Shown: positions 1 through 64,000 of the stretch, one piece after another
How the letters are laid out: every line of letters begins with the position of its first letter
Position numbering within the stretch: the first letter of the stretch is position 1
DNA from: Bdellovibrionales bacterium
GTDB taxonomy: Bacteria; Bdellovibrionota; Bdellovibrionia; Bdellovibrionales; UBA1609
Length of the DNA stretch: 64,000 bases
Assembly (NCBI GenBank): GCA_028819545.1
Contig: JAPPLG010000019.1
Coordinates: 66,494-130,493, forward strand
Reading direction: 5' to 3'
Notes under the pieces: generated by a model
What the model saw: the letters and a program-made list of their open reading frames with translations, nothing else
What the model was told of the DNA's origin: nothing
The model's database searches: none
Position numbers and translations under genes: made by a program

Positions 1-858
1 TAAAAGACAGGCTATTAAAGCAGAATCCAAGCCTCCGCTGAGCCCTAAATGAACTTTTTTGAAGCCACTATGAAGAATAAATTCTTTAATTCCTAATTGT
101 ATAGCTTCTTTTTTTATTTGTATGTCGGAGATTTTTTTTCTTATTTTTTGTTTTTTTAAATTCCATGGATTGATGCAAATAATTTCTTCTTTAAAAGAAG
201 TGCTTTGGATACATACTTCCCCTTTTTCATTTAAAACGAAAGAGGAACCATCGAAGATCAGCTCATCTTGAGCTCCTACACAGTTTAAGTAAATTAATGG
301 GGCTTTTGTCTTTTTTGTTATTTTTTGGGCGTAGGAAATTCGATTTTGAATTTGTTCGGGGAAAAAGGGTGAAGCATTTATACAAATAACAGCGTCGATG
401 GATTTTGGAAGTTTTTGAATTTTCCATAAATCTTCACAAATAAGAACTAAAATTTTTTTATTTTTAAAATTTAATATATTAAATGAATTTTCTGATCGGG
501 AAAAAAACCTCTTTTCATCAAAAGTATCTGAAAGAGCTAAAAACAACTTATGAAATATTTGTAATTTGTTTTTATCTTTAAATACAGCTGAGTTGAAAGT
601 TTTTCCTTTATTTGTACAGGCTCCAAATAAAAGAGCAGGGCTGTCTTTCTCATATTTTATTTTATGTAATTCTCTTTCCTGTTTTCTTATAAAATGCTTC
701 AATTCCAGGAGATCTTCCGGAGGGTATCCCATGAGATACATTTCAGGAAAAATTAAGAGGTCAGCGTCTTTATGTTTTTTGGTTAAATTTTGAATAGTTT
801 TTCTATTTTGTTCAAAATTTCCAAGAGTGCTTTTAGTTTGACAAAGTATCCATTTCAT
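1..858 (-). CDS. nadE: Glutamine-dependent NAD+ synthetase; N-terminal 286 codons only, C-terminus runs off the window
   Basis: My translation of the minus strand from the ATG at 858 gives MKWILCQTKSTLGNFEQN...LLIFPEMYLMGYP (CN-hydrolase domain). It reaches KKVHLGLSGGLDSALIACLL (PP-loop SGGxDS motif) at the window edge with no stop. Confidence 0.8.
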   Translation of the reverse strand, partial: MKWILCQTKSTLGNFEQNRKTIQNLTKKHKDADLLIFPEMYLMGYPPEDLLELKHFIRKQERELHKIKYEKDSPALLFGACTNKGKTFNSAVFKDKNKLQIFHKLFLALSDTFDEKRFFSRSENSFNILNFKNKKILVLICEDLWKIQKLPKSIDAVICINASPFFPEQIQNRISYAQKITKKTKAPLIYLNCVGAQDELIFDGSSFVLNEKGEVCIQSTSFKEEIICINPWNLKKQKIRKKISDIQIKKEAIQLGIKEFILHSGFKKVHLGLSGGLDSALIACLL

Positions 859-902
859 AATGGGTTGTATGATGTCCTCTTTAAAATTTTTGTCAAGTCC
901 AT

Positions 903-1976
903 TTAAGAAGCTTTAAGGTTTTCATTGACTTGCATAAGCTGGGATCCAATAAAAAAGAGGATTCCCAAGATCAATAGACCTATAAATATGTATTTCAGAA
1001 ATTTACCGAATGTTATTGGATCCTCTTCTTCAATCTTTGCTTGTTGTTTACTTTTGGCATCCACTACAAAAGAGGCTTTTCTTTCAGATTTATTTTTTTT
1101 ATTGGATTTTTCAGTTGGGACAGCTATGGCTGTTCCTCTATTTTCTCCTTCGTTTGCTTCAAAATCGTAAGCTCCCCCGGACATAAGAAACCGATCTCCC
1201 TGGGAAGAACGGCGATTGGATCTATTTCCATTAGCTGAGGTTAGTGTTGAAGTATCGCCTTTTTTTCTTTTAACTTTGAATTTTTTTCTATTTTGTTTTC
1301 TTTTCCTTTTATCATCTAAATCATCCAGACCTTCAGAAGAAGATTGAACTAAAAATTGATTGTTATAAGAAGAGTTCAGGTTGTTATTTTTTCCTCCTGA
1401 AACTGGGAAGCTGTCTTTAGGAGTTTTAGACACTCCTGTAGAGTTGTTGTTACTGTTGGAATATTCTCCCCAGGGACTTCTATTATTAGCACCGCTTTCC
1501 CATGAACTGTTTCCGCCACCGCCCCATGTGCCGCCACCGCCGCTCCTGCTCCATGAGCTACCACCACTGCCGCTCCATGTATTGCCGCCGCTCCTGCTCC
1601 ATGTATTGCCGCCGCTCCTGCTCCATGTATTGCCGCCACTACCGCTCCATGAACTACTGGAACCACTGCTTGCAGGCCAATTGTGAAGAGTTGGATCCCA
1701 AGAAGGACGATCTAGACACCCCTCTATACCCGGTAATGCCGCTTTTTCCATAAAGCATACGTAGTAATCTTTGTAACTGGGCATAAATTCATTATTGAAA
1801 GGTTTGAAAAAAGTTTCCTTCAGTCCTATTACTATAAAAACAAGAACAACAAGCAGTAAGATATACTCGACAGTTGCTTGTCCTTTTCGTAAATTTTTTA
1901 AAACTGCATTGTGAATCATATTCTTTTCATCTCTAAAAATAGTTTGTAGTTTGAAAAATTGTGATATTTTAGGCAT
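903..1976 (-). CDS. Flp/TadE-type prepilin-like leader protein with an SGGNTWSR repeat tract, a K/R-rich segment and a C-terminal TM helix
   Basis: N-terminal KGQATVEYILLLVVLVFIVIGL matches the G/xxxxEY class-III (Flp) signal. It is followed by a G/S/W/N low-complexity tract, KRKRKQNRKKFKVKRKK, and the C-terminal helix IFIGLLILGILFFIG. The start could instead be Met20 (position 1919). Confidence 0.5.
   Translation of the reverse strand: MPKISQFFKLQTIFRDEKNMIHNAVLKNLRKGQATVEYILLLVVLVFIVIGLKETFFKPFNNEFMPSYKDYYVCFMEKAALPGIEGCLDRPSWDPTLHNWPASSGSSSSWSGSGGNTWSRSGGNTWSRSGGNTWSGSGGSSWSRSGGGGTWGGGGNSSWESGANNRSPWGEYSNSNNNSTGVSKTPKDSFPVSGGKNNNLNSSYNNQFLVQSSSEGLDDLDDKRKRKQNRKKFKVKRKKGDTSTLTSANGNRSNRRSSQGDRFLMSGGAYDFEANEGENRGTAIAVPTEKSNKKNKSERKASFVVDAKSKQQAKIEEEDPITFGKFLKYIFIGLLILGILFFIGSQLMQVNENLKAS
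1573..1644 (-). repeat. Three consecutive 24-nt tandem repeats (CTCCATGTATTGCCGCCGCTCCTG on the + strand) inside the CDS, embedded in a wider degenerate repeat tract (~1500-1660)
   Basis: Direct reading: the unit repeats at 1573, 1597 and 1621 and encodes SGGNTWSR x3 on the minus strand. Confidence 0.85.
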
Positions 1977-2045
1977 AAGAAATATCCTAAGAATATTTTA
2001 ATAATTTCTTATCGGCTTATTTTGGTAAATTATTAAGATGAAATA

Positions 2046-2864
2046 TCAAAATGATGGAGCCCAAGGAGGGCATACAAGTCTTTTATTTTTTTGTGTAAGT
2101 TTTTTTATTTTGCGTTTATCTTCAGAATTTAATTGAAAATCGAAAATGTTAAAATTGCTTGCAATATGCGATAGAGTTTTAGCTTTTGGAATGGCTATGA
2201 CATTTTCCTGATCGATTAGCCAACGAAGAGCAACTTGAGACACAGTTTTTTTGTATTTCTTTGCAATACTCTTTAAGGTTGCATTTTTGAAGACCTCGCC
2301 TCTGGCTAGAGGGCTGTAAGCTGTTAAGCACATTTTTTGTTTTTTGAGTGTTCTGATTAAATGACTTTGATCTAAAAAAGGATGGTATTCCACTTGATTA
2401 CAGATAATGGAAGGATGAATTTTGAGAGCTTTTCTTAGTAAAGAAGGAGTGAAGTTGCTGACTCCAATATGTTTAACTTTTTTAGTTTGAACGAGCTCTT
2501 TTAATGCAGAAAATGTATCTTCCAGGGGATATTGTGGGTTTGGCCAGTGAATTAATAACAGATCAATGAAATCTGTTTTTAAATTGTCTAAACTGCGACT
2601 GACACTCAATAAAACTTCTCGAAATTCTAAAAAATCTTTCCATACTTTTGTAACTAAGAAAATTTCTTCTCTTGGAACTTCTGAAGCTAAAATACCCGCA
2701 CCCACTTCTGCTTCATTTTCATAAATCTGAGCTGTATCAATGTGACGATAACCTACTTCCAGAGCTTTTTTAACTGCTTTAACACATTGTGTTCCTTTTA
2801 TTTGCCAGGTGCCAAAACCTAACTTTGGAATTTTAATTTTTCGTTTTACTGACCAATAGTCCAT
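2046..2864 (-). CDS. Aldo/keto reductase (2,5-diketo-D-gluconate reductase-like)
   Basis: LGFGTWQ, GYRHIDTAQIYENE, LIHWP and IPKA motifs; 272 aa, the typical AKR length. Confidence 0.85.
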   Translation of the reverse strand: MDYWSVKRKIKIPKLGFGTWQIKGTQCVKAVKKALEVGYRHIDTAQIYENEAEVGAGILASEVPREEIFLVTKVWKDFLEFREVLLSVSRSLDNLKTDFIDLLLIHWPNPQYPLEDTFSALKELVQTKKVKHIGVSNFTPSLLRKALKIHPSIICNQVEYHPFLDQSHLIRTLKKQKMCLTAYSPLARGEVFKNATLKSIAKKYKKTVSQVALRWLIDQENVIAIPKAKTLSHIASNFNIFDFQLNSEDKRKIKKLTQKNKRLVCPPWAPSF

Positions 2865-2949
2865 ATCCTACCTAACCGGAAGGTGATTTTTTTCATTTTG
2901 ATGAGATAGAATAATAATCAATGATAGAATTTTTTCCAATAAATTATTT

Positions 2950-3681
2950 ATGAGTGTGTATTTTATGCAGATTAAAGTCTTTATCTTTCTCTTCTTTTTG
3001 GGATGTGGTTCAGCACAATTAAATTCAGAGACATTTGATGATTGGTGTTTTGAGCCATTTAAACAAAGAGATAATTTTTATGAATATCTCAATATTCATG
3101 AAGAATATGCAAAAAGTGATAATAATGTGGAAAGTATGAGGCTGGCAGGCTGTGCTTATTACCAAAAAGGTGATTTGGATCTGGCGGAACAATGGTTAAG
3201 TGAAGCTTATCAAAATGGACATAAGGGTGTTCCTGTGGATTTAACAGCTATCTATCTTAAAGAGGGTGATCTGGAGCGTGCATTAACTTGGTACAAAGAA
3301 AAAGAAAACACGTTGGAGTCTGAAAGGATACGCTGGCTTGATATTGTTGTACCTATGGAGCGCTATAGACATAGCAATGAAAGGATGTATTTGAGTGGAG
3401 CTCGTTCTATGTTGGAACACAAAATACGAATTGAAGGTGATACTCCTGTAACATTGAGGCTGATGGAAACAATTGATGATCTGATTGAAGAAGAAACCCA
3501 ATGTGCTAGACGAGATCACGGTTGTTCATATGCCCGCATTAACGAAAAGAAAGCTTCTATACATGTTTTTTCTCGGGGGGTTTTATCCTCTATGGTTCCT
3601 GATATTCCTAAGTCATGGAATTACGAGGAAGGAGAAGTAGGTTTGTTGCCTATTATGCCAAATAAAGAAGATACAGTTTAA
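2950..3681 (+). CDS. Putative lipoprotein with a TPR/Sel1-like helical segment
   Basis: Signal peptide with lipobox FFLGCGS; AGCAYYQKGDLDLAEQWLSEAYQNGH resembles a TPR/Sel1 helix pair. No further family assignment is possible by eye. Confidence 0.4.
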   Translation: MSVYFMQIKVFIFLFFLGCGSAQLNSETFDDWCFEPFKQRDNFYEYLNIHEEYAKSDNNVESMRLAGCAYYQKGDLDLAEQWLSEAYQNGHKGVPVDLTAIYLKEGDLERALTWYKEKENTLESERIRWLDIVVPMERYRHSNERMYLSGARSMLEHKIRIEGDTPVTLRLMETIDDLIEEETQCARRDHGCSYARINEKKASIHVFSRGVLSSMVPDIPKSWNYEEGEVGLLPIMPNKEDTV

Positions 3682-3689
3682 TTTATTGA

Positions 3690-3986
3690 ATGTCTTTTGA
3701 GTCTGCAGATCTTCAGCATATAAAAAAGGAAAGAGCAAAGGCAAAAAAGCTTCGCTCCACTTCATGGTGGCAAAATAAGCTGAAAAAAGAGCCTTGCTAT
3801 TTTTGCAAAAAGAGGTTTCCTAAAGAAAAATTGACTATGGATCATTTGATTCCCCTGGTAAAAGGGGGCTTTAGTATAAAAAATAATCTAGTTGTGTCCT
3901 GTAAGGATTGCAATTCCAGTAAAAAGTATCACACAATTATTGAGCAAAGGTTAAATGCATTGAAGAAATCTTCAACTGATAAATAG
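3690..3986 (+). CDS. Small HNH endonuclease
   Basis: CYFCKK...LTMDHLIPLVKGGFSIKNNLVVSCKDCNSSK gives CxxC...H-N-...CxxC, a zinc-finger HNH core. Only 10 nt separate its stop from the top6B start. Confidence 0.75.
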   Translation: MSFESADLQHIKKERAKAKKLRSTSWWQNKLKKEPCYFCKKRFPKEKLTMDHLIPLVKGGFSIKNNLVVSCKDCNSSKKYHTIIEQRLNALKKSSTDK

Positions 3987-3996
3987 GTAACGAATA

Positions 3997-5730
3997 ATGG
4001 GATCAAAAATTACAACAAGCAGTACAGCGGAGTATTTTGCAAAAAATTTACAACAAGTAGGGTTTTCCTCTCCAACAAAAGCTGTATTAACCACTCTTAA
4101 AGAATCTGTTGATAATGCATTAGATGCTTGTGAAGAGCATTCTCTTTTGCCTGAGATAAAAGTTTCTGTACAGAAAGTTTCTAAAGGCTCTACAAAGAAT
4201 GTAGATCTGATTGAGATTATGGTGGAGGATAATGGCCCTGGTTTGGAACTGGAAGATATAACTCGGGTTTTTGGGGAGTATTTGGCTTCTTCAAAATTTG
4301 GTAAGGGCCGCTGTTCCAGAGGACAGCAGGGTATTGGTATTTCTGCCGCAACCACTTGGGCGCAATTAACTTATGCGGCCGGTGTTCAAGTGATTAGTAA
4401 AACAAAGAGAATGAAAAAAGCTGTGAAAGCTCAGGTGGATGTTGATATTAAAAAGAACAAAGGTGTTTTAAAGAATAAAACGACAATAGATTGGAATAAA
4501 CCACACGGTATAAAAATTGTTTTTCGAATTGATGGTCGAATTCAGTTAAATGGAGATGGAGGTTTGATCACGTATTTGGAAGGAACTTCTATTGTCAATC
4601 CGCATCTCAATTTAGAGTATAAATTATTAGATAATGAGCTAAAAAAAATTGAAAGAGTCACTCAAGAAATTCCAAAAGTACCGCCTGCCACTTTACCTCA
4701 TCCTCATACTATGAAGCTAGGTGAATTTATTGCTCATGCACATCTTTATGGAGGAATGAGTTTAAAAGCTTTTTTGAAAAAAGGGTTTTCACGTGTTTCA
4801 GACCTTGTTGTTAAATCTTTTGTACAAAATGGATTGTCTAAATCTTTTCTTGAAAAACGATTATCTTCCCTAAATGATAAAAATCATAAGGATATTTTTA
4901 GAGCAATACAAAGTACAAAGATGTCCAACCCCTCGACCCAATCAGTCTTAACCATTGGGGAAGAGAGGCTTTCCAAAAGCATTCAAAGGTTGGGAAATGT
5001 GGATTTCTTTAGTGTCATTACAAGAAAACCAACTATTTGTGACCATAAACCCGTTGTGGTTGAAGTGGCTGTAGCTCGTTTTTCGGATTCCAAAAAACCA
5101 CAAGAAGAGTCGGAAACTATAACTATTCAGCTATTGCGTTTTGCCAATCGTGTCCCCTTGCAGTTTGATAAATCCTCGTGTGCAATTACCAAGTCGGTGG
5201 AATCTGTCAATTGGAAAGCTTACGGTCTTAGTCAGTCTAAAAATAGTTTGCCAACAGGACCTTATGTTCTTGCTGTTTCTGTAACATCTCCTTTTATTAA
5301 GTTTAAAAATGCTTCTAAAGAAACCATTGATGCCAGTGAAGAATTAGTGGATGAAATTCGCAGAACTCTTATGCAAGCTGGGCAAAAGTTGTCTCGTCAT
5401 ATTCGAAGGGAGCAAAAAGCTCAAGAGCTGGAGCGTAAGATGCAGTATATTGAAAGCTTTGTTCCTATTTTAATAAAAAAACTAGCTGATATCACGTCTG
5501 CATCTTCTACTAGAGTTAAAAAAGCTGAAAAAGGTATTAATAAAATTTTAGGAAGAGATACTAAAATGGCAAAAGAAGCTTTAAAGGAAGCTCAAGGAAA
5601 ATTGGATCATCTAAAGTCTAAAGAAAATGGTGATAAAAATTTATCCGATAGCACTCTTGTTAAAAATTTAAAACGTTCTCCTCAATCTAAGAAAAAGAAT
5701 GTTGCTGTAAAACAAAGAAAGTCGTCTTAA
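3997..5730 (+). CDS. top6B: DNA topoisomerase VI subunit B (GHKL ATPase plus transducer), with a K-rich C-terminal tail
   Basis: N-terminus STAEYFAKNLQQVGFSSPTKAVLTTLKESVDNALDA (Bergerat N-box), VEDNGPG (G1) and SRGQQGIG (G2). Length is compatible with Top6B. Confidence 0.85.
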   Translation: MGSKITTSSTAEYFAKNLQQVGFSSPTKAVLTTLKESVDNALDACEEHSLLPEIKVSVQKVSKGSTKNVDLIEIMVEDNGPGLELEDITRVFGEYLASSKFGKGRCSRGQQGIGISAATTWAQLTYAAGVQVISKTKRMKKAVKAQVDVDIKKNKGVLKNKTTIDWNKPHGIKIVFRIDGRIQLNGDGGLITYLEGTSIVNPHLNLEYKLLDNELKKIERVTQEIPKVPPATLPHPHTMKLGEFIAHAHLYGGMSLKAFLKKGFSRVSDLVVKSFVQNGLSKSFLEKRLSSLNDKNHKDIFRAIQSTKMSNPSTQSVLTIGEERLSKSIQRLGNVDFFSVITRKPTICDHKPVVVEVAVARFSDSKKPQEESETITIQLLRFANRVPLQFDKSSCAITKSVESVNWKAYGLSQSKNSLPTGPYVLAVSVTSPFIKFKNASKETIDASEELVDEIRRTLMQAGQKLSRHIRREQKAQELERKMQYIESFVPILIKKLADITSASSTRVKKAEKGINKILGRDTKMAKEALKEAQGKLDHLKSKENGDKNLSDSTLVKNLKRSPQSKKKNVAVKQRKSS

Positions 5731-5743
5731 AAAGGAGTTATTA

Positions 5744-6913
5744 ATGGCTAAGCAAAAAGTGATTCGTATTCGAAAGTTGGATAAAGATATTCCTAAGATA
5801 TCCCGTGGTTTATGCGATCAAATGTTAAAAGATTTGGAACAGGCTCGTCGGCCTGTTTTATCAGCTGTAAAATGTTCTTTAGATAATTCATCTTATGATG
5901 CTAAAAGAGGATATTTAATGCCATTAGCTAAAAGAATTCAATCAGAATTAAATGTATCTTCTATTCAAAAATTATCTCGTACGGTTTTTATTTTGGAAAT
6001 TCTTTTGAACAATTTAAAAACAGGTGCCGTGAATACAAAACGTGAACTTTACTATATTTCAAAAGGTTTAATTAAGTCTGACAAGTTTTATAAGCCGTTG
6101 GATTTTGATGAGCAAGTGGATTGTGACAGCATAGTGGATTTTATTTGTGACATGTTGGAAGTTTACCGGGAAGAGATGAATTGTTTTGCTAATGATCGGG
6201 GAGGGCAAACTTATTCTCAACATTTAGTGGTTACAGAGTTTCTTCCGGACGGCACAAAAGCTGTTGTAGATCTCAGCTCTCTTGGAACGACTCCCTTTCA
6301 ACCTAAAAACAAACCTCAGCAGTTTAAGGTGCAAAAAAAAGGTTCATTAAAATTTGGGTTAATTGTTGAATCTGAAGGTACAGCAAATACTCTAGTTTCC
6401 AATGGTATTACCAAAAGGCATCCTTGTGTGGTGATTGGTGCTCAAGGGGTTCCAAGCAATGCTGTTCGAGGTTGGTGTAAGACACTGCAGGATCAATTAG
6501 CTATACCTCTTTATTTTTATGGAGATTTGGATGCTTATACTTTACAAAATATTTTTAGAACTTTAAAGGCAGGATCCGCCGCCAGTTTAATTAGAAATTC
6601 TGATTTTAGTGCTCCTCAGGTTAAATTTCTCGGTTTATTGCCTGAAGATGTTGAGGATCATGAACTGCATTGTTACTCTGTATCTGCAAGTGATCCCAGT
6701 GAAATGCGTTCTTTAAAGAAAGCAAAGGACGCTCTACAAAATGATCCCTTTTTTAGAGATAAGAAAAATAAACCCTTAGCTAAAATTTTAAAATGGCTTA
6801 TTAAGGAAAAAAAGAGGTGTGAACAACAGTCTGTCTTTTCTACTGACCCTAAGAACCCGAAAGTTTTAGAGGAGTTTTTGATCAATAAAATTAAAAAGAA
6901 AAAATACATTTAA
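5744..6913 (+). CDS. top6A: DNA topoisomerase VI subunit A (Spo11 family)
   Basis: KRELYYIS holds the catalytic Tyr in the CAP domain. Toprim signatures are LIVESEG and YGDLDAYT (DxD). 389 aa. Confidence 0.85.
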   Translation: MAKQKVIRIRKLDKDIPKISRGLCDQMLKDLEQARRPVLSAVKCSLDNSSYDAKRGYLMPLAKRIQSELNVSSIQKLSRTVFILEILLNNLKTGAVNTKRELYYISKGLIKSDKFYKPLDFDEQVDCDSIVDFICDMLEVYREEMNCFANDRGGQTYSQHLVVTEFLPDGTKAVVDLSSLGTTPFQPKNKPQQFKVQKKGSLKFGLIVESEGTANTLVSNGITKRHPCVVIGAQGVPSNAVRGWCKTLQDQLAIPLYFYGDLDAYTLQNIFRTLKAGSAASLIRNSDFSAPQVKFLGLLPEDVEDHELHCYSVSASDPSEMRSLKKAKDALQNDPFFRDKKNKPLAKILKWLIKEKKRCEQQSVFSTDPKNPKVLEEFLINKIKKKKYI

Positions 6914-6996
6914 TAAAAACTTGTTATTTTCTGAACTTTCGAATCGAGCATATTCAGTGCGTTATTATTGTGAGTAAAAAACTGAAAAAAGTTGAA

Positions 6997-7017
6997 ATCT
7001 GAAAAATATTTTCAGAT
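6997..7017 (+). terminator. AT-rich hairpin downstream of top6A (ATCTGAAAA-ATA-TTTTCAGAT)
   Basis: Perfect 9-bp inverted repeat with a 3-nt loop, seen directly. It is AT-rich with no clear U-tract, so terminator function is only suggested. Confidence 0.3.
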
Positions 7018-7104
7018 AAATAGCTATATATTCTTACCTTTCTTCATTCTGGACGAGTTGTAGGAATTTTAGTAAGGTGCTTTGAAAATAAAAGGTCTTT
7101 CAGT

Positions 7105-7896
7105 ATGGTCAATTATTTACAGTTATTAAATAAGCTTTTGGAGGAAGGGGTTTACCGTGCAGATCGAACAGGAACGGGAACCTTAAGTATTTTTGGTCAT
7201 CAAATGCGTTTTGATTTATCCAAAAATTTTCCTTTGTTGACGACAAAAAAAGTGCACTTTCATTCTATTCTTCATGAATTGTTATGGATACTTAGCGGTA
7301 ACACAAATATTAAATATCTTAAAGAAAATAAGGTTCGTATCTGGGATGAATGGGCGGACTCTAATGGGGATTTAGGGCGTGTTTATGGGGCACAGTGGAG
7401 ATCTTGGAGGAAACCTAATGGAGAGACTTTGGATCAAATCTCTCATGTCATTCAGCAAATAAAAGAAAATCCTTATTCAAGAAGACATTTGGTTGTGGCT
7501 TATAATCCTGGTGAACTAGAAGAGATGGCTTTACCTCCCTGTCACGCCTTTTTTCAATTTTATGTTGTGGACGGCAAATTATCCTGTCAGCTTTATCAAA
7601 GAAGCGCTGATGTTTTTTTAGGTCTTCCTTTTAATATTGCCAGTTATTCTTTATTAACTTTAATGATGGCTCAAGTTTGTAACCTAAAACCCGGGGAATA
7701 TATTCAAACTATTGGAGATGCACATCTCTATTTGAACCATATTCCTCAAGCTCAAACTCAAGTGAAAAGAATTCCACGCACTCTTCCCCAGCTTACAATT
7801 TCAGCTCAGCCTTCTATTTTTGATTATCGCTCGCATCACTTTGAATTGATTCACTACGACCCTCATCCTCGTATACGGGCAGAAGTATCTGTATGA
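7105..7896 (+). CDS. thyA: Thymidylate synthase (ThyA type)
   Basis: [19 protein letters not shown] (catalytic Cys), [17 protein letters not shown]; 263 aa. Confidence 0.95.
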
Positions 7897-8381
7897 AGAC
7901 TTGCTCTCATATTGTAGCTGTGTCACAGAATAATGTTATAGGTCTGCAGAATAAACTCCCCTGGAATATTCCTGAGGATTTGAAGTTTTTTAAAAATAAA
8001 ACCATAGATCGAACTGTTATTATGGGAAGAAAAACTTTTGAATCTCTTGGGTCTCCTCTCCCCCGAAGATTGAATATTGTTATTTCCCGCAGTCAGGTTT
8101 TTGCAGGGGTTATTATGGCTGAAACTGTAGAAGAAGCTATAGAAAAAGCTCAAAGAGAAAAAAATCCACATGAAATTTTTATTATTGGAGGAGGGGAAAT
8201 TTATAAACAATCACTAGATAAAATTCAAAAAATTTACCTCACTCGAATTTATAAAGATTATGAAGGAGATGCTTTTTATCCTGAGGTGCCAAAAGATCAG
8301 TTTCAATTAGTTGAAAAAATAGATCATAAAGGTGATCCTGACTTTTCTTTTTTGACTTATCTGCGGCAAGAAGAGGTTTAA
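7893..8381 (+). CDS. folA: Dihydrofolate reductase
   Basis: [48 protein letters not shown] overlap with thyA. Confidence 0.9.
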
Positions 8382-9614
8382 GTGAATACTTTAGTTATTG
8401 GAAAAGGGGGAAGAGAGCATGCCATTGTTCAGGTGTTGAAAAAATCCTCTAATTGCTATTGCTTTCCGGGGAGAGATGGTTTTGATGTTCAATCACTTCA
8501 AACTTCTCATGTTTCAAAAGCGGAAGATCTTGTTCCTGAAATGAAAGAGAAAAAAATAGATTTAGTGGTTATTGGTCCTGAAGCTGAATTAAGTCAAGGC
8601 TGGTCAGATGTTTTCAGATCTTATAATTTTTCTGTGTTTGGTCCAAGTCAGCAGGCCTCCCAGCTGGAAAGCAGTAAGATTTTTGCTAAAGAATTTATGA
8701 AAAGAGCTGGCATCCCTACAGCCAAGTATTTTGTTGTTCAAAGTTTGCAGGATACTCTTTTACAAGCTAAACACTTTTCCCCTCCTTATGTTTTGAAAGC
8801 GGATGGTTTAGCTGGAGGAAAGGGAGTTTTTATTTGCCCTGATGAGAGATCTTTAAAAGAGAATGCTCAAAAAATTTTTGAAGATCAAATCTTTGGAAAA
8901 GCTGGAGAAAAAGCTTTGCTTGAAGAGTTTCAAGAAGGAACAGAGCTTTCTGTTTTTATATTAACAGAGGGAAAAGATTATTGTGTGTTGCCTTTAGCTC
9001 AAGACTATAAAAAACTTCATGAAGGAGGAAAGGGTTTAAATACCGGAGGTATGGGGGCTGTTGCTCCTCTCAATGTTGGTTCTGAGGTGTGGGAAGATAT
9101 TGAAAAAAATATTGTAAAGACTACTATCAAGCAAATCGAAAAAGATGACTTGTTTTATCGTGGGGTTTTATACATAGGCCTGATACAAACTGCACAGGGA
9201 TTAAAGGTGTTGGAATACAATGTGAGATTTGGAGATCCTGAATGTCAGGTGATCCTGCCGCTATTGGATATGGATGCGGCACAGTTGTTCTATGATGTTG
9301 CTCAAGGAAATCTGCCAAGTTTAAAATTTAACAATTTATTCTCATGCTGTGTAGTTTTGTCTGAAAGAGGTTACCCTGAAAATCCTAAAAAAGGAGAACT
9401 TATTTCCTCTTCTTTAACGAAAGACAGCCCCACAGCTTATCTTCTTCATGCAGGCACTAAGAAATCAAAAGAAGGTTATAGAGTTGATGGGGGGCGTGTA
9501 CTCAATGCCATTGGAGTAGGTCTAACTAAAGAACAGGCAAGAAAGCGGGCTTATGCTTTGTTAGATTCATTTCCTCATCATCTTTATTTTAGAAAGGATA
9601 TAGGAGACAGTTGA
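8382..9614 (+). CDS. purD: Phosphoribosylamine-glycine ligase
   Basis: GTG start directly after the folA stop. LVIGKGGREHA, VIGPEAEL, VLKADGLAGGKGV and NVRFGDPE motifs. Confidence 0.9.
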   Translation: MNTLVIGKGGREHAIVQVLKKSSNCYCFPGRDGFDVQSLQTSHVSKAEDLVPEMKEKKIDLVVIGPEAELSQGWSDVFRSYNFSVFGPSQQASQLESSKIFAKEFMKRAGIPTAKYFVVQSLQDTLLQAKHFSPPYVLKADGLAGGKGVFICPDERSLKENAQKIFEDQIFGKAGEKALLEEFQEGTELSVFILTEGKDYCVLPLAQDYKKLHEGGKGLNTGGMGAVAPLNVGSEVWEDIEKNIVKTTIKQIEKDDLFYRGVLYIGLIQTAQGLKVLEYNVRFGDPECQVILPLLDMDAAQLFYDVAQGNLPSLKFNNLFSCCVVLSERGYPENPKKGELISSSLTKDSPTAYLLHAGTKKSKEGYRVDGGRVLNAIGVGLTKEQARKRAYALLDSFPHHLYFRKDIGDS

Positions 9615-9616
9615 AA

Positions 9617-10249
9617 TTACAGAAGTCCTGTGCTGATGGGAAAACTTAAGTAAATTTGTGTCATCCAAATGGGTTTAGTTATATTATTTTGTTCCTGGCA
9701 TTCGTTGTCCATACTGTTGCAGGAAAGAATGAACCCCTGCACTTCAAGATTCACTTGTAAAAAAGGCAAGCTTAAATAAGAAACTCCTAATTTAGCTCCA
9801 GGGCCGCTTAGGGCAAAAGATTTTTGTATATTACGTATTTGTTTATCTGCCCAAGACCAGGTTATGGAAGCGTAGGCATCTATAATAAGAGGCAAACCAA
9901 ATGAAATAGAAGGGCCTACTGAAACAATATTATACATATTCTCAGGTGTTTGCTCTATATTTTCGTCGCAAAATGGAGATACGACTTGCTCCAACCCTCT
10001 TACGCTCCGGTCTTTTTTACAGAGTCCGGAATTTACTGTTTGGCCAATATTAAAGGCTTGAAATTGAGAATAGCTGACATCAACACCAGATGTGAGCCCC
10101 CAGTTCTTGTATCCCAGTCGGCCTCCGACAGAAAATCCGGAGTGTAGTTCCCCAAAACCTGCTAATCCTCCCCCGACATAAGGTTCTATGGAAATACTGG
10201 CATATGCAAAGAAAGGAAAAAGAATTAACAAAAATAAAAGACGAAACAT
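9617..10249 (-). CDS. Small outer-membrane beta-barrel protein (OmpA/OmpX-like barrel)
   Basis: Signal peptide MFRLLFLLILFPFFAYA and alternating Gly/aromatic beta-strand pattern (GGRLGYKNWGLTSGVDVSY...). Confidence 0.5.
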   Translation of the reverse strand: MFRLLFLLILFPFFAYASISIEPYVGGGLAGFGELHSGFSVGGRLGYKNWGLTSGVDVSYSQFQAFNIGQTVNSGLCKKDRSVRGLEQVVSPFCDENIEQTPENMYNIVSVGPSISFGLPLIIDAYASITWSWADKQIRNIQKSFALSGPGAKLGVSYLSLPFLQVNLEVQGFILSCNSMDNECQEQNNITKPIWMTQIYLSFPISTGLL

Positions 10250-10397
10250 ATACGAACCCTCTATTCATATTTGAAAATCTTTCTTTATTGAAGTCAAATA
10301 GGTATTTTAAAGGTGTATAATTTAATTGAGACATACTGGACTTTTATAAACTATTTTGGTAAATGTTTGATAGTTTTAGAAATTGTGTGTCAAAAAA

Positions 10398-12635
10398 ATG
10401 TCGAAAATAAAATCTTTAGAAGTTTTAGAAAACTATAAGAAGTATCAAGGCCGGTTAGATACTGTAAGAGAAAAAACGAAACGTCCTCTCACTTTTGCAG
10501 AGAAGATTCTTTTTTCACATCTTACACAAATTCCTGATAGTTTTGTCAGAGAGGGGTTTTTGTCTTTGATGCCGGATCGAGTGGCTATGCAAGATGCTAC
10601 AGCACAAATGGCTTTGCTTCAATTTATGTTAGCCGGAAAAACCAAAACCTATAAACCTACTACTGTACACTGTGATCATCTGATTAGAGCTGAACATGGT
10701 GAGCAAAATGATATGAAACAAGCTCTCAGTGAACACGGGGAGGTTTTTGATTTTTTATCTTCAGCTTCCAGTCACTATGGTATTGATTTTTGGGGGCCCG
10801 GATCAGGGATTATCCATCAGGTTGTTTTGGAAAATTATGCTTACCCTGGGGGGTTGATGATTGGCACTGACTCTCACACTCCGAATGCGGGAGGTTTGGG
10901 AATGCTGGCTATTGGTGTAGGGGGAGCAGATGCGGCCGATGTTATGGCAGGCCTTCCATGGGAGGTTAAATTTCCAAAAATTGTAGGGGTGCATTTAACA
11001 GGGCGTCTTCAAGGGTGGACTTCCCCTAAAGATGTTATTTTAAAGCTGTTGAAGATCATGACAGTTAAGGGAGGCACCAATCGTATTATTGAATATTTTG
11101 GGGAAGGCTGTTTGGAGATTAGCTGTACAGGAAAGGCCACTATTACTAATATGGGTGCTGAGTTGGGAGCCACCTCTTCCCTGTTTCCTTATGACGATCG
11201 GATGAGTCAGTACCTTAAAGCAACAAATCGGGAAGATATTGCGCAACTGTCAAATCAATATGCTTCTTTTTTAAAGGCGGACGAAGAAGTTATAAAGAAT
11301 CCACACTCTTACTTTGATGAAATTATTGAAATTAACTTATCTGAATTAGAGCCTCATCTTTGTGGACCTTCTTCTCCGGACTCCGGTTATCCGGTAAAGC
11401 AAATTAAGGAAGAGGCAAAAAAACAGGGTTGGCCTTGTGAGCTTTCTGCCTGCCTTATAGGCTCCTGCACAAACTCTTCTTATGAAGATATCAGTAAAGC
11501 TGTACATGTCGCACGTCAGGCTCGAAAACAAGGGTTGAAAATGCCCCAGCCTTTTTTAATTACACCGGGATCAGACCAGATAAAAAGAACTATTGAAAGA
11601 GAGGGAATGCTGGAGGATTTTTCAGCTATTGGAGCTGTTGTGTTGGCAAATGCCTGCGGCCCCTGTATTGGGCAGTGGAAGAGAAGTGAGTATAAAAAAG
11701 GAGATCGAAATACAATTATTAATAGTTTTAATCGCAACTTTAAGGGAAGAAATGATGCTAACCCGGCGACTTTATCTTTTATTGGAAGTCCGGAAATGGT
11801 TGTGGCCATTGGTTTGTCCGGAAGCTTGGATTTTAATCCTGCAACGGACACTTTGAAAAATAATTTTAAGCTGAAGCCGCCTGTAGGAGATGAGCTTCCT
11901 AAAAATGGTTTTAGTTTTAGCTCTTATGGCTTTAAAGAGCCTGAAGGCTCTTCAACTCCTATTTTAATTCGTGATAAGTCTGAAAGACTTCAAAAATTAA
12001 TACCGTTTACTCCATGGAAAAAAGAAAACTTTGAAAAGTTGGTTTTGCTTTGTAAAGCTAAGGGAAAGTGCACTACAGATCATATTTCTCCTGCGGGATA
12101 TTGGTTGAGATACCGGGGGCACTTGGATCGAATATCAGACAACCTTTTGCTGACTGCTGAAAATGCTTTTCATTCTTTAAGCGGCAAGGGATACCATCCT
12201 TTGACAGGAAAAGAGCTGGAATTTAATAAAATTGCTCGTGACTTAAAATCCAAAAATGTTCATTGGGTGATTATAGGTGGACAAAACTATGGAGAGGGAA
12301 GCAGTCGTGAGCATGCGGCAATGACTCCAAGGTATTTAGGATGTGCTTTCGTTCTGACTCAAAGTTTTGCCCGTATTCATGAAACAAATTTAAAAAAACA
12401 AGGGGTTTTGCCTTTAACTTTTGTAAAATCTGAGGGTTATGATCAAATTGAGGAAAAAGATCGGTTTACTTTACTGGATTTGGAATCTCTTTCTCCAAAC
12501 AGTGTTCATCAATTGCTTGTTGAAAAATCAGAGGGATCGAAATTAAAGATCCCTGTAACTCATTCTTTAAATGCGGAACAGGTTAAATGGTTTTGGGCGG
12601 GCTCTGCTCTCAACTATCTTCGAAGTCAACAGTAA
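10398..12635 (+). CDS. acn: Aconitate hydratase, short (~750 aa, mitochondrial-like) type
   Basis: DSHTPNAGG, IGSCTNSS and ANACGPCIGQW Fe-S ligand motifs, plus SREHAA. The ATG at 10398 is preferred to the ORF-track start at 10383. Confidence 0.9.
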   Translation: MSKIKSLEVLENYKKYQGRLDTVREKTKRPLTFAEKILFSHLTQIPDSFVREGFLSLMPDRVAMQDATAQMALLQFMLAGKTKTYKPTTVHCDHLIRAEHGEQNDMKQALSEHGEVFDFLSSASSHYGIDFWGPGSGIIHQVVLENYAYPGGLMIGTDSHTPNAGGLGMLAIGVGGADAADVMAGLPWEVKFPKIVGVHLTGRLQGWTSPKDVILKLLKIMTVKGGTNRIIEYFGEGCLEISCTGKATITNMGAELGATSSLFPYDDRMSQYLKATNREDIAQLSNQYASFLKADEEVIKNPHSYFDEIIEINLSELEPHLCGPSSPDSGYPVKQIKEEAKKQGWPCELSACLIGSCTNSSYEDISKAVHVARQARKQGLKMPQPFLITPGSDQIKRTIEREGMLEDFSAIGAVVLANACGPCIGQWKRSEYKKGDRNTIINSFNRNFKGRNDANPATLSFIGSPEMVVAIGLSGSLDFNPATDTLKNNFKLKPPVGDELPKNGFSFSSYGFKEPEGSSTPILIRDKSERLQKLIPFTPWKKENFEKLVLLCKAKGKCTTDHISPAGYWLRYRGHLDRISDNLLLTAENAFHSLSGKGYHPLTGKELEFNKIARDLKSKNVHWVIIGGQNYGEGSSREHAAMTPRYLGCAFVLTQSFARIHETNLKKQGVLPLTFVKSEGYDQIEEKDRFTLLDLESLSPNSVHQLLVEKSEGSKLKIPVTHSLNAEQVKWFWAGSALNYLRSQQ

Positions 12636-12721
12636 AGAATGTAAAATATTCATTTTTGGTTATTTTGTTTTTACTTGGTCATTACTCATGATAGCTTTGG
12701 CTTGTATCGGAGGGTAGTAAA

Positions 12722-13309
12722 ATGAAAATTTTTAGTCAAATAATTACTGTATTTGTATTATCTCTTATCTCTTTACCTCTTTTAGGACAGTCTGAAGTGG
12801 GTGAAAATATTTATACAGATGCTGATTCGAGTGGTATTTTATGGAAAAATAATCCTATCCCCTCTCCTCAATTTAAGATTTTTACTATTGAAAATAAGAC
12901 TATTCCTTTATCACGTGATCTTGGTTCTATAGGCGCTCTCTCAGTTCGAGAGATGGTGGAGCGTAGTTATCCAATAGATGTGGATGAATTTGGCAACACT
13001 TTTTTTCTACAATCTTGTATAGAGGGCAATATTGAAAAGTATTTACTTTTTTTGGGATCTGTAGTGGATGTGAATGAACCCAATAATAATGGCAATACCT
13101 GTCTTCATCTTTTAGCTTATGGGGGGCATTTTGCTCAAATGATAACTGTGCGAAAAAATGGAGGGGATCTCACGCTGGAAAATAACGATGGACACACTCC
13201 ATTTGATATAGCGCGTATGGCGTTTGCAGAGAAAAAAAATGATTTGGCTTTCTATCCTGAAGTTATGGGCCTCCTAACAATAAGGCTGTGGAGTGAAACT
13301 TCTGAATAA
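12722..13309 (+). CDS. Secreted ankyrin-repeat protein
   Basis: Signal peptide; NGNTCLHLLAYGGHFAQMITVRKNGGDLTLENNDGHTPFDIA matches the ANK consensus (TxLHxA...G...DG.TP). Confidence 0.6.
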   Translation: MKIFSQIITVFVLSLISLPLLGQSEVGENIYTDADSSGILWKNNPIPSPQFKIFTIENKTIPLSRDLGSIGALSVREMVERSYPIDVDEFGNTFFLQSCIEGNIEKYLLFLGSVVDVNEPNNNGNTCLHLLAYGGHFAQMITVRKNGGDLTLENNDGHTPFDIARMAFAEKKNDLAFYPEVMGLLTIRLWSETSE

Positions 13310-13407
13310 GCTTATTTTTGCCATAGGATCACAAAATCAATATTTAATCTCTTGAATTTAAATCCAAAGTTATTATATTTTCTTTAATCTTTTAGGGAGA
13401 TTGAAAC

Positions 13408-14634
13408 TTGTCGTATATTGTGATTTTTTCCATTTTAATTTGTGTTTGTCTCTGGTTTATTTTGGATCTGAATGCCAAGTTAAAAACTTCTCGCGGGCAA
13501 CTTGAAGAACATAAAAATAAATTGAATCAAACTGAGCTTTCTTGTCGGGAAAAAGAAGTAAAACTGGCTCTTTTGGAAAAGCAAAAAAAACAGGATGAAG
13601 ATAAGTTAAAAGATTTGTTAGCCACTATGCAGATTCAATTTGAAAATTTATCTCAAAAAATTTTTCAGGAAAAATCCTCTCAATTTAAAAAAGACTCGAA
13701 AGAGCAACTGGAAAATACTTTAAGCCCTTTAAAGGAGCAAATTAAACTTTTTCAGGAAAAAGCAGAACGGTACTATGGAGAAGGGTCTAAAGAAATGTTT
13801 TCTTTAAAAAATGAAATAAAAAATCTTATGCAAAACAGCCAGCAAATTCATCAGACTGCTGAGAATTTAACAAATGCTCTAAAAGGCAGTGTGAAAGCTC
13901 AAGGGACCTGGGGTGAGTCTGTTTTAAATCATATATTGGAAGCTTCAGGCCTTAGGGAAGGTGCAGAGTATGTTATTCAGGGCAAGGGTATGAGTTTAAA
14001 ATCCGAAGCGGGTTCTGCCTTAAAACCGGATGTTATTGTTAATCTTCCTCAATCCCGTCACCTGGTAATTGACGCCAAGGTATCACTTATTCACTATGAG
14101 CAGTTTATTCAGTCAAAGGATTCGGAAGAGCAGGCTCAGTTGCTGAAAAACTTCACTACCTCCATTCGAAAGCATGTTTCTGGACTCAGTTTGAAACAAT
14201 ATCAAAGCGCTTTAGGTCTTAATTCTTTGGATTTTGTCTTTTTGTTTTTCCCTTTGGAAAGCGCTTTTTCTATAGCTTTGCAGGCGGAGCCTTCTATTGC
14301 AGATTTTGCCTGGAAAGAGTCTGTAGTCATCGTCAGTCCAACAACTCTTTTAGCCACTCTTCGAACGGTGGCTTTTATGTGGCAAAGAGATAAAGAGAGA
14401 ACAAATGCAGTGGAAATTTCGCAAAAAGCCGGCTCTTTATATGATAAATTTGTTGGATTTGTTGAAGATTTAAGACAAGTGGGGCAAAACTTGGAGCGGT
14501 CTTCTGCAAGTTATCAGGAAGCTTATAAGAAACTTTATACGGGAAAAGGTAATATTATCTCTCGTCTTGAAGATATTAAAACAATGGGGGCTCGAACCCG
14601 TAAAAGCATTCCTTCTTCAGAGATTACAAAATAA
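13408..14634 (+). CDS. rmuC: DNA recombination protein RmuC
   Basis: N-terminal TM helix plus long coiled coil. C-terminal nuclease-like region KPDVIVNLPQSRHLVIDAKVSL...FVFLFFPLESAF is typical of RmuC. TTG start. Confidence 0.85.
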   Translation: MSYIVIFSILICVCLWFILDLNAKLKTSRGQLEEHKNKLNQTELSCREKEVKLALLEKQKKQDEDKLKDLLATMQIQFENLSQKIFQEKSSQFKKDSKEQLENTLSPLKEQIKLFQEKAERYYGEGSKEMFSLKNEIKNLMQNSQQIHQTAENLTNALKGSVKAQGTWGESVLNHILEASGLREGAEYVIQGKGMSLKSEAGSALKPDVIVNLPQSRHLVIDAKVSLIHYEQFIQSKDSEEQAQLLKNFTTSIRKHVSGLSLKQYQSALGLNSLDFVFLFFPLESAFSIALQAEPSIADFAWKESVVIVSPTTLLATLRTVAFMWQRDKERTNAVEISQKAGSLYDKFVGFVEDLRQVGQNLERSSASYQEAYKKLYTGKGNIISRLEDIKTMGARTRKSIPSSEITK

Positions 14635-14789
14635 ACGTCGTTTTTTTGAAATACTGCACTATTTTCAAACAGGTGTTATAATAGTAAAAATAACTAGACA
14701 TTAGTCAGAGGGAAGGACTTCAGCTTTCCTTTCTTCGTATTTCTCTTATAAAATTATAGATTGTAAATTTATATCAAGATATTGGCCAT

Positions 14790-16103
14790 ATGCTAAAATA
14801 TTTTCTTTTATTTTCTAGTGTGATTTTTTTTACCTCCTGCTTGGATAATGGCAATTATGAACCTGCAAGAGAGTATCCTACAGACCGGTTCACTGAAAAT
14901 CGAACCAGCAGTGTTCGGTGTAATGGTTCCGGTAATAGTTCTCGCGGAGGTGATATTAGTATTTCTAAATCAGATGATATTAGCAGTAATAATGCCGGAG
15001 AATATAGAGTTTCCGGGCATTGTGAGAGATCCAATGAACCTGTACAAATTTCGGTTGAAAATAAGAGTTTGGAAAAAATGTGCTCTGGAGGGAGATGGAG
15101 TGCTACTTTAGATGTGACTAGTGTTGTTCAGAGGCAGGATACTGTGAGCATCTCTGTTTCAAGCTCCGGTTCATCAGCTTGTGTTGCTGTTGATAATCGA
15201 TTTAATTGTCCTGAAGGATATATTCCTGTGCCCAGATTGACTGGTTATACAGAAAGAGATTTTTGCGTTATGGAATATGAAGCTTCCAGTGAATATAGAA
15301 GAGATGACCGGTACAGTAGCGGTAGATATGGCAGTAGCAGTAGTTACGGCAGCAGATATGGCGGCGGCAGTAGTTACGGCAGTAATAGCAGGTATGGAGG
15401 TTATGGTAATTCCAGGAGTGGAGGTTACTATGAGGATGATGAGTATTATTTTGATAGAGCTATCTCCAGATCTGGCAATGACCCTTGGACAGAAATCTCT
15501 CATGGAGAGGCTCAGCAAAAATGCCAAAATAATGGTATTGGGTATAATTTAATTACTAATGATGATTGGCAGACTATTGCCCGTCATATTGAATCAGAGC
15601 ATTTTAATTGGTCTGAGGGCAGAGCCGTCGTACGTGCAAATAATATTTTGAATGTTGGTGTGGCTTTAACGGGTGCTTATGGCAGTTCCAGAAGGGGCGG
15701 TTCTTCTTCCCGTTGGGAAATTCAAAAGCGTACGCATAGTTTACCTAATGCAGAGGAAATTTGGGATTTTTCCGGAGGTGTTTGGGAGCTTGTATCAGAC
15801 ACTGTTTCTGCGTTGGGTATACGAAGCGAGGGCAATAAAAATATTTCTGAACTTTCTGGTGAGAATAAAAGACTTTTTGGACCCAAGAGTAATTATAATT
15901 CTTTATCTGATAGGAGGAGTACTCGTGAAACTCCTGGAGGACTGGGACATGCAAGGCTTTCTTCAGCAAGAGATTATGTAGCCCGCGGTGGAGGGTCTTC
16001 TGAAAGGGATCTGGGGGTATTTTCTGTCAGAGCGGATATTGATAGCAATAGAAGTGGGTCTGCTCTTAGGGGTATAGGTTTTCGCTGTATTTTTCGCCCT
16101 TAA
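14790..16103 (+). CDS. Lipoprotein with an FGE-sulfatase (SUMF1-like) domain interrupted by a Ser/Tyr/Gly/Arg low-complexity insert
   Basis: Lipobox FFTSC. FCVMEYEAS, PWTEISHGEAQQKC, NDDWQTIARH, WDFSGGVWELVSD, ARGGGSS and the terminal GIGFRCIFRP follow the SUMF1 motif order. The insert is RYGSSSSYGSRYGGGSSYGSNSRYGGYGNSRSGGYY. Confidence 0.65.
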   Translation: MLKYFLLFSSVIFFTSCLDNGNYEPAREYPTDRFTENRTSSVRCNGSGNSSRGGDISISKSDDISSNNAGEYRVSGHCERSNEPVQISVENKSLEKMCSGGRWSATLDVTSVVQRQDTVSISVSSSGSSACVAVDNRFNCPEGYIPVPRLTGYTERDFCVMEYEASSEYRRDDRYSSGRYGSSSSYGSRYGGGSSYGSNSRYGGYGNSRSGGYYEDDEYYFDRAISRSGNDPWTEISHGEAQQKCQNNGIGYNLITNDDWQTIARHIESEHFNWSEGRAVVRANNILNVGVALTGAYGSSRRGGSSSRWEIQKRTHSLPNAEEIWDFSGGVWELVSDTVSALGIRSEGNKNISELSGENKRLFGPKSNYNSLSDRRSTRETPGGLGHARLSSARDYVARGGGSSERDLGVFSVRADIDSNRSGSALRGIGFRCIFRP

Positions 16104-16456
16104 TTTGTTTTTTGGACTTTTTGGAGTTCTTTTTCTAAAGCGCCTGATCTAAAACCTTCTTCAATAATATCACAGCCGCCAAAAAGCTCTCCTTGAATAT
16201 AAAGCTGTGGAATAGTCGGCCAATTTCCGTAAATTTTGATACCTTGTCGAATATCTTCATCGCTTAACACGTCAAAAGAACTATATTGAACCTCTAGATG
16301 ATTTAATATCCTTACTACCCGATCTGAAAATCCGCACTGTGGAGTTTGCGGCTCCCCTTTCATAAAGAGCATAACAGGGTTATCGCTCACTAATTTCTTT
16401 ATTCTTTCTTCTGTTTTCATAGGATATACAAATATTGATTTATTTAAACTAGTCAC
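16100..16456 (-). CDS. grxD: Monothiol (Grx4-type) glutaredoxin
   Basis: MLFMKGEPQTPQCGFS active site and WPTIPQLYIQGELFGGCDI. Confidence 0.85.
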   Translation of the reverse strand: MTSLNKSIFVYPMKTEERIKKLVSDNPVMLFMKGEPQTPQCGFSDRVVRILNHLEVQYSSFDVLSDEDIRQGIKIYGNWPTIPQLYIQGELFGGCDIIEEGFRSGALEKELQKVQKTN

Positions 16457-16646
16457 TGTTTTTATCTCAAACGAAGTGAAAAATCCAGAATTTTTTTAAA
16501 TGTGTGTGCAACCTAAAACATCACTGACACTTTATACCGAACACATCGTTGACAGTTTGTTCAAAGGATTATCCAAAGGAATAAACTTACGGCTATCCTC
16601 ATCAAAGCATCCTATGTCATAATCCATAAATGTTACTTTCCATATT

Positions 16647-16713
16647 CTGTATATACTCATCATCCCTATATACACTCATCCCCTGTATGTGTTCACGCCA
16701 TTCCTACGAGTAC
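16647..16713 (+). repeat. Degenerate direct-repeat array (units of ~17-21 nt: TGTATRT-N-TCAYYCC) leading into palindrome P1
   Basis: Units read directly: ctgtatatactcatcatccc / tatatacactcatcccc / tgtatgtgttcacgccattcc / tacgagtacgtcattcc. Similar units recur at 16791-16823 and 16989-17031. Confidence 0.5.
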
Positions 16714-16740
16714 GTCATTCCGGACTTGATCCGGAACCAG
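16714..16740. repeat. Palindromic unit P1: GTCATTCCGGACTTGATCCGGAACCAG (8-bp stem ATTCCGGA/TCCGGAAT-type)
   Basis: Near-identical copies at 38656-38683 and 60628-60655 (reverse), plus a decayed copy at 58993-59020. Confidence 0.85.
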
Positions 16741-16753
16741 TCGTACCTATAAG

Positions 16754-16796
16754 CATTCGCTCAGCAGTTCCGGTTGGCACCTACACTGCTTCGTCG
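16754..16796 (-). repeat. Module L (reverse orientation): hairpin AGCAGT-loop-ACTGCT; loop is the complement of GTAGGTGCCAACCGGA
   Basis: Together with P1 it aligns over ~87 nt with the reverse complement of 60570-60655. By eye about nine in ten positions are identical. Confidence 0.8.
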
Positions 16797-16815
16797 TCAC
16801 TTCCTGTATGTACTT

Positions 16816-16839
16816 GTCACCCCTGCAAAGGCAGGAGTC
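16816..16839. repeat. Palindromic unit P2: GTCACCCCTGCAAAGGCAGGAGTC
   Basis: Second copy at 58670-58693 (GTCACCCCTGCGGAGGCAGGGGTC); inverted partial copy at 58869-58890. Confidence 0.75.
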
Positions 16840-16877
16840 TAGTAAAACATATTATCTTTTTCCAACAGTAGAGAGCT

Positions 16878-16988
16878 AAAATACTTTATATAAGCAACTC
16901 AAAGCTCAGACATGCGGTTTTCCACAGAGTGGACTAGCCACTCTGTGATCAAATCCGAACTCGTTTGAGCCGCTTATACAAAGTATTT
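16878..16988 (+). repeat. H element copy 1 (~110-nt imperfect palindrome)
   Basis: Basal stem AAATACTTTATATAAGC/GCTTATACAAAGTATTT; cores CTCAAAGCTCAGACATGCGGTTTTCC and GATCAAATCCGAACTCGTTTGAG; apical stem CACAGAG-tggactagcca-CTCTGTG. Confidence 0.9.
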
Positions 16989-17271
16989 CATTCCTGTATG
17001 TGTTTAATTCATTCTTCACATGTTAGTTCCCGTTTTTCAAAAAAATCTTACGAAGATATGTGTCTTTTTAAGGTTTTTTAAGGATGCCTTCGATTATTTT
17101 TTATACAACTTTCAAGCTCCTAAGTGGGTTTTATTGATGTCTCTGCATTTACAGTGGGTTATAAAAAGCTTTTTTGTCTGAAATGAAGAGTATTGCTTCA
17201 AAAAGAGATAGACACTGAAGATAAGAAAATATATCTATAAAATTCTCTTTAAACCTAACCTGGGGGCGCTT

Positions 17272-20202
17272 GTGTTTAAACTATCTTTAACTTTTATTTT
17301 GGCTGTATTTGTTCTGCAAGGAGTGTATGCGGAAGATTCGGATATTGAAAGATTCACCGTTACAGGATCTCATATTAAAAGACTGGATCAGGAAGGAACA
17401 ACTCCTATTACAACTATTGATAGAGAGCAGCTTGACTTTTCTGGGGCCAGCTCTTTGGCAGATGTGATTCGTGATTTAAGTTTTGCCAGTTTTGGTGTGA
17501 GTCGAAAATATACTTTGTCAGATAAAAATGGAGGATCATCAGCTTCTTTTAGAGGCCTGCCTAAAGGTTATGTTTTAATATTAATTAATGGAAGAAGAAT
17601 GGCGAATCCGGATCATGATATTAATTTAATTCCGATGTCTGCAATAGAAAAAGTAGAGATTATTAAAGACGGAGCTTCAGCAATCTATGGGTCAGATGCC
17701 ATAGGCGGTGTGATTAACTTTATTACCAAAAGAGGAGATATTGGAGAAACTTTTTCTGTTGGTCTTTACTTGCCTGAACCTTTTGTGCTTCCTAAACAAG
17801 CTCTAAAATTTCAAGGCTGGAAGTCTGAAGAGTGGAAAGATCTTGATAAATTTAAAAACAATATTTTTGGTTTTAAAGGTGGAGAAGAACTAAAATTTGA
17901 TTATACTTATGGTTGGACAGGGGATAATCATCAGACTTTACTAAGTGTGACCGGAAGACTTCAAGAAAATATTTGGATGCAAGATCGTCCTTTTTCAGCA
18001 ATAAACACTGATGATGTATCTTCCTTTGTAAAACACGGAAGCCCTGGTTCTTATGCATTGGGTGGCGGAAGTTTGATGCCTATGAATGATTGTCCTGATA
18101 ATCAAAGAAAAGATGGAGATTGTAAATTTAATCATGCTCCAACCATGCAGTTAGCGCCTAGGGTTGGTTCTTTAGGTTTATTTCTAACAACAGACAGGGA
18201 TATTAATGACGATATGAGTTTATATGCTTCAGGCCTTTTTTCTTATGAGTATTCGAAAGGGCAATTGGCTCCGTCTCCAGACGATATAGTGAAAGAAGAA
18301 ACTGTGAATGTATTAAATACTTTAGGTAAAGATGGTCCTTCACTTTGGAATAACTGGGCAACAGCTTTGGAAAAGGAGAGTAACCTTGGTTTATCACAAT
18401 TAAGTGCATTAAGGTACCGTATGGTGGATGAAAGTGATGGGGAAGGGCGTTTACAGAGCTCGAATCTTATAACAATGAACCTACAGGCAGAGTTAGAAAC
18501 TTATCTTTCAGACAGTTGGAGTGCTCTTGCATACATCAGTAGTGGCAATTATGTCTCCTTAGACAGAAATGGCAATTACTTTAAACTCAGCGAGCTTTTT
18601 GCTCTTCGTGAAGATGGCTTGGCAAAATGGAATCCTTTTAGAACAGATCGAACTCAAAATGATGTGGGTGATGCAAAATATACTACTGAACGTGATGAGT
18701 ATTATTCTGTTAATGTACTGGAGCTAACAGCTTCTGGTGAAATGCTTCCTTTAGGAAGATTTGGAGCTTTAAGTTCTGCTTTTGGCATCAGAGGGGCTTA
18801 CGAGCTTTGGACTGTTGAAGTGGATGAAGATACTTATAATAAAGATTTAAAAGTTGCAAATCAATGGGGCGGGGGCTCTGGTATTGTAGGTGGGGGGAAT
18901 CGTGCTTACAGTACAGCCTACACAGAATTTGTTTTGCCTATGCAGTTGAGTGAATATAGTTCTTTAGAGATACAGTTGGCTGGTAGTTTTGACTGGTATC
19001 AATATGCGGGTATTGCTCAACATGATTCTCTATTTGGAAAAGAATTGCCTTTTAAACTCCCTGTTACTCCAAAACTGTCTGCCAAATGGAATATTTTAGA
19101 TTTCAATATCAGAGGTTCTTGGGGTAAGGGATATAAAGCTCCGGATGTAGGTATTGTCCATTTGGATCACACAAAAGATCATCCTTATGGTGTGGATTAT
19201 TACCAATGTAGGGATGTAGCAAAAGAAAACTGTAAGCAAGCAGGTAATCAATATGAAATGTTTTATTATGGTAATAAAGATCTAAAGCCTGAACATTCAG
19301 AATTTTTAAATCTTGGAGTAACTTTTGAGCCTTCCTCAAACTTAATGCTTTCTTTAGATTATTTCAGAAATGAAATAAAAGGTAGAATTATTAAACCCCA
19401 ATTGAAAGATATTCTTGAAATGCAGACCTATCATCCTGAAAACTTTCCAGCATTTGCGGCAAAAAATAATATAGTTGTTGAAAGAATTGGAGATGGGAGT
19501 CTTCGAAAGATTGATACGAAATACTATAACTTTGGGGATTATAAGTCTCAAGGGCTTGAAGCTAATTTAGCTCTTAGATATCCTGTTTTAACTTCACATA
19601 CAGCTTTCTTGGATTTTCAGACTGTGTACTTTATTGATACTTTTGTTAAGCGTCCTTATTTGGATGAAGATTATATTAGTAAACTTGGGGGTTGGGCTTA
19701 TCCTGCTTATAAAGCACTTGTGCAAGTAGGTATGCAGTACAAAAATGGATTAAAATGGGCTTTAACTTCTCAGTGGGTCAGTCAGTTTAATGACAGTAGT
19801 AGCTCAGAAAGTGCTCCGGATACTGGTTTGGAAAAATTAAATAAATGGGTTAAGAAAAATGTGCTTAATAAAGATGTTACAGAAGGTGTTGAGGCTTGCT
19901 ACACTGAAAGTGCTTGTAAAGCTAATCCAAAGGCTATTGCTCAGGTGCCGGCTCATGTTACTTTTGATCTCACTATTGATACTCCTCTTTCTGCCCTGAA
20001 CAGCTCTTGGAGTTCTAAATCAAGTGTGTTGTTTAGAATTGAAAATATTCTAAATACAGTAACTCCCGATAGTAGAATTATACCTGGAGGTAACCAACAA
20101 CAGACAGTAACAAACGTCAGTGCAATGGGCTTTCAACCAAATGGGATGTATAGTGGAATTAATGGCAGAGCTTGGCAGGTACGATACACTCACAAGTTTT
20201 AG
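17272..20202 (+). CDS. TonB-dependent outer-membrane receptor (976 aa)
   Basis: Signal peptide, TonB-box-like ERFTVTGSHIKR, plug motifs (IRGLP-like FRGLPKGYVLILINGRR, IEKVEIIKDGASAIYGSDAIGGVINFITK) and C-terminal aromatic residue ...RYTHKF. GTG start. Confidence 0.85.
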   Translation: MFKLSLTFILAVFVLQGVYAEDSDIERFTVTGSHIKRLDQEGTTPITTIDREQLDFSGASSLADVIRDLSFASFGVSRKYTLSDKNGGSSASFRGLPKGYVLILINGRRMANPDHDINLIPMSAIEKVEIIKDGASAIYGSDAIGGVINFITKRGDIGETFSVGLYLPEPFVLPKQALKFQGWKSEEWKDLDKFKNNIFGFKGGEELKFDYTYGWTGDNHQTLLSVTGRLQENIWMQDRPFSAINTDDVSSFVKHGSPGSYALGGGSLMPMNDCPDNQRKDGDCKFNHAPTMQLAPRVGSLGLFLTTDRDINDDMSLYASGLFSYEYSKGQLAPSPDDIVKEETVNVLNTLGKDGPSLWNNWATALEKESNLGLSQLSALRYRMVDESDGEGRLQSSNLITMNLQAELETYLSDSWSALAYISSGNYVSLDRNGNYFKLSELFALREDGLAKWNPFRTDRTQNDVGDAKYTTERDEYYSVNVLELTASGEMLPLGRFGALSSAFGIRGAYELWTVEVDEDTYNKDLKVANQWGGGSGIVGGGNRAYSTAYTEFVLPMQLSEYSSLEIQLAGSFDWYQYAGIAQHDSLFGKELPFKLPVTPKLSAKWNILDFNIRGSWGKGYKAPDVGIVHLDHTKDHPYGVDYYQCRDVAKENCKQAGNQYEMFYYGNKDLKPEHSEFLNLGVTFEPSSNLMLSLDYFRNEIKGRIIKPQLKDILEMQTYHPENFPAFAAKNNIVVERIGDGSLRKIDTKYYNFGDYKSQGLEANLALRYPVLTSHTAFLDFQTVYFIDTFVKRPYLDEDYISKLGGWAYPAYKALVQVGMQYKNGLKWALTSQWVSQFNDSSSSESAPDTGLEKLNKWVKKNVLNKDVTEGVEACYTESACKANPKAIAQVPAHVTFDLTIDTPLSALNSSWSSKSSVLFRIENILNTVTPDSRIIPGGNQQQTVTNVSAMGFQPNGMYSGINGRAWQVRYTHKF

Positions 20203-20248
20203 GGGGAGAGTTTTTTAATTGGTTAATAAAAATTAAAGGAGTTTTGGA

Positions 20249-20518
20249 ATGGTAAAGATAAGTATTTTAGCGGTAATGATGTTTACTGCTGGTATAGTCT
20301 TTGGCGGGCAAAATATATCCTGTACTTTTTCAGGAGAAAATAAGGGAACTTATACGGCGTTCTTTAATGATGAAGAAGCAGATGATCTTTATCATCAGAT
20401 TGGTGATCTACAGGCAAGGGAAAAAATCACAATAGACAGTGCTTCACAACAATCGGTGGGACTGCCGTGCCGCAGTGTTGGTCAAGGTGGTGATTTGATT
20501 TGCACAGAAGTGCCGTAA
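20249..20518 (+). CDS. Small secreted Cys-containing protein, paralogue A (89 aa)
   Basis: Signal peptide. The mature N-terminal half is identical to paralogue B and the C-terminal third is unrelated. AGGAG upstream of the ATG. Confidence 0.6.
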   Translation: MVKISILAVMMFTAGIVFGGQNISCTFSGENKGTYTAFFNDEEADDLYHQIGDLQAREKITIDSASQQSVGLPCRSVGQGGDLICTEVP

Positions 20519-20569
20519 ATAAAAAGATAAATTGGTTGTTTTAAAATATAATAAAAAGGGGGTTTTAAA

Positions 20570-20827
20570 ATGATAAAAACAAGTATTTTAGCAGTATTGA
20601 TGTTTACTGCTGGCACAGTCTTGGGCGGGCAAAGTATATCCTGTACTTTTTCAGGAGAAAATAAGGGAACTTATACGGCGTTCTTTAATGATGAAGAAGC
20701 AGATGATCTTTATCATCAGATGGGTGATCTACAGGCAAGAGAGGAAGCCCTGTCTCGAAAATCTGATTCTGACACTCATTTTTATGACTTGTGTGTATTT
20801 ACTGGGACTCAGAGACTCTGTCCTTAA
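20570..20827 (+). CDS. Small secreted Cys-containing protein, paralogue B (85 aa)
   Basis: Same as paralogue A. 20635-20721 is nucleotide-identical to 20314-20400. GGGGG upstream of the ATG. Confidence 0.6.
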   Translation: MIKTSILAVLMFTAGTVLGGQSISCTFSGENKGTYTAFFNDEEADDLYHQMGDLQAREEALSRKSDSDTHFYDLCVFTGTQRLCP

Positions 20828-20966
20828 AACAGTTGTAATGTGATTAAAAAAATTTTTTAGGAAGGAAAAGTATTCCTAAGTGTATAGGGATTTTTATAGA
20901 TTTTGAATGATTATGACCTGTACATCCCTAGCTTTTTTCAAACCTATTGAATGAAAAAGAGATTTT

Positions 20967-21968
20967 GTGTTGAAACTTTTGTTTTGTTTATTTTTATTGT
21001 TTCCTGTTTCCTCTTATGCAGAGGAGACCGCTGATTCTGTTATCAAAGCTCAAGCAGGAAATGATAGAGAGGCGGCTCGTTCTCAAGAGCGTATTTCCAG
21101 AATAGTTGATCAGAAACAAAATATTGTAGAAAAGTATCGGGAAACTCTAAAAGAAATTGATGAAGCCCGTGAGCATATTGAACAATATAGAAAACTTATT
21201 GAAGATCAAAAAAAAGAAAAAGTTTCTATTCGAAATCAAATCTATGAAATCGAAGATACAGATAAAAAAATTATTCCTCTTATGCTGGAAATGCTGAAAT
21301 CCCTGGAAAATTTTGTTCAACTGGATATTCCTTTTCTAAAAGAAGAAAGAGCTAAAAGAATACAGGATTTAAAATCCATGATGGATCGATCGGATGTAAC
21401 CACTTCAGAAAAATATCGAAGAATTTTAGAAGCCTATACCATTGAAAATGCCTATGGACGTTCAGTAGAGGTTTATCGGGATCTGCAAGAGGTGGATGGA
21501 AAAGAGCTGACTGTGGATGTACTTCGAATAGGACGTATCAGTCTTATTTATCAAACTCTTGATGGTGAAAAAGGGGCCTACTGGTCCAAAAATCAAAAAC
21601 AATGGATAGAATTACCCTCCAGGTATGATAAAGCTGTTGCCTCAGGCATAAAAGTGGCCAGAGAACATGCGGCTCCTAACTTTGTGATTACAATGGTTGC
21701 AGGAGCTGTAGATAGAGCTTTTTCTCTAATGGAAAAAGCAGTTTTGGAAGAAACATCTGATTCAGAAAATGCTAACGGGGAAACAAAAACTGAGAAAAAA
21801 AATAATGAAGAGATAAAAATTGAAGAAGAAAAGAATGAAGAGGTAAGAACTGAAGAGGAAGGTTCTAAAGAAGAAAACCCAGATAATACAGAAAAAAGCA
21901 ATGAAGACACTACTACAGAAAGTGTCGAAGCGGATGAACCATCTAAGACAGCAGGTGAAGATCAATGA
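20967..21968 (+). CDS. Periplasmic coiled-coil protein (DUF3450/TtpB-like) with a long acidic tail; first gene of the TonB2-type cluster
   Basis: Signal peptide and heptad-rich N-terminal half. It sits directly upstream of a long MotA/ExbB gene with an ATGA overlap, as in Vibrio TonB2 clusters. The assignment rests on context and composition only. Confidence 0.5.
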   Translation: MLKLLFCLFLLFPVSSYAEETADSVIKAQAGNDREAARSQERISRIVDQKQNIVEKYRETLKEIDEAREHIEQYRKLIEDQKKEKVSIRNQIYEIEDTDKKIIPLMLEMLKSLENFVQLDIPFLKEERAKRIQDLKSMMDRSDVTTSEKYRRILEAYTIENAYGRSVEVYRDLQEVDGKELTVDVLRIGRISLIYQTLDGEKGAYWSKNQKQWIELPSRYDKAVASGIKVAREHAAPNFVITMVAGAVDRAFSLMEKAVLEETSDSENANGETKTEKKNNEEIKIEEEKNEEVRTEEEGSKEENPDNTEKSNEDTTTESVEADEPSKTAGEDQ

Positions 21969-23299
21969 TAAAGTATTTATTTATTTTTCTTTTCACTTTT
22001 TCTGCTTTAGCTGAAACTACTCCTGCTGTTCAGACGTTAGATGATTTGATGAAGTTAGTGCAGACTGAGAAAATTGAACAAAAAGAAGAGCTAAGAAAAA
22101 GAGAAGCCCAATTTTTAAAAGAAAAAAATCAACAACAAAGACTGCTGAATCAAGCTCAAGTGGAATTAGCCAACTTGGAAAAGGTGCGGAAACAATTAAT
22201 TAGTGAATACAATGAACATGAAAAAGAAATTCAGGTGTTAAATAATGAATTGCAAATTGTTATTGGCACTCTTGGAGATATCTTTGGTGTTGTAAAGCAG
22301 GTCTCAGGCGAATTTCTTGGAAATCTTTCCAAGTCTGTGGTTTCTGCAGAAATTACAGATAGAGACGAATTTTTAAATCATCTGATGGATCAGAAAAGGC
22401 AACCGAATATCAATGAACTTCGAAGACTTTGGCTTGAGCTTCAATTGGAAATGACAGAGTTAGGGCAGGTTAGAAAATTTGAAGGTCAAGTGGTGTTGGA
22501 AGATGGAACAAAAGTGGATCGCACTATCACTCGCGTTGGAGGATTTAATCTTGTGAGTGAAGGAGAATATCTAACGTATCAAAGTGATACGTCTCAGATT
22601 ATGGCTCTTTCCAAACAGCCGCAAGGCAGTTTTCGAAGACCTATAGGAGATCTGGAAGAAGGATCCGGAAAAGAGGAATATCCTTTCTTTGTAGATCCTT
22701 CAAGAGGGGCCCTTCTTTCTATTGAGCTTCGTAAACCCACTCAGATGGATAGAATTCGTCAAGGTGGAGCTATTGGTTATTTGATTATTTTATTCCTCTT
22801 TGTTGGATTGGGAATAGGGGGGTATCGATTTAAGGTTCTAAGAAAAGAAGAATTAAAAATTCAACAGCAGTTAACCAATGATAAACCTAGTGAAGATAAT
22901 CCTCTGGGAAGATTGCGGTTGGCTTTTGAAAAAACACAGGATATGGAAGTTTTGGAAATTAAGATGGAAGAGGTTATTGCAAAGTCCCTGCCAGTCTTTG
23001 AAAAAGGCATCGGGTGGATTCGTATTTTGGCGGCAGTGGCTCCTCTTTGTGGTCTTTTAGGTACAGTTCTTGGGATGATTGAAACTTTCCAATCCATCCA
23101 ACTCTTTGGAACAGGGGATCCCAAGATGATGGCAAGTGGAATTTCCATGGCTTTGGTGACAACTGCTCTGGGATTGATCTGTGCTATTCCTTTGTTGTTT
23201 TTACATACTGTTATTTCAAGTAAATCATCAAACCTCATTCAAACTTTAGAAGAGCAGGCGGCAGGGCTTATAGCTAAGAAAACCTCTAGAGGAGAATAA
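21965..23299 (+). CDS. Long MotA/TolQ/ExbB-family proton channel protein (TtpC-like, 444 aa)
   Basis: N-terminal periplasmic coiled coil plus a C-terminal ExbB core (LAAVAPLCGLLGTVLGMIETF, MASGISMALVTTALGL). Confidence 0.7.
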   Translation: MIKYLFIFLFTFSALAETTPAVQTLDDLMKLVQTEKIEQKEELRKREAQFLKEKNQQQRLLNQAQVELANLEKVRKQLISEYNEHEKEIQVLNNELQIVIGTLGDIFGVVKQVSGEFLGNLSKSVVSAEITDRDEFLNHLMDQKRQPNINELRRLWLELQLEMTELGQVRKFEGQVVLEDGTKVDRTITRVGGFNLVSEGEYLTYQSDTSQIMALSKQPQGSFRRPIGDLEEGSGKEEYPFFVDPSRGALLSIELRKPTQMDRIRQGGAIGYLIILFLFVGLGIGGYRFKVLRKEELKIQQQLTNDKPSEDNPLGRLRLAFEKTQDMEVLEIKMEEVIAKSLPVFEKGIGWIRILAAVAPLCGLLGTVLGMIETFQSIQLFGTGDPKMMASGISMALVTTALGLICAIPLLFLHTVISSKSSNLIQTLEEQAAGLIAKKTSRGE

Positions 23300-23811
23300 T
23301 GGGATTTTTAGATACGATTAACAATTTTTTCCATCAAGGGGGACCGGTCCTATTTTATATTTTTATAGTTGTAGGATTTATGTGCTTTTTTATTGTGGAA
23401 AGAGTTTTTTATTTTACATTTGAGTTTTCTTCTGATTTAAAAAAACCTCTTGAGGAATGGAAAGGCCGAAGTGAAAAAAGATCAAAAATAGCACAAAAAA
23501 TTCGAAGCTTGGAAATTTCCCGTCTTTCAATGTCTTTGGAAGGAAATTTAAGAAACATCAAAATATTAGTGGCTATCTGTCCCCTGTTAGGTCTTTTAGG
23601 TACAGTGACAGGTATGATTTCTGTCTTTGAAGTGATGGCTGAAGTGGGGACAGGTAATGCGCGGTTAATGGCGGGAGGAATTTATATGGCCACTATTCCG
23701 ACAATGGCAGGGATGTTTAGCGCCCTGATAGGATTATACTGTGGCAATCAGTTGGAATCTTATTCTAAAATGAAAAAACAAAAAGTACAGGAACTTTTTT
23801 ACGTGGATTAA
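23299..23811 (+). CDS. exbB: ExbB/TolQ proton channel subunit
   Basis: LVAICPLLGLLGTVTGMISVF and MAGGIYMATIPTMAGM; 170 aa; TAATG overlap with the upstream gene. Confidence 0.8.
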   Translation: MGFLDTINNFFHQGGPVLFYIFIVVGFMCFFIVERVFYFTFEFSSDLKKPLEEWKGRSEKRSKIAQKIRSLEISRLSMSLEGNLRNIKILVAICPLLGLLGTVTGMISVFEVMAEVGTGNARLMAGGIYMATIPTMAGMFSALIGLYCGNQLESYSKMKKQKVQELFYVD

Positions 23812-23814
23812 ATA

Positions 23815-24216
23815 ATGAGAAGAAGATATAGAAAACAGGAAGACTCAGAGATAAATATTACTCCCATGTTGGATGTTGTGTTTATTATGCTTATTTTCTT
23901 TATTGTCACAACATCTTTTGTTAAAGAGTCTGGTATAGATATTTATCGTCCTTCAGCCAAAACGTCAGAGAAAAAAAATCAGGCTTCTATTATGATTGCC
24001 ATTAATTCAGCCGGGGAAATCTGGATGGATCGAAAGAAAGTGGATATTCGTTTTGTTCGGGCAAATGTGGAAAGGCTTCGTGCTGAAAACCCGGAAGGCT
24101 CTGTTGTTATTCAAGCGGATAAAGGTTCAGTCACAGATTTATTGGTGCAGGTTATGGATCAGGTGAGGCTGGCAGGGGTTAAGAAAATCTCTGTTGCGGC
24201 AACCAAGGCACAGTAA
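23815..24216 (+). CDS. exbD: ExbD/TolR biopolymer transport protein
   Basis: EINITPMLDVVFIMLIFFIVTT and ...VVIQADKGSVTDLLVQVMDQVRLAG. Confidence 0.85.
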   Translation: MRRRYRKQEDSEINITPMLDVVFIMLIFFIVTTSFVKESGIDIYRPSAKTSEKKNQASIMIAINSAGEIWMDRKKVDIRFVRANVERLRAENPEGSVVIQADKGSVTDLLVQVMDQVRLAGVKKISVAATKAQ

Positions 24217-24220
24217 AAAA

Positions 24221-24829
24221 ATGAAATTTTTGATGACAAAAAATATGAAAAAAACAGTTATTGTTTTGTCTGCGTTTGTTGGAGCTTTATTGGTTTTTTA
24301 TATGATGGGAAGGTTAATCTCCCGTGACCATGATTTAAGTAAAATCACATCTGCAAATGAGGTTATTGAGTTTTCTATGGTTAGACCTAAATCTATACTT
24401 CAGGAAAAAAAACGAATTCCTAAAAAGAAAGAAAAAATCAAACCCCCTACCCTTAAACCTGTAAAATCTGCGTTAAGCCCTATGACCAAACTGGCAGGTG
24501 TCAATGTCTCTGATTTAATGGAGGGTTTTGGAATGGATGGAGTGGGCTCAGTTGGAAATATTCAGCCTGTTGTTCCTTTTAGTTGTGATTATCCTGAAGG
24601 GGCAAAGGTTAGGAAAACAGAAGGTTGGGTGTTAGTGGAGTTTACAATTACCAAAACAGGGTCTGTCAGGGATGCCTATGTGTTAGAAGCAAATCCTCCA
24701 AATGTTTTTGATCGATCTACTCTAAGATGTGTTTCAAGAGCAAGGTTTCCAGTACAGAAGAGAGAAGGCGTGCCTGTTGCTGTTACAACTAAAAGGTATA
24801 TGGATTTTGTGTTGGAAAAAGAAGAATAA
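24221..24829 (+). CDS. tonB: TonB energy transducer
   Basis: N-terminal TM anchor, K/P-rich linker (KKRIPKKKEKIKPPTLKPVK) and C-terminal TonB domain (EGWVLVEFTITKTGSVRDAYVLEANPPNVFDRSTLRCVSRARF). The ATG at 24221 is preferred over the track start at 24194. Confidence 0.75.
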   Translation: MKFLMTKNMKKTVIVLSAFVGALLVFYMMGRLISRDHDLSKITSANEVIEFSMVRPKSILQEKKRIPKKKEKIKPPTLKPVKSALSPMTKLAGVNVSDLMEGFGMDGVGSVGNIQPVVPFSCDYPEGAKVRKTEGWVLVEFTITKTGSVRDAYVLEANPPNVFDRSTLRCVSRARFPVQKREGVPVAVTTKRYMDFVLEKEE

Positions 24830-24835
24830 TTAAAA

Positions 24836-25192
24836 ATGGCAAGTCATATAAAACATAAAATTATCATCAAAGATTTAACTATTCCGGTGCACTTGGGGAT
24901 GACTATAGAAGAGCAAAAACATTTGCAGGAAGTCAGGTGGACCATTCAATTTACTGCTGTGATAGGCGAAGACCGCAAACCTCTGGTTTGTTATAAGGAG
25001 GTTTCAGATAGAATCAAATCTTATTCTCAAAGTGATAAGTTTTCTTCAATGGAGGAGCTTGTTTTATTTTGTTATGATAAGATAAAAAAAGATTTTCCAA
25101 AAATCAAATCTCTTTCTTTAAATTTACATAAAGTCTCCCCTCCGTTAAAAGACTTGTCAGGGGGAGTTTTTTTCGAGTATGGAGACTGTTAA
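24836..25192 (+). CDS. folB: Dihydroneopterin aldolase
   Basis: 118 aa; IKDLTIPVHLGMTIEEQ fits the FolB N-terminus. It lies directly upstream of folK/folP. Confidence 0.6.
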   Translation: MASHIKHKIIIKDLTIPVHLGMTIEEQKHLQEVRWTIQFTAVIGEDRKPLVCYKEVSDRIKSYSQSDKFSSMEELVLFCYDKIKKDFPKIKSLSLNLHKVSPPLKDLSGGVFFEYGDC

Positions 25193-25220
25193 GGTCTTCG
25201 CTTGAGATGGAGAGATTTTT

Positions 25221-26501
25221 GTGAATATTTATTTAGGCTTAGGCTCTAATGCAGGAGATAGAAAGTCTCATATTTTACAGGCCTTATCTTTATTAAAATC
25301 ATTTGTTCAAATAAAAAAGATATCCTCCTTTTATGAAAACCCTGCTCTTCTTCCGAATCAATATGATTCTTCCTGGAATCGCCCCTTTTTAAATATGGTT
25401 TTAAAAGGAAGAATTTCTCTTGATATAAAAGAGTTCTTTTCTGCTATTCAAAATATTGAAACTCAACTGGGTCGTTTAAAAAATCATCGGAAATGGTCTC
25501 CAAGAACTATTGATATTGATATCTTGGCTGTTGATGAGCTGGAATACAGTGATAAAAATTTAACTATACCTCACCCTTCTTTGATTGAAAGAGATTTTGT
25601 TTTATCTCCTCTTCGGGATATAGAGCCTGATTTGAAAATCAATAATCAATCTATACTTTATTTATGTCGTCATTTAAAAAACAAGCTTCCGGCTTGGATG
25701 GATATTTTAAATGTCACTCCGGATTCTTTTTCAGATGGAGGAGATTTTTTTTATAAAAAAGAAGTGTCTAAAAAAATTAAACATAAAATAGAAGAAAAAA
25801 TTAAAACAGATGAAGCATTTTTTGTTCAATATATAGATGTGGGTGGATATTCCACTCGTCCGGGTGCTTCGGATATTAGTGTTGAAGAAGAATGGTGTCG
25901 TATATCCCCTTTTTTTGAAATTATTAAAGATATAAAACATTTTATGAAAATTAGTGTAGATACTTTTCGAGCAGAGATAGCAAAAAAAGCTCTGGGACAT
26001 GGAGCGGATATGATTAATGATGTTAGCGGTTTGTCAGATTCAAAAATGATTGATTTGCTTAAAGATTCTGATTGTGACTATGTTTTAATGCACAGTTTAG
26101 GTGTTCCTGCAGATAAAAAGATTACTTTTTCTGAAAAACAAGATCCGGTTGAAGAAGTAAAAAATTGGTTGGAACAAAAACTCAATATATTGGAAAAAAA
26201 TCGTATTCATCTTAAACGTGTTATTTTTGATCCGGGGATTGGTTTTGGAAAAACAGCTCAGCAGTCTTTAATTCTTTTGAAAAATATCACTGATTTTATG
26301 AAATATCCTGTTCGTTTAATGCTTGGTCATTCCAGAAAATCTTTTATTGCTGATTTTTCCAAAGTTCAAAATCCTGCTTTGAGAGATTTTGAAAGCATTG
26401 GGATTTCCATGGAGCTTGCTGAAAAGGGTGTGGATATTATTCGTGTGCATGATGCCTCCAAACATGCTCGTGCCTGGCTGGCCCAAAAACATATTTCTTA
26501 A
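25221..26501 (+). CDS. folKP: Bifunctional HPPK / dihydropteroate synthase
   Basis: HPPK motifs: YLGLGSNAGDR, RTIDIDIL, LTIPHP. DHPS motifs: ILNVTPDSFSDGG, DVGGYSTRPGA, INDVSG, DPGIGFGK, IIRVHD. GTG start. Confidence 0.9.
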   Translation: MNIYLGLGSNAGDRKSHILQALSLLKSFVQIKKISSFYENPALLPNQYDSSWNRPFLNMVLKGRISLDIKEFFSAIQNIETQLGRLKNHRKWSPRTIDIDILAVDELEYSDKNLTIPHPSLIERDFVLSPLRDIEPDLKINNQSILYLCRHLKNKLPAWMDILNVTPDSFSDGGDFFYKKEVSKKIKHKIEEKIKTDEAFFVQYIDVGGYSTRPGASDISVEEEWCRISPFFEIIKDIKHFMKISVDTFRAEIAKKALGHGADMINDVSGLSDSKMIDLLKDSDCDYVLMHSLGVPADKKITFSEKQDPVEEVKNWLEQKLNILEKNRIHLKRVIFDPGIGFGKTAQQSLILLKNITDFMKYPVRLMLGHSRKSFIADFSKVQNPALRDFESIGISMELAEKGVDIIRVHDASKHARAWLAQKHIS

Positions 26502-26569
26502 TCATTTTTAAATAGTTTCTTTCTAAAATTTATTTGCAACTGCAGGGGGTTAGTGGTAATTAAAATATT

Positions 26570-26746
26570 GTGAGTATATCTCCTTGGCAGATTGCCCTTA
26601 TTATTTTATTAATTTTGGTTCTTTTTGGAGCTAAAAGGCTTCCAGCTCTTGGTAAATCAATGGGTGAAGCTCTTCGAAATTTTAAAAAAGGTCTGGATGG
26701 TCAAGAAGAATCTAAAAGTGAAGATACTGATCAGAAAGAATCTTAA
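26570..26746 (+). CDS. tatA: Sec-independent (Tat) translocase subunit TatA/E (58 aa; below the ORF-track cutoff)
   Basis: My translation from the GTG at 26570: VSISPWQIALIILLILVLFGAKRLPALGKSMGEALRNFKKGLDGQEESKSEDTDQKES. This is the canonical TatA TM helix, the FGxxxLP motif and an amphipathic helix. Confidence 0.8.
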   Translation: MSISPWQIALIILLILVLFGAKRLPALGKSMGEALRNFKKGLDGQEESKSEDTDQKES

Positions 26747-26805
26747 AACCAACTTATAAATTTAATGGACATATCAACAGGCTTATAGAAAAATAGCAGG
26801 CTCAA

Positions 26806-28761
26806 ATGACAACTTTATCTTCTGAGTTTTTGGAAAGACCAAAATATTTTAAAGAAGTCTCACTTTCTTCTGGAGATAGACTGGTTGTGGCAGACCCCAG
26901 GGCAACCAGAGCTATGCTGGCTTTAATGGATATGTCAGCTGTATTAGGAGGGGCGGCGGCTCACTGGGGAGGCCCTTCAGCTTTTGCTGAAATTAATTCT
27001 GTCCTCTTTGCCTTAATGTTTCAAAAATCCAAAAAATGGTTCAATCATTTTCATTTGGTGAACGATGCAGGACACTGTGAAAATGGTCTTTATGCTTTAA
27101 AAGCCAATTATAATTATGCAGGTTTACAAATAGAGGATTTAAAAAAATTTAGATCTCTTTCCAGTTTTTTAACAGGACATGGAGAGCATCATCTCTTTCC
27201 GCAAGGGATTTATTTAAGCAACGGCCCCTTAGGTTCTACTGTTGCTCAGGCTCAGGGCTTGGCTGTGGCAGATCGACTGAGTAAAAAAGATCGAACAACT
27301 GTTTTATTGGTATCAGACGGGGCTTTGATGGAAGGGGAAACTCGTGAGGCTTTAGCGTCTATTCCTGGTTTTTCTTCAAAAGATTTGATGAATCCATTTT
27401 TAATGGTAGTCAGCAACAATAATACAAAACTTTCAGGTAGAATTGATGAAGACAGTTTTTCGATGGAAAAAACCTTGTCCAGTTTAACAAATTTAGGTTG
27501 GAATGTTCTGACTCTGGGCAACCCTCATGATTTGACAAAAACAGCTCATTTGATGGAAGAGGCTCTTTTGCAGGTAAAAACAAAAAGTCCTGTAGCTGTG
27601 TTAGCTCAAACGATAAAGGGCTATGGTGTACAGCAGACACAAAAATCTTCAAGCGGAGGGCATGGTTTTCCTTTAAAAAATCCACAGGATCTAAAATCTT
27701 TTCTGGAAGAAATTTATCAGGAGGAAAAAATTCCGGAAGAATTTGCTGAATGGTCTGAAGAGCTTTTACAGCGTGTATCTCATAAAACTGTTTCTACAAA
27801 AAAATCTGTGGAAGAAAAAGTGCAGGAAGGAATTTCCAGAGCTCTTATTAAGAAAAAAGAAGAAAACTGCCCTATAGTTTCAGTCACTTCCGATCTTCCA
27901 GGATCCACAGGAGTTATGGGGTTTCGAAAAAAATTTCCTAAAGACTCTTTTGATGTAGGTGTTGCTGAAGCCAATATGTTTAGTATGGCCAGTGGTTTGT
28001 CCAAAGAGGGTTTTATCCCAGTGGTAGATACCTTTGCTCAATTTGGAGTGAGTAAGGGAGCTTTACCTTTATTTATGGCCTCTTTATCCAAAGCTCCTGT
28101 GATTGCTGTGTTATCTCATGTGGGATTTCAGGATGCGGCAGATGGAGCTTCTCACCAATGTCTGACTTATCTGGCCCAGACAGGAAGCATTCCAAATACT
28201 TTTGTTTATACTTTATCCTCCAGTCAGGAGGCTGAGGCTTTGATGAAACAGGCCATTGACAGTTTTCAAAAAGAAAAAAACAATTTTATTTTCTTTTTAG
28301 GAAGAGAAAAATATGCTCCAAGTTATTACGATCAGGATTATCAACTGGGAAAAGCTCAAGTTGTTTTTTCTGAAATTTCCAAAAAGAAAAAGTCCTGTAC
28401 TTTAATAGCTGGAGGCACTTTACTTCGGGAGGCTTTAAAGGCGGCAGAAGCGCTGGTTCAAGAAGACTGGGACATTATTGTCATTCACCCAAGCATTATC
28501 AATCATCCTGATGTGGACACTATTAAAAATTGTCTGAATCAAACACAGGGTCATGTTGTCACTATTGAAGATCATCAGCTTAAGGGAGGAATGGGATCCT
28601 TTATTGCTCATGCTTTATGTTTGGAAAAAATTCAATTTCAGATGCATTCTCTTGGAGTTCAGGGGGAATTTGGAAGAAGTGCCTATAAGGCTTTAGATCT
28701 TTATAAATTACATGGCTTAGACAGTTCTTCTATTGTTCAGGCTGTAAAATCTCATTTTTGA
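26806..28761 (+). CDS. Transketolase-family thiamine-diphosphate enzyme (fused N- and C-terminal halves)
   Basis: TPP-binding motif variant SDGALMEGETREALA...VVSNNN, pyrimidine-binding half FDVGVAEANM, and a C-terminal domain. 651 aa. Confidence 0.7.
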   Translation: MTTLSSEFLERPKYFKEVSLSSGDRLVVADPRATRAMLALMDMSAVLGGAAAHWGGPSAFAEINSVLFALMFQKSKKWFNHFHLVNDAGHCENGLYALKANYNYAGLQIEDLKKFRSLSSFLTGHGEHHLFPQGIYLSNGPLGSTVAQAQGLAVADRLSKKDRTTVLLVSDGALMEGETREALASIPGFSSKDLMNPFLMVVSNNNTKLSGRIDEDSFSMEKTLSSLTNLGWNVLTLGNPHDLTKTAHLMEEALLQVKTKSPVAVLAQTIKGYGVQQTQKSSSGGHGFPLKNPQDLKSFLEEIYQEEKIPEEFAEWSEELLQRVSHKTVSTKKSVEEKVQEGISRALIKKKEENCPIVSVTSDLPGSTGVMGFRKKFPKDSFDVGVAEANMFSMASGLSKEGFIPVVDTFAQFGVSKGALPLFMASLSKAPVIAVLSHVGFQDAADGASHQCLTYLAQTGSIPNTFVYTLSSSQEAEALMKQAIDSFQKEKNNFIFFLGREKYAPSYYDQDYQLGKAQVVFSEISKKKKSCTLIAGGTLLREALKAAEALVQEDWDIIVIHPSIINHPDVDTIKNCLNQTQGHVVTIEDHQLKGGMGSFIAHALCLEKIQFQMHSLGVQGEFGRSAYKALDLYKLHGLDSSSIVQAVKSHF

Positions 28762-29378
28762 ATTTTGCCATTTTGAATTTTAATAACTTTCTGGGATAGA
28801 TTTTTAATATCCTCCGAGTGATGGGATATTAACAGAGCAGGTATTTTATAGTGTTCAACCATTTGCTGTACTATTGAAGAAGCTTTCTTTCTGTTCTCGT
28901 CATCCAAGGAGGAAAAAGGCTCATCCAAGAATAGGATACGCGGGCGAGTCACTAAAGCACGAGAAAGGGCTACTCTTTGAGCCTCCCCTCTTGAAAGTTC
29001 GCTGGCTTTTTGATGAATGATGGGGGTTAGGTCCAAAGATCGAGTTAAAAATTCTAAATCTTTTTTCCAATTTTTTGTGGATATTTCTCCGGCAAATTGA
29101 ATATTTTCATAAGCTGTCATATGAGGAAATAACTCCAAACTTTGAAATACAAAACCAATTTTTCTTTCTTTTATAGGAAGTTGAGCTAAATCCTGTTTAT
29201 TAAAAATCCATTGAAGTGACGGGCAGGAATCTAATCCTGATAAAATTCTTAAAAAAGAAGTTTTACCTGCACCGGAGGGGCCAATAAGAGATGTAATGCC
29301 CTGATCAGGAAGGTTCAATTCAGGAATATCTATGACAAATCTACCGTATTTTTTCTTTAAATTTTTAATAATGGACAA
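28752..29378 (-). CDS. thiQ: ABC transporter ATPase, short ThiQ-like type
   Basis: Walker A GPSGAGKTS, signature LSRGEAQR, Walker B LFLDEPFSSLD. The 208-aa length and the context with a two-module permease and a binding protein suggest thiamine/iron(III)-type import. Confidence 0.6.
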   Translation of the reverse strand: MSIIKNLKKKYGRFVIDIPELNLPDQGITSLIGPSGAGKTSFLRILSGLDSCPSLQWIFNKQDLAQLPIKERKIGFVFQSLELFPHMTAYENIQFAGEISTKNWKKDLEFLTRSLDLTPIIHQKASELSRGEAQRVALSRALVTRPRILFLDEPFSSLDDENRKKASSIVQQMVEHYKIPALLISHHSEDIKNLSQKVIKIQNGKIQK

Positions 29379-29476
29379 TTTATTTCCTTTGTTTTGTTAT
29401 TGTATCTATTCCTGTACTTATGAAATTTATTTTGTCTTTTTTTGGGAAAAGAAGCAAAATAAACCATCCGCAGTAT

Positions 29477-29655
29477 GAAGAAATGTTTTACATACAAACT
29501 CAAACTGCAGACATGCGTTTTGCCACAGAGCGAATTAATGAGGTGCCAACCGATAATCAGCGAAGTGATGAGGTGCCAACCGAAATCACTGAGCCAGCAG
29601 TACCGCCTGTGATCAAATCCGAACTTGTTTGAGTTTGTATGTAAAGCATTTCTTC
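29477..29655 (+). repeat. H element copy 2, long variant with a ~70-nt internal insertion carrying two L-type units
   Basis: Basal stem GAAGAAATGTTTTACATACAAACTCAAAC / GTTTGAGTTTGTATGTAAAGCATTTCTTC (one mismatch). Cores CAGACATGCGTTTTGCCACAGAG and CTGTGATCAAATCCGAACTTG. The insertion holds ATGAGGTGCCAACCGA twice (29538, 29568). Confidence 0.85.
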
Positions 29656-29718
29656 TTAGTTTCGATTGGCCTTGTGCTTTGTAGTCGAACTTATTTATTT
29701 TCTTGTCTGCAAAATATC

Positions 29719-31173
29719 TCACTTCCTTTCTACCATAATACCAATAAAAGAAGGTATTTTTCTAAAAAAAAGAAAACATAAACTACCTATAAAAAGTAAA
29801 ATCCAAATGAGAGCCAATCCTTGTTCAGTCCTATATCTTTCCAGTAATTGTTGAGCAGTAATAGCCAGATTTGTATTTCCCTGTGAAGTGATCATTGTAT
29901 AGGCAAAATCTCCTGAAGCCCAAAAACCTGCTATTCCTCCCAGGAGAAAAAATGAAGGGGCACATTGAGGCCAGATGATTTTCTTAAAAATGTGTGTCTT
30001 GTCAGCTCCTAAAGTTTGGGCTGTTTGAATTTGATTTTCTAAACTGTATAGAAAAGATTCTCCAGCCCACCTATAAAGAGAAGGTAAAAATAAAATAATT
30101 AATCCGCATATCCAGGCCATATAAACTTGATCATTCATAAAAATTAAGAAAGAAAAGCCTGTCAGAACAATACTTGGAATGGCATATCCAATCAGGAATT
30201 TTTTTAAGTAAGAAATAGAACTGTAAAAGGAGATGAGAATAAAACAAAAAATAATTCCTGCTCCAACAGATAAAGATAAAAAGAGTGTTGCTAAAACAGC
30301 TGTCATAAAACCTGTTAACTTTAAAACCTCAGGTATATAATAAAGCCCCTCTACAAATCCAATGATAATAAAACATATTGGGAGTAATCCAAAAAGGACA
30401 TTCTTTTTTATATGAGTGTAAGGTAAAGGTCTAAGTTTTTTTAAGTAAGATATAGGTTTAAAGATGAAAAAAGATAAAATAAAAATACATAAAATTTCAA
30501 TAGATAAAAGACCTAAAGCTATAGGCCATTCATTAGGGTTTTTAAGATAATCATAAATAACTACTTCTAAAGTTTTTCCAGAGTCCCCGCCTAAAAGTAG
30601 AGGAAGGCTGAAGCTGGTTAAACAAAAACAAAAAACAGTTAAACTTATAAGTTGAACATCCCTTTTTAATACAAATCTGAGCAGTACTGTTAAAAGTTTC
30701 CAGAGCGGCAGGCCGTGTACAACAGCCCATTCACAATAAGATGCAGTTTTTGACATCAGCAGACGAGCTAGAATAACAGCCATTCCTCCGGCATAGGTTA
30801 TGGCATGGCCGAGTACAATAGGTGTCAGTCCAAAAGGGTTGATGGATATGTATTCAAAGATGTTGATTATACTGCCTGCGATGACCAAAGGAGGAAGAAA
30901 AAGTGGAAGTAAATAAGCCCATTCCAGAAAGGAGTAAAAAGGACGTTTGTAGAAAGCAGTCAATCCCAAAGAGGCTGGAAGAGCAAAAAACCAGCTTATA
31001 ACAACACTGAGAAAAGCTTGAAAAAATGTAAAAGAAAAACATGAAATAATCTTGGAGTATTCAGGTAAAGCAAATTCCTTAACTTTAAGAAGAAAGACAA
31101 TGAAGGGAAAACTCACGCTTAAAATTAAAGCAACAGGTAGAAAGTGTTTCTGAATAATTTTAATAAAAGACAT
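29719..31173 (-). CDS. thiP: ABC importer permease with two fused transmembrane modules (ThiP-like)
   Basis: 484 aa, ~12 hydrophobic helices. It lies between the binding-protein and ATPase genes and overlaps the binding-protein gene by 14 nt. Confidence 0.6.
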   Translation of the reverse strand: MSFIKIIQKHFLPVALILSVSFPFIVFLLKVKEFALPEYSKIISCFSFTFFQAFLSVVISWFFALPASLGLTAFYKRPFYSFLEWAYLLPLFLPPLVIAGSIINIFEYISINPFGLTPIVLGHAITYAGGMAVILARLLMSKTASYCEWAVVHGLPLWKLLTVLLRFVLKRDVQLISLTVFCFCLTSFSLPLLLGGDSGKTLEVVIYDYLKNPNEWPIALGLLSIEILCIFILSFFIFKPISYLKKLRPLPYTHIKKNVLFGLLPICFIIIGFVEGLYYIPEVLKLTGFMTAVLATLFLSLSVGAGIIFCFILISFYSSISYLKKFLIGYAIPSIVLTGFSFLIFMNDQVYMAWICGLIILFLPSLYRWAGESFLYSLENQIQTAQTLGADKTHIFKKIIWPQCAPSFFLLGGIAGFWASGDFAYTMITSQGNTNLAITAQQLLERYRTEQGLALIWILLFIGSLCFLFFRKIPSFIGIMVERK

Positions 31174-32167
31174 GATCCCATGTTTTTAAATATTTGTTTT
31201 TATTGGATAGAAATAAATCTATTTGTTTATAAGAGATTAAAGGAAGATCTTCCAAGTTTGCAAAAGGGGTCCCTTCCACAACATCTTGAGTGACGGGAAA
31301 CATATAATTCTTTGTCATTAAAATTTTTTGAATGTTTTTTTTTAATAAAAATTTTAAAAAATCTTGGGCTAAGTCACATTGCACACATGTTTCCGGAATA
31401 GCGGCAAGCTCAACTTGATAAGGATGTCCTTCAGAAAAACGAGCTGAGAAATATTCTGTGTTTTCTTCTACCAAGTGGTAAATGACGGAAGTTTGATAAG
31501 AAAAAGTAAGTTGAGTAAATCCTTTTTGGAAAAGTCCGTAAGAAGAAGACCAGGAGTGAGAGACAGTATATACTTGTTGTTTGAATGAACGTAGAAATTT
31601 TTCTGTATCTTTAAATAAAGAAAAAATCCAAAAATAAAATTGAAAGCCAAGAGTGCTGGAGCGAGGGTGAGGAAGTGAGATGTTTTTTTTTAAATTAGGA
31701 TTTAACAGTGATTCAATATTCTTAGGTAAATATTCAGGTGTTCTGGAAATAAAAGTCAGGGGAGCCCATGAAATGGGGATATTAAAAGGCTGAATCCATT
31801 TTTGAGCTTTTGGTATAAGATTATGACTGGGAGAGGCTATTTTTTTCCATTTTTGATTGGATGTATTGAAAGTCAATTGATCCATCCCCAATACGACATC
31901 AACTCCCAGTCCGTCAGACCTTAATTTCAGTCTTTGAATCATTAAAGTGGAATCTTCTACTTTCATCCATTGAATGCGGCATTGGCAAAACTCTTCAAAT
32001 TTTTCCTGAATGTCATGAGCAGGACCATAAGGGGATAAAAAAGAAGAATACACCATGACTTTCAGTTTGGGAGGGGAAGCTTCCTGAAAAAACACAGCCC
32101 ATCCAAAAATAACTCCAGCAACTATTAGGCATAAAACTGTAAAAATAATAATATTGGTTCGATTCAT
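31160..32167 (-). CDS. thiB: Periplasmic substrate-binding protein (ThiB/Fe3+-type)
   Basis: N-terminal anchor/signal, ~335 aa, operon context. The ATG at 32167 forms an ATGA overlap with the nth stop. Confidence 0.55.
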   Translation of the reverse strand: MNRTNIIIFTVLCLIVAGVIFGWAVFFQEASPPKLKVMVYSSFLSPYGPAHDIQEKFEEFCQCRIQWMKVEDSTLMIQRLKLRSDGLGVDVVLGMDQLTFNTSNQKWKKIASPSHNLIPKAQKWIQPFNIPISWAPLTFISRTPEYLPKNIESLLNPNLKKNISLPHPRSSTLGFQFYFWIFSLFKDTEKFLRSFKQQVYTVSHSWSSSYGLFQKGFTQLTFSYQTSVIYHLVEENTEYFSARFSEGHPYQVELAAIPETCVQCDLAQDFLKFLLKKNIQKILMTKNYMFPVTQDVVEGTPFANLEDLPLISYKQIDLFLSNKNKYLKTWDHVFY

Positions 32168-32820
32168 TTTTTCACCCCTGATTGAGGGCAAAGATCAATA
32201 AGGAAGCATTTTTCACAAAGAGGTCTTCTAGCTTTGCAGATACGGCGGCCATGATGAATGATGGCATGAGACCAAAAAATCCAAAATTTTTTAGCAATCA
32301 ATTGATTCAATATAATTTCAATTTCTTCTGCAGATTTGCTTTGCACTAGATTGAGGCGGTTCGATAATCTTGTCACATGTGTATCAACAACTACTCCTGA
32401 GGATATTTGAAAGGCATTTCCCAGTACAACATTGGCCGTTTTTCTTCCCACACCGGAAAGTGCTAATAGAGCTTCCATTTTACGTGGTATTTTTCCATTA
32501 TGTTTTTTCCACAAAGTTGTGGCACAGGTTTTTATACGTTTGGCTTTACTCCTGTAAAATCCAGTAGATTGAATGATTTTTTCTATATCTTCTACAGGAG
32601 CTTTAGAATAATCTTTTGCAGTTTTATATTTTTTAAATAGAATGGGAGTCACTTGATTCACTCTTTTATCTGTACATTGAGCACTTAAAATAGTGGCAAT
32701 TAATAACTCTAAAGGGTTTGAAAAATTAAGTTCACAATTTGCTTTCGGATAATATTTACGTAAGAGATTTATAATTTTTTCAACACGCTTGGTTTTTTTT
32801 TGTTTGGATTCGTAAGTCAA
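32164..32820 (-). CDS. nth: Endonuclease III
   Basis: HhH-GPD motif LSGVGRKTANVVL, catalytic region VDTHV, and Fe-S cluster loop CKARRPLCEKCFLIDLC. Confidence 0.9.
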   Translation of the reverse strand: MTYESKQKKTKRVEKIINLLRKYYPKANCELNFSNPLELLIATILSAQCTDKRVNQVTPILFKKYKTAKDYSKAPVEDIEKIIQSTGFYRSKAKRIKTCATTLWKKHNGKIPRKMEALLALSGVGRKTANVVLGNAFQISSGVVVDTHVTRLSNRLNLVQSKSAEEIEIILNQLIAKKFWIFWSHAIIHHGRRICKARRPLCEKCFLIDLCPQSGVKK

Positions 32821-32835
32821 AAGGCCGCCTTTTTA

Positions 32836-33783
32836 TTAAGTGAGTCTAAGAATTTTATCTCGAATTTCCATTACAAAAATACTTTGATCCCTGCTTATTT
32901 CCTGGTCCTTATAAAAAGATTTTATGGCATATAATATTTGATTTTTCATCAGATGAGCCCCAGGTTCTTCTACGCTATGGATAACTTGTTTCAGTCGAGT
33001 AACGCCAAAAGCTTCTCCTTGTTCATTTAGACATTCCACCACTCCTGGTGAGCAAAGTATGAGATGATCTTTTGGATTAAGATTTATTTTGTGACTTTTA
33101 ACGGCAGACAGCTGTTCAGTATTAAAACTTGAGCTTAATGGCTGTAAGTCATGAACTTTTTTCGTATCAAAAGAATATAAAAAACTATAAATAGAGCCCA
33201 CTAAACAATAAGATAAGGTATATTTTTTTTGGTCGATAGTAGAGTAAAATATATCAATCTTTGTTTCTATTTCCGTATTTTTTTGTTGTTCGTTTATTTC
33301 TTTACTTAATGTGAGTAGAAAATCATGAGGCTGTAAATTTTTGTAGTCAGTTCGAGCCGCTAATTTTAATCTGGATGAAAATAGGAGAGAGGACACAATG
33401 TGGGATACACAGCTGGACATAATTAATCCAAAGTTTCTTCTCTTAAAAGGTATAATTTGATAAAAATCTTTACCTGCCCCTCTTGGAGAAGAAAGAAATT
33501 TATAGCTGAATTCACAGTCAGGAATATAGGGCAATTGAGTGGGGATCAGATTTTCATAAAGTCTATAAAGGGTTTGAAGGTCTGAGTCCACTTGGTGTGT
33601 GAGTTTTAAGATTAATTTATCAGATAGAGATAATTGCTTTTTATACTCTTGAATAACAGTTTCTTTTAAGTTCAACTCCTGCATCAAGTCTTTGATTGTT
33701 TTTTGAAAATCCTCTGTTTTATGCTTCAGTACGTTGTTGGTGTTTTTTGAGGGAGTTTTCTTTTTTTTATCTTTATTTGTCAT
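32836..33783 (-). CDS. Coiled-coil protein with a SpoIIE/PP2C-like C-terminal domain (motifs degenerate)
   Basis: GKDFYQIIPF (compare GDFYD), HLILCSPGVVECLNEQGEAFGVTRL (compare LxLYTDGxxE...GExFG..RL) and SIFVMEI (compare DDxTxxxx). Confidence 0.5.
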   Translation of the reverse strand: MTNKDKKKKTPSKNTNNVLKHKTEDFQKTIKDLMQELNLKETVIQEYKKQLSLSDKLILKLTHQVDSDLQTLYRLYENLIPTQLPYIPDCEFSYKFLSSPRGAGKDFYQIIPFKRRNFGLIMSSCVSHIVSSLLFSSRLKLAARTDYKNLQPHDFLLTLSKEINEQQKNTEIETKIDIFYSTIDQKKYTLSYCLVGSIYSFLYSFDTKKVHDLQPLSSSFNTEQLSAVKSHKINLNPKDHLILCSPGVVECLNEQGEAFGVTRLKQVIHSVEEPGAHLMKNQILYAIKSFYKDQEISRDQSIFVMEIRDKILRLT

Positions 33784-33794
33784 AAATTATAATT

Positions 33795-34697
33795 TTACCT
33801 GAAATAAAGCTTATGGCACCAGGACTTTAAAGTATCTCCTAGATCCTGGTGGGATAGTAAAGTGGATAGTTGATCTATATACATTTCACATTCTAAAATA
33901 AGTTTTGTGTTCAGCTCGTCAAATTTTTCTACTTGTTTTTTCAACTCTTCTTCACCAATTAATTTTTTTAAATCTTCTGGATTACGGCAGGAGCGCAGGG
34001 TTTTCATATCTGTAATTTGAGAGCTTTCTTTTAGAAAGACTCCAAAAAAATTCAAATACCCCTCCTTTAAATCTTTAAATACATCTTTATTTTCTTTATT
34101 TCTAAAACCAAAATCCATCATATCATCAGATCGCTGAAAAAGCTGACCGAAAATACAACCGATACGGTCTAAAATTGTATAAAGATCCGTATTATTTTTG
34201 CGGCAACAAAAGAAAGGGGCTTTTAAACACCACTGAAAAAGTGGAGAGGTTTTTAAAATATGTATTTGATCGAGACTTTTTAATGTTTCTTTACCGAGAT
34301 TTTCACTTTGAGACCACTCTCCTTGAACCATTTTTTTTATGGTGATGGAGGTCAGTTTCAGCAAATCCAGGTTTCCATATTCAGAGATTTTAAATGACAC
34401 TTGAGCGAGTAAGTAATCTCCTGCCAAAATAGCTTTATTTTTTGAGAACTTTACCCAGGCTGTTAGGCGATTTCTGCGTAAGGGGGATGAGTCCAAAACA
34501 TCATCATGTAAGATCGAAGAATGGTGTATTCCTTCTACACTTTCTTCAAGAAGATTGATTTCATTTTCACTTAAATCCAGGTGTTTGGAAATGTCCCGTG
34601 TGAGACGGGCCCGCAAGCCCTTTCCTCCGTTAAAGAGATCTTTATAGACTTCATTTAGAGTGTGTACTTGTAAGTCGGTTAAATCCAGATTTTTCAT
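33795..34697 (-). CDS. Polyprenyl diphosphate synthase
   Basis: First Asp-rich motif LHDDVLD and second motif FQRSDDMMDF. Adjacent to the men genes, so it is probably the menaquinone side-chain synthase. Confidence 0.8.
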   Translation of the reverse strand: MKNLDLTDLQVHTLNEVYKDLFNGGKGLRARLTRDISKHLDLSENEINLLEESVEGIHHSSILHDDVLDSSPLRRNRLTAWVKFSKNKAILAGDYLLAQVSFKISEYGNLDLLKLTSITIKKMVQGEWSQSENLGKETLKSLDQIHILKTSPLFQWCLKAPFFCCRKNNTDLYTILDRIGCIFGQLFQRSDDMMDFGFRNKENKDVFKDLKEGYLNFFGVFLKESSQITDMKTLRSCRNPEDLKKLIGEEELKKQVEKFDELNTKLILECEMYIDQLSTLLSHQDLGDTLKSWCHKLYFR

Positions 34698-34728
34698 TCG
34701 TTTTTTCTACAAAAAATCTGCCTTAAAT

Positions 34729-35847
34729 TCAAGATATATTAAAGCCTAAGTATTTTTTTAAATTTAAAATTTGGACTTTTGACAAATGCCCTTTTGGCAA
34801 AGCAGGAACCAGGTAGCAATTTTGAATTTTTTCAAAAGGCCGCACTTGAACATTAAATGTCTTTCGAATATGGCTCAACAGCTCTATATTATTTTCTGAG
34901 CTTACTAAAATGATTTGACTTCCTGTTCTTGGGTGGGGTGCATGTAATAATTGGTAATTTGATGAGCATTTTAGGTCTATGAGGATTTTTAGCAGGATGT
35001 TCTCAAGCTCATAAAGAGAGACATTTTCTCCATTGATTTTACACATATAATCACGGCCAAAGACTTTTAATACTGAACCTTCAAGCTTCCCCCTATCTTC
35101 TGTAATAAACCATCCTTCATGAAAGGGCCTTTCTATAGTGTCTGGTTTGTCAGCACTCAGCCAGCCAGTCAGTAATGCAGAGGACTTTATGGCTATTTTG
35201 TTTTCAGGGAGGATTTTGATCTGACAATGCTTTAAGATTTCCAGTTGAGGATAGTTATTTTGTGTTAATGAATGGATGTCTGCTGTGGCTATTTGAGAGG
35301 AAGCTTCTGTCATACCGTAGGACGGCAGTAGGGGCCAATGAAGTGCTCTGGCAGAATGATACAGATTTTTATGGAGAGCGCCGCCTCCAACAACAGTAAC
35401 CCTTAAGTGGTCAGGAGCTTTTATGTTGTGGGAAACTAAATCATAAACCTGTGTGGGAACCAGGGAAGTTAAAGTGATTCGATACTCTTTAAGATGAGAA
35501 AGAAAATTTTTTGGAGACCAACGGTCTTTCATTATAAAATAAGAGGATTGAGATAAAAAACTTCGTGCTAAAATAGAAAGTCCTCCCACATGAAAAAGAG
35601 GAAGACTGATCAGCCACCTGTCTTTTTTTTGAACTTGCAGGTGGTGATTTACAGATTCCGCTGAATGAAGAAAGGCCTTCTTGGATAGAGCAATACATTT
35701 TTTTGATTTTGTTCCTGAAGTATGGATAAACAGGTGACCTTTTAATTGTTTAAAAGTATCTGAATTGTAGTCTGTATTTTCTATTGGATTGAGAAAAAAA
35801 TAGTTTTCATCATTTGTCCAATTGATATTTGTTGGGTTGATTTGCAT
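34729..35847 (-). CDS. menE: O-succinylbenzoate-CoA ligase (short adenylate-forming enzyme)
   Basis: AMP-binding motifs HTSGTKSKKC, YGMTE, ITEDRG. 372 aa. Sits between menC and the polyprenyl synthase. Confidence 0.65.
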   Translation of the reverse strand: MQINPTNINWTNDENYFFLNPIENTDYNSDTFKQLKGHLFIHTSGTKSKKCIALSKKAFLHSAESVNHHLQVQKKDRWLISLPLFHVGGLSILARSFLSQSSYFIMKDRWSPKNFLSHLKEYRITLTSLVPTQVYDLVSHNIKAPDHLRVTVVGGGALHKNLYHSARALHWPLLPSYGMTEASSQIATADIHSLTQNNYPQLEILKHCQIKILPENKIAIKSSALLTGWLSADKPDTIERPFHEGWFITEDRGKLEGSVLKVFGRDYMCKINGENVSLYELENILLKILIDLKCSSNYQLLHAPHPRTGSQIILVSSENNIELLSHIRKTFNVQVRPFEKIQNCYLVPALPKGHLSKVQILNLKKYLGFNIS

Positions 35848-35868
35848 ACTTCCTCATTTTCAGTAACT

Positions 35869-36834
35869 TTATATTAACCGAATCCATTTTTGTCTGCTGA
35901 GTAGTGAATCAAAGCCCAGCCCTGTTCCTAAAGGAGCGTAAAAATTTGTATAAAAACAAGAAAAATCATTTTTTCGGTAAAAATTCAAGGGATAGTGTAA
36001 TCCACAGACTTCTTTTTTTCTTGGATGAATTTTATAAAATTGGGAAGCTTTGACCCAGCTTAAGCGGGCTTCCAGAGGATGACTGAGACTATGAGTAAAG
36101 ATAAATCTTTGAAACTTGGATATAGCAAGTTCTTTAAGTATTTGTTGAAGTTTGTGCCGGGAAGGTTTTAATACTCGAGTAATGCCATGATGAGGCTGAC
36201 ACCAGTCGCCGGCCAAGTGAAAAAAAGACGGGGTATAGGAAAAGTTAACAAAAGGATCTTCAATAAAATCAATATAAGAAATTAAATCTTTATTTTCTTT
36301 TTCCCATTTGTCCCACTGTTTTTTTGATAATTTTTCATTAAAGTCCAATCTGATTTGAAACTTCTTTTTAGTATTTTCAATAATTTGTCTTAGCTTTAAA
36401 TTTTCTTTTGTAAGATGAGATCCCATCTTTATTTTAAATACATTAAAAGGAATTTCATCTAAGCTATTCCATAGGTTTATATTTGAGATAAGATAATGGC
36501 TTTGAATTAGAGGATAGCCGAATAATAGGCTTTGGCCTTTAGATCGAGCTGTAGCATCCATGTAAGCATCCTGTAAAATTGTATCTATCCAGATGGCTTG
36601 CTTGTTTTTTTGTATATTTTTGGAGGGTATATTTTTTAAAATTTCAATGTAGTCAGACAACATTCCTTCTCTAAAATGGGAAAGAGGCTGAATGCTGTTG
36701 TAGCCGATTATGCCTTTAGAAAATAAAACTTTAATCAACAGTCCTGTTCTTTCTTTTTGGCTTGCTTGTTCTGTGAGTGTATAAGAGCTAGTCCAAATTT
36801 CTTTTATTGGCTCCATAGGTTTTGAAATAATCAT
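35869..36834 (-). CDS. menC: o-Succinylbenzoate synthase (enolase superfamily)
   Basis: FKIKMG, QIRLDFNE and FIEDP metal-ligand motif order; overlaps menA by 4 nt. Confidence 0.65.
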   Translation of the reverse strand: MIISKPMEPIKEIWTSSYTLTEQASQKERTGLLIKVLFSKGIIGYNSIQPLSHFREGMLSDYIEILKNIPSKNIQKNKQAIWIDTILQDAYMDATARSKGQSLLFGYPLIQSHYLISNINLWNSLDEIPFNVFKIKMGSHLTKENLKLRQIIENTKKKFQIRLDFNEKLSKKQWDKWEKENKDLISYIDFIEDPFVNFSYTPSFFHLAGDWCQPHHGITRVLKPSRHKLQQILKELAISKFQRFIFTHSLSHPLEARLSWVKASQFYKIHPRKKEVCGLHYPLNFYRKNDFSCFYTNFYAPLGTGLGFDSLLSRQKWIRLI

Positions 36835-37622
36835 AATGAAAGATAGTATCCTAAAGAAAGAGCAATAGAAAAGAAGAATTGCCCAAAAGAGCTTAAGGCT
36901 AAATAGGTATTGTATTTTTTAGAAGGTTTTTCTCGAACTATTTTTTGAAATATATATATGTGTACAGGTAAGACCAGTAAGGGTAATACTCCAGCTATAA
37001 AATAAGGATTTGTCAGTATCCAATAAACACCTAAAAGATAAGCAAAAAGGATGCAGGTCAGCCATTGAATCAATCCAAATTTTCGTCCTTTTCTAACAAC
37101 CCAGGTTTTTTTTCCACTTTTTTCATCTTCCTGATGATCTCTTAAATGATTTATAATTAACGGACTGATGGATAAAAAACCCATCTGGGATCCAGCAATT
37201 AAAATAGCATCTATTTCTTGAATGAAAATAGGATAAAAATAGAAAAAAGAAATTGTGTCAGAAAAATAAGCTATATTCAAATGACAAATACTACTCACTG
37301 TCAGCACTCCAAAAAATAAAAAGACAAATATTTCAGATAAACCTCGATCTGCCAGTGCAATGGGAGGAGCAGAGTAAAAATAAGTCATTCCCAAGGCTGT
37401 CAGTCCAATAAGAAATATAAAAACTCCACCTTTTATAACAAGGTAAATTCCTGCAAGTGATGCTAGAAATAAAATTAAATAGGAAATATTTATCAATGAA
37501 TCTGCTTGAATCTTTTGAGACTGCACCATCCTTGGAGGGCCTAACCTTTCTGTGGTGTCTCGATCTCTCTTAAAATCCAAAGCATCATTAAAATAATTAA
37601 CCGCGATTTGTAACAGAAGCAT
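36831..37622 (-). CDS. menA: 1,4-dihydroxy-2-naphthoate polyprenyltransferase; the true start is probably upstream of 37622
   Basis: UbiA-family NYFNDALDFKRDRD motif and multiple TM helices. The open frame continues upstream to 37775 and encodes ...YFLAARPKTLIIAISVWLTGW (typical MenA helix 1) without an ATG/GTG/TTG. Confidence 0.8.
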   Translation of the reverse strand: MLLLQIAVNYFNDALDFKRDRDTTERLGPPRMVQSQKIQADSLINISYLILFLASLAGIYLVIKGGVFIFLIGLTALGMTYFYSAPPIALADRGLSEIFVFLFFGVLTVSSICHLNIAYFSDTISFFYFYPIFIQEIDAILIAGSQMGFLSISPLIINHLRDHQEDEKSGKKTWVVRKGRKFGLIQWLTCILFAYLLGVYWILTNPYFIAGVLPLLVLPVHIYIFQKIVREKPSKKYNTYLALSSFGQFFFSIALSLGYYLSL

Positions 37623-37813
37623 ACAGGTTAAAATAATGATATTTAAAATAAGCTGTACTTGTTCCCATAAGGAAATACTTAATGTCCATCCTGTTAGCCA
37701 GACGGATATTGCAATAATAAGGGTTTTAGGGCGAGCCGCTAAAAAGTAACTTTTAAAAATATTAAGTTTTCCTTGTTAGGAATAATTTGGAAGAATATTA
37801 AAGAAATTGTCTT

Positions 37814-38428
37814 TTACTTTAAAGCATTTTTTTGACTGAAAAGCATATTGTCTTCTATTCTATCAACTGGAGAGGGCTCTGCTGTGACGTCTTCTTCTTC
37901 CAGATTGGAAGGGTCCATATCTTCATATAAGATAAAAACCTGTTCTTCCCCTTCATCAATAACTTCCGGTGGAACTCTTTCAATAAGGTCTTCCAGTTTA
38001 CGTTGAGAAGCTACATGACCATTATCAGCTGAAATTTTAAACCAGGCATAAGCTTTACTTAAATCCATGGGCCCTCTTATACCTCGTTCGTAATAGCTGG
38101 CTAAAAAATATTGTGCATTTGCATCTCCACGAAGAGCTTCAAATTTATAATGATCTCTTTTATCTCCTAATGCTGATAATTTTTCTGTTAATTCATGGCC
38201 TGGAGGAGGTGTTGTAAAATCAAAACGATGTTCCACATAGTGGTAGTAATAAGGACATGGCCCAAATCTTCTAATATGAAAACCCGCAGGGTCACGGCAT
38301 AAAACCCCTCTGGAGTAATAAGGGCCTCCTCTATAAATATAAACAGGGGTATCTATTTCATTTGTTGGATTTGCTTCTTCTGAAATCCCATAAACGGGCA
38401 AGAGCAATAAAAGAAAAATATACTTCAT
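37814..38428 (-). CDS. Secreted Sel1-repeat protein
   Basis: Signal peptide; GDANAQYFLASYYERGIRGPMDLSKAYAWFKISADNGHVASQ matches the Sel1 consensus. Confidence 0.7.
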   Translation of the reverse strand: MKYIFLLLLLPVYGISEEANPTNEIDTPVYIYRGGPYYSRGVLCRDPAGFHIRRFGPCPYYYHYVEHRFDFTTPPPGHELTEKLSALGDKRDHYKFEALRGDANAQYFLASYYERGIRGPMDLSKAYAWFKISADNGHVASQRKLEDLIERVPPEVIDEGEEQVFILYEDMDPSNLEEEDVTAEPSPVDRIEDNMLFSQKNALK

Positions 38429-38574
38429 TTTACTCCCCTTATTTTTGATAGGATTCTACACCAATTTGCTTCAATTTACAAAAAAGACTGTAAGTCTGTG
38501 AAATAACTTAAATAAAGCTATTGTCTGTAATAAAAAAATGGTGGGTAAAAAATCATTCAGTCGTCTGCACTGCT

Positions 38575-38655
38575 TTGTCGTTATTCCTTTATGTGTTTAA
38601 ATCATTCCAGACTTACTTACTGTCATTCCTGTATAAGTCATTCCGATATGTAAAA
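38575..38655 (+). repeat. Array of five (G)TCATTCC-ending degenerate direct repeats (spacing ~15-22 nt) leading into P1
   Basis: tattcc 38583, cattcc 38602, 38624, 38639 and 38658, read directly. Confidence 0.6.
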
Positions 38656-38683
38656 GTCATTCCGGACTTGATCCGGAATCCAG
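38656..38683. repeat. Palindromic unit P1: GTCATTCCGGACTTGATCCGGAATCCAG
   Basis: Perfect 8-bp stem ATTCCGGA/TCCGGAAT with loop CTTGA; matches the copies at 16714 and 60628. Confidence 0.85.
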
Positions 38684-38689
38684 CGCTAG

Positions 38690-38799
38690 AAAATACTTTG
38701 TATAAGAGACTCAAGGCTCAAACATGCGGTTTGCCACAGAGTGGACTAGCCACTCTGTGATCAAATCCGAACTCGCTTGAGCCTCTTATACAAAGTATT
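38690..38799 (+). repeat. H element copy 3
   Basis: Perfect 18-bp basal stem AAATACTTTGTATAAGAG/CTCTTATACAAAGTATTT. The cores and apical hairpin are identical to copy 1. Confidence 0.9.
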
Positions 38800-38863
38800 C
38801 CAGCTTGAAGAACCTGCACTGTTGAGCGAATGTTTTCAATAAAAAGACAAAGTGGACAAAACC

Positions 38864-38969
38864 CCTTACAAATACAGCTCAAAGCAAGTTCGGCTTTGAA
38901 CACAAATCAGCTGACAGTTGATTTGTGGCAAAACACATGTCTGAAGCTTTTGAGTTATATTTGCAAAGG
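38864..38969 (-). repeat. H element copy 4 (reverse orientation, more diverged)
   Basis: The reverse complement reads ...CTCAAAAGCTTCAGACATGTGTTTTGCCACAAATCA-actgtcagc-TGATTTGTGTTCAAAGCCGAACTTGCTTTGAG... It has the same cores and a different but perfectly paired apical stem. Confidence 0.8.
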
Positions 38970-38997
38970 ATTGTCCATGCTTCATTTAAGAAAACTT

Positions 38998-39816
38998 TTA
39001 TGGATAACGTGGAAACTTGGAAAAATCAGGAGGTCTTTTTTCTAAAAAAGCTTTGTGGCCCTCTTTAGCTTCTTCACTAAGGTAGTAAAGAAGAGTGGCG
39101 TTTCCAGCTAAATCTAAAAGTCCCATTTGTCCGTCACAGTCTGCATTGAGAGCTGTTTTTAAACAGCGAAGAGCTAAAGGTGAATGTTTTAAGATTTCAC
39201 GGCACCATTTGAGTGTTTCTTCTTCAAGTTGTTCGTAAGGCACCACATGGTTTACAAGCCCCATTTTTAAGGCCTCCTGAGCTGTATATCGACGGCAGAG
39301 ATACCAAATTTCACGGGCTTTTTTTTGACCTACAATGCGAGCTAAATAACTACTCCCCAACCCCCCGTCAAAAGAGCCCACACGAGGCCCTGTTTGTCCA
39401 AAAACAGCGTTCTCTTCAGCAATAGTCAGGTCACAAACCACATGCAGGACATGACCTCCTCCAATGGCAAAACCTGAAACCATAGCGATCACAGGTTTTG
39501 GCAAACTTCGAATTTGTTTCTGTACATCCAAGATATTTAAGCGGGCTGTTCCCTGATCGTCTTTGTAGCCTCCTTCTCCACGTACCTTTTGATCCCCTCC
39601 TGCGCAAAAAGCTTCTTTCCCTTTTCCTGTTAAAATCACAACCCCAATAGAGGAATCATCTCTGCAATGGTCAAAGGCTTGTTTTAACTCTGTCACAGTA
39701 AGAGGGCGAAAAGCATTTCTCACTTCTGGACGGCAAATGGTAATTTTTGCAACACCATCTTTGGTTTTTTCAAGTGAGATATCTTGATATGTTTTAATGG
39801 ATTGCCAGATTTTCAT
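38998..39816 (-). CDS. menB: 1,4-dihydroxy-2-naphthoyl-CoA synthase
   Basis: Crotonase fold motifs [11 protein letters not shown] and [19 protein letters not shown]; C-terminal tail typical of MenB; 272 aa. Confidence 0.9.
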
Positions 39817-40511
39817 ATGTTGTACTGCAGGCGAGTTTGAGTATAGTCTTCCAATAAATCTCTTTTAAATAAGGCGGATAATAAAGGGATAGAAACGAAA
39901 CCGGTCAGTGTGAGAATAATTCCCCTTAGAGTAAATCGAAGAGCAGAGCCGTTTTCCCATGTCATATTGCACCTCTCTTCTCCAAGAGTACAGCCAATAA
40001 GAGACCGGCAGGTTGTTGTATAAAGTTGATGAAAGAGACAGAAACCATAAAACATAAGTAGTGGAGATGGAATAGCTTTGGCATTAAACAAAGCTCCCAC
40101 CATTGCCCATCCGATCAAATACAAACCACAGGTAAAAGCAAAATCCACTTTCATCACCTGCCAGGGAGGTAGTTGTCTTTTATTTAAAGGGGATGTCTCA
40201 TCACTTAAAATACGCACTTCATGCTTTTTTTGTGTTTCTTTTTTAAGCTTGTGTGTTTGCGGTTGAACTGAACTTATATGTTCTTTTGGCTTTTTAAAAG
40301 AATCTAAAATAGGCTGTTCTAATCTTTCAGTGAGTTGTTCATAAAACTGGGGGGAAGATTTGTCTAAACCGTGAAATATTTCAGTGGAACTTGCAGATAA
40401 TAAACAATCTTCATCTTTATCTTCATAGTAAGATGAGGACTTTGGAATATCCTGATAAAATCCCACTCCTGTATGAACAGCTTTAAATGAAATATCTTCA
40501 AATTCATTCAT
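39813..40511 (-). CDS. Membrane protein, possibly RDD-family
   Basis: Soluble N-terminal half, then 3 TM helices, ending in [13 protein letters not shown] (compare the RDD-family C-terminal D-x-x-x-x-T). Weak assignment. Confidence 0.35.
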
Positions 40512-40576
40512 GGACTATGTGTATTTTAAAATACCTAAATCAGTCAAAGAGATCATTACCATTCAAAAGAATATTT

Positions 40577-40795
40577 TTATAAATTTGCAGTTTGAATGGG
40601 TTTGGGTTCTTTTTCAATAGGCGGACTGCTTAGGTTTTTCTTGATATTTTCTAAAACTTCTTGTCTGAATATTTTAGTTTCTTTTGGGGCTTCAATTCCT
40701 AAACGAACCTGACACCCTTTAATATTGACCACCTGTATTTTGATAGAATCACCAATTAAAATGGAATCTCCTATTTTTCGGGTTAAAACCAACAT
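40577..40795 (-). CDS. csrA: Carbon storage regulator CsrA
   Basis: MLVLTRKIGDSILIGDSIKIQVVNIKGCQVRLGIEAPKETKIFRQEV is near-consensus CsrA. AGGAGGGGG SD upstream. Confidence 0.9.
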   Translation of the reverse strand: MLVLTRKIGDSILIGDSIKIQVVNIKGCQVRLGIEAPKETKIFRQEVLENIKKNLSSPPIEKEPKPIQTANL

Positions 40796-41080
40796 AAGAC
40801 CCCCTCCTAGTACTCAACCTTGGTCTTAAAAATCACACTACTAGGCGTCAAAGTAGTTTTAAAGGAACATGATGTCAAGAAGTCTAAGAAATGTGGAATA
40901 TTTGCACCCTCAATATGTAAAGATCATCCAGAAATATTGTATAATTTATAGTCAATGAGCATTTTTTTATTTCATTTAGTTTAAGAATTTCCTCTCTTTA
41001 TGGTTTATTTTATCATTGTTTTTTGAACATATTAGAAGTGGATATATTTTATACAATGCATAATCAGATAGAGTATCATT

Positions 41081-41839
41081 TTAAGACATCTCGGTTAGAA
41101 AGTCGATTTGATGACCTTTGGTTTTTAGCCATTTTTCTGCTTTGAGGTAAAAAGGGTCATACTGTTGAACATATTTCCAAAAACTTTTTGAATGCTTTAA
41201 ATACTTTAAATGTGCCAGCTCATGAATGACAACATAGTCCATTACAAAGTGGGGGGAGGCCACCAAAGTCCAATTTAAGCTGATATGGCCATCTTCTGAA
41301 CAACTTCCAAATAAAGATTTCTGAGCGCGAAAAGAGACTTTGGAAGGGTACAAATTCATTTGTTTGGAATAAATTTGTATTTTTTGTTTTAGGATTTTTT
41401 CACCTTGATATTTGTAAAATCTTTGGAGAGCCTGGGAAATTTTTGTTGATTTTATACTCTCAGGCCAGTGGATATCCATGTGTCTTTCCTGGAGTGTAAT
41501 GTGTACGTGATTTGTATTACGCCTGATGCGCAGTATTTTTTGTTCTCCACAAAACGGAAAAATTTCACCTGTTAAGAGATGTTTTTTGGAGTTGGATTTT
41601 CTGAGTTGTGATTCTTTTAAAAGTTGTTTTTCAATCCAACTTTGATGCTTGTCGATAAAAGCACAAATTTGTTTAAGGGAAGCGCTCTTATTACAGCTGA
41701 CTCTCACATGGCCGTTTCTTGTAATGTTTAAACAAAGTGTTTTCTGCCTGGTGTTTCGAACAAGGTGTAAGATAAAGTTTTTATAATAAAGTTCTTTATC
41801 AGATTCCACAGGCGAGGAAAAGAAGTGCATTTGCTCCAT
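41081..41839 (-). CDS. YgjP-like (DUF45/M48-related) metal-dependent hydrolase
   Basis: HELAHL zinc motif followed by HSKSFW near the C-terminus; ~250 aa, typical of the family. Confidence 0.75.
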   Translation of the reverse strand: MEQMHFFSSPVESDKELYYKNFILHLVRNTRQKTLCLNITRNGHVRVSCNKSASLKQICAFIDKHQSWIEKQLLKESQLRKSNSKKHLLTGEIFPFCGEQKILRIRRNTNHVHITLQERHMDIHWPESIKSTKISQALQRFYKYQGEKILKQKIQIYSKQMNLYPSKVSFRAQKSLFGSCSEDGHISLNWTLVASPHFVMDYVVIHELAHLKYLKHSKSFWKYVQQYDPFYLKAEKWLKTKGHQIDFLTEMS

Positions 41840-41962
41840 GATTGTTTTATTGAAACATATTCAAAAGTTAAAAAAAGAAATATTTGAGTTTTAGTTCAAA
41901 TATATCTATGATCAGTGTAAACAAAAGCCCTTAGTCGGGTTAAAAAGGAAGAGAGGCTGAGT

Positions 41963-43585
41963 TTGTCTTACACGGTTTTGAGTTTAAAGTGGAGACCTCA
42001 AAGCTTTTCCGAATTAGAGGGACAAAAACCTATACAGCAAATCTTAACTCATGCTGTTAAGTCCAACTCTCTTCACCCTGCTTTAATTTTTGCTGGACCT
42101 AAAGGAACCGGAAAAACTTCTACTGCTCGTATTTTGGCAAAAGCTCTCCGGTGTGAAAACAGAACAACTCACGAGCCATGCAACCAATGTACTTCCTGCA
42201 AGGCTATACAAGAGGGTTCTGATATGGATGTTATTGAAATTGATGGAGCAAGCAATAATGGTGTGGATGCTATCCGACACTTAAGGGATTCTGTTCAATA
42301 TATGCCGGCAAGCGGTTCCAGAAGAATTTATATTATTGATGAAGTGCATATGCTTTCTCAGAGTGCCTTTAATGCCCTACTTAAAACTTTAGAAGAGCCT
42401 CCCGCTCATATCACTTTTGTTATGGCTACAACTGAACTAAGAAAGATTCCATCAACAGTAACTTCGCGCTGTCAGATTTTTAATTTTAGACCAATTTCAC
42501 CTCCTGTGATTCAAAAAAGATTAAAAGCTATTTGTAAGGCTGAAAATATTCAAATTGATGATGAAGCCTTATGGTTAATTGTAGAGCAGTCAGAGCGGTC
42601 TATGAGAAATGCTCAAGTTCTTCTGGATCAAATGGCTTGTTTTGGCAATAAAAAGATTTCAAGTCAGATGATTGTGAATGCTTTGGGGCTCAGTCATCGG
42701 TCTTTGTTGAACTCTGTATTGAAGGCCCTGATTCTGAAAAAAAGTGATGATATTTTATCGCTTATGGATGATTTGGCTTTGGTGGATCCTCAAATTTTTT
42801 TAAATAATTTGGTGGTTCAAATTCGAAATGTCTTGATGATTAAAATGGTTGAAGATCCATCTTGGCTTTTTTTGATGGAGTCGGAAAAAAAACTGTTAAA
42901 AGAATTAACTCAGGATGTTTCAAATGAAGAAATTCATTTTCTGTTTGATATGGCTTTAAAAGGCAGAGAGGATTTAATAAAAAGTTTCGATCCTCATATC
43001 ACACTGGAAATGATTTTATTACGGATGAGCCAGGCTCCTCAAATAGAGGAAGTTTTATCCAGAGATGTTCTATCAGATTCTTTGAAATCAGAAAAACCTG
43101 TATTAAAAAAAGAGCCAATAAAAAAAGAGACAGATCAAAAGATAAAAACTCCTACAAATGTTCAAAAGGCTTCTCAATTTATCTCCAATGAAAAAGAACA
43201 AAAGGGCTCAAAACAATGGACTGATTTTATTCAATCTATTGAATCAAAAGATGCTCGCTTTGCATCCCAATTAAAGAGATTTTCTGTTTGCCAGTGGACA
43301 ACTCAGAAAGTGGAATTAGGCTATCCCTCTTCTGCTTTGTTTCTAAAAGAAAAAATAAAGGATAAAATCTTTCAGAAAAAACTGGAGGAATATGCCTCTG
43401 AGTTTTTTAATAAAAAAGTAAAATTTCATTTTGTTTTGGACGATTCTTTTTCTTTCTCTAAGGGGGAGTCTGAAAAAGAGAAAAAATTTCTGAAGGAAAC
43501 AGAGTCTCATCCTGTGGCTCAAAAAATTGCAAATATATTTCAAGCTCAAGTGGTATCTGTCGATAAACACACTTCTTCCAAGTAG
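41963..43585 (+). CDS. dnaX: DNA polymerase III subunit tau/gamma
   Basis: LSLKWRPQSFSELEGQ, Walker A GPKGTGKTS, zinc module CNQCTSCKAI, SRC motif TSRCQIFNF. TTG start. Confidence 0.9.
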   Translation: MSYTVLSLKWRPQSFSELEGQKPIQQILTHAVKSNSLHPALIFAGPKGTGKTSTARILAKALRCENRTTHEPCNQCTSCKAIQEGSDMDVIEIDGASNNGVDAIRHLRDSVQYMPASGSRRIYIIDEVHMLSQSAFNALLKTLEEPPAHITFVMATTELRKIPSTVTSRCQIFNFRPISPPVIQKRLKAICKAENIQIDDEALWLIVEQSERSMRNAQVLLDQMACFGNKKISSQMIVNALGLSHRSLLNSVLKALILKKSDDILSLMDDLALVDPQIFLNNLVVQIRNVLMIKMVEDPSWLFLMESEKKLLKELTQDVSNEEIHFLFDMALKGREDLIKSFDPHITLEMILLRMSQAPQIEEVLSRDVLSDSLKSEKPVLKKEPIKKETDQKIKTPTNVQKASQFISNEKEQKGSKQWTDFIQSIESKDARFASQLKRFSVCQWTTQKVELGYPSSALFLKEKIKDKIFQKKLEEYASEFFNKKVKFHFVLDDSFSFSKGESEKEKKFLKETESHPVAQKIANIFQAQVVSVDKHTSSK

Positions 43586-43591
43586 GTTCTT

Positions 43592-44194
43592 ATGTCTTTT
43601 TCTATACGCTCTCTTCAAAAACTTCTCTATGAAATACAAAAATGGCCTGGCATTGGACCTCGGAGTGCTCAAAAATTAATCGTTCATCTTTTAAAAAGAA
43701 AAGAACAAGACATTCCGCTATTGATTCAGGCTTTGGAAAATATTATGACCGGAATTAAAAAATGTCCAAAATGCTTTGGATGGATGGAAGGGGAAAAACT
43801 TTGTTCTATTTGTCAGAACACCTCTCGGGATCAAAGCTCTCTTTGTATAGTTGAAAACCCTTTTGATATCTTTAGGATTGAACGCTCTCAGGTTTTTCAT
43901 GGATATTATCATGTTCTGCATGGGTTAATTTCTCCTTTAAATAATGTCACTCCAGAAGCTCTGACTATACAGGCTTTAATGGACAGAATAAATCAACAAG
44001 CTGTTAAAGAGTTAATCTTGGCTTTGGATACGAATTTAGAGGGGGATACAACTTCACTTTATCTTGTGAGTAAATTAAAACCTTTACATATTAAAATTTC
44101 AAAATTAGCATCAGGAATCCCTTTGGGCAGTCCTTTGGATTTTATAGATGATCAAACATTAACCCAGGCGATAGAAAACAGGATTGAGATATAA
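43592..44194 (+). CDS. recR: Recombination protein RecR
   Basis: HhH (LQKWPGIGPRSAQKL), Cys4 zinc finger CPKCFGWMEGEKLCSIC and a Toprim segment. Confidence 0.9.
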   Translation: MSFSIRSLQKLLYEIQKWPGIGPRSAQKLIVHLLKRKEQDIPLLIQALENIMTGIKKCPKCFGWMEGEKLCSICQNTSRDQSSLCIVENPFDIFRIERSQVFHGYYHVLHGLISPLNNVTPEALTIQALMDRINQQAVKELILALDTNLEGDTTSLYLVSKLKPLHIKISKLASGIPLGSPLDFIDDQTLTQAIENRIEI

Positions 44195-44790
44195 TGTCGT
44201 TTATCAATTACAATTCAAAAGAAATTTATTGTAAGATTATTTATGCCGGCCCTCCTAAAGCTGGAAAAACAACGAATGTTCAGTGGTTGTATAAAAAGAC
44301 TGCCGAACAAAGTGAAAACTCTGAACTACTGCATTTACCTTTGGAATCTTCGCCAACAGTATTGTTTGATTTTTTACCTTTAAGTTTGGGTAAAGTGCGC
44401 GACTTTTCAGTCCGTCTTCATCTTTATACCATTCCGGGGGATGAGCTATTTAAATCCACTGGAAAAATTATTCTTAAAGGTTTAGATGGAGTTGTTTTTG
44501 TTGCGGACTCAAATCCTTCGCGTATGGAAAAAAACATAGAGTCCTTAAATCAACTCAAATTGCAGTTGGAGGATGAAGGATATGAGCTTAAAAAAATACC
44601 TTTAGTTGTCCAATACAATAAAAGAGATTTAAGCACGGCAGAGCCTGTGTTTCGGTTGAAGCAGGCTTTGAACTATTACAACTCTCCGGATGTTGAAGCT
44701 GTGGCTGTTAATGGGACAGGGGTTTTTGATACTTTAAAGATTATTTCCAGATTGGTTTTAACAGTGTTAAAAGGCGGGGAACTACAATAA
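44194..44790 (+). CDS. mglA: MglA-type Ras-like small GTPase
   Basis: P-loop GPPKAGKTTN, TIPGDE switch II and QYNKRDL (NKxD). 198 aa. TAATG overlap with recR. Confidence 0.6.
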   Translation: MSFINYNSKEIYCKIIYAGPPKAGKTTNVQWLYKKTAEQSENSELLHLPLESSPTVLFDFLPLSLGKVRDFSVRLHLYTIPGDELFKSTGKIILKGLDGVVFVADSNPSRMEKNIESLNQLKLQLEDEGYELKKIPLVVQYNKRDLSTAEPVFRLKQALNYYNSPDVEAVAVNGTGVFDTLKIISRLVLTVLKGGELQ

Positions 44791-44802
44791 TTCTCTTCTT
44801 TA

Positions 44803-44919
44803 AGAAATACTTTATATAAGAGGCTCAAAGCTCAAACATGCGTTTTACAGCAGAGCAGGCTAATGCCCGCTCCGCGATTAAAGCCGAACTCGTTTCAGTC
44901 TCTTATATAAAGTATTTCT
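44803..44919 (+). repeat. H element copy 5, immediately 3' of the mglA stop
   Basis: Basal stem AGAAATACTTTATATAAGAG/CTCTTATATAAAGTATTTCT, compensated A-T where other copies have G-C. The cores are conserved. The apical stem is different and GC-rich (GCAGAGCAGGC...GCCCGCTCCGC). Confidence 0.85.
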
Positions 44920-45118
44920 TGATACTTGATATTCATTAGATGAGTTCAAAGAATACAATATGTAACCCTATTACAATCATCAAGGTTTGATGGGTGGATA
45001 ATATGAAAGGCTTAAACACATAACTCATTTGGATCTCTTATATTTTTTATATAAATTTTATTAAATTATGCTATGATTTTTCTAATATATTCCGATTGAT
45101 CTAAAATAAAGGAACTTT

Positions 45119-46738
45119 ATGCTTATCTCATTTTTTCAATATTTTTTACCCTTCTCTTTGCTTTTGGGCACTCTTGTTTTTATTCATGAGCTGGGTCACT
45201 TCCTGGTGGCTCGTTATTTTGGAGTGCGTGTAGAAGTTTTCAGCCTTGGTTTTGGCCCTAAAATTTTTAAATTTAAAAGAGGAGATACTGTTTATTGTAT
45301 CTCTCTTATTCCTTTAGGAGGTTACGTGAAGATGTTTGGGGATAATCCCAAGCAGGTGTTAAAAGAAAATGAACGTGCTTTCGGATTTTTATCTCAAAAA
45401 GTGGGGCCTAAAATGGCTATTGCTTTGGGCGGACCAATAATGAATTTATTATTGGCTGTTGTGATTTTTATGGCTTTAGGTTTTATTGGAAGTAAAAAAG
45501 CAATGCCTGTTTTAGGGGATATTTCTATAGAAAGCGAGGCTTACAAGTACGGCTTTAGATCCAGCGACCGTATTTTGTCTATCAACGGACAGGAAGTTTC
45601 TTATTGGGAGGATGTCAGAAACTTTATAAAAGAAAGCCCAAATGAAAAACTGGAATTTCAAATAGATCGCTCAGGAGCTTCGAAAACAGTTTTTGCAACT
45701 CCTGAACAGGTTGAAAACACACGTATAACTGTTCTGGCTAAATTTATTGGAGAGATTAAGGGTCTTGCTATTAGCTCAAAGTCAGCGCATATTGGCGTCA
45801 GCCGTCTGGATTCTACAGCTTATAAAAATGGTTTAAGAACTTTTGATGAAGTGAAAGAAATAAATGGAGAAAAAATTTCCAACTGGAGGGAGTTTGAAAA
45901 TAAAGTTTCTCAAGTTCAAACAGGCTCATTAAGTGTCACAGTAGAAAGAGACTCTGAATTGCTGAGCTTTGAGCTTCCTGCAATTGGATCAATAAAAAGT
46001 TTAGGTATTGAATCTACAGAGCTTTATCTGGATCGAGTGAAAAAAAATTCTCCCGGAGATAAATCAGGACTTCAAAAAAAGGATCGCTTATTTGCCTGGA
46101 ATGGAAATACCCTCAATACATGGGCCGACTTTTCTGAATTTATACAAAATTATAAAAAGCACCCTGAACCCTTTGAGCTTTCTATTTTAAGAGATGGAGC
46201 GGAGAAAACACTATCAGTTCATGCAGAAAAAATGTCCACGGTACATCCTGACGGTAATATTGAAGACCGCTATATGGTAGGGGTGGCATCCGCCCAATAT
46301 ATCTCTTTACCGGAATTGGTTACAGTTAAAATGTTAAATCCTTTTAAGGCATTTCTTTATGGAGTGGAACAAACATCCAAGTGGGTGGCTGTTACAGGAA
46401 AGGTTCTTTGGAAATTAATTACAGGTGATATCTCCCATCGTATTGTGGGAGGGCCCTTGTCTATTGCAAAGGCGGCTAAAAAATCTTTTTCAGACAGTCT
46501 GGTGGAGTTTTTAGCTATCATGGCCATTATCTCTGTCAATTTGTTTTTAATGAATCTCTTGCCTATTCCTGTATTGGATGGAGGGCACCTTCTTTTATTC
46601 ACTATAGAAGCTATTAAAGGCAGTGCATTGAGTCCGCAAAAAATAGAAATTGTTCAGCTCTTTGGGTTTGTAGTGGTCCTATTTTTTATTGTCTTAACTC
46701 TTATTAATGATATAGGAAACTGGAATCTTATCTGGTAA
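45119..46738 (+). CDS. rseP: RIP site-2 metalloprotease RseP (long form, extended PDZ region)
   Basis: HELGHF zinc motif, PDZ-like segments and C-terminal NLLPIPVLDGGH. 539 aa. Confidence 0.85.
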   Translation: MLISFFQYFLPFSLLLGTLVFIHELGHFLVARYFGVRVEVFSLGFGPKIFKFKRGDTVYCISLIPLGGYVKMFGDNPKQVLKENERAFGFLSQKVGPKMAIALGGPIMNLLLAVVIFMALGFIGSKKAMPVLGDISIESEAYKYGFRSSDRILSINGQEVSYWEDVRNFIKESPNEKLEFQIDRSGASKTVFATPEQVENTRITVLAKFIGEIKGLAISSKSAHIGVSRLDSTAYKNGLRTFDEVKEINGEKISNWREFENKVSQVQTGSLSVTVERDSELLSFELPAIGSIKSLGIESTELYLDRVKKNSPGDKSGLQKKDRLFAWNGNTLNTWADFSEFIQNYKKHPEPFELSILRDGAEKTLSVHAEKMSTVHPDGNIEDRYMVGVASAQYISLPELVTVKMLNPFKAFLYGVEQTSKWVAVTGKVLWKLITGDISHRIVGGPLSIAKAAKKSFSDSLVEFLAIMAIISVNLFLMNLLPIPVLDGGHLLLFTIEAIKGSALSPQKIEIVQLFGFVVVLFFIVLTLINDIGNWNLIW

Positions 46739-46750
46739 AGTTCTTTTTTA

Positions 46751-47404
46751 ATGAAATACTTATGTGTAGAAACTTCCGGTCATGCCTCGGGTTTTGTAGC
46801 AGTCTTTTCTGATTCAAAACAAGAATTTGAATACAGATGGGAGGGGGAACTGCATTCAGAAAATATTACCAAGTCATTAAAAGCTTTAACTCCTTATTTT
46901 GAACAATTAAAATTCATTGCAGTGGATATTGGCCCTGGCCGCTTTACGGGAATCCGAACAGCTGTTAATTTTTCTAAAACCTTATCTTACTACTTAAAAA
47001 TTCCCTTATACCCTTGTCATTCTCTTCGTATTATAGCGGAGCCTTATTTGGAAAATTCTGTTCTTTGTATTATGGAGGCTTTTGGTCAAATGTTTTATAC
47101 TTCTATTTACCGGAAAAAAAATAATGATGTGGAAACATTGTTAAAACCTTCCGTATGGTCCATGCAGCAGTTGGAAGAAAAAATTAAAGAACCTGTTACA
47201 GCAGTGGGGGATGTTTTTGATAAATATGATTTTTCGAAGAGTGCCATTAAGGATTTGTTAAAGCCTATAAAGGAATGTCAAATTTCTCCCTATTTATTTG
47301 CTCAAGTGGTGTTAAAAGAGTGGGATGAAAAAAAATTACAGGCCTGGCATGAGATAGAACCTTGCTACTTGCGTGTTCCTGGGGTTATAAAAAAATCTCA
47401 ATGA
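46751..47404 (+). CDS. tsaB: tRNA t6A37 biosynthesis protein TsaB
   Basis: LCVETSG... and GPGRFTGIRTAV (compare GPGSFTGLR); ~217 aa. Confidence 0.7.
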   Translation: MKYLCVETSGHASGFVAVFSDSKQEFEYRWEGELHSENITKSLKALTPYFEQLKFIAVDIGPGRFTGIRTAVNFSKTLSYYLKIPLYPCHSLRIIAEPYLENSVLCIMEAFGQMFYTSIYRKKNNDVETLLKPSVWSMQQLEEKIKEPVTAVGDVFDKYDFSKSAIKDLLKPIKECQISPYLFAQVVLKEWDEKKLQAWHEIEPCYLRVPGVIKKSQ

Positions 47405-48333
47405 ATAAAAAAGAATTTGCCATTACAAAAGAACTTGCCGGTCTTCGACTGGATCAGGCTCTTGCCCGTTTCTTGGACTCCAGAATGCAGGCGGTGCGTT
47501 TGATTCAGGCAGGTTTAGTGCAAATTGCTGATCATTCAAAAGTAAAACCTTCTTACAGGGTGGAGGCTGGAGATATTATTACCTTAATAGGAGAGTTTAT
47601 AAAAGAAAGAGAGGATCCTCTAAAGCCTTATGATTTTCCGGTTCCTATTGTTTATGAAGATGAGTTTCTAATGGTTGTAAATAAACCGGCAGGTTTAGTG
47701 GTGCATCCCAGTCCCGGGCATTATCATGATACTCTGGTTAATGCTTTAATTCATAAGTTGGATCCGAATGTCGGCTCTTCCAACGGCCCCGGCTTACTTC
47801 ATCGTTTGGATAAAGATGTGAGTGGTCTTTTAGTGTTGTCTAAAAAGCAAACTGCTCATACTTTTCTTGCAAAGCAATTTTTAAATAGGAGCATTAAAAG
47901 AATCTATTGGGCTTTATGCTATCAACCTATACGTTTTACAAAGGGGCGTGTGGAGTCTTATCTTAAAAGGCATCCAATAGATCGTAAAAAATTTGTCTCA
48001 CACCCCAAAGAGGGCAGAAGATCTGTAACTTTATTTAAGATGCTTGAAAAAAAAGAGTTGGCTCTTATTCAGTGTCAATTGTTAACAGGGCGCACTCATC
48101 AGGCTAGAATTCATAGTCTGGAGATTTCTCAGGGTATTGCTGGTGATACAGTGTATGCCAATCCACAAGCTGTAAAAAGTATTAAAGAGCCTCATTTGTT
48201 AAAAAAGATTCAAGAGCTTAATCGTATTGCTCTTCATGCTGTTTCTTTACAGTTTATCCATCCGAACACTAAAAAAGAAATGACCTTCCATGCTCCCTTT
48301 CCAAAAGTGCTCAAAGATTTATTGGAGTCTTGA
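47401..48333 (+). CDS. rluD: 23S rRNA pseudouridine synthase, RluD family
   Basis: S4 domain, VVNKPAGLVVHP, HRLDKDVSGLLV and GRTHQARIH. The ATG at 47401 (ATGA overlap with tsaB) is preferred to the track start at 47362. Confidence 0.85.
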   Translation: MNKKEFAITKELAGLRLDQALARFLDSRMQAVRLIQAGLVQIADHSKVKPSYRVEAGDIITLIGEFIKEREDPLKPYDFPVPIVYEDEFLMVVNKPAGLVVHPSPGHYHDTLVNALIHKLDPNVGSSNGPGLLHRLDKDVSGLLVLSKKQTAHTFLAKQFLNRSIKRIYWALCYQPIRFTKGRVESYLKRHPIDRKKFVSHPKEGRRSVTLFKMLEKKELALIQCQLLTGRTHQARIHSLEISQGIAGDTVYANPQAVKSIKEPHLLKKIQELNRIALHAVSLQFIHPNTKKEMTFHAPFPKVLKDLLES

Positions 48334-48339
48334 TATTTT

Positions 48340-48999
48340 ATGGAACCCATTATTAAAGATAATAAAATTATGGCCTACTCTTATCCCATCAAAGTGGGAA
48401 AAATAGTTTATGGCACAAAATATTTAAAGCGAAGTGACTTAAGGGATTTGTTTCCACAATATCAGTTTTGTTTTGTCAAGCAGGTGCATGGAAGAACAGT
48501 TGTGCCTGCAAATTCCGGAAAGCTTGTTGAGGCAGATGCCCATTGGACAGAAGAAAAAAATCGAGCTTTGGTGGTGCATACAGCAGACTGTTTGCCTGTT
48601 TTGTTGAATAGCGGCCGCCGTATTTGTGCTGTTCATGCAGGTTGGAGAGGGGTGGAAAATCAAATTGTTTTATCAGCTTTAAAAATATTTCCTGACCTTT
48701 CTGAACTGGAGGTTGGAATAGGGCCTCACATTACTCAAGAGAGTTTTATTGTTTCTAAGGATGTGGCTGATAAGCTGAAGAAATCTTCTCCTCAGGGCGA
48801 AAATAGGATGACTCCCATAGAAGAAGAAAAGTACAGGGTTTCTTTAATGGATCTTATGAAAGATCAAATTTTACATAAAACTTCTGTGAAAGGGTGGTGG
48901 AATCTTCCAATTAATACCTTTTCTTCAAATTTATTTCATTCCTTTAGAAGAACTGCCGAAAAAAATATAGGACAATCCAGTTTTATTGTATTGGACTAA
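48340..48999 (+). CDS. pgeF: YfiH/PgeF family (laccase-domain, purine nucleoside-processing) protein
   Basis: HTADCLPVLL and CAVHAGWRG motifs. Confidence 0.8.
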   Translation: MEPIIKDNKIMAYSYPIKVGKIVYGTKYLKRSDLRDLFPQYQFCFVKQVHGRTVVPANSGKLVEADAHWTEEKNRALVVHTADCLPVLLNSGRRICAVHAGWRGVENQIVLSALKIFPDLSELEVGIGPHITQESFIVSKDVADKLKKSSPQGENRMTPIEEEKYRVSLMDLMKDQILHKTSVKGWWNLPINTFSSNLFHSFRRTAEKNIGQSSFIVLD

Positions 49000-49012
49000 A
49001 GGATATTTGATC

Positions 49013-49465
49013 ATGTTAAAAAAGTGGCTTTTTACTCTTTTGATATTAGCATTTCTGCAAGTGATTTCATGGAATTTATTATTTTCTTATAAAAGAGAAC
49101 AAATTTATTCTTTTTGGAATCCCAGTCAGGATCGACTGTTATCTACAGTCGTGGGGGATATCAGCGGGGAAGGCCATTACTTTAAGGTGTTGAAATTTCG
49201 AACTTCAAAAGGAGTTCGTATGGAGTTTTTAAGATACCGTCCTAATGGCATTAAAGAGCTGGTGAGAGAAGTGAATTTGCCCGGGCCTTACAATGGATTT
49301 TTTGCATATAGAGGTCACTCTGTACAGCTGGCTATGGGGGATATTAATGGAGACGGCCTTATGGAGGTTATGGCTCCTACTTTTGATGAAAATCTAAAAG
49401 CTCGTTTGAATGTTTATTATTACCATACAGATCATCAGAATTTTCATCCTTTTTTACCTCAATAG
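49013..49465 (+). CDS. Membrane-anchored protein with an FG-GAP-like motif
   Basis: N-terminal helix LFTLLILAFLQVISW and GDINGDGLMEV (FG-GAP/VCBS-type Ca-binding loop). ATG at 49013 is preferred. Confidence 0.4.
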   Translation: MLKKWLFTLLILAFLQVISWNLLFSYKREQIYSFWNPSQDRLLSTVVGDISGEGHYFKVLKFRTSKGVRMEFLRYRPNGIKELVREVNLPGPYNGFFAYRGHSVQLAMGDINGDGLMEVMAPTFDENLKARLNVYYYHTDHQNFHPFLPQ

Positions 49466-49592
49466 TGTTTCTTTCTGATTCATAGAAAGTGTTTAAAGTT
49501 TTTACCATAAGAACAAAAAATATTTATTTAAAAATAAAATAATTTTTTTATTACAAAATAGGACAAAAATATTATTTTTTATTTTAGAAATT

Positions 49593-50021
49593 TTGGAAAT
49601 CTCCGATCCAATATTTAAAGGATGCTCTATGATGCATACCCTAAAAGAGACAATTGAGATTTCTGAATTTAGTTTGAGCAACACCTCAGACATTATTGCT
49701 CAGAATGCTTTGTTGTTCCAGATATCTCCTCAAGGTTTTTATCTTAAAATTCATCGAAAAGATCTACCTAAGCCTCTTAGGGCTCATTTGAATTTGGACT
49801 CCATTTGCAATAAGGAAGTGGAGATGTATCTGCCCACTATGAATTTAAGTTTAGACGGCACTGTAACGAAAACCCGTCATATTGGGAAAGGTGTTTTTGA
49901 AATTTTTATTAAGTTTCTGGATACTATTCCACAGTATTGGTGTGATTGTCTTTTGGATGCATTAAAGTGTTATCCGGATGGAGAGTACACTGACTTTACC
50001 TCTGCTGTCGGTAAGAATTAA
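49593..50021 (+). CDS. Hypothetical protein (possibly PilZ-like beta-barrel); start uncertain (49593 or ATG at 49629)
   Basis: Open frame preceded by a very AT-rich promoter-like region. The segment GTVTKTRHIGKGVFEIFIKF resembles the PilZ C-terminal strands, but no RxxxR motif was seen. Confidence 0.3.
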   Translation: MEISDPIFKGCSMMHTLKETIEISEFSLSNTSDIIAQNALLFQISPQGFYLKIHRKDLPKPLRAHLNLDSICNKEVEMYLPTMNLSLDGTVTKTRHIGKGVFEIFIKFLDTIPQYWCDCLLDALKCYPDGEYTDFTSAVGKN

Positions 50022-50158
50022 TCTTAAAAAAGATATTTTTACATTTTCAGTTTTCTGCATGGAGTAGAAGACGATATCCGGTATTTCACATTTAAAAATA
50101 ATTCATGTTTTTTATCAAAAAATGCTCTTTCCTAAACTCTGAGTATGGCAAATACATA

Positions 50159-50887
50159 TTAACTTCCAAAGCGTCTTTTCATGGAAGAATAATGTGCAAT
50201 AGCCTTTTTTAATTCTTCAGTGTTAAATTCAGGCCATAGGACATTGCTAAAATAAATTTCACTGTAAGCAGAAGACCATAAATAAAAATTAGATAAACGT
50301 TGAACTCCACCTGTACGGATCATAAGATCCGGAGGAGGAAATGCACTGGACTCCAGGTATTGTTCAAAATCTGTTTCTTTCATATTATGGATATGTGATG
50401 TGAATAAATCCTGATCAAGCTTTTTTTCAGATGTATGGTAATTTTCAAATAATGTTTTTATGCCTTTTAGGATTTCTTTTTTTCCTCCATAGTTGATAGC
50501 TAGAATTAAATTAAGCCCTTGGTTGTTTTTTGTCATTTCACAAGCTTTGTTAAAAGCTTTATTTAATACTGCTGGAAAAGGTTTTAAATCTCCTATGATG
50601 TGCAGACGGATTTTATTGGATATCAGAAAATGCAAGTATTTTAAAATACTGGAAGTCAGTAGTTGGGCGAGACCTTTGACTTCATCAGGGGACCTTTTCC
50701 AATTTTCTGTACTGAAAGCAAAGAGTGTTAAATAAGGAATATTATGATTTACACAATAACGAATTGTTTCTTTTATAGGCTCTACTCCCTGAAGGTGCCC
50801 TTTAAGAGGAGTTAGATTTTCTCTTTGGGCCCATCTTCTGTTTCCGTCCATGATAATAGCAATATGTTGTAATGAAGTTTCTGACAT
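50159..50887 (-). CDS. uppS: Undecaprenyl diphosphate synthase
   Basis: HIAIIMDGNRRWA, LTLFAFSTENWKRS and IRTGG motifs. Confidence 0.9.
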   Translation of the reverse strand: MSETSLQHIAIIMDGNRRWAQRENLTPLKGHLQGVEPIKETIRYCVNHNIPYLTLFAFSTENWKRSPDEVKGLAQLLTSSILKYLHFLISNKIRLHIIGDLKPFPAVLNKAFNKACEMTKNNQGLNLILAINYGGKKEILKGIKTLFENYHTSEKKLDQDLFTSHIHNMKETDFEQYLESSAFPPPDLMIRTGGVQRLSNFYLWSSAYSEIYFSNVLWPEFNTEELKKAIAHYSSMKRRFGS

Positions 50888-50890
50888 GAA

Positions 50891-51448
50891 TTAAACTTTA
50901 GTTAATTCTTGTTCTTTTTTTGAACTAATTTCATCTACTTGTTTATTAAAACTGTTAATTTGTTTTTGAATTTCATCTTCTGCCTGTTTGCTTTCATCTT
51001 CACTAATGGTCTTTTCTTTTAACTGCTTTCTTATTTGTGTGTTTATTTCCTGTCGGACTTGCCTGAGTTCAACACGGCATTGTTCTACATCTTTTTTAAA
51101 GTGCTTGATAACTTCCACTCTCCGGTCTTCTGTTAATTCTGGTACTTTCAATCGGATGGATTTGCCGTCATTTTGTGGTGCCATGCCTAAAGAACTTTTG
51201 ATTAGAGCTTCTTCAATACTCTTTAATGCCCCCTGATCCCATGGGGATATGAGCAAGGTGCGTGCATCCGGACAGGAAATAGAAGCAATATGGGAAAGCT
51301 CTGATTGATTGCCGTAATAGGAAACACTCAGTCCATCCAAAAGAGAAGCATGGGCTCGTCCCGTGCGAATTTTTTTTAGTTTTTCTTTCAGCCTTTCAAT
51401 AGCTGATTTCATTTTTTGTTCTGACTTTTGCTTCAATTCTGCCTGCAT
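50891..51448 (-). CDS. frr: Ribosome recycling factor
   Basis: KIRTGRAHASLLDGLSV.YYG and PELTEDRR motifs; 185 aa. Confidence 0.9.
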   Translation of the reverse strand: MQAELKQKSEQKMKSAIERLKEKLKKIRTGRAHASLLDGLSVSYYGNQSELSHIASISCPDARTLLISPWDQGALKSIEEALIKSSLGMAPQNDGKSIRLKVPELTEDRRVEVIKHFKKDVEQCRVELRQVRQEINTQIRKQLKEKTISEDESKQAEDEIQKQINSFNKQVDEISSKKEQELTKV

Positions 51449-51457
51449 AGGCTAACC

Positions 51458-52168
51458 TCACTGAATTTTTGTTCCTACTTTTTCTCCTTGAAGAACTCGA
51501 ACAATGTTTCCTTTTTTCTTTAACTCAAAAGCAATCAGAGGCATTTTATTATCCATACAAAGACTGATGGAAGTTGAATCAAGAAGCTTCAATCCTTTGT
51601 CTAATACTTCTATATACTTGATTTCATCAAATCTTTTTCCTCCGTTTCCTGTTGCAGGGTCTTGCTCATAAACTCCATCCACTTGAGTGGCTTTTAATAC
51701 AATCTCAGCAGAAATTTCCATAGCTCGCAGAGCCGCAGTTGTGTCTGTAGTAAAATAGGGGTTTCCGGTGCCGCCTGCAAAAATCACAACACGCCCTTTA
51801 TCCAGATGTCTTAAAGCTCTTCTTCGAATGTAAGGTTCTGCGATTTCAGAAATTTGTATAGCTGTTTGTACACGGGTCATAATATTTCTTTTTTCTAAAG
51901 CTTCCTGCAAAGCCAAGGCGTTAATACAGGTGGCCAGCATACCCATGTAATCTGAACTGACCCGATCCATCCATTTTTCAGCAGAAGCACCACGAAAAAT
52001 ATTGCCGCCTCCGATGACGATTCCCAGCTCCACTCCTAGTTTATGAGCTTCCAGAATTTCATCAGCAATTAAAGAAAGTGAGTCAAAATCAATACCTCTA
52101 TTAGGCCCTGATAAAGCTTCTCCACTAATTTTCAGTAAGGCTCTTTTGTAAACAGATTTTTTACTCAA
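51458..52168 (-). CDS. pyrH: UMP kinase
   Basis: [24 protein letters not shown] and [22 protein letters not shown]. Confidence 0.9.
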
Positions 52169-52191
52169 GAGAGGCTCCTTGTTTCAATCTC

Positions 52192-52821
52192 TTACGAGAC
52201 ATAGTCAGATTCACTGACCCCTAATTCATAACGGACAAAACGGCGAATGACAATCTTTTCCCGAATTTGGTTTGTCAGCTCTGCTAAGGCTTCTTTAACA
52301 GTGATTTCCTGTTCATCACCGCCTGGACGTACAAAAATCTGATCCATTAAACAGACTTCTTTTTTCCACTTGTCCAGACGTCCCTGTATGATTTTATCCA
52401 GCACTTTCTCATTTTTACCTTCTTTTAAGGCTTGTTCACGAAAGGCTTCTGTTTGTTTTTGTAAGAGTGCCTCAGGGAGGTTTTCTTCGGAAATGCATTG
52501 AGGATTCATGGCGGTAATATGCAAGGTCAGATCTTTTACAAATTTGGAAAAAGCCTCACTGCGTGCTGAAAAATCCGTTTCTGTATTCACTTCCACCAAG
52601 ACTCCAATTCTATTGCCTGTATGAACATAAGAAGCCACCTGCCCTTCACTGGCGTCTTTGTCTGATCGTTTTGCCATTTGAGAAAGGCCTTGTTGTTTGA
52701 GCCAGTCCATTGCTTTATTGATATCTGAGTTGCAGGAATTTAAAGCTTTTTTACAGTCTGAAAATCCAGCTCCTGTTTTTTTTCTTAACTCTTTAATATC
52801 TTCTATTGAAACTTGTGCCAT
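52192..52821 (-). CDS. tsf: Elongation factor Ts (short ~200-aa form)
   Basis: IKELRKKTGAGFSDCKKAL (UBA-like N-terminus) and VASYVHTGNRIGVLVEVNTETDF. Confidence 0.85.
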   Translation of the reverse strand: MAQVSIEDIKELRKKTGAGFSDCKKALNSCNSDINKAMDWLKQQGLSQMAKRSDKDASEGQVASYVHTGNRIGVLVEVNTETDFSARSEAFSKFVKDLTLHITAMNPQCISEENLPEALLQKQTEAFREQALKEGKNEKVLDKIIQGRLDKWKKEVCLMDQIFVRPGGDEQEITVKEALAELTNQIREKIVIRRFVRYELGVSESDYVS

Positions 52822-52853
52822 TGGTTTTCCTTGAATAGTGAATTTGAAAAATA

Positions 52854-53762
52854 TTATTTTTCAGATGAAGGCTTGCTTTCTTCTGTTTTTTCCGGAGTGC
52901 TTTCCTTTTCTATTTCCATTGCAATTTCAACATCTTCTGCTGTACCAACTGCAACCAGTTTACGGCTTCGAAACACTTGCACCACACCTGAAGCTCCTGC
53001 GTTTTGCACGATATCTTTTTTGGAGTCTTTACTTTGTTGAACAGGCTCTTTGCTTTCCTGATTGCGGGTTTTGGACTGCCAATTTTTATAACCTTGATCA
53101 CAGGCTTTACCTACTTGTTCAACGAAAAATTGAATGGAGCGTATAGAATCATCGTTGCCTGGGATAGGGTATTGAATTAAATCAGGGTCACAATTGGTAT
53201 CTACAATAGCCACAACAGGAATTCCTAATTTATTTGCTTCAGCAACTGCAATGTTTTCCTTATTGACGTCAACAATAAAAAGAGCTTGAGGAATATCTTT
53301 CATTTCTCGAATGCCTTCCAGGTATTCGTTCAGTCGGTTTTGTTCTTTATCTATTTGGCCTCTTTCTTTTTTCGAATAGCGGTCTAAGTCTCCTCTGTCT
53401 CTCATTTGATCAATTTTTTTCATACGATCAATACTCATTTTAATTGTCTGAAAATTTGTTAGAGTGCCTCCAAGCCAGCGTTTGTTAACATAAAATTGAT
53501 TTCTTTTCTGAGCCTCTTCTTTAATAAGAGCAGAAGCTTGTTTTTTTGTTCCGACAAACATGATATGTCCGCCGTTTCCCACCATTTCTTCTATGAAATC
53601 CAAAGCTTTTTGAGCCATAACCCTTGTTTTCTCCAAATTGATAATATGGATGCCTCCTTTGGGGGCATACACATAAGGTTTCATTTTTGGGTTCCAGCGG
53701 TGAACCTGATGGCCAAAATGAACTCTGGCATTCAGCATATCTTCAAGACTGATCTGAGACAT
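52854..53762 (-). CDS. rpsB: 30S ribosomal protein S2 with an extended charged C-terminal tail
   Basis: [27 protein letters not shown] and [12 protein letters not shown] at 53762 is preferred to the track start at 53801. About 60 extra C-terminal residues are rich in E/K/S. Confidence 0.9.
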
Positions 53763-53838
53763 ATAAACCTCTTGGCAGGTAAAAGATCTTCTTCCTATCA
53801 TGTCTTTTTATGGAAGGCAAGCTTAGTCATAAAGGCTT

Positions 53839-55785
53839 TTATACGGGATCCCTGTTTATTTGCCAGGCTGATGAAGGCTTTTGCCAGATAAATTCACATA
53901 CTTTATGAAGGTCTTCTGTAGAGGATGACTTCAGCAGAATGTGGTAGCGGTATTTGGAACGTAGTTTAAATATAGGTGCTGGAGCCGGCCCTAAACACTG
54001 GACGTTTTTTGTTTGAATGGCTGTTGAAAGATTTTTATGGATTTTTTTTGCTAGAGCCAGGGACTGATCTTTTTTAGCAGAGCTGGTTTGAATTAACGCC
54101 AGTCGGGTAAAAGGAGGGTAGTTTAACTGTTTTCGAAATTTCAATTCATGAGAGGTCATTTTTTCAAATTCCAGATGGGCTCCTGTTTGAATAGCGGGGT
54201 GATCAGGATTGTAAGTTTGAATGATCACTTTTCCAGGATTAATACTGTGTCTGCCTGCACGCCCTCCCATTTGGGCAATCAATTGGAAGCATTTTTCGGT
54301 AGAGCGAAAATCCTGGGTGTGTAAAGCCAGGTCAGCCAATATAAATCCCACTAAATTTAGTTTTGGGAAATCAAGTCCTTTAGCAATCATTTGAGTGCCG
54401 ATTAGAATATCAGTTTTTCCTTTAAGCATTTGTTCTACGATGGACTGAAACTGACTGGCAGAATGGATGTGATCACTGTCAGCCAGTTGTATGTTGGCTT
54501 TTGGAAATAATTTTTTTATTCCTTCAAAAACGGATTCAGTTCCGACTCCTATGTGCATAATATCCTGTGCAGGATGGCATTCCGCCTGAAGGCTGTTTAT
54601 AGAGTAATTGCAATAATGGCAAACCAGGTATTTGTTGGCATGAAGAACCAGAGATATATCACAGTGCGGACATTTTAAATGAGATCCACAGTAAGAGCAC
54701 AAGGAGAGAGAAGATTGTCCTCTACGATTGAGGAATAAGGCAGATTGTTCTTTTTTTTTCAGTGCATTTTTTAAAGCTTGAAAGAGCTCTTCACTCAGCC
54801 AGAACGGGAGTTCTTTATTTTTTTGTTTTTTTAAATCCACAATGCTCATCTGAGGCATGGGGTAACCCCTCACTCTTTTTTTCAATTGATGATATTGATA
54901 CCTTTTTGTCTGCACATTATGCCAGGTTTCCAGACTGGGGGTTGCTGAGCCTAATACAACAGGAATATTGTATTTATGTCCCAGCATAATTGCTGAATCT
55001 CTGGCATGGTATTTAAGTTTTTCTTCTTGCTTAAAATGGCTTTCGTGTTCTTCGTCCACAATGATCAATGATAAATTGGGTATAGGACAAAATAGAGCAG
55101 AACGCGCTCCCATTAAAATCTTTTTTTTTCCTTCTATGGTTTGAATCCAATTCATTTGTTTTTTGCTTGGGCTCATTCCGGAATGAATCAAAGCTGTTTG
55201 ATCAGGGAAACGTGCAGAGACTCTTTGAAACAGTTGGGGTGTTAAGCTAATTTCAGGCAGAAGAAAGAGCACACTTTTATCTTGTTGGATGATATTTTCC
55301 ATCAAATCCAAATACACTTCTGTTTTACCGGAGCCTGTCACCCCATGCAAAAGGTGTACTTTAAATGTGGATATTTTTTGAATTTCAGAAACACATCTGA
55401 GTTGATCTTTATTTAATTGGAGTTTTTTTATATCTGTTGATGTGTTGGATGGATTTAAACTGGATTGTTTTTTTCTCTGTTTGTCAGATAAGGGAGGAGT
55501 AAAACAAGAGGATGTCACCATACCAATGGGATAAAAATAATACTGTGAAAGCCAATTAAGCCATTCCATTCGAATGGGATCTAAAGGAGGAATATCATTA
55601 AAAACTTTTAAAATCTCTTTGGATTCAAAATCAGGTTTTTCTTCCATTTGAGAAAGAACAAGGCCTATAATTTTCTTTGACAGGAGAGGGACTTCAACAA
55701 ATCTTCCTGCTGATATCACCTGTGGACTGCAATAAGTCAGAGGTTGTCGGAGAGGTTTTGGAACAGCGATGTTGTAGTAATTCAT
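53839..55785 (-). CDS. priA: Primosomal replication-restart helicase PriA
   Basis: Walker A GVTGSGKTE, DEEH box and Cys-rich zinc insertion (CSYCGSHLKCPHCD...CHYCN). Confidence 0.85.
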   Translation of the reverse strand: MNYYNIAVPKPLRQPLTYCSPQVISAGRFVEVPLLSKKIIGLVLSQMEEKPDFESKEILKVFNDIPPLDPIRMEWLNWLSQYYFYPIGMVTSSCFTPPLSDKQRKKQSSLNPSNTSTDIKKLQLNKDQLRCVSEIQKISTFKVHLLHGVTGSGKTEVYLDLMENIIQQDKSVLFLLPEISLTPQLFQRVSARFPDQTALIHSGMSPSKKQMNWIQTIEGKKKILMGARSALFCPIPNLSLIIVDEEHESHFKQEEKLKYHARDSAIMLGHKYNIPVVLGSATPSLETWHNVQTKRYQYHQLKKRVRGYPMPQMSIVDLKKQKNKELPFWLSEELFQALKNALKKKEQSALFLNRRGQSSLSLCSYCGSHLKCPHCDISLVLHANKYLVCHYCNYSINSLQAECHPAQDIMHIGVGTESVFEGIKKLFPKANIQLADSDHIHSASQFQSIVEQMLKGKTDILIGTQMIAKGLDFPKLNLVGFILADLALHTQDFRSTEKCFQLIAQMGGRAGRHSINPGKVIIQTYNPDHPAIQTGAHLEFEKMTSHELKFRKQLNYPPFTRLALIQTSSAKKDQSLALAKKIHKNLSTAIQTKNVQCLGPAPAPIFKLRSKYRYHILLKSSSTEDLHKVCEFIWQKPSSAWQINRDPV

Positions 55786-56513
55786 CTGATATTTTGATAA
55801 AAATGTTTAATCATCTCAATATCTCCATGTGAGACTTCCCATTTATTGGATTTTAATGAGTGATTCCATTGTTTTTTAATTGCTTCCAGATGAGTGACTT
55901 CCATAGTGACTTCTATCTCAGGGGATTTGTATGTTCTTTTTTTTGGAAACAAAAGGCCTCCTGTATATATTTGATAATTTTCAGCAGTCAAAACAGCAGT
56001 GTTTCCCATAGCAATTTTTCTTACGACAAAATTATCCTGTTCGATCCATACAGCCTGTTCTTTTTTTCTAAAAACATAGTTCACCATACCTAAAGCTCTA
56101 CCTAACTTTACTTTTTCAATGGAGTTCAGCCATGCCGGACGCATATTTTTTCGAAAGAAATAAGATTCAATATAATTTTGTTTTTTGGATTTTTTTGCTT
56201 TTCCTGACATCCAGGTTTTATAAAATTTTTTATATATAAAATTTAATTTCAACTGAGGGTGTTCTGTACTGCGGACTTGTAAATAAACTCGATTTGCATA
56301 TTTCCACCAGGTTTCTTTCAGTTGAAATGTGTCATCCAGTCTGGAGCGGTCTAAAAATAGTATGTTTTGAGAAATTTTATAGTTTTTTGTTCCTTGATTT
56401 CTATCTAAGCGGCTGAGAATCATCTCAGTTGTTGGAATGTAGGCTGTAGTTTTTAAACAGAGCCCTGCAAGTAGAATGCAAATAAGAGTTTGAATAATTT
56501 TCACTGTAAGCAC
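55782..56513 (-). CDS. Secreted hypothetical protein (LolA-like fold is only a guess)
   Basis: Signal-like N-terminus; 4-nt overlap with priA. No motif recognised. Confidence 0.3.
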   Translation of the reverse strand: MLTVKIIQTLICILLAGLCLKTTAYIPTTEMILSRLDRNQGTKNYKISQNILFLDRSRLDDTFQLKETWWKYANRVYLQVRSTEHPQLKLNFIYKKFYKTWMSGKAKKSKKQNYIESYFFRKNMRPAWLNSIEKVKLGRALGMVNYVFRKKEQAVWIEQDNFVVRKIAMGNTAVLTAENYQIYTGGLLFPKKRTYKSPEIEVTMEVTHLEAIKKQWNHSLKSNKWEVSHGDIEMIKHFYQNIR

Positions 56514-56591
56514 CTTTGTTCTTAAATGGAATTTGTTGTTGGAATGTACGATTATTTGTATAACTAATCAAATGGTCCTGAATAATTTTGT

Positions 56592-57833
56592 TTGAACTGT
56601 CAAAAATTGATTTTTTTTGATTTTTATGGGAAAATTTTCTTTATTCAAGGGGTAAATTCTTTGTTTCGTTATATATGTCTTTGTCTTTTGCTATCTATTT
56701 GCCTGGGGCTTTTTGCCTACTGTGTGCCTTCACTTTATACGGTTCAGGTGGGCTCCGAGAGCGTAAGCGACGGAGGAAACACTGATGACTATGATGATTA
56801 TTATGAAGGGCAAAATCCGGAAGACTTTGAATGTGATCCGGATGACGACACCAATTGTGATAATGAACATGTGGATGAGATGGATATGCCTTATGATATG
56901 TTAATGGACACTGTTTCTTATTTGACCTGTGATTCAAGAAATCTTCCTGATGACACTTTTGCGTTTAAAGTGGAGGCTCTCAGAGAAGGAGGAGTGCGGC
57001 TAAGAGCAAAGTTTGGACAAATGGAAGAAAATGAAATTAAACAGTACCCTTATCATAGAAGTTATCCTGCTTTAATTCCTATACCTCCCAGATGGTGGGT
57101 TCACCCTTCCACTGAGGTTCAATACCCTGTACCGGGTCGATTCGGCGCTTTGCCGTCTATTGAATTAGAAGATTATTTGGATGATTTTTTAGAAAACGGA
57201 AAAATTTTTAAAAAAGAGTTTGGCAGGGATCATATTCAGCTGGGTTGGAAAGCTAATTTAAATTTAAGATACAGTTTACAGAGCTTGCTTGAGGCCAGTT
57301 ATTTATTGGTGAGCTTTTATCATGCAGGCCGCGGGTCTTCTCTTTTGGGGTATAGGGACTTGGATGGTGATAGAGAAACAACTCATGGAAGATATTATAG
57401 GGTGGATTTAAGCGAAGAAGAGCAACAATACACTTTGTCGGATATTACAGAACGATATGAGTTCAGAACAGAAAAAGAAAATTCATGGAGTTGTGGTCTG
57501 CGGTTTAAAGTCAGAAGACACGATGATCATAGGTATGTTGGGGGCGGTCAGCCTGCAGAGCCTGGATGTGAAGACAATGATGATGGCAGTGCAATTTACA
57601 GACTTGTTCGACAGGTGCTTGGAGACGATTGGAATATTGATCCGGAGGAATATTGTGTTTCTCTTAAAAATCGTAGAAAGTCTTGTTACAGATATACAGA
57701 AAATATACATCAGGGCACCAGGAATATAAATAATGGCAAGGGCAGAGTGGATCACTTTGACTGCACTGGAACTGACATTCTCCGTCTTTGTCCTCATTAC
57801 TTATCTATTTGCACACGGGCCAGGGTGGAGTAA
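56592..57833 (+). CDS. Secreted Asp/Cys-rich hypothetical protein; start uncertain
   Basis: Hydrophobic leader LFRYICLCLLLSICLGLFAYC, acidic tract DDYDDYYEGQNPEDFECDPDDDTNCDNEH, and many Cys spread through the sequence. Confidence 0.4.
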   Translation: MNCQKLIFFDFYGKIFFIQGVNSLFRYICLCLLLSICLGLFAYCVPSLYTVQVGSESVSDGGNTDDYDDYYEGQNPEDFECDPDDDTNCDNEHVDEMDMPYDMLMDTVSYLTCDSRNLPDDTFAFKVEALREGGVRLRAKFGQMEENEIKQYPYHRSYPALIPIPPRWWVHPSTEVQYPVPGRFGALPSIELEDYLDDFLENGKIFKKEFGRDHIQLGWKANLNLRYSLQSLLEASYLLVSFYHAGRGSSLLGYRDLDGDRETTHGRYYRVDLSEEEQQYTLSDITERYEFRTEKENSWSCGLRFKVRRHDDHRYVGGGQPAEPGCEDNDDGSAIYRLVRQVLGDDWNIDPEEYCVSLKNRRKSCYRYTENIHQGTRNINNGKGRVDHFDCTGTDILRLCPHYLSICTRARVE

Positions 57834-57924
57834 ATAATCAAAAACAGCTTTTTCCATTCCGGTATTTATCTAAATTAAATCGTTCGATTGTACTCATTGT
57901 AAAAATCATTTAGAAAGCTTTGAT

Positions 57925-58632
57925 ATGAAGATTTTTATGCTTTTGTGTGTATTTTCTTTTGCGCCGGTTGTGTACAGTCTGCCTTTGCCTTTATCGTCTT
58001 CTTTGGGAAATTCAGGCAGGGCGGGATACGGTTCTGCAGATTATCATATATTAAATTCAGCCGCGTTATTGCATGGGAAAATGTATCAAGTTTCAGGTTT
58101 TTATTTTTTTGAAGGGAATGAAAAAATATATGGGGGTTCTCTCACAAACAGTAGGGATATACCTATAGGTTTTACATGGTTAAGATTGAGTCCGACAAAT
58201 ACCTATCAGGTTCTTTCTATAGCCGGTAGATTGTCTCAAAAGTTTTTGATGGGTATAGGTATCCATCGCTATTCAGAGCAAAATGAATTTTTTCCTCACC
58301 TGGGTATTCTTTATAAGCCTATTGAGAAATTAACTCTTGGTTTTACCGGGGAGCGAATACAAAGCCGTATGAAATATGGGATGGGTGCTCGTTTTGTTTT
58401 TACAGAGTCATTTATCATTCAGGGAGATGCAGTGTACGATCAGGATATACTCTCTTTTGGAGGTGGTGTGGAATTTATTACAGAAAATAAATTTTCCATT
58501 CGTTTGGGGCAGGTGTGGCCTGACCCTTCTTTTCGTATAGGAGTCAGCTTTAATGGATATCCGATTAAATTGGATTACACCTGGGTTCAAAAACAGGGGC
58601 ATACTGTTGGCATCCGTATTGAATCAGAATGA
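57925..58632 (+). CDS. Putative outer-membrane beta-barrel protein
   Basis: Signal peptide MKIFMLLCVFSFAPVVYS and alternating beta-strand pattern with Gly/aromatic girdles. Confidence 0.4.
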   Translation: MKIFMLLCVFSFAPVVYSLPLPLSSSLGNSGRAGYGSADYHILNSAALLHGKMYQVSGFYFFEGNEKIYGGSLTNSRDIPIGFTWLRLSPTNTYQVLSIAGRLSQKFLMGIGIHRYSEQNEFFPHLGILYKPIEKLTLGFTGERIQSRMKYGMGARFVFTESFIIQGDAVYDQDILSFGGGVEFITENKFSIRLGQVWPDPSFRIGVSFNGYPIKLDYTWVQKQGHTVGIRIESE

Positions 58633-58669
58633 ACCTCCAACATCGTCACCCATGTTGGTTTACGGGTAC

Positions 58670-58693
58670 GTCACCCCTGCGGAGGCAGGGGTC
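58670..58693. repeat. Palindromic unit P2: GTCACCCCTGCGGAGGCAGGGGTC
   Basis: Perfect 7-bp stem CCCCTGC/GCAGGGG; same leader GTCAC as the copy at 16816. Confidence 0.8.
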
Positions 58694-58750
58694 CCAAACT
58701 CTTTTGCTTGCTGACAGGGTTGTCAAGGTGAAAAAGTGTAAGATCAGGAT

Positions 58751-58865
58751 GAAATACTTTGTATAAACAGCTCAAGGCTCAAACATGCGTTTTGCCGCAG
58801 AACAAACTTTCAGTTGTTCTGCGATCAAAGCCGAACTCACTTGAGCTGTTTATACAAAGTATTTC
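58751..58865 (+). repeat. H element copy 6
   Basis: Basal stem GAAATACTTTGTATAAACAGCTCAAG/CTTGAGCTGTTTATACAAAGTATTTC; conserved cores; apical stem GCAGAACAA-actttcag-TTGTTCTGC. Confidence 0.9.
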
Positions 58866-58900
58866 TAGCTTCCTGCCTTTGCAGAAATCGAATGAGTGAG

Positions 58901-58959
58901 GCGCCAGCCGAACAGTAGCGCCAGCCGAACAGTAGCGCCAGCCGAACAGTAGCGCCAGA
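58901..58959 (+). repeat. Tandem repeat, 17-nt unit GCGCCAGCCGAACAGTA x3 plus a partial unit
   Basis: Read directly. The unit resembles the conserved loop of module L (GGTGCCAACCGAA). It is followed by AAACTGCTGATGCAAAGACTTGCA, which matches the 3' flank of module L at 60598-60620. Confidence 0.85.
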
Positions 58960-58992
58960 CAAAACTGCTGATGCAAAGACTTGCAAATTTAT

Positions 58993-59020
58993 GTCATTTT
59001 GAATTTGGTTCAGAATCCAG
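58993..59020 (+). repeat. Decayed P1-like unit GTCATTTTGAATTTGGTTCAGAATCCAG
   Basis: Aligns position by position with GTCATTCCGGACTTGATCCGGAATCCAG, but the stem pairing is lost. Confidence 0.5.
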
Positions 59021-59149
59021 GTGTATATGCCAGATGGATTGGATTTCGACCTTTGCCAGAATTGTAAATGTTCACTAATTTGCTGACAGAATTGGAAAAT
59101 TAAGGGAGCGTGTAAGTTCTCTAAAATGGATCAAGAAAGGAGGGGGATA

Positions 59150-59254
59150 GTGAGGAATCACACACAGGATAAAACGATAGAAAGAAGCTACCTAAGCAAG
59201 TGGAGATACATGATAAAAGACTATGAACTGAGCAAAGTCTCAGGCTTTCATTAA
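59150..59254 (+). CDS. Possible 34-codon micro-ORF or gene remnant
   Basis: Strong SD AAGGAGGGGGA 3 nt before the GTG. Translation VRNHTQDKTIERSYLSKWRYMIKDYELSKVSGFH. No homology can be judged by eye. Confidence 0.2.
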   Translation: MRNHTQDKTIERSYLSKWRYMIKDYELSKVSGFH

Positions 59255-59277
59255 GAAAACTTTTTTTTTCGGCTCAA

Positions 59278-59568
59278 CTATTTATGATCAGCAATAAAGT
59301 AAAAAACAGCTAAAATAAAACCTGCTAAGACAGTACTTCCAAACATATTTGCTTCTCTTTTTGTTTTTATCGTATTAAGGTTTTCCCAATTCATTAAGCA
59401 AACTTTATATTGATCTTTGTGTTCTTTGTCTTTTTTGTTAATCTCAGATGTTTCCATCACTTGATCACAATAAGACTTCATATCTTCTTTATTTGCTGAA
59501 AATCTTTTATCCATTGAAGTACAACTGACCTGAAATAAAAACATTCCAGCTATGATATACTTTAACAT
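59278..59568 (-). CDS. Small lipoprotein with a C-terminal TM helix, paralogue 2 (96 aa)
   Basis: Lipobox LFQVSC, shared KSYCDQVMETS block and C-terminal helix VLAGFILAVFYFIA. Confidence 0.55.
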   Translation of the reverse strand: MLKYIIAGMFLFQVSCTSMDKRFSANKEDMKSYCDQVMETSEINKKDKEHKDQYKVCLMNWENLNTIKTKREANMFGSTVLAGFILAVFYFIADHK

Positions 59569-59582
59569 TTTAACTCCAACTC

Positions 59583-59876
59583 TTACTTAACATCAAAGAA
59601 TAGAAACTTTGCAACTAAAAGATACACAGCCATTAAAACCGTTCCGCCTGCTAGTCTAGTTTGTACATCTTTTGATTTGGTTACAGAGTTCATACCATTA
59701 AGTAAACATTGGCTGTATTCACTCTTATACTCTCTGTCTGTATTTGTTATGTTTGATGTTTCCATTACTTGATCACAATAAGATTTCAAAGTCTCTTTAT
59801 TGTCAGAGAAATTTTTATTCACAGAAGCACATCCAACCTGAAGCAAGAGTACAAAAACTACAAAATACCTGAACAT
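59583..59876 (-). CDS. Small lipoprotein with a C-terminal TM helix, paralogue 1 (97 aa)
   Basis: Lipobox LLQVGC; same conserved Cys positions and KSYCDQVMETS block as the neighbour; C-terminal helix VLMAVYLLVAKFLFF. Confidence 0.55.
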   Translation of the reverse strand: MFRYFVVFVLLLQVGCASVNKNFSDNKETLKSYCDQVMETSNITNTDREYKSEYSQCLLNGMNSVTKSKDVQTRLAGGTVLMAVYLLVAKFLFFDVK

Positions 59877-59902
59877 CTTACGACCCCCTTTAAATTAAAT
59901 GA

Positions 59903-60352
59903 TTATCCTACTGGGACACACACGCCTGTACTTAAACACAAGATCACTGCACCTGCAATGGAAATAAATATGCCAAAACCCTCTAATTGCCTTTCTACAT
60001 CCTCAGATTGTAAATATTTTGTTAAATCTAAGGTTCCGTTTAATGCCTTTTCAGCTTCCTCATCAAACATGTCCAAATACACCTCATGCCATTCAAATCC
60101 TCTTTCTGGATGATAAAACTGCATATGCAAATGTAAAACATACTCGTCAAAAAATATTCCCTCATCTGTTCCTACGAATGCATTTACTTTTTCTTTTCCT
60201 TTGTAATTGCGCCAGATATGAACGTCCTTATCATATTTTTCCTCTGATTCCAAAAAGGTCTCAGTATAGGGTTTGTATTTATCAGAGTGGGCAAAAATTT
60301 CAGAAACTTGAAATATGAAAATGATCAAAATAGTTTGATAAAACAATCTCAT
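59903..60352 (-). CDS. Secreted, acidic, His/aromatic-rich protein with a C-terminal TM helix (149 aa)
   Basis: Signal peptide ILIIFIFQVSEIFA and C-terminal FGIFISIAGAVILCLSTGVCV. No recognised motif. Confidence 0.45.
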   Translation of the reverse strand: MRLFYQTILIIFIFQVSEIFAHSDKYKPYTETFLESEEKYDKDVHIWRNYKGKEKVNAFVGTDEGIFFDEYVLHLHMQFYHPERGFEWHEVYLDMFDEEAEKALNGTLDLTKYLQSEDVERQLEGFGIFISIAGAVILCLSTGVCVPVG

Positions 60353-60574
60353 AGTTGGGAGAACTTAATAATAATCATCAAATATTTTAGTCAATGTATT
60401 TTTGATATTTTTGTTCTCTTAAAAAATCACTATGAAAAAATTACACATTTTATAAAAATTTTACACACTTATTGTTAAAAAGGATGCGAAGCTTCAAGTT
60501 TTCATTAAGAAAACTCTCACGAAAACCGAAATTTGTTACACATTCAGAATCCACGAGAAAGTTACTCCGGACTA

Positions 60575-60623
60575 CGAAGCAGTACAGGTGCTAACCGAAA
60601 CTGCTGAGCGAAGGCTTGCAGGT
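60575..60623 (+). repeat. Module L (forward): hairpin AGCAGT-ACAGGTGCTAACCGAA-ACTGCT plus flank GAGCGAAGGCTTGCAGG
   Basis: 6-bp perfect stem at 60578-60583/60600-60605; matches 16754-16796 in reverse. Confidence 0.8.
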
Positions 60624-60627
60624 ACAA

Positions 60628-60655
60628 CTGGATTCCGGATCAAGTCCGGAATGAC
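60628..60655. repeat. Palindromic unit P1 (reverse): CTGGATTCCGGATCAAGTCCGGAATGAC
   Basis: Exact reverse complement of the 38656-38683 copy. Confidence 0.85.
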
Positions 60656-60686
60656 TTAAACACTGAAGTCGTTTGTATGAGCAATA

Positions 60687-62969
60687 TCAAGTTCGGAGTA
60701 ACACTGTGGAGTAAGATTTTTCTTTGATATGGATTTCATTTTTGTCCGGGTTTTTTTCTATTTGCTCTTTTATTTTTGAAAAATAACTAAATCTGCCAAG
60801 CCAGTTATTTGAGCTTGTGGATTTCATTAGATTTTTTTCCTGACAGGTCAATGTTAAGGTTTTTTTAGCTCGAGTCATTGCTACATAAAGAAGACGTTCT
60901 TGTTCCTGCAGGCTTTCTTCTCTTTTCTTATCCTTCCATATTTTTTGTTGAACAGAATGGATAGCTTCTTTATTTTCGTTAGTGATGGAAAAACTCCACC
61001 TTTGTGATTTAGGAAAAACAACAAGCCGATTGGAATCTGAAGGTATCAGGGAATCATCAACATTAGGAATAATGACGTGTTCAAATTCCAACCCCTTGGA
61101 TTGATGAATAGTCATCAATTGTATAAAGTTCAGCAGTTGAGGTGAAGTTCCTGCAGAATCCACCCCATAGGTTTTAAATTGATTCAGTTTTTCTTCTATA
61201 AATTGATAATATTTGAAATGGATGTTTTGTTCTTTTGTCTGCATTTCTATAAGCAGATTCCATAAATTATTTTCCTGCTCCCCTGTAGGGTCTTGATAAT
61301 AACAGAGATCAATAACAAGATATTCTTCCAGAAAAGATGAAAAAGCTGAAGAAATACCTTCCTGTTCACTTTTTTTAATTAAATTATTTAATGCCTGAAG
61401 AACAGGGTGATTTTTTATTTCCTGAAGGTTTACCCATAGAGATCTCCCTCTGTGGGAGTGTGCAGATATTTCCCAGTCAGGCATATAAAAGTAAGGGCTT
61501 CTTAAAAGCCCTATCAGATTTTCATTGTCTAATGGATTAATGAGAAATTTTAAGAAGAAAAGAGCATCAAGAATCTCTCTTCTTAGAAGATTTTGGGAAT
61601 GCGTTTGAACTGGAAGTTTTAGTTTTCTTAAGAAATGCCCTGTATCTATAACGTCCTGGTTGGTTTTAAGGAGGATGCATATATCTCCTGGAGAGTGGGT
61701 CTTTAAGAGTTGGTGAAGTTTTTGAGCTAAAATCTGCTGTTCATCTTGTTTATTTTTATAAATCAAAAACTGAACAGAACTTTCTGTAGAAAGACTTTTC
61801 GTTTTTTCATAGTTCATTTGTTGAAATTCTTTTTTAAAGAAGTCGTTAAAAAATTCGATCAAATTAGGATGAGACCTAAAGTTTGTATTTTTTATCTCCA
61901 ATACACCTTGAGATTTTGTAGCTTCTACCCTTCTCTTGAAGACGTTAGGGTCGGCTCGTCTGAATAAATAAATGCTTTGTTGTGGGTCGCCCACAACCCA
62001 AACCTGTTTTGCATACTGGGTAAAGGAATTTAATATTTTCTCTTGAATAGGATTAATATCCTGATATTCGTCAATAAACCAGGATTGCCAGTCTTTGGAA
62101 AAAGATGAGACAATGTGTTTTTGTGTTTGTATTATTTTGAGTGTTTCGTTTTCCAGATCTTCAATTTGAATAAAACCTTTTTTGTCTTTTAGCTTTGTCC
62201 AGTGACTATGAAATTCTTGAGCCAACTTTTGCAGTAATAATTGATTGATTTCCAAATTTTTAAAATTTTTGGGATGGCAGGTGGTAAATAATTTATCAAG
62301 CATCGCAGAATCTGTTTTATTCTTCAGATCTTTTTTTTGTTTTATACAAGCTTCTTTAAGCGTGTCTAAATCAGAAAAGTCTATGGTAAGGTTTTGTCGT
62401 AGAATTGTTTGAAGTGTAGTTGCCCATTGTTGATTCATTTCCTGTTGAGACAAAGGTTCAGTGGAAATTAGACCTTCTTTATGCTGGAGTATTAAATTTA
62501 AAATGTCATGATATCTATAATGTTCAAGTAAAGAAACATACTGCGGATTTGATTCAAACACATCTCTTAATACAGAGCGGGCGGATAGTAAAATTTGTCT
62601 GTCATTAATTAATTGAGAAAAAGAAGACCAGTGAGGGTGATATCTTTTTAAAAAGTAATAAAGTATTCCATGTAAAGTGGAAACAAAAATTTGAGAGGTA
62701 TCCGACACAGCGTTAACCAATTCCCAGTTTTTCTCTGCAATAGCTTGCTTCATAATCCTTTCTTTAACTTCTCCAGTAGCTTTTCGCGTGAAAGTGGTGA
62801 TCATGATACGAGGGGATTTTTGTCCCTTTTCCTTGGATTGTTCAATAGACTTCATCACTTGATTGATTAAGTGGGTTGTTTTACCTGCTCCGGCAACAGC
62901 TTGGAGAGTGTAGTTTTTTAATTCAGGTGAGGGGCCCGGCATATATTTCTCCAATAGCAGTTTGCACAT
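60687..62969 (-). CDS. addA: UvrD/PcrA-type helicase, AddA-like, without a recognisable C-terminal nuclease domain
   Basis: Walker A AGAGKTT, DEYQD box, VVGDPQQSIYLFRRAD and motif VI YVAMTRAKKTL, about 70 aa from the C-terminus. An alternative start is the ATG at 62942. Confidence 0.75.
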   Translation of the reverse strand: MCKLLLEKYMPGPSPELKNYTLQAVAGAGKTTHLINQVMKSIEQSKEKGQKSPRIMITTFTRKATGEVKERIMKQAIAEKNWELVNAVSDTSQIFVSTLHGILYYFLKRYHPHWSSFSQLINDRQILLSARSVLRDVFESNPQYVSLLEHYRYHDILNLILQHKEGLISTEPLSQQEMNQQWATTLQTILRQNLTIDFSDLDTLKEACIKQKKDLKNKTDSAMLDKLFTTCHPKNFKNLEINQLLLQKLAQEFHSHWTKLKDKKGFIQIEDLENETLKIIQTQKHIVSSFSKDWQSWFIDEYQDINPIQEKILNSFTQYAKQVWVVGDPQQSIYLFRRADPNVFKRRVEATKSQGVLEIKNTNFRSHPNLIEFFNDFFKKEFQQMNYEKTKSLSTESSVQFLIYKNKQDEQQILAQKLHQLLKTHSPGDICILLKTNQDVIDTGHFLRKLKLPVQTHSQNLLRREILDALFFLKFLINPLDNENLIGLLRSPYFYMPDWEISAHSHRGRSLWVNLQEIKNHPVLQALNNLIKKSEQEGISSAFSSFLEEYLVIDLCYYQDPTGEQENNLWNLLIEMQTKEQNIHFKYYQFIEEKLNQFKTYGVDSAGTSPQLLNFIQLMTIHQSKGLEFEHVIIPNVDDSLIPSDSNRLVVFPKSQRWSFSITNENKEAIHSVQQKIWKDKKREESLQEQERLLYVAMTRAKKTLTLTCQEKNLMKSTSSNNWLGRFSYFSKIKEQIEKNPDKNEIHIKEKSYSTVLLRT

Positions 62970-64000
62970 ATTTTTTTATCAATAGGTGTTGGGGTGAAAA
63001 TATTTTCTTTCAGATTTAAAATATTTTTTTGTATAGATTTATTTATATTTTTTAAAATAATGTCTTTTTTATCTAAGTCTATCGTAATTCGTGAAGGGTG
63101 TGCTATTTTTTTAAGCTCAGAATTTTTTGAAATAAACCCTTTCCATTTAAAATCTCTGTAGGATAAATAAAGGGAGGCAGAGACAGTCCCCTGGTCTTTT
63201 AGTAAAGACACAGCTCCAATATAAAGAGGCATTTGAAAATCCAAATTATTTTCCCAGTGGGAGATGTTCACAATATTATTGAGTGAAGCTTTATAATCAA
63301 TAATAAGATATTCATCTTGAAAATAATCTATACGATCGATCCGCCCTTTAATTAGGATATCCCCTTTGGAGGGATCTAAATCTTCTTTTTCCAGATTCCA
63401 ATAGAGTTCAAAATTCCATTCTGTATCTGTGGTTTTAATCTCTGTTAATAGTCGGGTGATTTTTTTTTCATGCTCTATAAATTGAAGATATTTTTCTACA
63501 AACTGTTGTGAATAACTTTGCCACATATTATCGCTTAAGATATGAAAATCTGACTTGATAGATTGAATCCAGGGAAAAATGTCCTGCTTGCTTTGAATTT
63601 TACCCTTTTTAACTTGATGAAACAGTTCATGTATAATTTGTCCGTAATCCTTATAATCCAAATCCATGTCCTGATAAGAAATATCTTTAAGGTGAAAGAT
63701 ATTTTTGGATAAAAAGATAAAAGGACAGGAAGCATAATCTTTCATTTTAGATGGTGAAAGAGATGTTACTTGAGTTTTTTGGCTTGCAGGCCATTTGAGA
63801 TTTTGATCGAGGATTTGCTGTATTTGATCAGCAGAGCATATGGCAGAGTTTTTTACAATTTCCTCTAAAGGCTTTTGTTGAAAAGTACTCCACGATGTGT
63901 TTGTAGGCTTACTTCCTGGTGGGTAGTTTGCTTCAACATTTTTCATAAGCCAGATTCTTGAAGGTGTAAGGCTTGAACCATCAAAACCTGTTTCACTGTA
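62918..64000 (-). CDS. addB: AddB-like PD-(D/E)XK nuclease subunit with Fe-S Cys cluster; C-terminal part only, N-terminus beyond the window
   Basis: GRIDRID...IIDYK nuclease motifs; Cys ligands ASCPF...CANCYWRNIC. The frame stays open upstream of the Met at 63946 to the window end. Confidence 0.7.
   Translation of the reverse strand, partial: YSETGFDGSSLTPSRIWLMKNVEANYPPGSKPTNTSWSTFQQKPLEEIVKNSAICSADQIQQILDQNLKWPASQKTQVTSLSPSKMKDYASCPFIFLSKNIFHLKDISYQDMDLDYKDYGQIIHELFHQVKKGKIQSKQDIFPWIQSIKSDFHILSDNMWQSYSQQFVEKYLQFIEHEKKITRLLTEIKTTDTEWNFELYWNLEKEDLDPSKGDILIKGRIDRIDYFQDEYLIIDYKASLNNIVNISHWENNLDFQMPLYIGAVSLLKDQGTVSASLYLSYRDFKWKGFISKNSELKKIAHPSRITIDLDKKDIILKNINKSIQKNILNLKENIFTPTPIDKKICANCYWRNICRAPHLN

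Follow-up and report, generated by a model that had tools for sequence, protein, structure and literature searches.

The window, that is, the whole stretch of 64,000 nucleotides analysed here, comes from a Bdellovibrionales bacterium and carries six copies of a palindromic repeat of about 115 nt, which we call H (Table 1). The copies lie where the sequence-only reading had placed them, and a covariance model (CM) of H, built from 67 family members, recovers exactly these six in the window, with scores of 69-107 bits. Each core pattern has exactly six matches in the window against a chance expectation of 0.4-0.5, and none of 100 shuffled sequences reached six. All copies are intergenic, as had been claimed; the single overlapping ORF (29357-29722, minus strand), which runs over copy 2, is probably spurious because the block in which it lies is missing from a relative (L200) that is 91.5% identical. 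It was also right that copies occur just past stop codons or inside operons. For example, copy 5 starts 13 nt after the stop codon of mglA, with rseP downstream. Copy 2 is located between genes for an ABC permease and an ATPase, both on the minus strand.

Table 1. H copies in the window, features next to copies 1 and 3, and the parts of copy 6.
Feature	Position	Strand	CM score (bits)	Remarks
Glutaredoxin-like ORF	16100-16456	-		neighbour of copy 1
H copy 1, short form	16877-16990	+	94.5	
TonB-dependent receptor gene	17272-20202			neighbour of copy 1
H copy 2, long variant	29478-29654	+	69.2	
dRS3-like hairpin	38656-38680			directly 5′ of copy 3
H copy 3, short form	38689-38802	+	99.6	
H copy 4, opposite orientation	38858-38974	-	94.4	
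H copy 5	44803-44919	+	98.5	
H copy 6	58750-58866	+	107.1	
Copy 6, left arm (outer stem)	58751-58776	+		pairs with 58840-58865; read from sequence and fold
Copy 6, left conserved loop GCTCAAACA	58777-58785	+		consensus CTCARACA; conservation profile
Copy 6, inner helix, 5′ strand TGCGTTTTG, C bulged	58786-58794	+		pairs with 58826-58833
Copy 6, apical hairpin GCAGAACAA-loop-TTGTTCTGC	58797-58822	+		sequence and fold
Copy 6, inner helix, 3′ strand CAAAGCCG, and right conserved loop AACTCA	58826-58839	+		
Copy 6, right arm (outer stem)	58840-58865	+		sequence, fold and family pairing

H consists of variable, near-perfect inverted arms (median 27 bp, 93% complementarity) and an asymmetric core common to all genomes, in which a loop, CTCARACA on the left and AACTCR on the right, is followed by an 8-bp helix, TG(C)GKTTTG paired with CAAAKCCG, and innermost by a co-varying apical hairpin. 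The left and right cores had been described as pairing only in part and leaving an internal loop; the conserved loops are indeed there, but the cores are not wholly unpaired, as they form the 8-bp helix with its bulged C. The apical and basal stem sequences had been read correctly, and so had the long variant with its insertion, which can be placed in the apical loop (in copy 2, about 60 nt with two GGTGCCAACCGA motifs). Outer stems, said to differ between copies, are variable but not arbitrary, being related within subfamilies; the arms of copy 2 belong to a different subfamily, and those of copy 4 are of a third type, CCTTTGCAAATATAAC... That stems stay paired through double changes around a sequence-conserved asymmetric core is confirmed by the whole family: 89% of stem cells are paired against 66% in shuffled controls, arm columns are paired in 92-94% of cells (142 distinct copies), and the apical stem shows covariation such as GC 71 / AU 47 and UA 61 / CG 56. 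On both strands, the fold of every window copy is far better than that of its shuffles (z = -4.7 to -13.2). In the inner helix the pairs hardly vary and include two G.T positions; the T.G / G.T / T.T pattern never turns Watson-Crick across the family.

Fourteen Bdellovibrionales/Oligoflexia MAGs together contain at least 160 copies of H; the count is 164 for copies that have both anchors and 160 for CM matches. A scan of 185,579 species genomes with the core pattern gave at least 116 loci, and among the matches listed 115 of 116 belong to Bdellovibrionales/Oligoflexia MAGs, the one exception having no arms. No H was found in 80 unrelated metagenome loci or in the viral contigs, plasmids and phages searched. 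The hosts are uncultured Bdellovibrio-like bacteria; several of the MAGs come from sponge metagenomes, and at least some members of the clade are sponge-derived. Multi-copy H is, among the matches listed, confined to one Bdellovibrionota clade known only from metagenomes. The first impression that H belongs to no named family has also been borne out, with no Rfam, plasmid or phage match and with the core strings not found in the literature searched. Rfam 15 gave zero matches at the gathering threshold across the window, and in E-value mode, applied to three H-bearing loci, the sole match was a spurious one to a long hairpin, MIR831, at 32 bits versus 100. These comparisons support the view that H is a genuine, previously undescribed repeat family. 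Its arm subfamilies are genome-specific, with termini that differ between subfamilies, and both density and subfamilies differ strongly from genome to genome. Decayed forms are seen as well, namely internal-deletion and chimeric derivatives and 55 solo half-cores.

How long has H resided in the window genome? The closest relatives, represented by ten syntenic loci (L198-L207) that stem from at least six genomes and amount to 196.6 kb in total, and whose nucleotide identity to the window is 75-91.5% (computed for L198-L203), gave zero CM matches and carry no H at any of the six window sites. Between mglA and rseP the window has 328 bp, as opposed to 55 bp without H in L198; the segment 37742-38998, which holds copy 3, has no aligned counterpart in L198, where menB and menA (UbiA) abut; and copy 6 forms the left edge of a block of about 2 kb (58633-60686) missing from four relatives (L204-L207), in which there is no H and the genes on either side of the site overlap or have no more than 225 nt between them. 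Such insertion polymorphism between related genomes, as is usual for MITEs, points to a recent invasion of the window genome by H, for the loci compared in these 196.6 kb. The genomes that do bear H are much farther from the window: at the protein level, identity between orthologs is 44-63% (47% for ExbB of OZ242172), and across genomes so diverged the core is about 90% identical. Two of the sites allow comparison with the 91.5%-identical relative: there copy 1 lies inside a 511-nt block (16497-17008; 72 nt at the site in L200) and copy 2 inside a 294-nt block (29396-29690; 9 nt in L200). As these blocks exceed H, the repeat came with or beside other repeat modules, not by clean insertion of the hairpin only. 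Two species share one copy at an orthologous site (loci L068 and L099); its core is inverted between them, arms and flanks align in place, and the arms differ symmetrically, down to an indel present in both. Symmetric changes of this kind, two-arm indels included, can arise from DNA-level templating between the arms without selection on RNA.

It was from the co-varying stems that the sequence-only reading had argued for selection on structure, as an RNA or as a protein-recognised DNA hairpin, rather than for passive decay of a MITE. In the RNA proposal, which resembles the one made for ERIC, H would be a cis-acting RNA module that, for example, stabilises mRNA, marks a processing site or binds a protein at a 3′ or intercistronic position; host selection would maintain it and duplication would spread it, with the internal loop as the functional motif and the stems as scaffolds. 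The strong conservation of pairing with its many double-sided changes would suit such a module, as would the conserved unpaired loop sequences, the invariant G.U on the plus strand of the inner helix, the copies directly after stop codons or within operons, and the copy that two species have in common at an orthologous site; that copy, however, is oppositely oriented in the two. With respect to their neighbour genes, 104 copies could be classified, 36 as co-directional, 24 as antisense, 24 as convergent and 20 as divergent. The mild sense excess (36 versus 24), together with the agreement of H orientation with local GC skew (73:44), would suit an RNA, but the bias is weak, the divergent (promoter) spacers with their 20 copies are not depleted, and 24 copies are antisense to both neighbours. 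Wobble preference is contradictory, favouring the plus strand in the inner helix and the minus strand in the apical stem, and it is gone among independent singleton stem mismatches (13 plus-strand wobbles, 14 minus-strand wobbles, 52 non-wobble). Further against the module, H is dispensable, with zero matches in the 196.6 kb of the closest relatives and six empty sites, it matches no Rfam family, and scans of H for promoters and terminators stayed at chance level. The weak bias, the core flipped at an orthologous site, the absence from relatives, the nesting with other repeats and the hits by a site-specific IS, both described below, are marks of mobile or selfish DNA, and the step from co-varying stems to selection on an RNA structure lacks support. 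A structured-RNA role is not supported, nothing in this analysis favouring it, and we regard the RNA module as quite improbable.

An IS110-family IS (PF01548 + PF02371) sits at the identical core position in three loci of the genome CBDETO, and its end is also seen in a second genome; the insertion point is in the left conserved loop, CTCA^CARACATG. This element was considered as a parent of H and rejected, since it lies inserted within H; REPs are known targets of the IS110 family (PMC11208160; 10.1101/2025.01.17.633520). The other companions of H are dRS3-like hairpins, which are nested in its apical loop or flank the copies in NIME-like arrays and are found within 150 nt of 33 of the 164 copies, where 7 would be expected. 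In CBDETO, hairpins of the true dRS3 consensus, ATTCCC-N8-GGGAAT, flank H in the order dRS3-linker-H-linker-dRS3, and H forms a 258-bp tandem array with them; the window has clusters in which dRS3-like hairpins and GGYGCCARCCGR repeats accompany H. It might therefore be supposed that H is a module of mosaic intergenic arrays, like the RS of neisserial NIMEs, and is moved by recombination at dRS3-like hairpins or with incoming DNA, not by transposition of its own, with the arrays promoting gene exchange by offering places for recombination or landing. Both the definition of NIMEs and the recombination hypothesis, as well as an architecture of tandem and IS-interrupted arrays such as H shows in some genomes, are found in the neisserial literature (PMC1797815). 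The extra DNA at the window sites, which is larger than H and mosaic, and a 2-kb gene-bearing block that is missing from relatives and has an H cluster and a dRS3-like hairpin at its borders, speak for this possibility too. Nevertheless, dRS3 on both sides, as for an RS with its 50-150 bp, is seen in CBDETO and partly in the window but not in APA, CAR1 and CBDATD, which have many H copies and no dRS3-like hairpin in the 276 kb sampled; thus H is independent of these hairpins. RS elements are defined by their flanks alone, while H has a conserved structure of its own, and the combination of conserved core and variable arms would be left unexplained. In addition, similarity between dispersed copies in CBDETO and CBDATD usually ends at the arm ends, which suggests that H is its own unit. 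We take the array explanation to be unlikely.

Where, then, does the unit end, and what could move it? In dispersed pairs within a genome, similarity is lost about 30 nt to the left and about 27 nt to the right of the core, so that the dispersed unit ends at the arm ends. One "empty" paralogous unit has sharp junctions and no flanking direct repeat, and a target-site duplication, otherwise typical of MITEs, is seen neither there nor in the aligned flanks of subfamilies. At the 29.5k site of the window there is just an imperfect similarity of about 20 nt around the 294-nt mosaic block, and no consistent target motif was detected at H sites. In size (about 115 nt, below about 300 bp), inverted repeats, copy number (at least 160) and non-coding nature, H is like a MITE. 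Within 0.8 Mb around the copies, examined as 8-kb blocks, there was no autonomous parent (left core...ORF...right core) and no Y1/RAYT-type gene among the recurrent gene families beside H, and recurrent PD-(D/E)XK nucleases (YhgA/Rpn-like or Hjc-like) adjoin copies.

On balance H is, we think, probably a non-autonomous selfish DNA palindrome of the kind of MITEs, REPINs, Correia and ERIC elements, which spreads within genomes of a metagenome-only Bdellovibrionota clade and probably also between them. The genome-specific arm subfamilies fit bursts within genomes. The asymmetric core of about 57 nt would be a cis-acting recognition module for a putative trans-acting enzyme, and this may be why it is so well conserved across distant genomes. 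Processing of H in hairpin or cruciform form would let a copy propagate only if its arms are complementary. Copying at the DNA level from one arm to the other, or recombination between them, might keep the arms symmetric and flip the core in place; template switching at quasipalindromes and recombination between inverted repeats are both established sources of mutation. When H is co-transcribed, the long stem would also form in the mRNA and may change its stability; we regard this as incidental and do not see in it the cause of persistence. Against a selfish palindrome stand the lack of target-site duplication, autonomous copy and partner enzyme in the 0.8 Mb around the copies, the extra DNA that exceeds H at two window sites, and the single copy that two species share at an orthologous site; the conserved asymmetric core, the invariant G.T and the pattern that never turns Watson-Crick would also fit a folded single strand of RNA or DNA to which a host factor binds.

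A more specific possibility, which we hold to be rather improbable, is that H is the cis element of a new hairpin-dependent mobilisation system, in which an enzyme, perhaps one of the PD-(D/E)XK nucleases (YhgA/Rpn-like or Hjc-like) that adjoin copies, would recognise the core in a folded single strand or cruciform and one arm would be re-templated from the other at each move. If true, it would explain arms that are perfect yet fast-changing, symmetric indels, core flipping in place, the missing target duplications and the spread between distant lineages of the clade. Or, H might be a host DNA site, bound for example, as proposed for REP/BIME, by a topoisomerase or by a nucleoid or recombination protein, and kept for chromosome function. 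The conservation of the core whatever the transcriptional context, the cruciform-capable arms and the weak concordance with strand composition would agree with such a site, while the absence from the closest relatives (196.6 kb), the strong variation of density and subfamilies between genomes and the many decayed, truncated or interrupted copies make it highly improbable.

Among known systems, integron attC sites were rejected: the RYYYAAC...GTTRRRY boxes are absent from the consensus by inspection, and H is found mostly as single copies in either orientation, not in one-orientation cassette arrays. The likeness to ERIC/IRU noted at the outset is a fair analogy, as both are intergenic imperfect palindromes with insertion-bearing long variants. 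ERIC/IRU elements of Enterobacteria and Vibrio are about 127 bp long and their long variants arise via internal insertions; copies are reported in transcribed regions, and their compensatory changes have been discussed as evidence for RNA structure. H differs in occurring also in divergent spacers with weak orientation bias and in its host phylum, and no match in the Rfam, plasmid and phage searches or in the literature searched links the two. Correia elements generate a TA target duplication, and RNase III cleaves the hairpin transcripts made from them. They have conserved terminal inverted repeats and no sequence similarity to H, whose termini are variable, whose centre is conserved and asymmetric, and which has no detectable duplication. 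Still, Correia elements (CREE) of Neisseria are, like H, intergenic palindromes of about 100-155 bp with long inverted arms and no known transposase, abundant in small genomes, present as full-length and internally altered variants, and found in NIME arrays with IS (PMC1797815). From REP/REPIN, which RAYT (Y1 transposases of the IS200/IS605 type) mobilise, H is distinguished by the lack of a GTAG-type terminal motif in its consensus and conservation profile, and by being one long hairpin with an asymmetric core instead of two inverted REPs of 20-40 nt. What they share is that they are hairpin repeats with genome-specific sequence groups, BIME-like mosaics and favoured use as IS110-family targets (PMC11208160; 10.1101/2025.01.17.633520), and recognition as folded single-stranded DNA, as in REP/REPIN, would explain the conserved mismatches of H.

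All six copies of H, the hairpin-forming repeat family of ~115 nt that a sequence-only reading had placed in the window, are found at their positions when the sequence is read directly. The window has exactly six matches to the left-core pattern and six to the right-core pattern, against 0.4-0.5 expected by chance, and a covariance model built from 67 H members recovers exactly these six copies, with scores of 69-107 bits. The copies are intergenic, as had been claimed; the sole overlapping ORF (29357-29722, minus strand), which lies over copy 2, is probably not a gene, because its block is missing from a relative with 91.5% identity. The structural description in that reading was also right. 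On both strands, each copy of H forms a long hairpin with a stability far above that of shuffled sequences (z = -4.7 to -13.2). Its outer part consists of inverted arms with a median of 27 bp and 93% complementarity, the sequences of which fall into 37 mostly genome-specific clusters. Inside the arms are a conserved internal loop (left CTCARACA, right AACTCR) and an inner helix of 8 bp, TG(C)GKTTTG with CAAAKCCG, in which the C is bulged and the T.G pair is invariant. The K-K position of this helix is T.G in 79 copies, G.T in 39, T.T in 28 and G.G in 2, and is never a Watson-Crick pair. A short CC / GYT junction then leads to an apical hairpin, typically CACAGAGCGAC-loop-GTCGCTCTGTG. Thus, of the conserved unpaired cores described before, the conservation of sequence stands, while part of the cores turns out to be a conserved helix. 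The apical loop of some copies holds a nested hairpin like dRS3, a small neisserial repeat, and the long variant, copy 2, has a different insertion at the same place. This layout is unusual: the centre is asymmetric and conserved, and the arms are symmetric and evolve fast.

The window comes from a 167-kb metagenome scaffold (ROBB21-1_SAMN13943215, ~36% G+C), and its nearest protein relatives are from Bdellovibrionales. When one genome per bacterial or archaeal species was scanned with the two-core pattern, at least 116 loci were matched and, among the matches listed, 115 are from 14 Bdellovibrionales/Oligoflexia MAGs; the single match outside these groups has no arms and is taken as chance. 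Several of the isolate names (APA, CAR1, RHO, IP30) may denote sponge hosts. The listed loci and the window together hold at least 164 copies with both cores, and at least 160 by the covariance model. H is absent from 80 unrelated metagenome loci (0.85 Mb), an H-free negative control obtained by a metagenome scan with a DnaX-like protein, which returned only relatives of 49% identity or less. No match to H was found in IMG/VR viral contigs, a plasmid collection or a phage collection. Rfam gave no match in the window at the gathering threshold and nothing in E-value mode for three H-bearing loci, the tRNA/tmRNA scan gave none, and four H core strings are absent from the searchable literature except for one chance match to a primer. 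The negatives from Rfam, the literature and the plasmid, phage and virus collections bear out the earlier remark that the sequence was not recognised as any named family. Its sequence family appears to be undescribed, the comparison with ERIC being by description and not by alignment.

From the co-varying stems, selection on structure had been proposed, either as an RNA or as a DNA hairpin recognised by a protein; the RNA reading was not supported when orientation, signals, wobble pairs and a flipped core were considered. The covariation itself is clear: among 142 distinct copies, standard pairs make up 89.4% of the stem cells against 65.7% in shuffles, and 36-51% when the partners are slid, and 1558 cells are changed on both sides against 485 in shuffles. 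The apical stem co-varies too, for example GC 71 / AU 47 and UA 61 / CG 56. Relative to ORF-based neighbours, H is co-directional (sense) in 36 cases, antisense in 24, in convergent spacers in 24 and in divergent spacers in 20, so that its orientation bias is weak and promoter regions are not avoided. Consensus scans around three window copies found promoter- and terminator-like sites at chance level; with divergent spacers not depleted either, a role as terminator was rejected. In the inner helix G.U occurs on the plus strand only, while mismatches of the apical stem are mostly A.C on the plus strand (that is, G.U on the minus strand); with wobbles on opposite strands, no single strand is favoured. 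Among mismatches found in one copy only, which were taken as independent recent events, 13 are wobbles on the plus strand, 14 are wobbles on the minus strand and 52 are not wobbles. A helix selected as RNA should preferentially tolerate G.U on its own strand; that of H does not. Wobble counts over all arm mismatches (53 vs 109) were set aside since they are confounded by shared descent. A replication-strand bias was also rejected because the local GC skew, over 8 kb, flips too often for replichores, and the 73:44 concordance of H with this skew probably reflects gene strand.

It is to be noted that two loci, L068 (genome RHO3) and L099 (genome CBDETO), have flanking genes in common with 83-95% protein identity. 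If they are aligned by these flanks, the H arms are at the same position and the core is inverted. The apical stem agrees with each genome's own variant, and differences in the arms, including a 1-2-nt indel, are mirrored on both arms. This pattern fits copying or recombination at the DNA level between arms or between copies, and does not fit point mutation followed by compensation at the RNA level. That H is a cis-RNA selected by the host, for which the paired changes in the stems might be cited, is improbable, and in annotation, stem covariation in a multi-copy palindrome should not by itself be taken as evidence for a structured RNA.

How, then, did H come to the window? Close relatives were reached via homologues of three window proteins and the contigs of these homologues. 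The closest, L200, has 91.5% nucleotide identity and is collinear with window 11.1-32.3 kb; L201, L202, L203, L198 and L199 are 83-75% identical, and L204-L207 are collinear with the window around 46-64 kb. In 196.6 kb of these relatives (L198-L207, at least six genomes) there is no match to the H model, and all six window sites are empty. The permease-ATPase spacer is 9 nt in L200 vs 294 nt in the window, the glutaredoxin-TonB receptor spacer 72 vs 511 nt, and the mglA-rseP spacer 55 bp in L198 vs 328 bp. menB and menA abut in L198 and have two H copies between them in the window. The genes on either side of copy 6 are separated by 2055 nt in the window; in L204-L207 they either overlap or have no more than 225 nt between them. 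Two sites can be compared with L200, and there the additional DNA of the window is mosaic and longer than H. Other H-bearing genomes are distant from the window, with orthologs 44-63% identical (ExbB of the genome OZ242172, 47%), and their H cores are ~90% identical to those of the window. These comparisons are most simply read as horizontal arrival of H and a subsequent burst in the lineage of the window; the alternative is that H was lost repeatedly in all the sister lineages. The mglA-rseP spacer, the site of copy 5, holds in L199 a 4.3-kb insertion instead (7383-11742), with ORFs of 138 and 1152 aa, neither of which has a Pfam family on record, and the spacer has the appearance of a hot spot for insertions. 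For the ABC transporter operon in which copy 2 lies in the window, the gene calls of the relative L201, with 83% identity, give several short fragments (17072-18987); these may come from pseudogenisation or from long-read indel errors.

H is thus multi-copy, clade-restricted and polymorphic in presence and absence, and it is absent from the sister-genome regions seen. Similarity between dispersed copies in the genomes CBDETO and CBDATD ends ~30 nt to the left of the core and ~27 nt to its right, where the arms end, and one paralogous unit without H has sharp junctions and no flanking direct repeats. It is interrupted by, and nested with, other mobile DNA, its orientation bias against genes is weak, and its spectrum of mismatches is not of RNA type. 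We are inclined, with some reservation, to regard H as a selfish, non-autonomous DNA palindrome. The asymmetric core might be the recognition site of an enzyme, a candidate partner, and this would account for a core so well conserved between genomes; an intermediate folded as a hairpin or cruciform would impose complementarity on the arms; and templating or recombination between the arms would yield symmetric changes and inversion in place. Template switching at quasipalindromes and inversion between inverted repeats are established mechanisms. That H is instead a DNA-binding site of the host, which could also have a conserved centre, is very improbable when H is absent from all the sister-genome regions seen. 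Insertion of the core into pre-existing palindromes was rejected, as four arm types are without any hairpin made of the arms alone, and an autonomous parent with H halves as its ends was looked for in 0.8 Mb of sequence and not found. H resembles Correia, ERIC and REPIN elements in function and form. It differs from MITEs in having no target duplication (nor a target motif) and in its termini, which vary across subfamilies, and from REP/RAYT systems in lacking a GTAG motif; in the H loci examined, a RAYT gene was not seen either. To the few "orphan" palindromic repeats of bacteria without known mobilising machinery, such as Correia and ERIC, H adds a well-delimited family. With ~1 copy per 10 kb in the window lineage and none in the regions seen of at least six sister genomes of the same gene order, the long-standing question of what moves orphan palindromes becomes approachable, and phylogenetic profiling for the partner enzyme is feasible.

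Coordinates of H and of features associated with it (bare numbers are window positions; L-numbers are compared loci)
Feature	Coordinates	Genome or remark
H copies 1-6	16877-16990 (+), 29478-29654 (+), 38689-38802 (+), 38858-38974 (-), 44803-44919 (+), 58750-58866 (+)	window
dRS3-like hairpins	16714-16738 (+), 38656-38680 (+), 60631-60655 (-); L060 600-4000; L012 ~2230; L014 ~6850	first three in window
GGYGCCARCCGR motif	16770-16781, 29542-29553, 29572-29583, 58900-58945, 60587-60598	window
Small hairpin repeat GTCACCCCTGC-RRAG-GCAGGRGTC	~16816-16839, 58670-58693	~40-55 nt upstream of H copies 1, 6
GTTCACTAATTYGCTGACARAAT motif	59070-59092; L013, L020, L061, L110, L117	window; H left flanks in the L loci
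YhgA/Rpn-like (PF04754) genes with H	L058 2375-8000, L085 3501-4610, L027	OZ241921
~210-240-aa family, weak Hjc-like/NERD/DUF234 (PD-(D/E)XK) signature	L046 4169-6781; L004 1997-2671; L087 3951-4301; L082 4044-4769	
H inside 228-325-aa ORFs without Pfam match	L029 2530-3507, L042 3621-4442, L101 2473-3306, L006 681-1367	OZ251448
IS110-family element in or at H	L060 1544-3043; L063 ~4060-5640; L082 ~5120-6610; L023 ~60-121	

In the window and in CBDETO, H clusters with other small repeats. Three copies of GTCATTCCGGACTTGATCCGGAAYC in the window are dRS3-like hairpins, a family of the form GTCATTCC(S)-loop-(S)GGAATC, and those of CBDETO have the exact neisserial consensus ATTCCC-N8-GGGAAT, H standing between two of them with a linker on each side. 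At one locus, dRS3-like hairpin, H and linker make up a 258-bp tandem array, the same architecture as in the neisserial repeat array NIME as defined previously (PMC1797815). In 2007 this type of architecture was reported as unobserved outside Neisseria (PMC1797815); it is now seen in Bdellovibrionota MAGs. A dRS3-like hairpin lies within 150 nt of 33 of the 164 H copies, 7 being expected, and it might be supposed that H is a NIME-like recombination module. However, flanking dRS3 hairpins, which bound the RS element of NIME, accompany H in some genomes only, and three H-rich genomes are without any dRS3-like hairpin in 276 kb, so that H does not depend on them. We hold this explanation to be unlikely, and keep to the selfish palindrome.

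The GGYGCCARCCGR motif occurs seven times in the window against 0.3 expected, always beside or inside H clusters, and it makes up, at 58901-58958, a 17-nt tandem repeat with about four units of GCGCCAGCCGAACAGTA. GTTCACTAATTYGCTGACARAAT is a further shared module of these mosaic repeats: it occurs in the window and also in the distant genome CBDETO, there immediately ahead of H copies. A block of ~2 kb in the window, 58633-60686, is missing from four syntenic relatives. At its left border are a small hairpin, H copy 6 and the 17-nt tandem repeat; its right border has a GGTGCTAACCGA motif together with a dRS3-like hairpin. The ORFs inside the block are few and small, and most of them lie on the minus strand (e.g. 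59903-60352).

The recurrent gene neighbours of H are YhgA/Rpn-like genes (13), an Hjc-like PD-(D/E)XK family (11), a DUF4143 ATPase and an rve integrase, with no gene of Y1/RAYT type among them; none of the four is established as a partner of H. The YhgA/Rpn-like gene was rejected as a universal partner since a fixed order, gene then H, is found only in OZ241921 and is inconsistent elsewhere. Each such gene in OZ241921 has behind it the same short repeats and, next, a co-oriented H copy, the whole being tandemly repeated, and 3'-end fragments of YhgA/Rpn-like genes also precede H-like arms with a different centre. The 11 Hjc-like copies are spread over five genomes, several with H immediately downstream, and in L046 three tandem paralogues have H copies between them. 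Residence of H inside genes, as with RPE, is doubtful: the 23 copies in ORFs are all in short or 5'-extended ones, and none of seven tested has a Pfam family. The H-containing ORFs of OZ251448 may be spurious read-through ORFs or may hold in-frame insertions of RPE type.

H is itself a target of mobile DNA. In three CBDETO loci the left core of H is interrupted at an identical point, CTCA^CARACATG, by an IS110-family element (PF01548 + PF02371), and an end of the same element abuts this point in a contig of APA. H thus serves as a landing site for an IS110-family element in Bdellovibrionota MAGs, in parallel with REPs, known targets of this family (PMC11208160; 10.1101/2025.01.17.633520). The element is ~1.5 kb long, with a 335-aa DEDD transposase and a non-coding region of ~400 nt 3' of the gene. 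This region contains TTTGAGAC, which matches the H target, and therefore may encode a guide.
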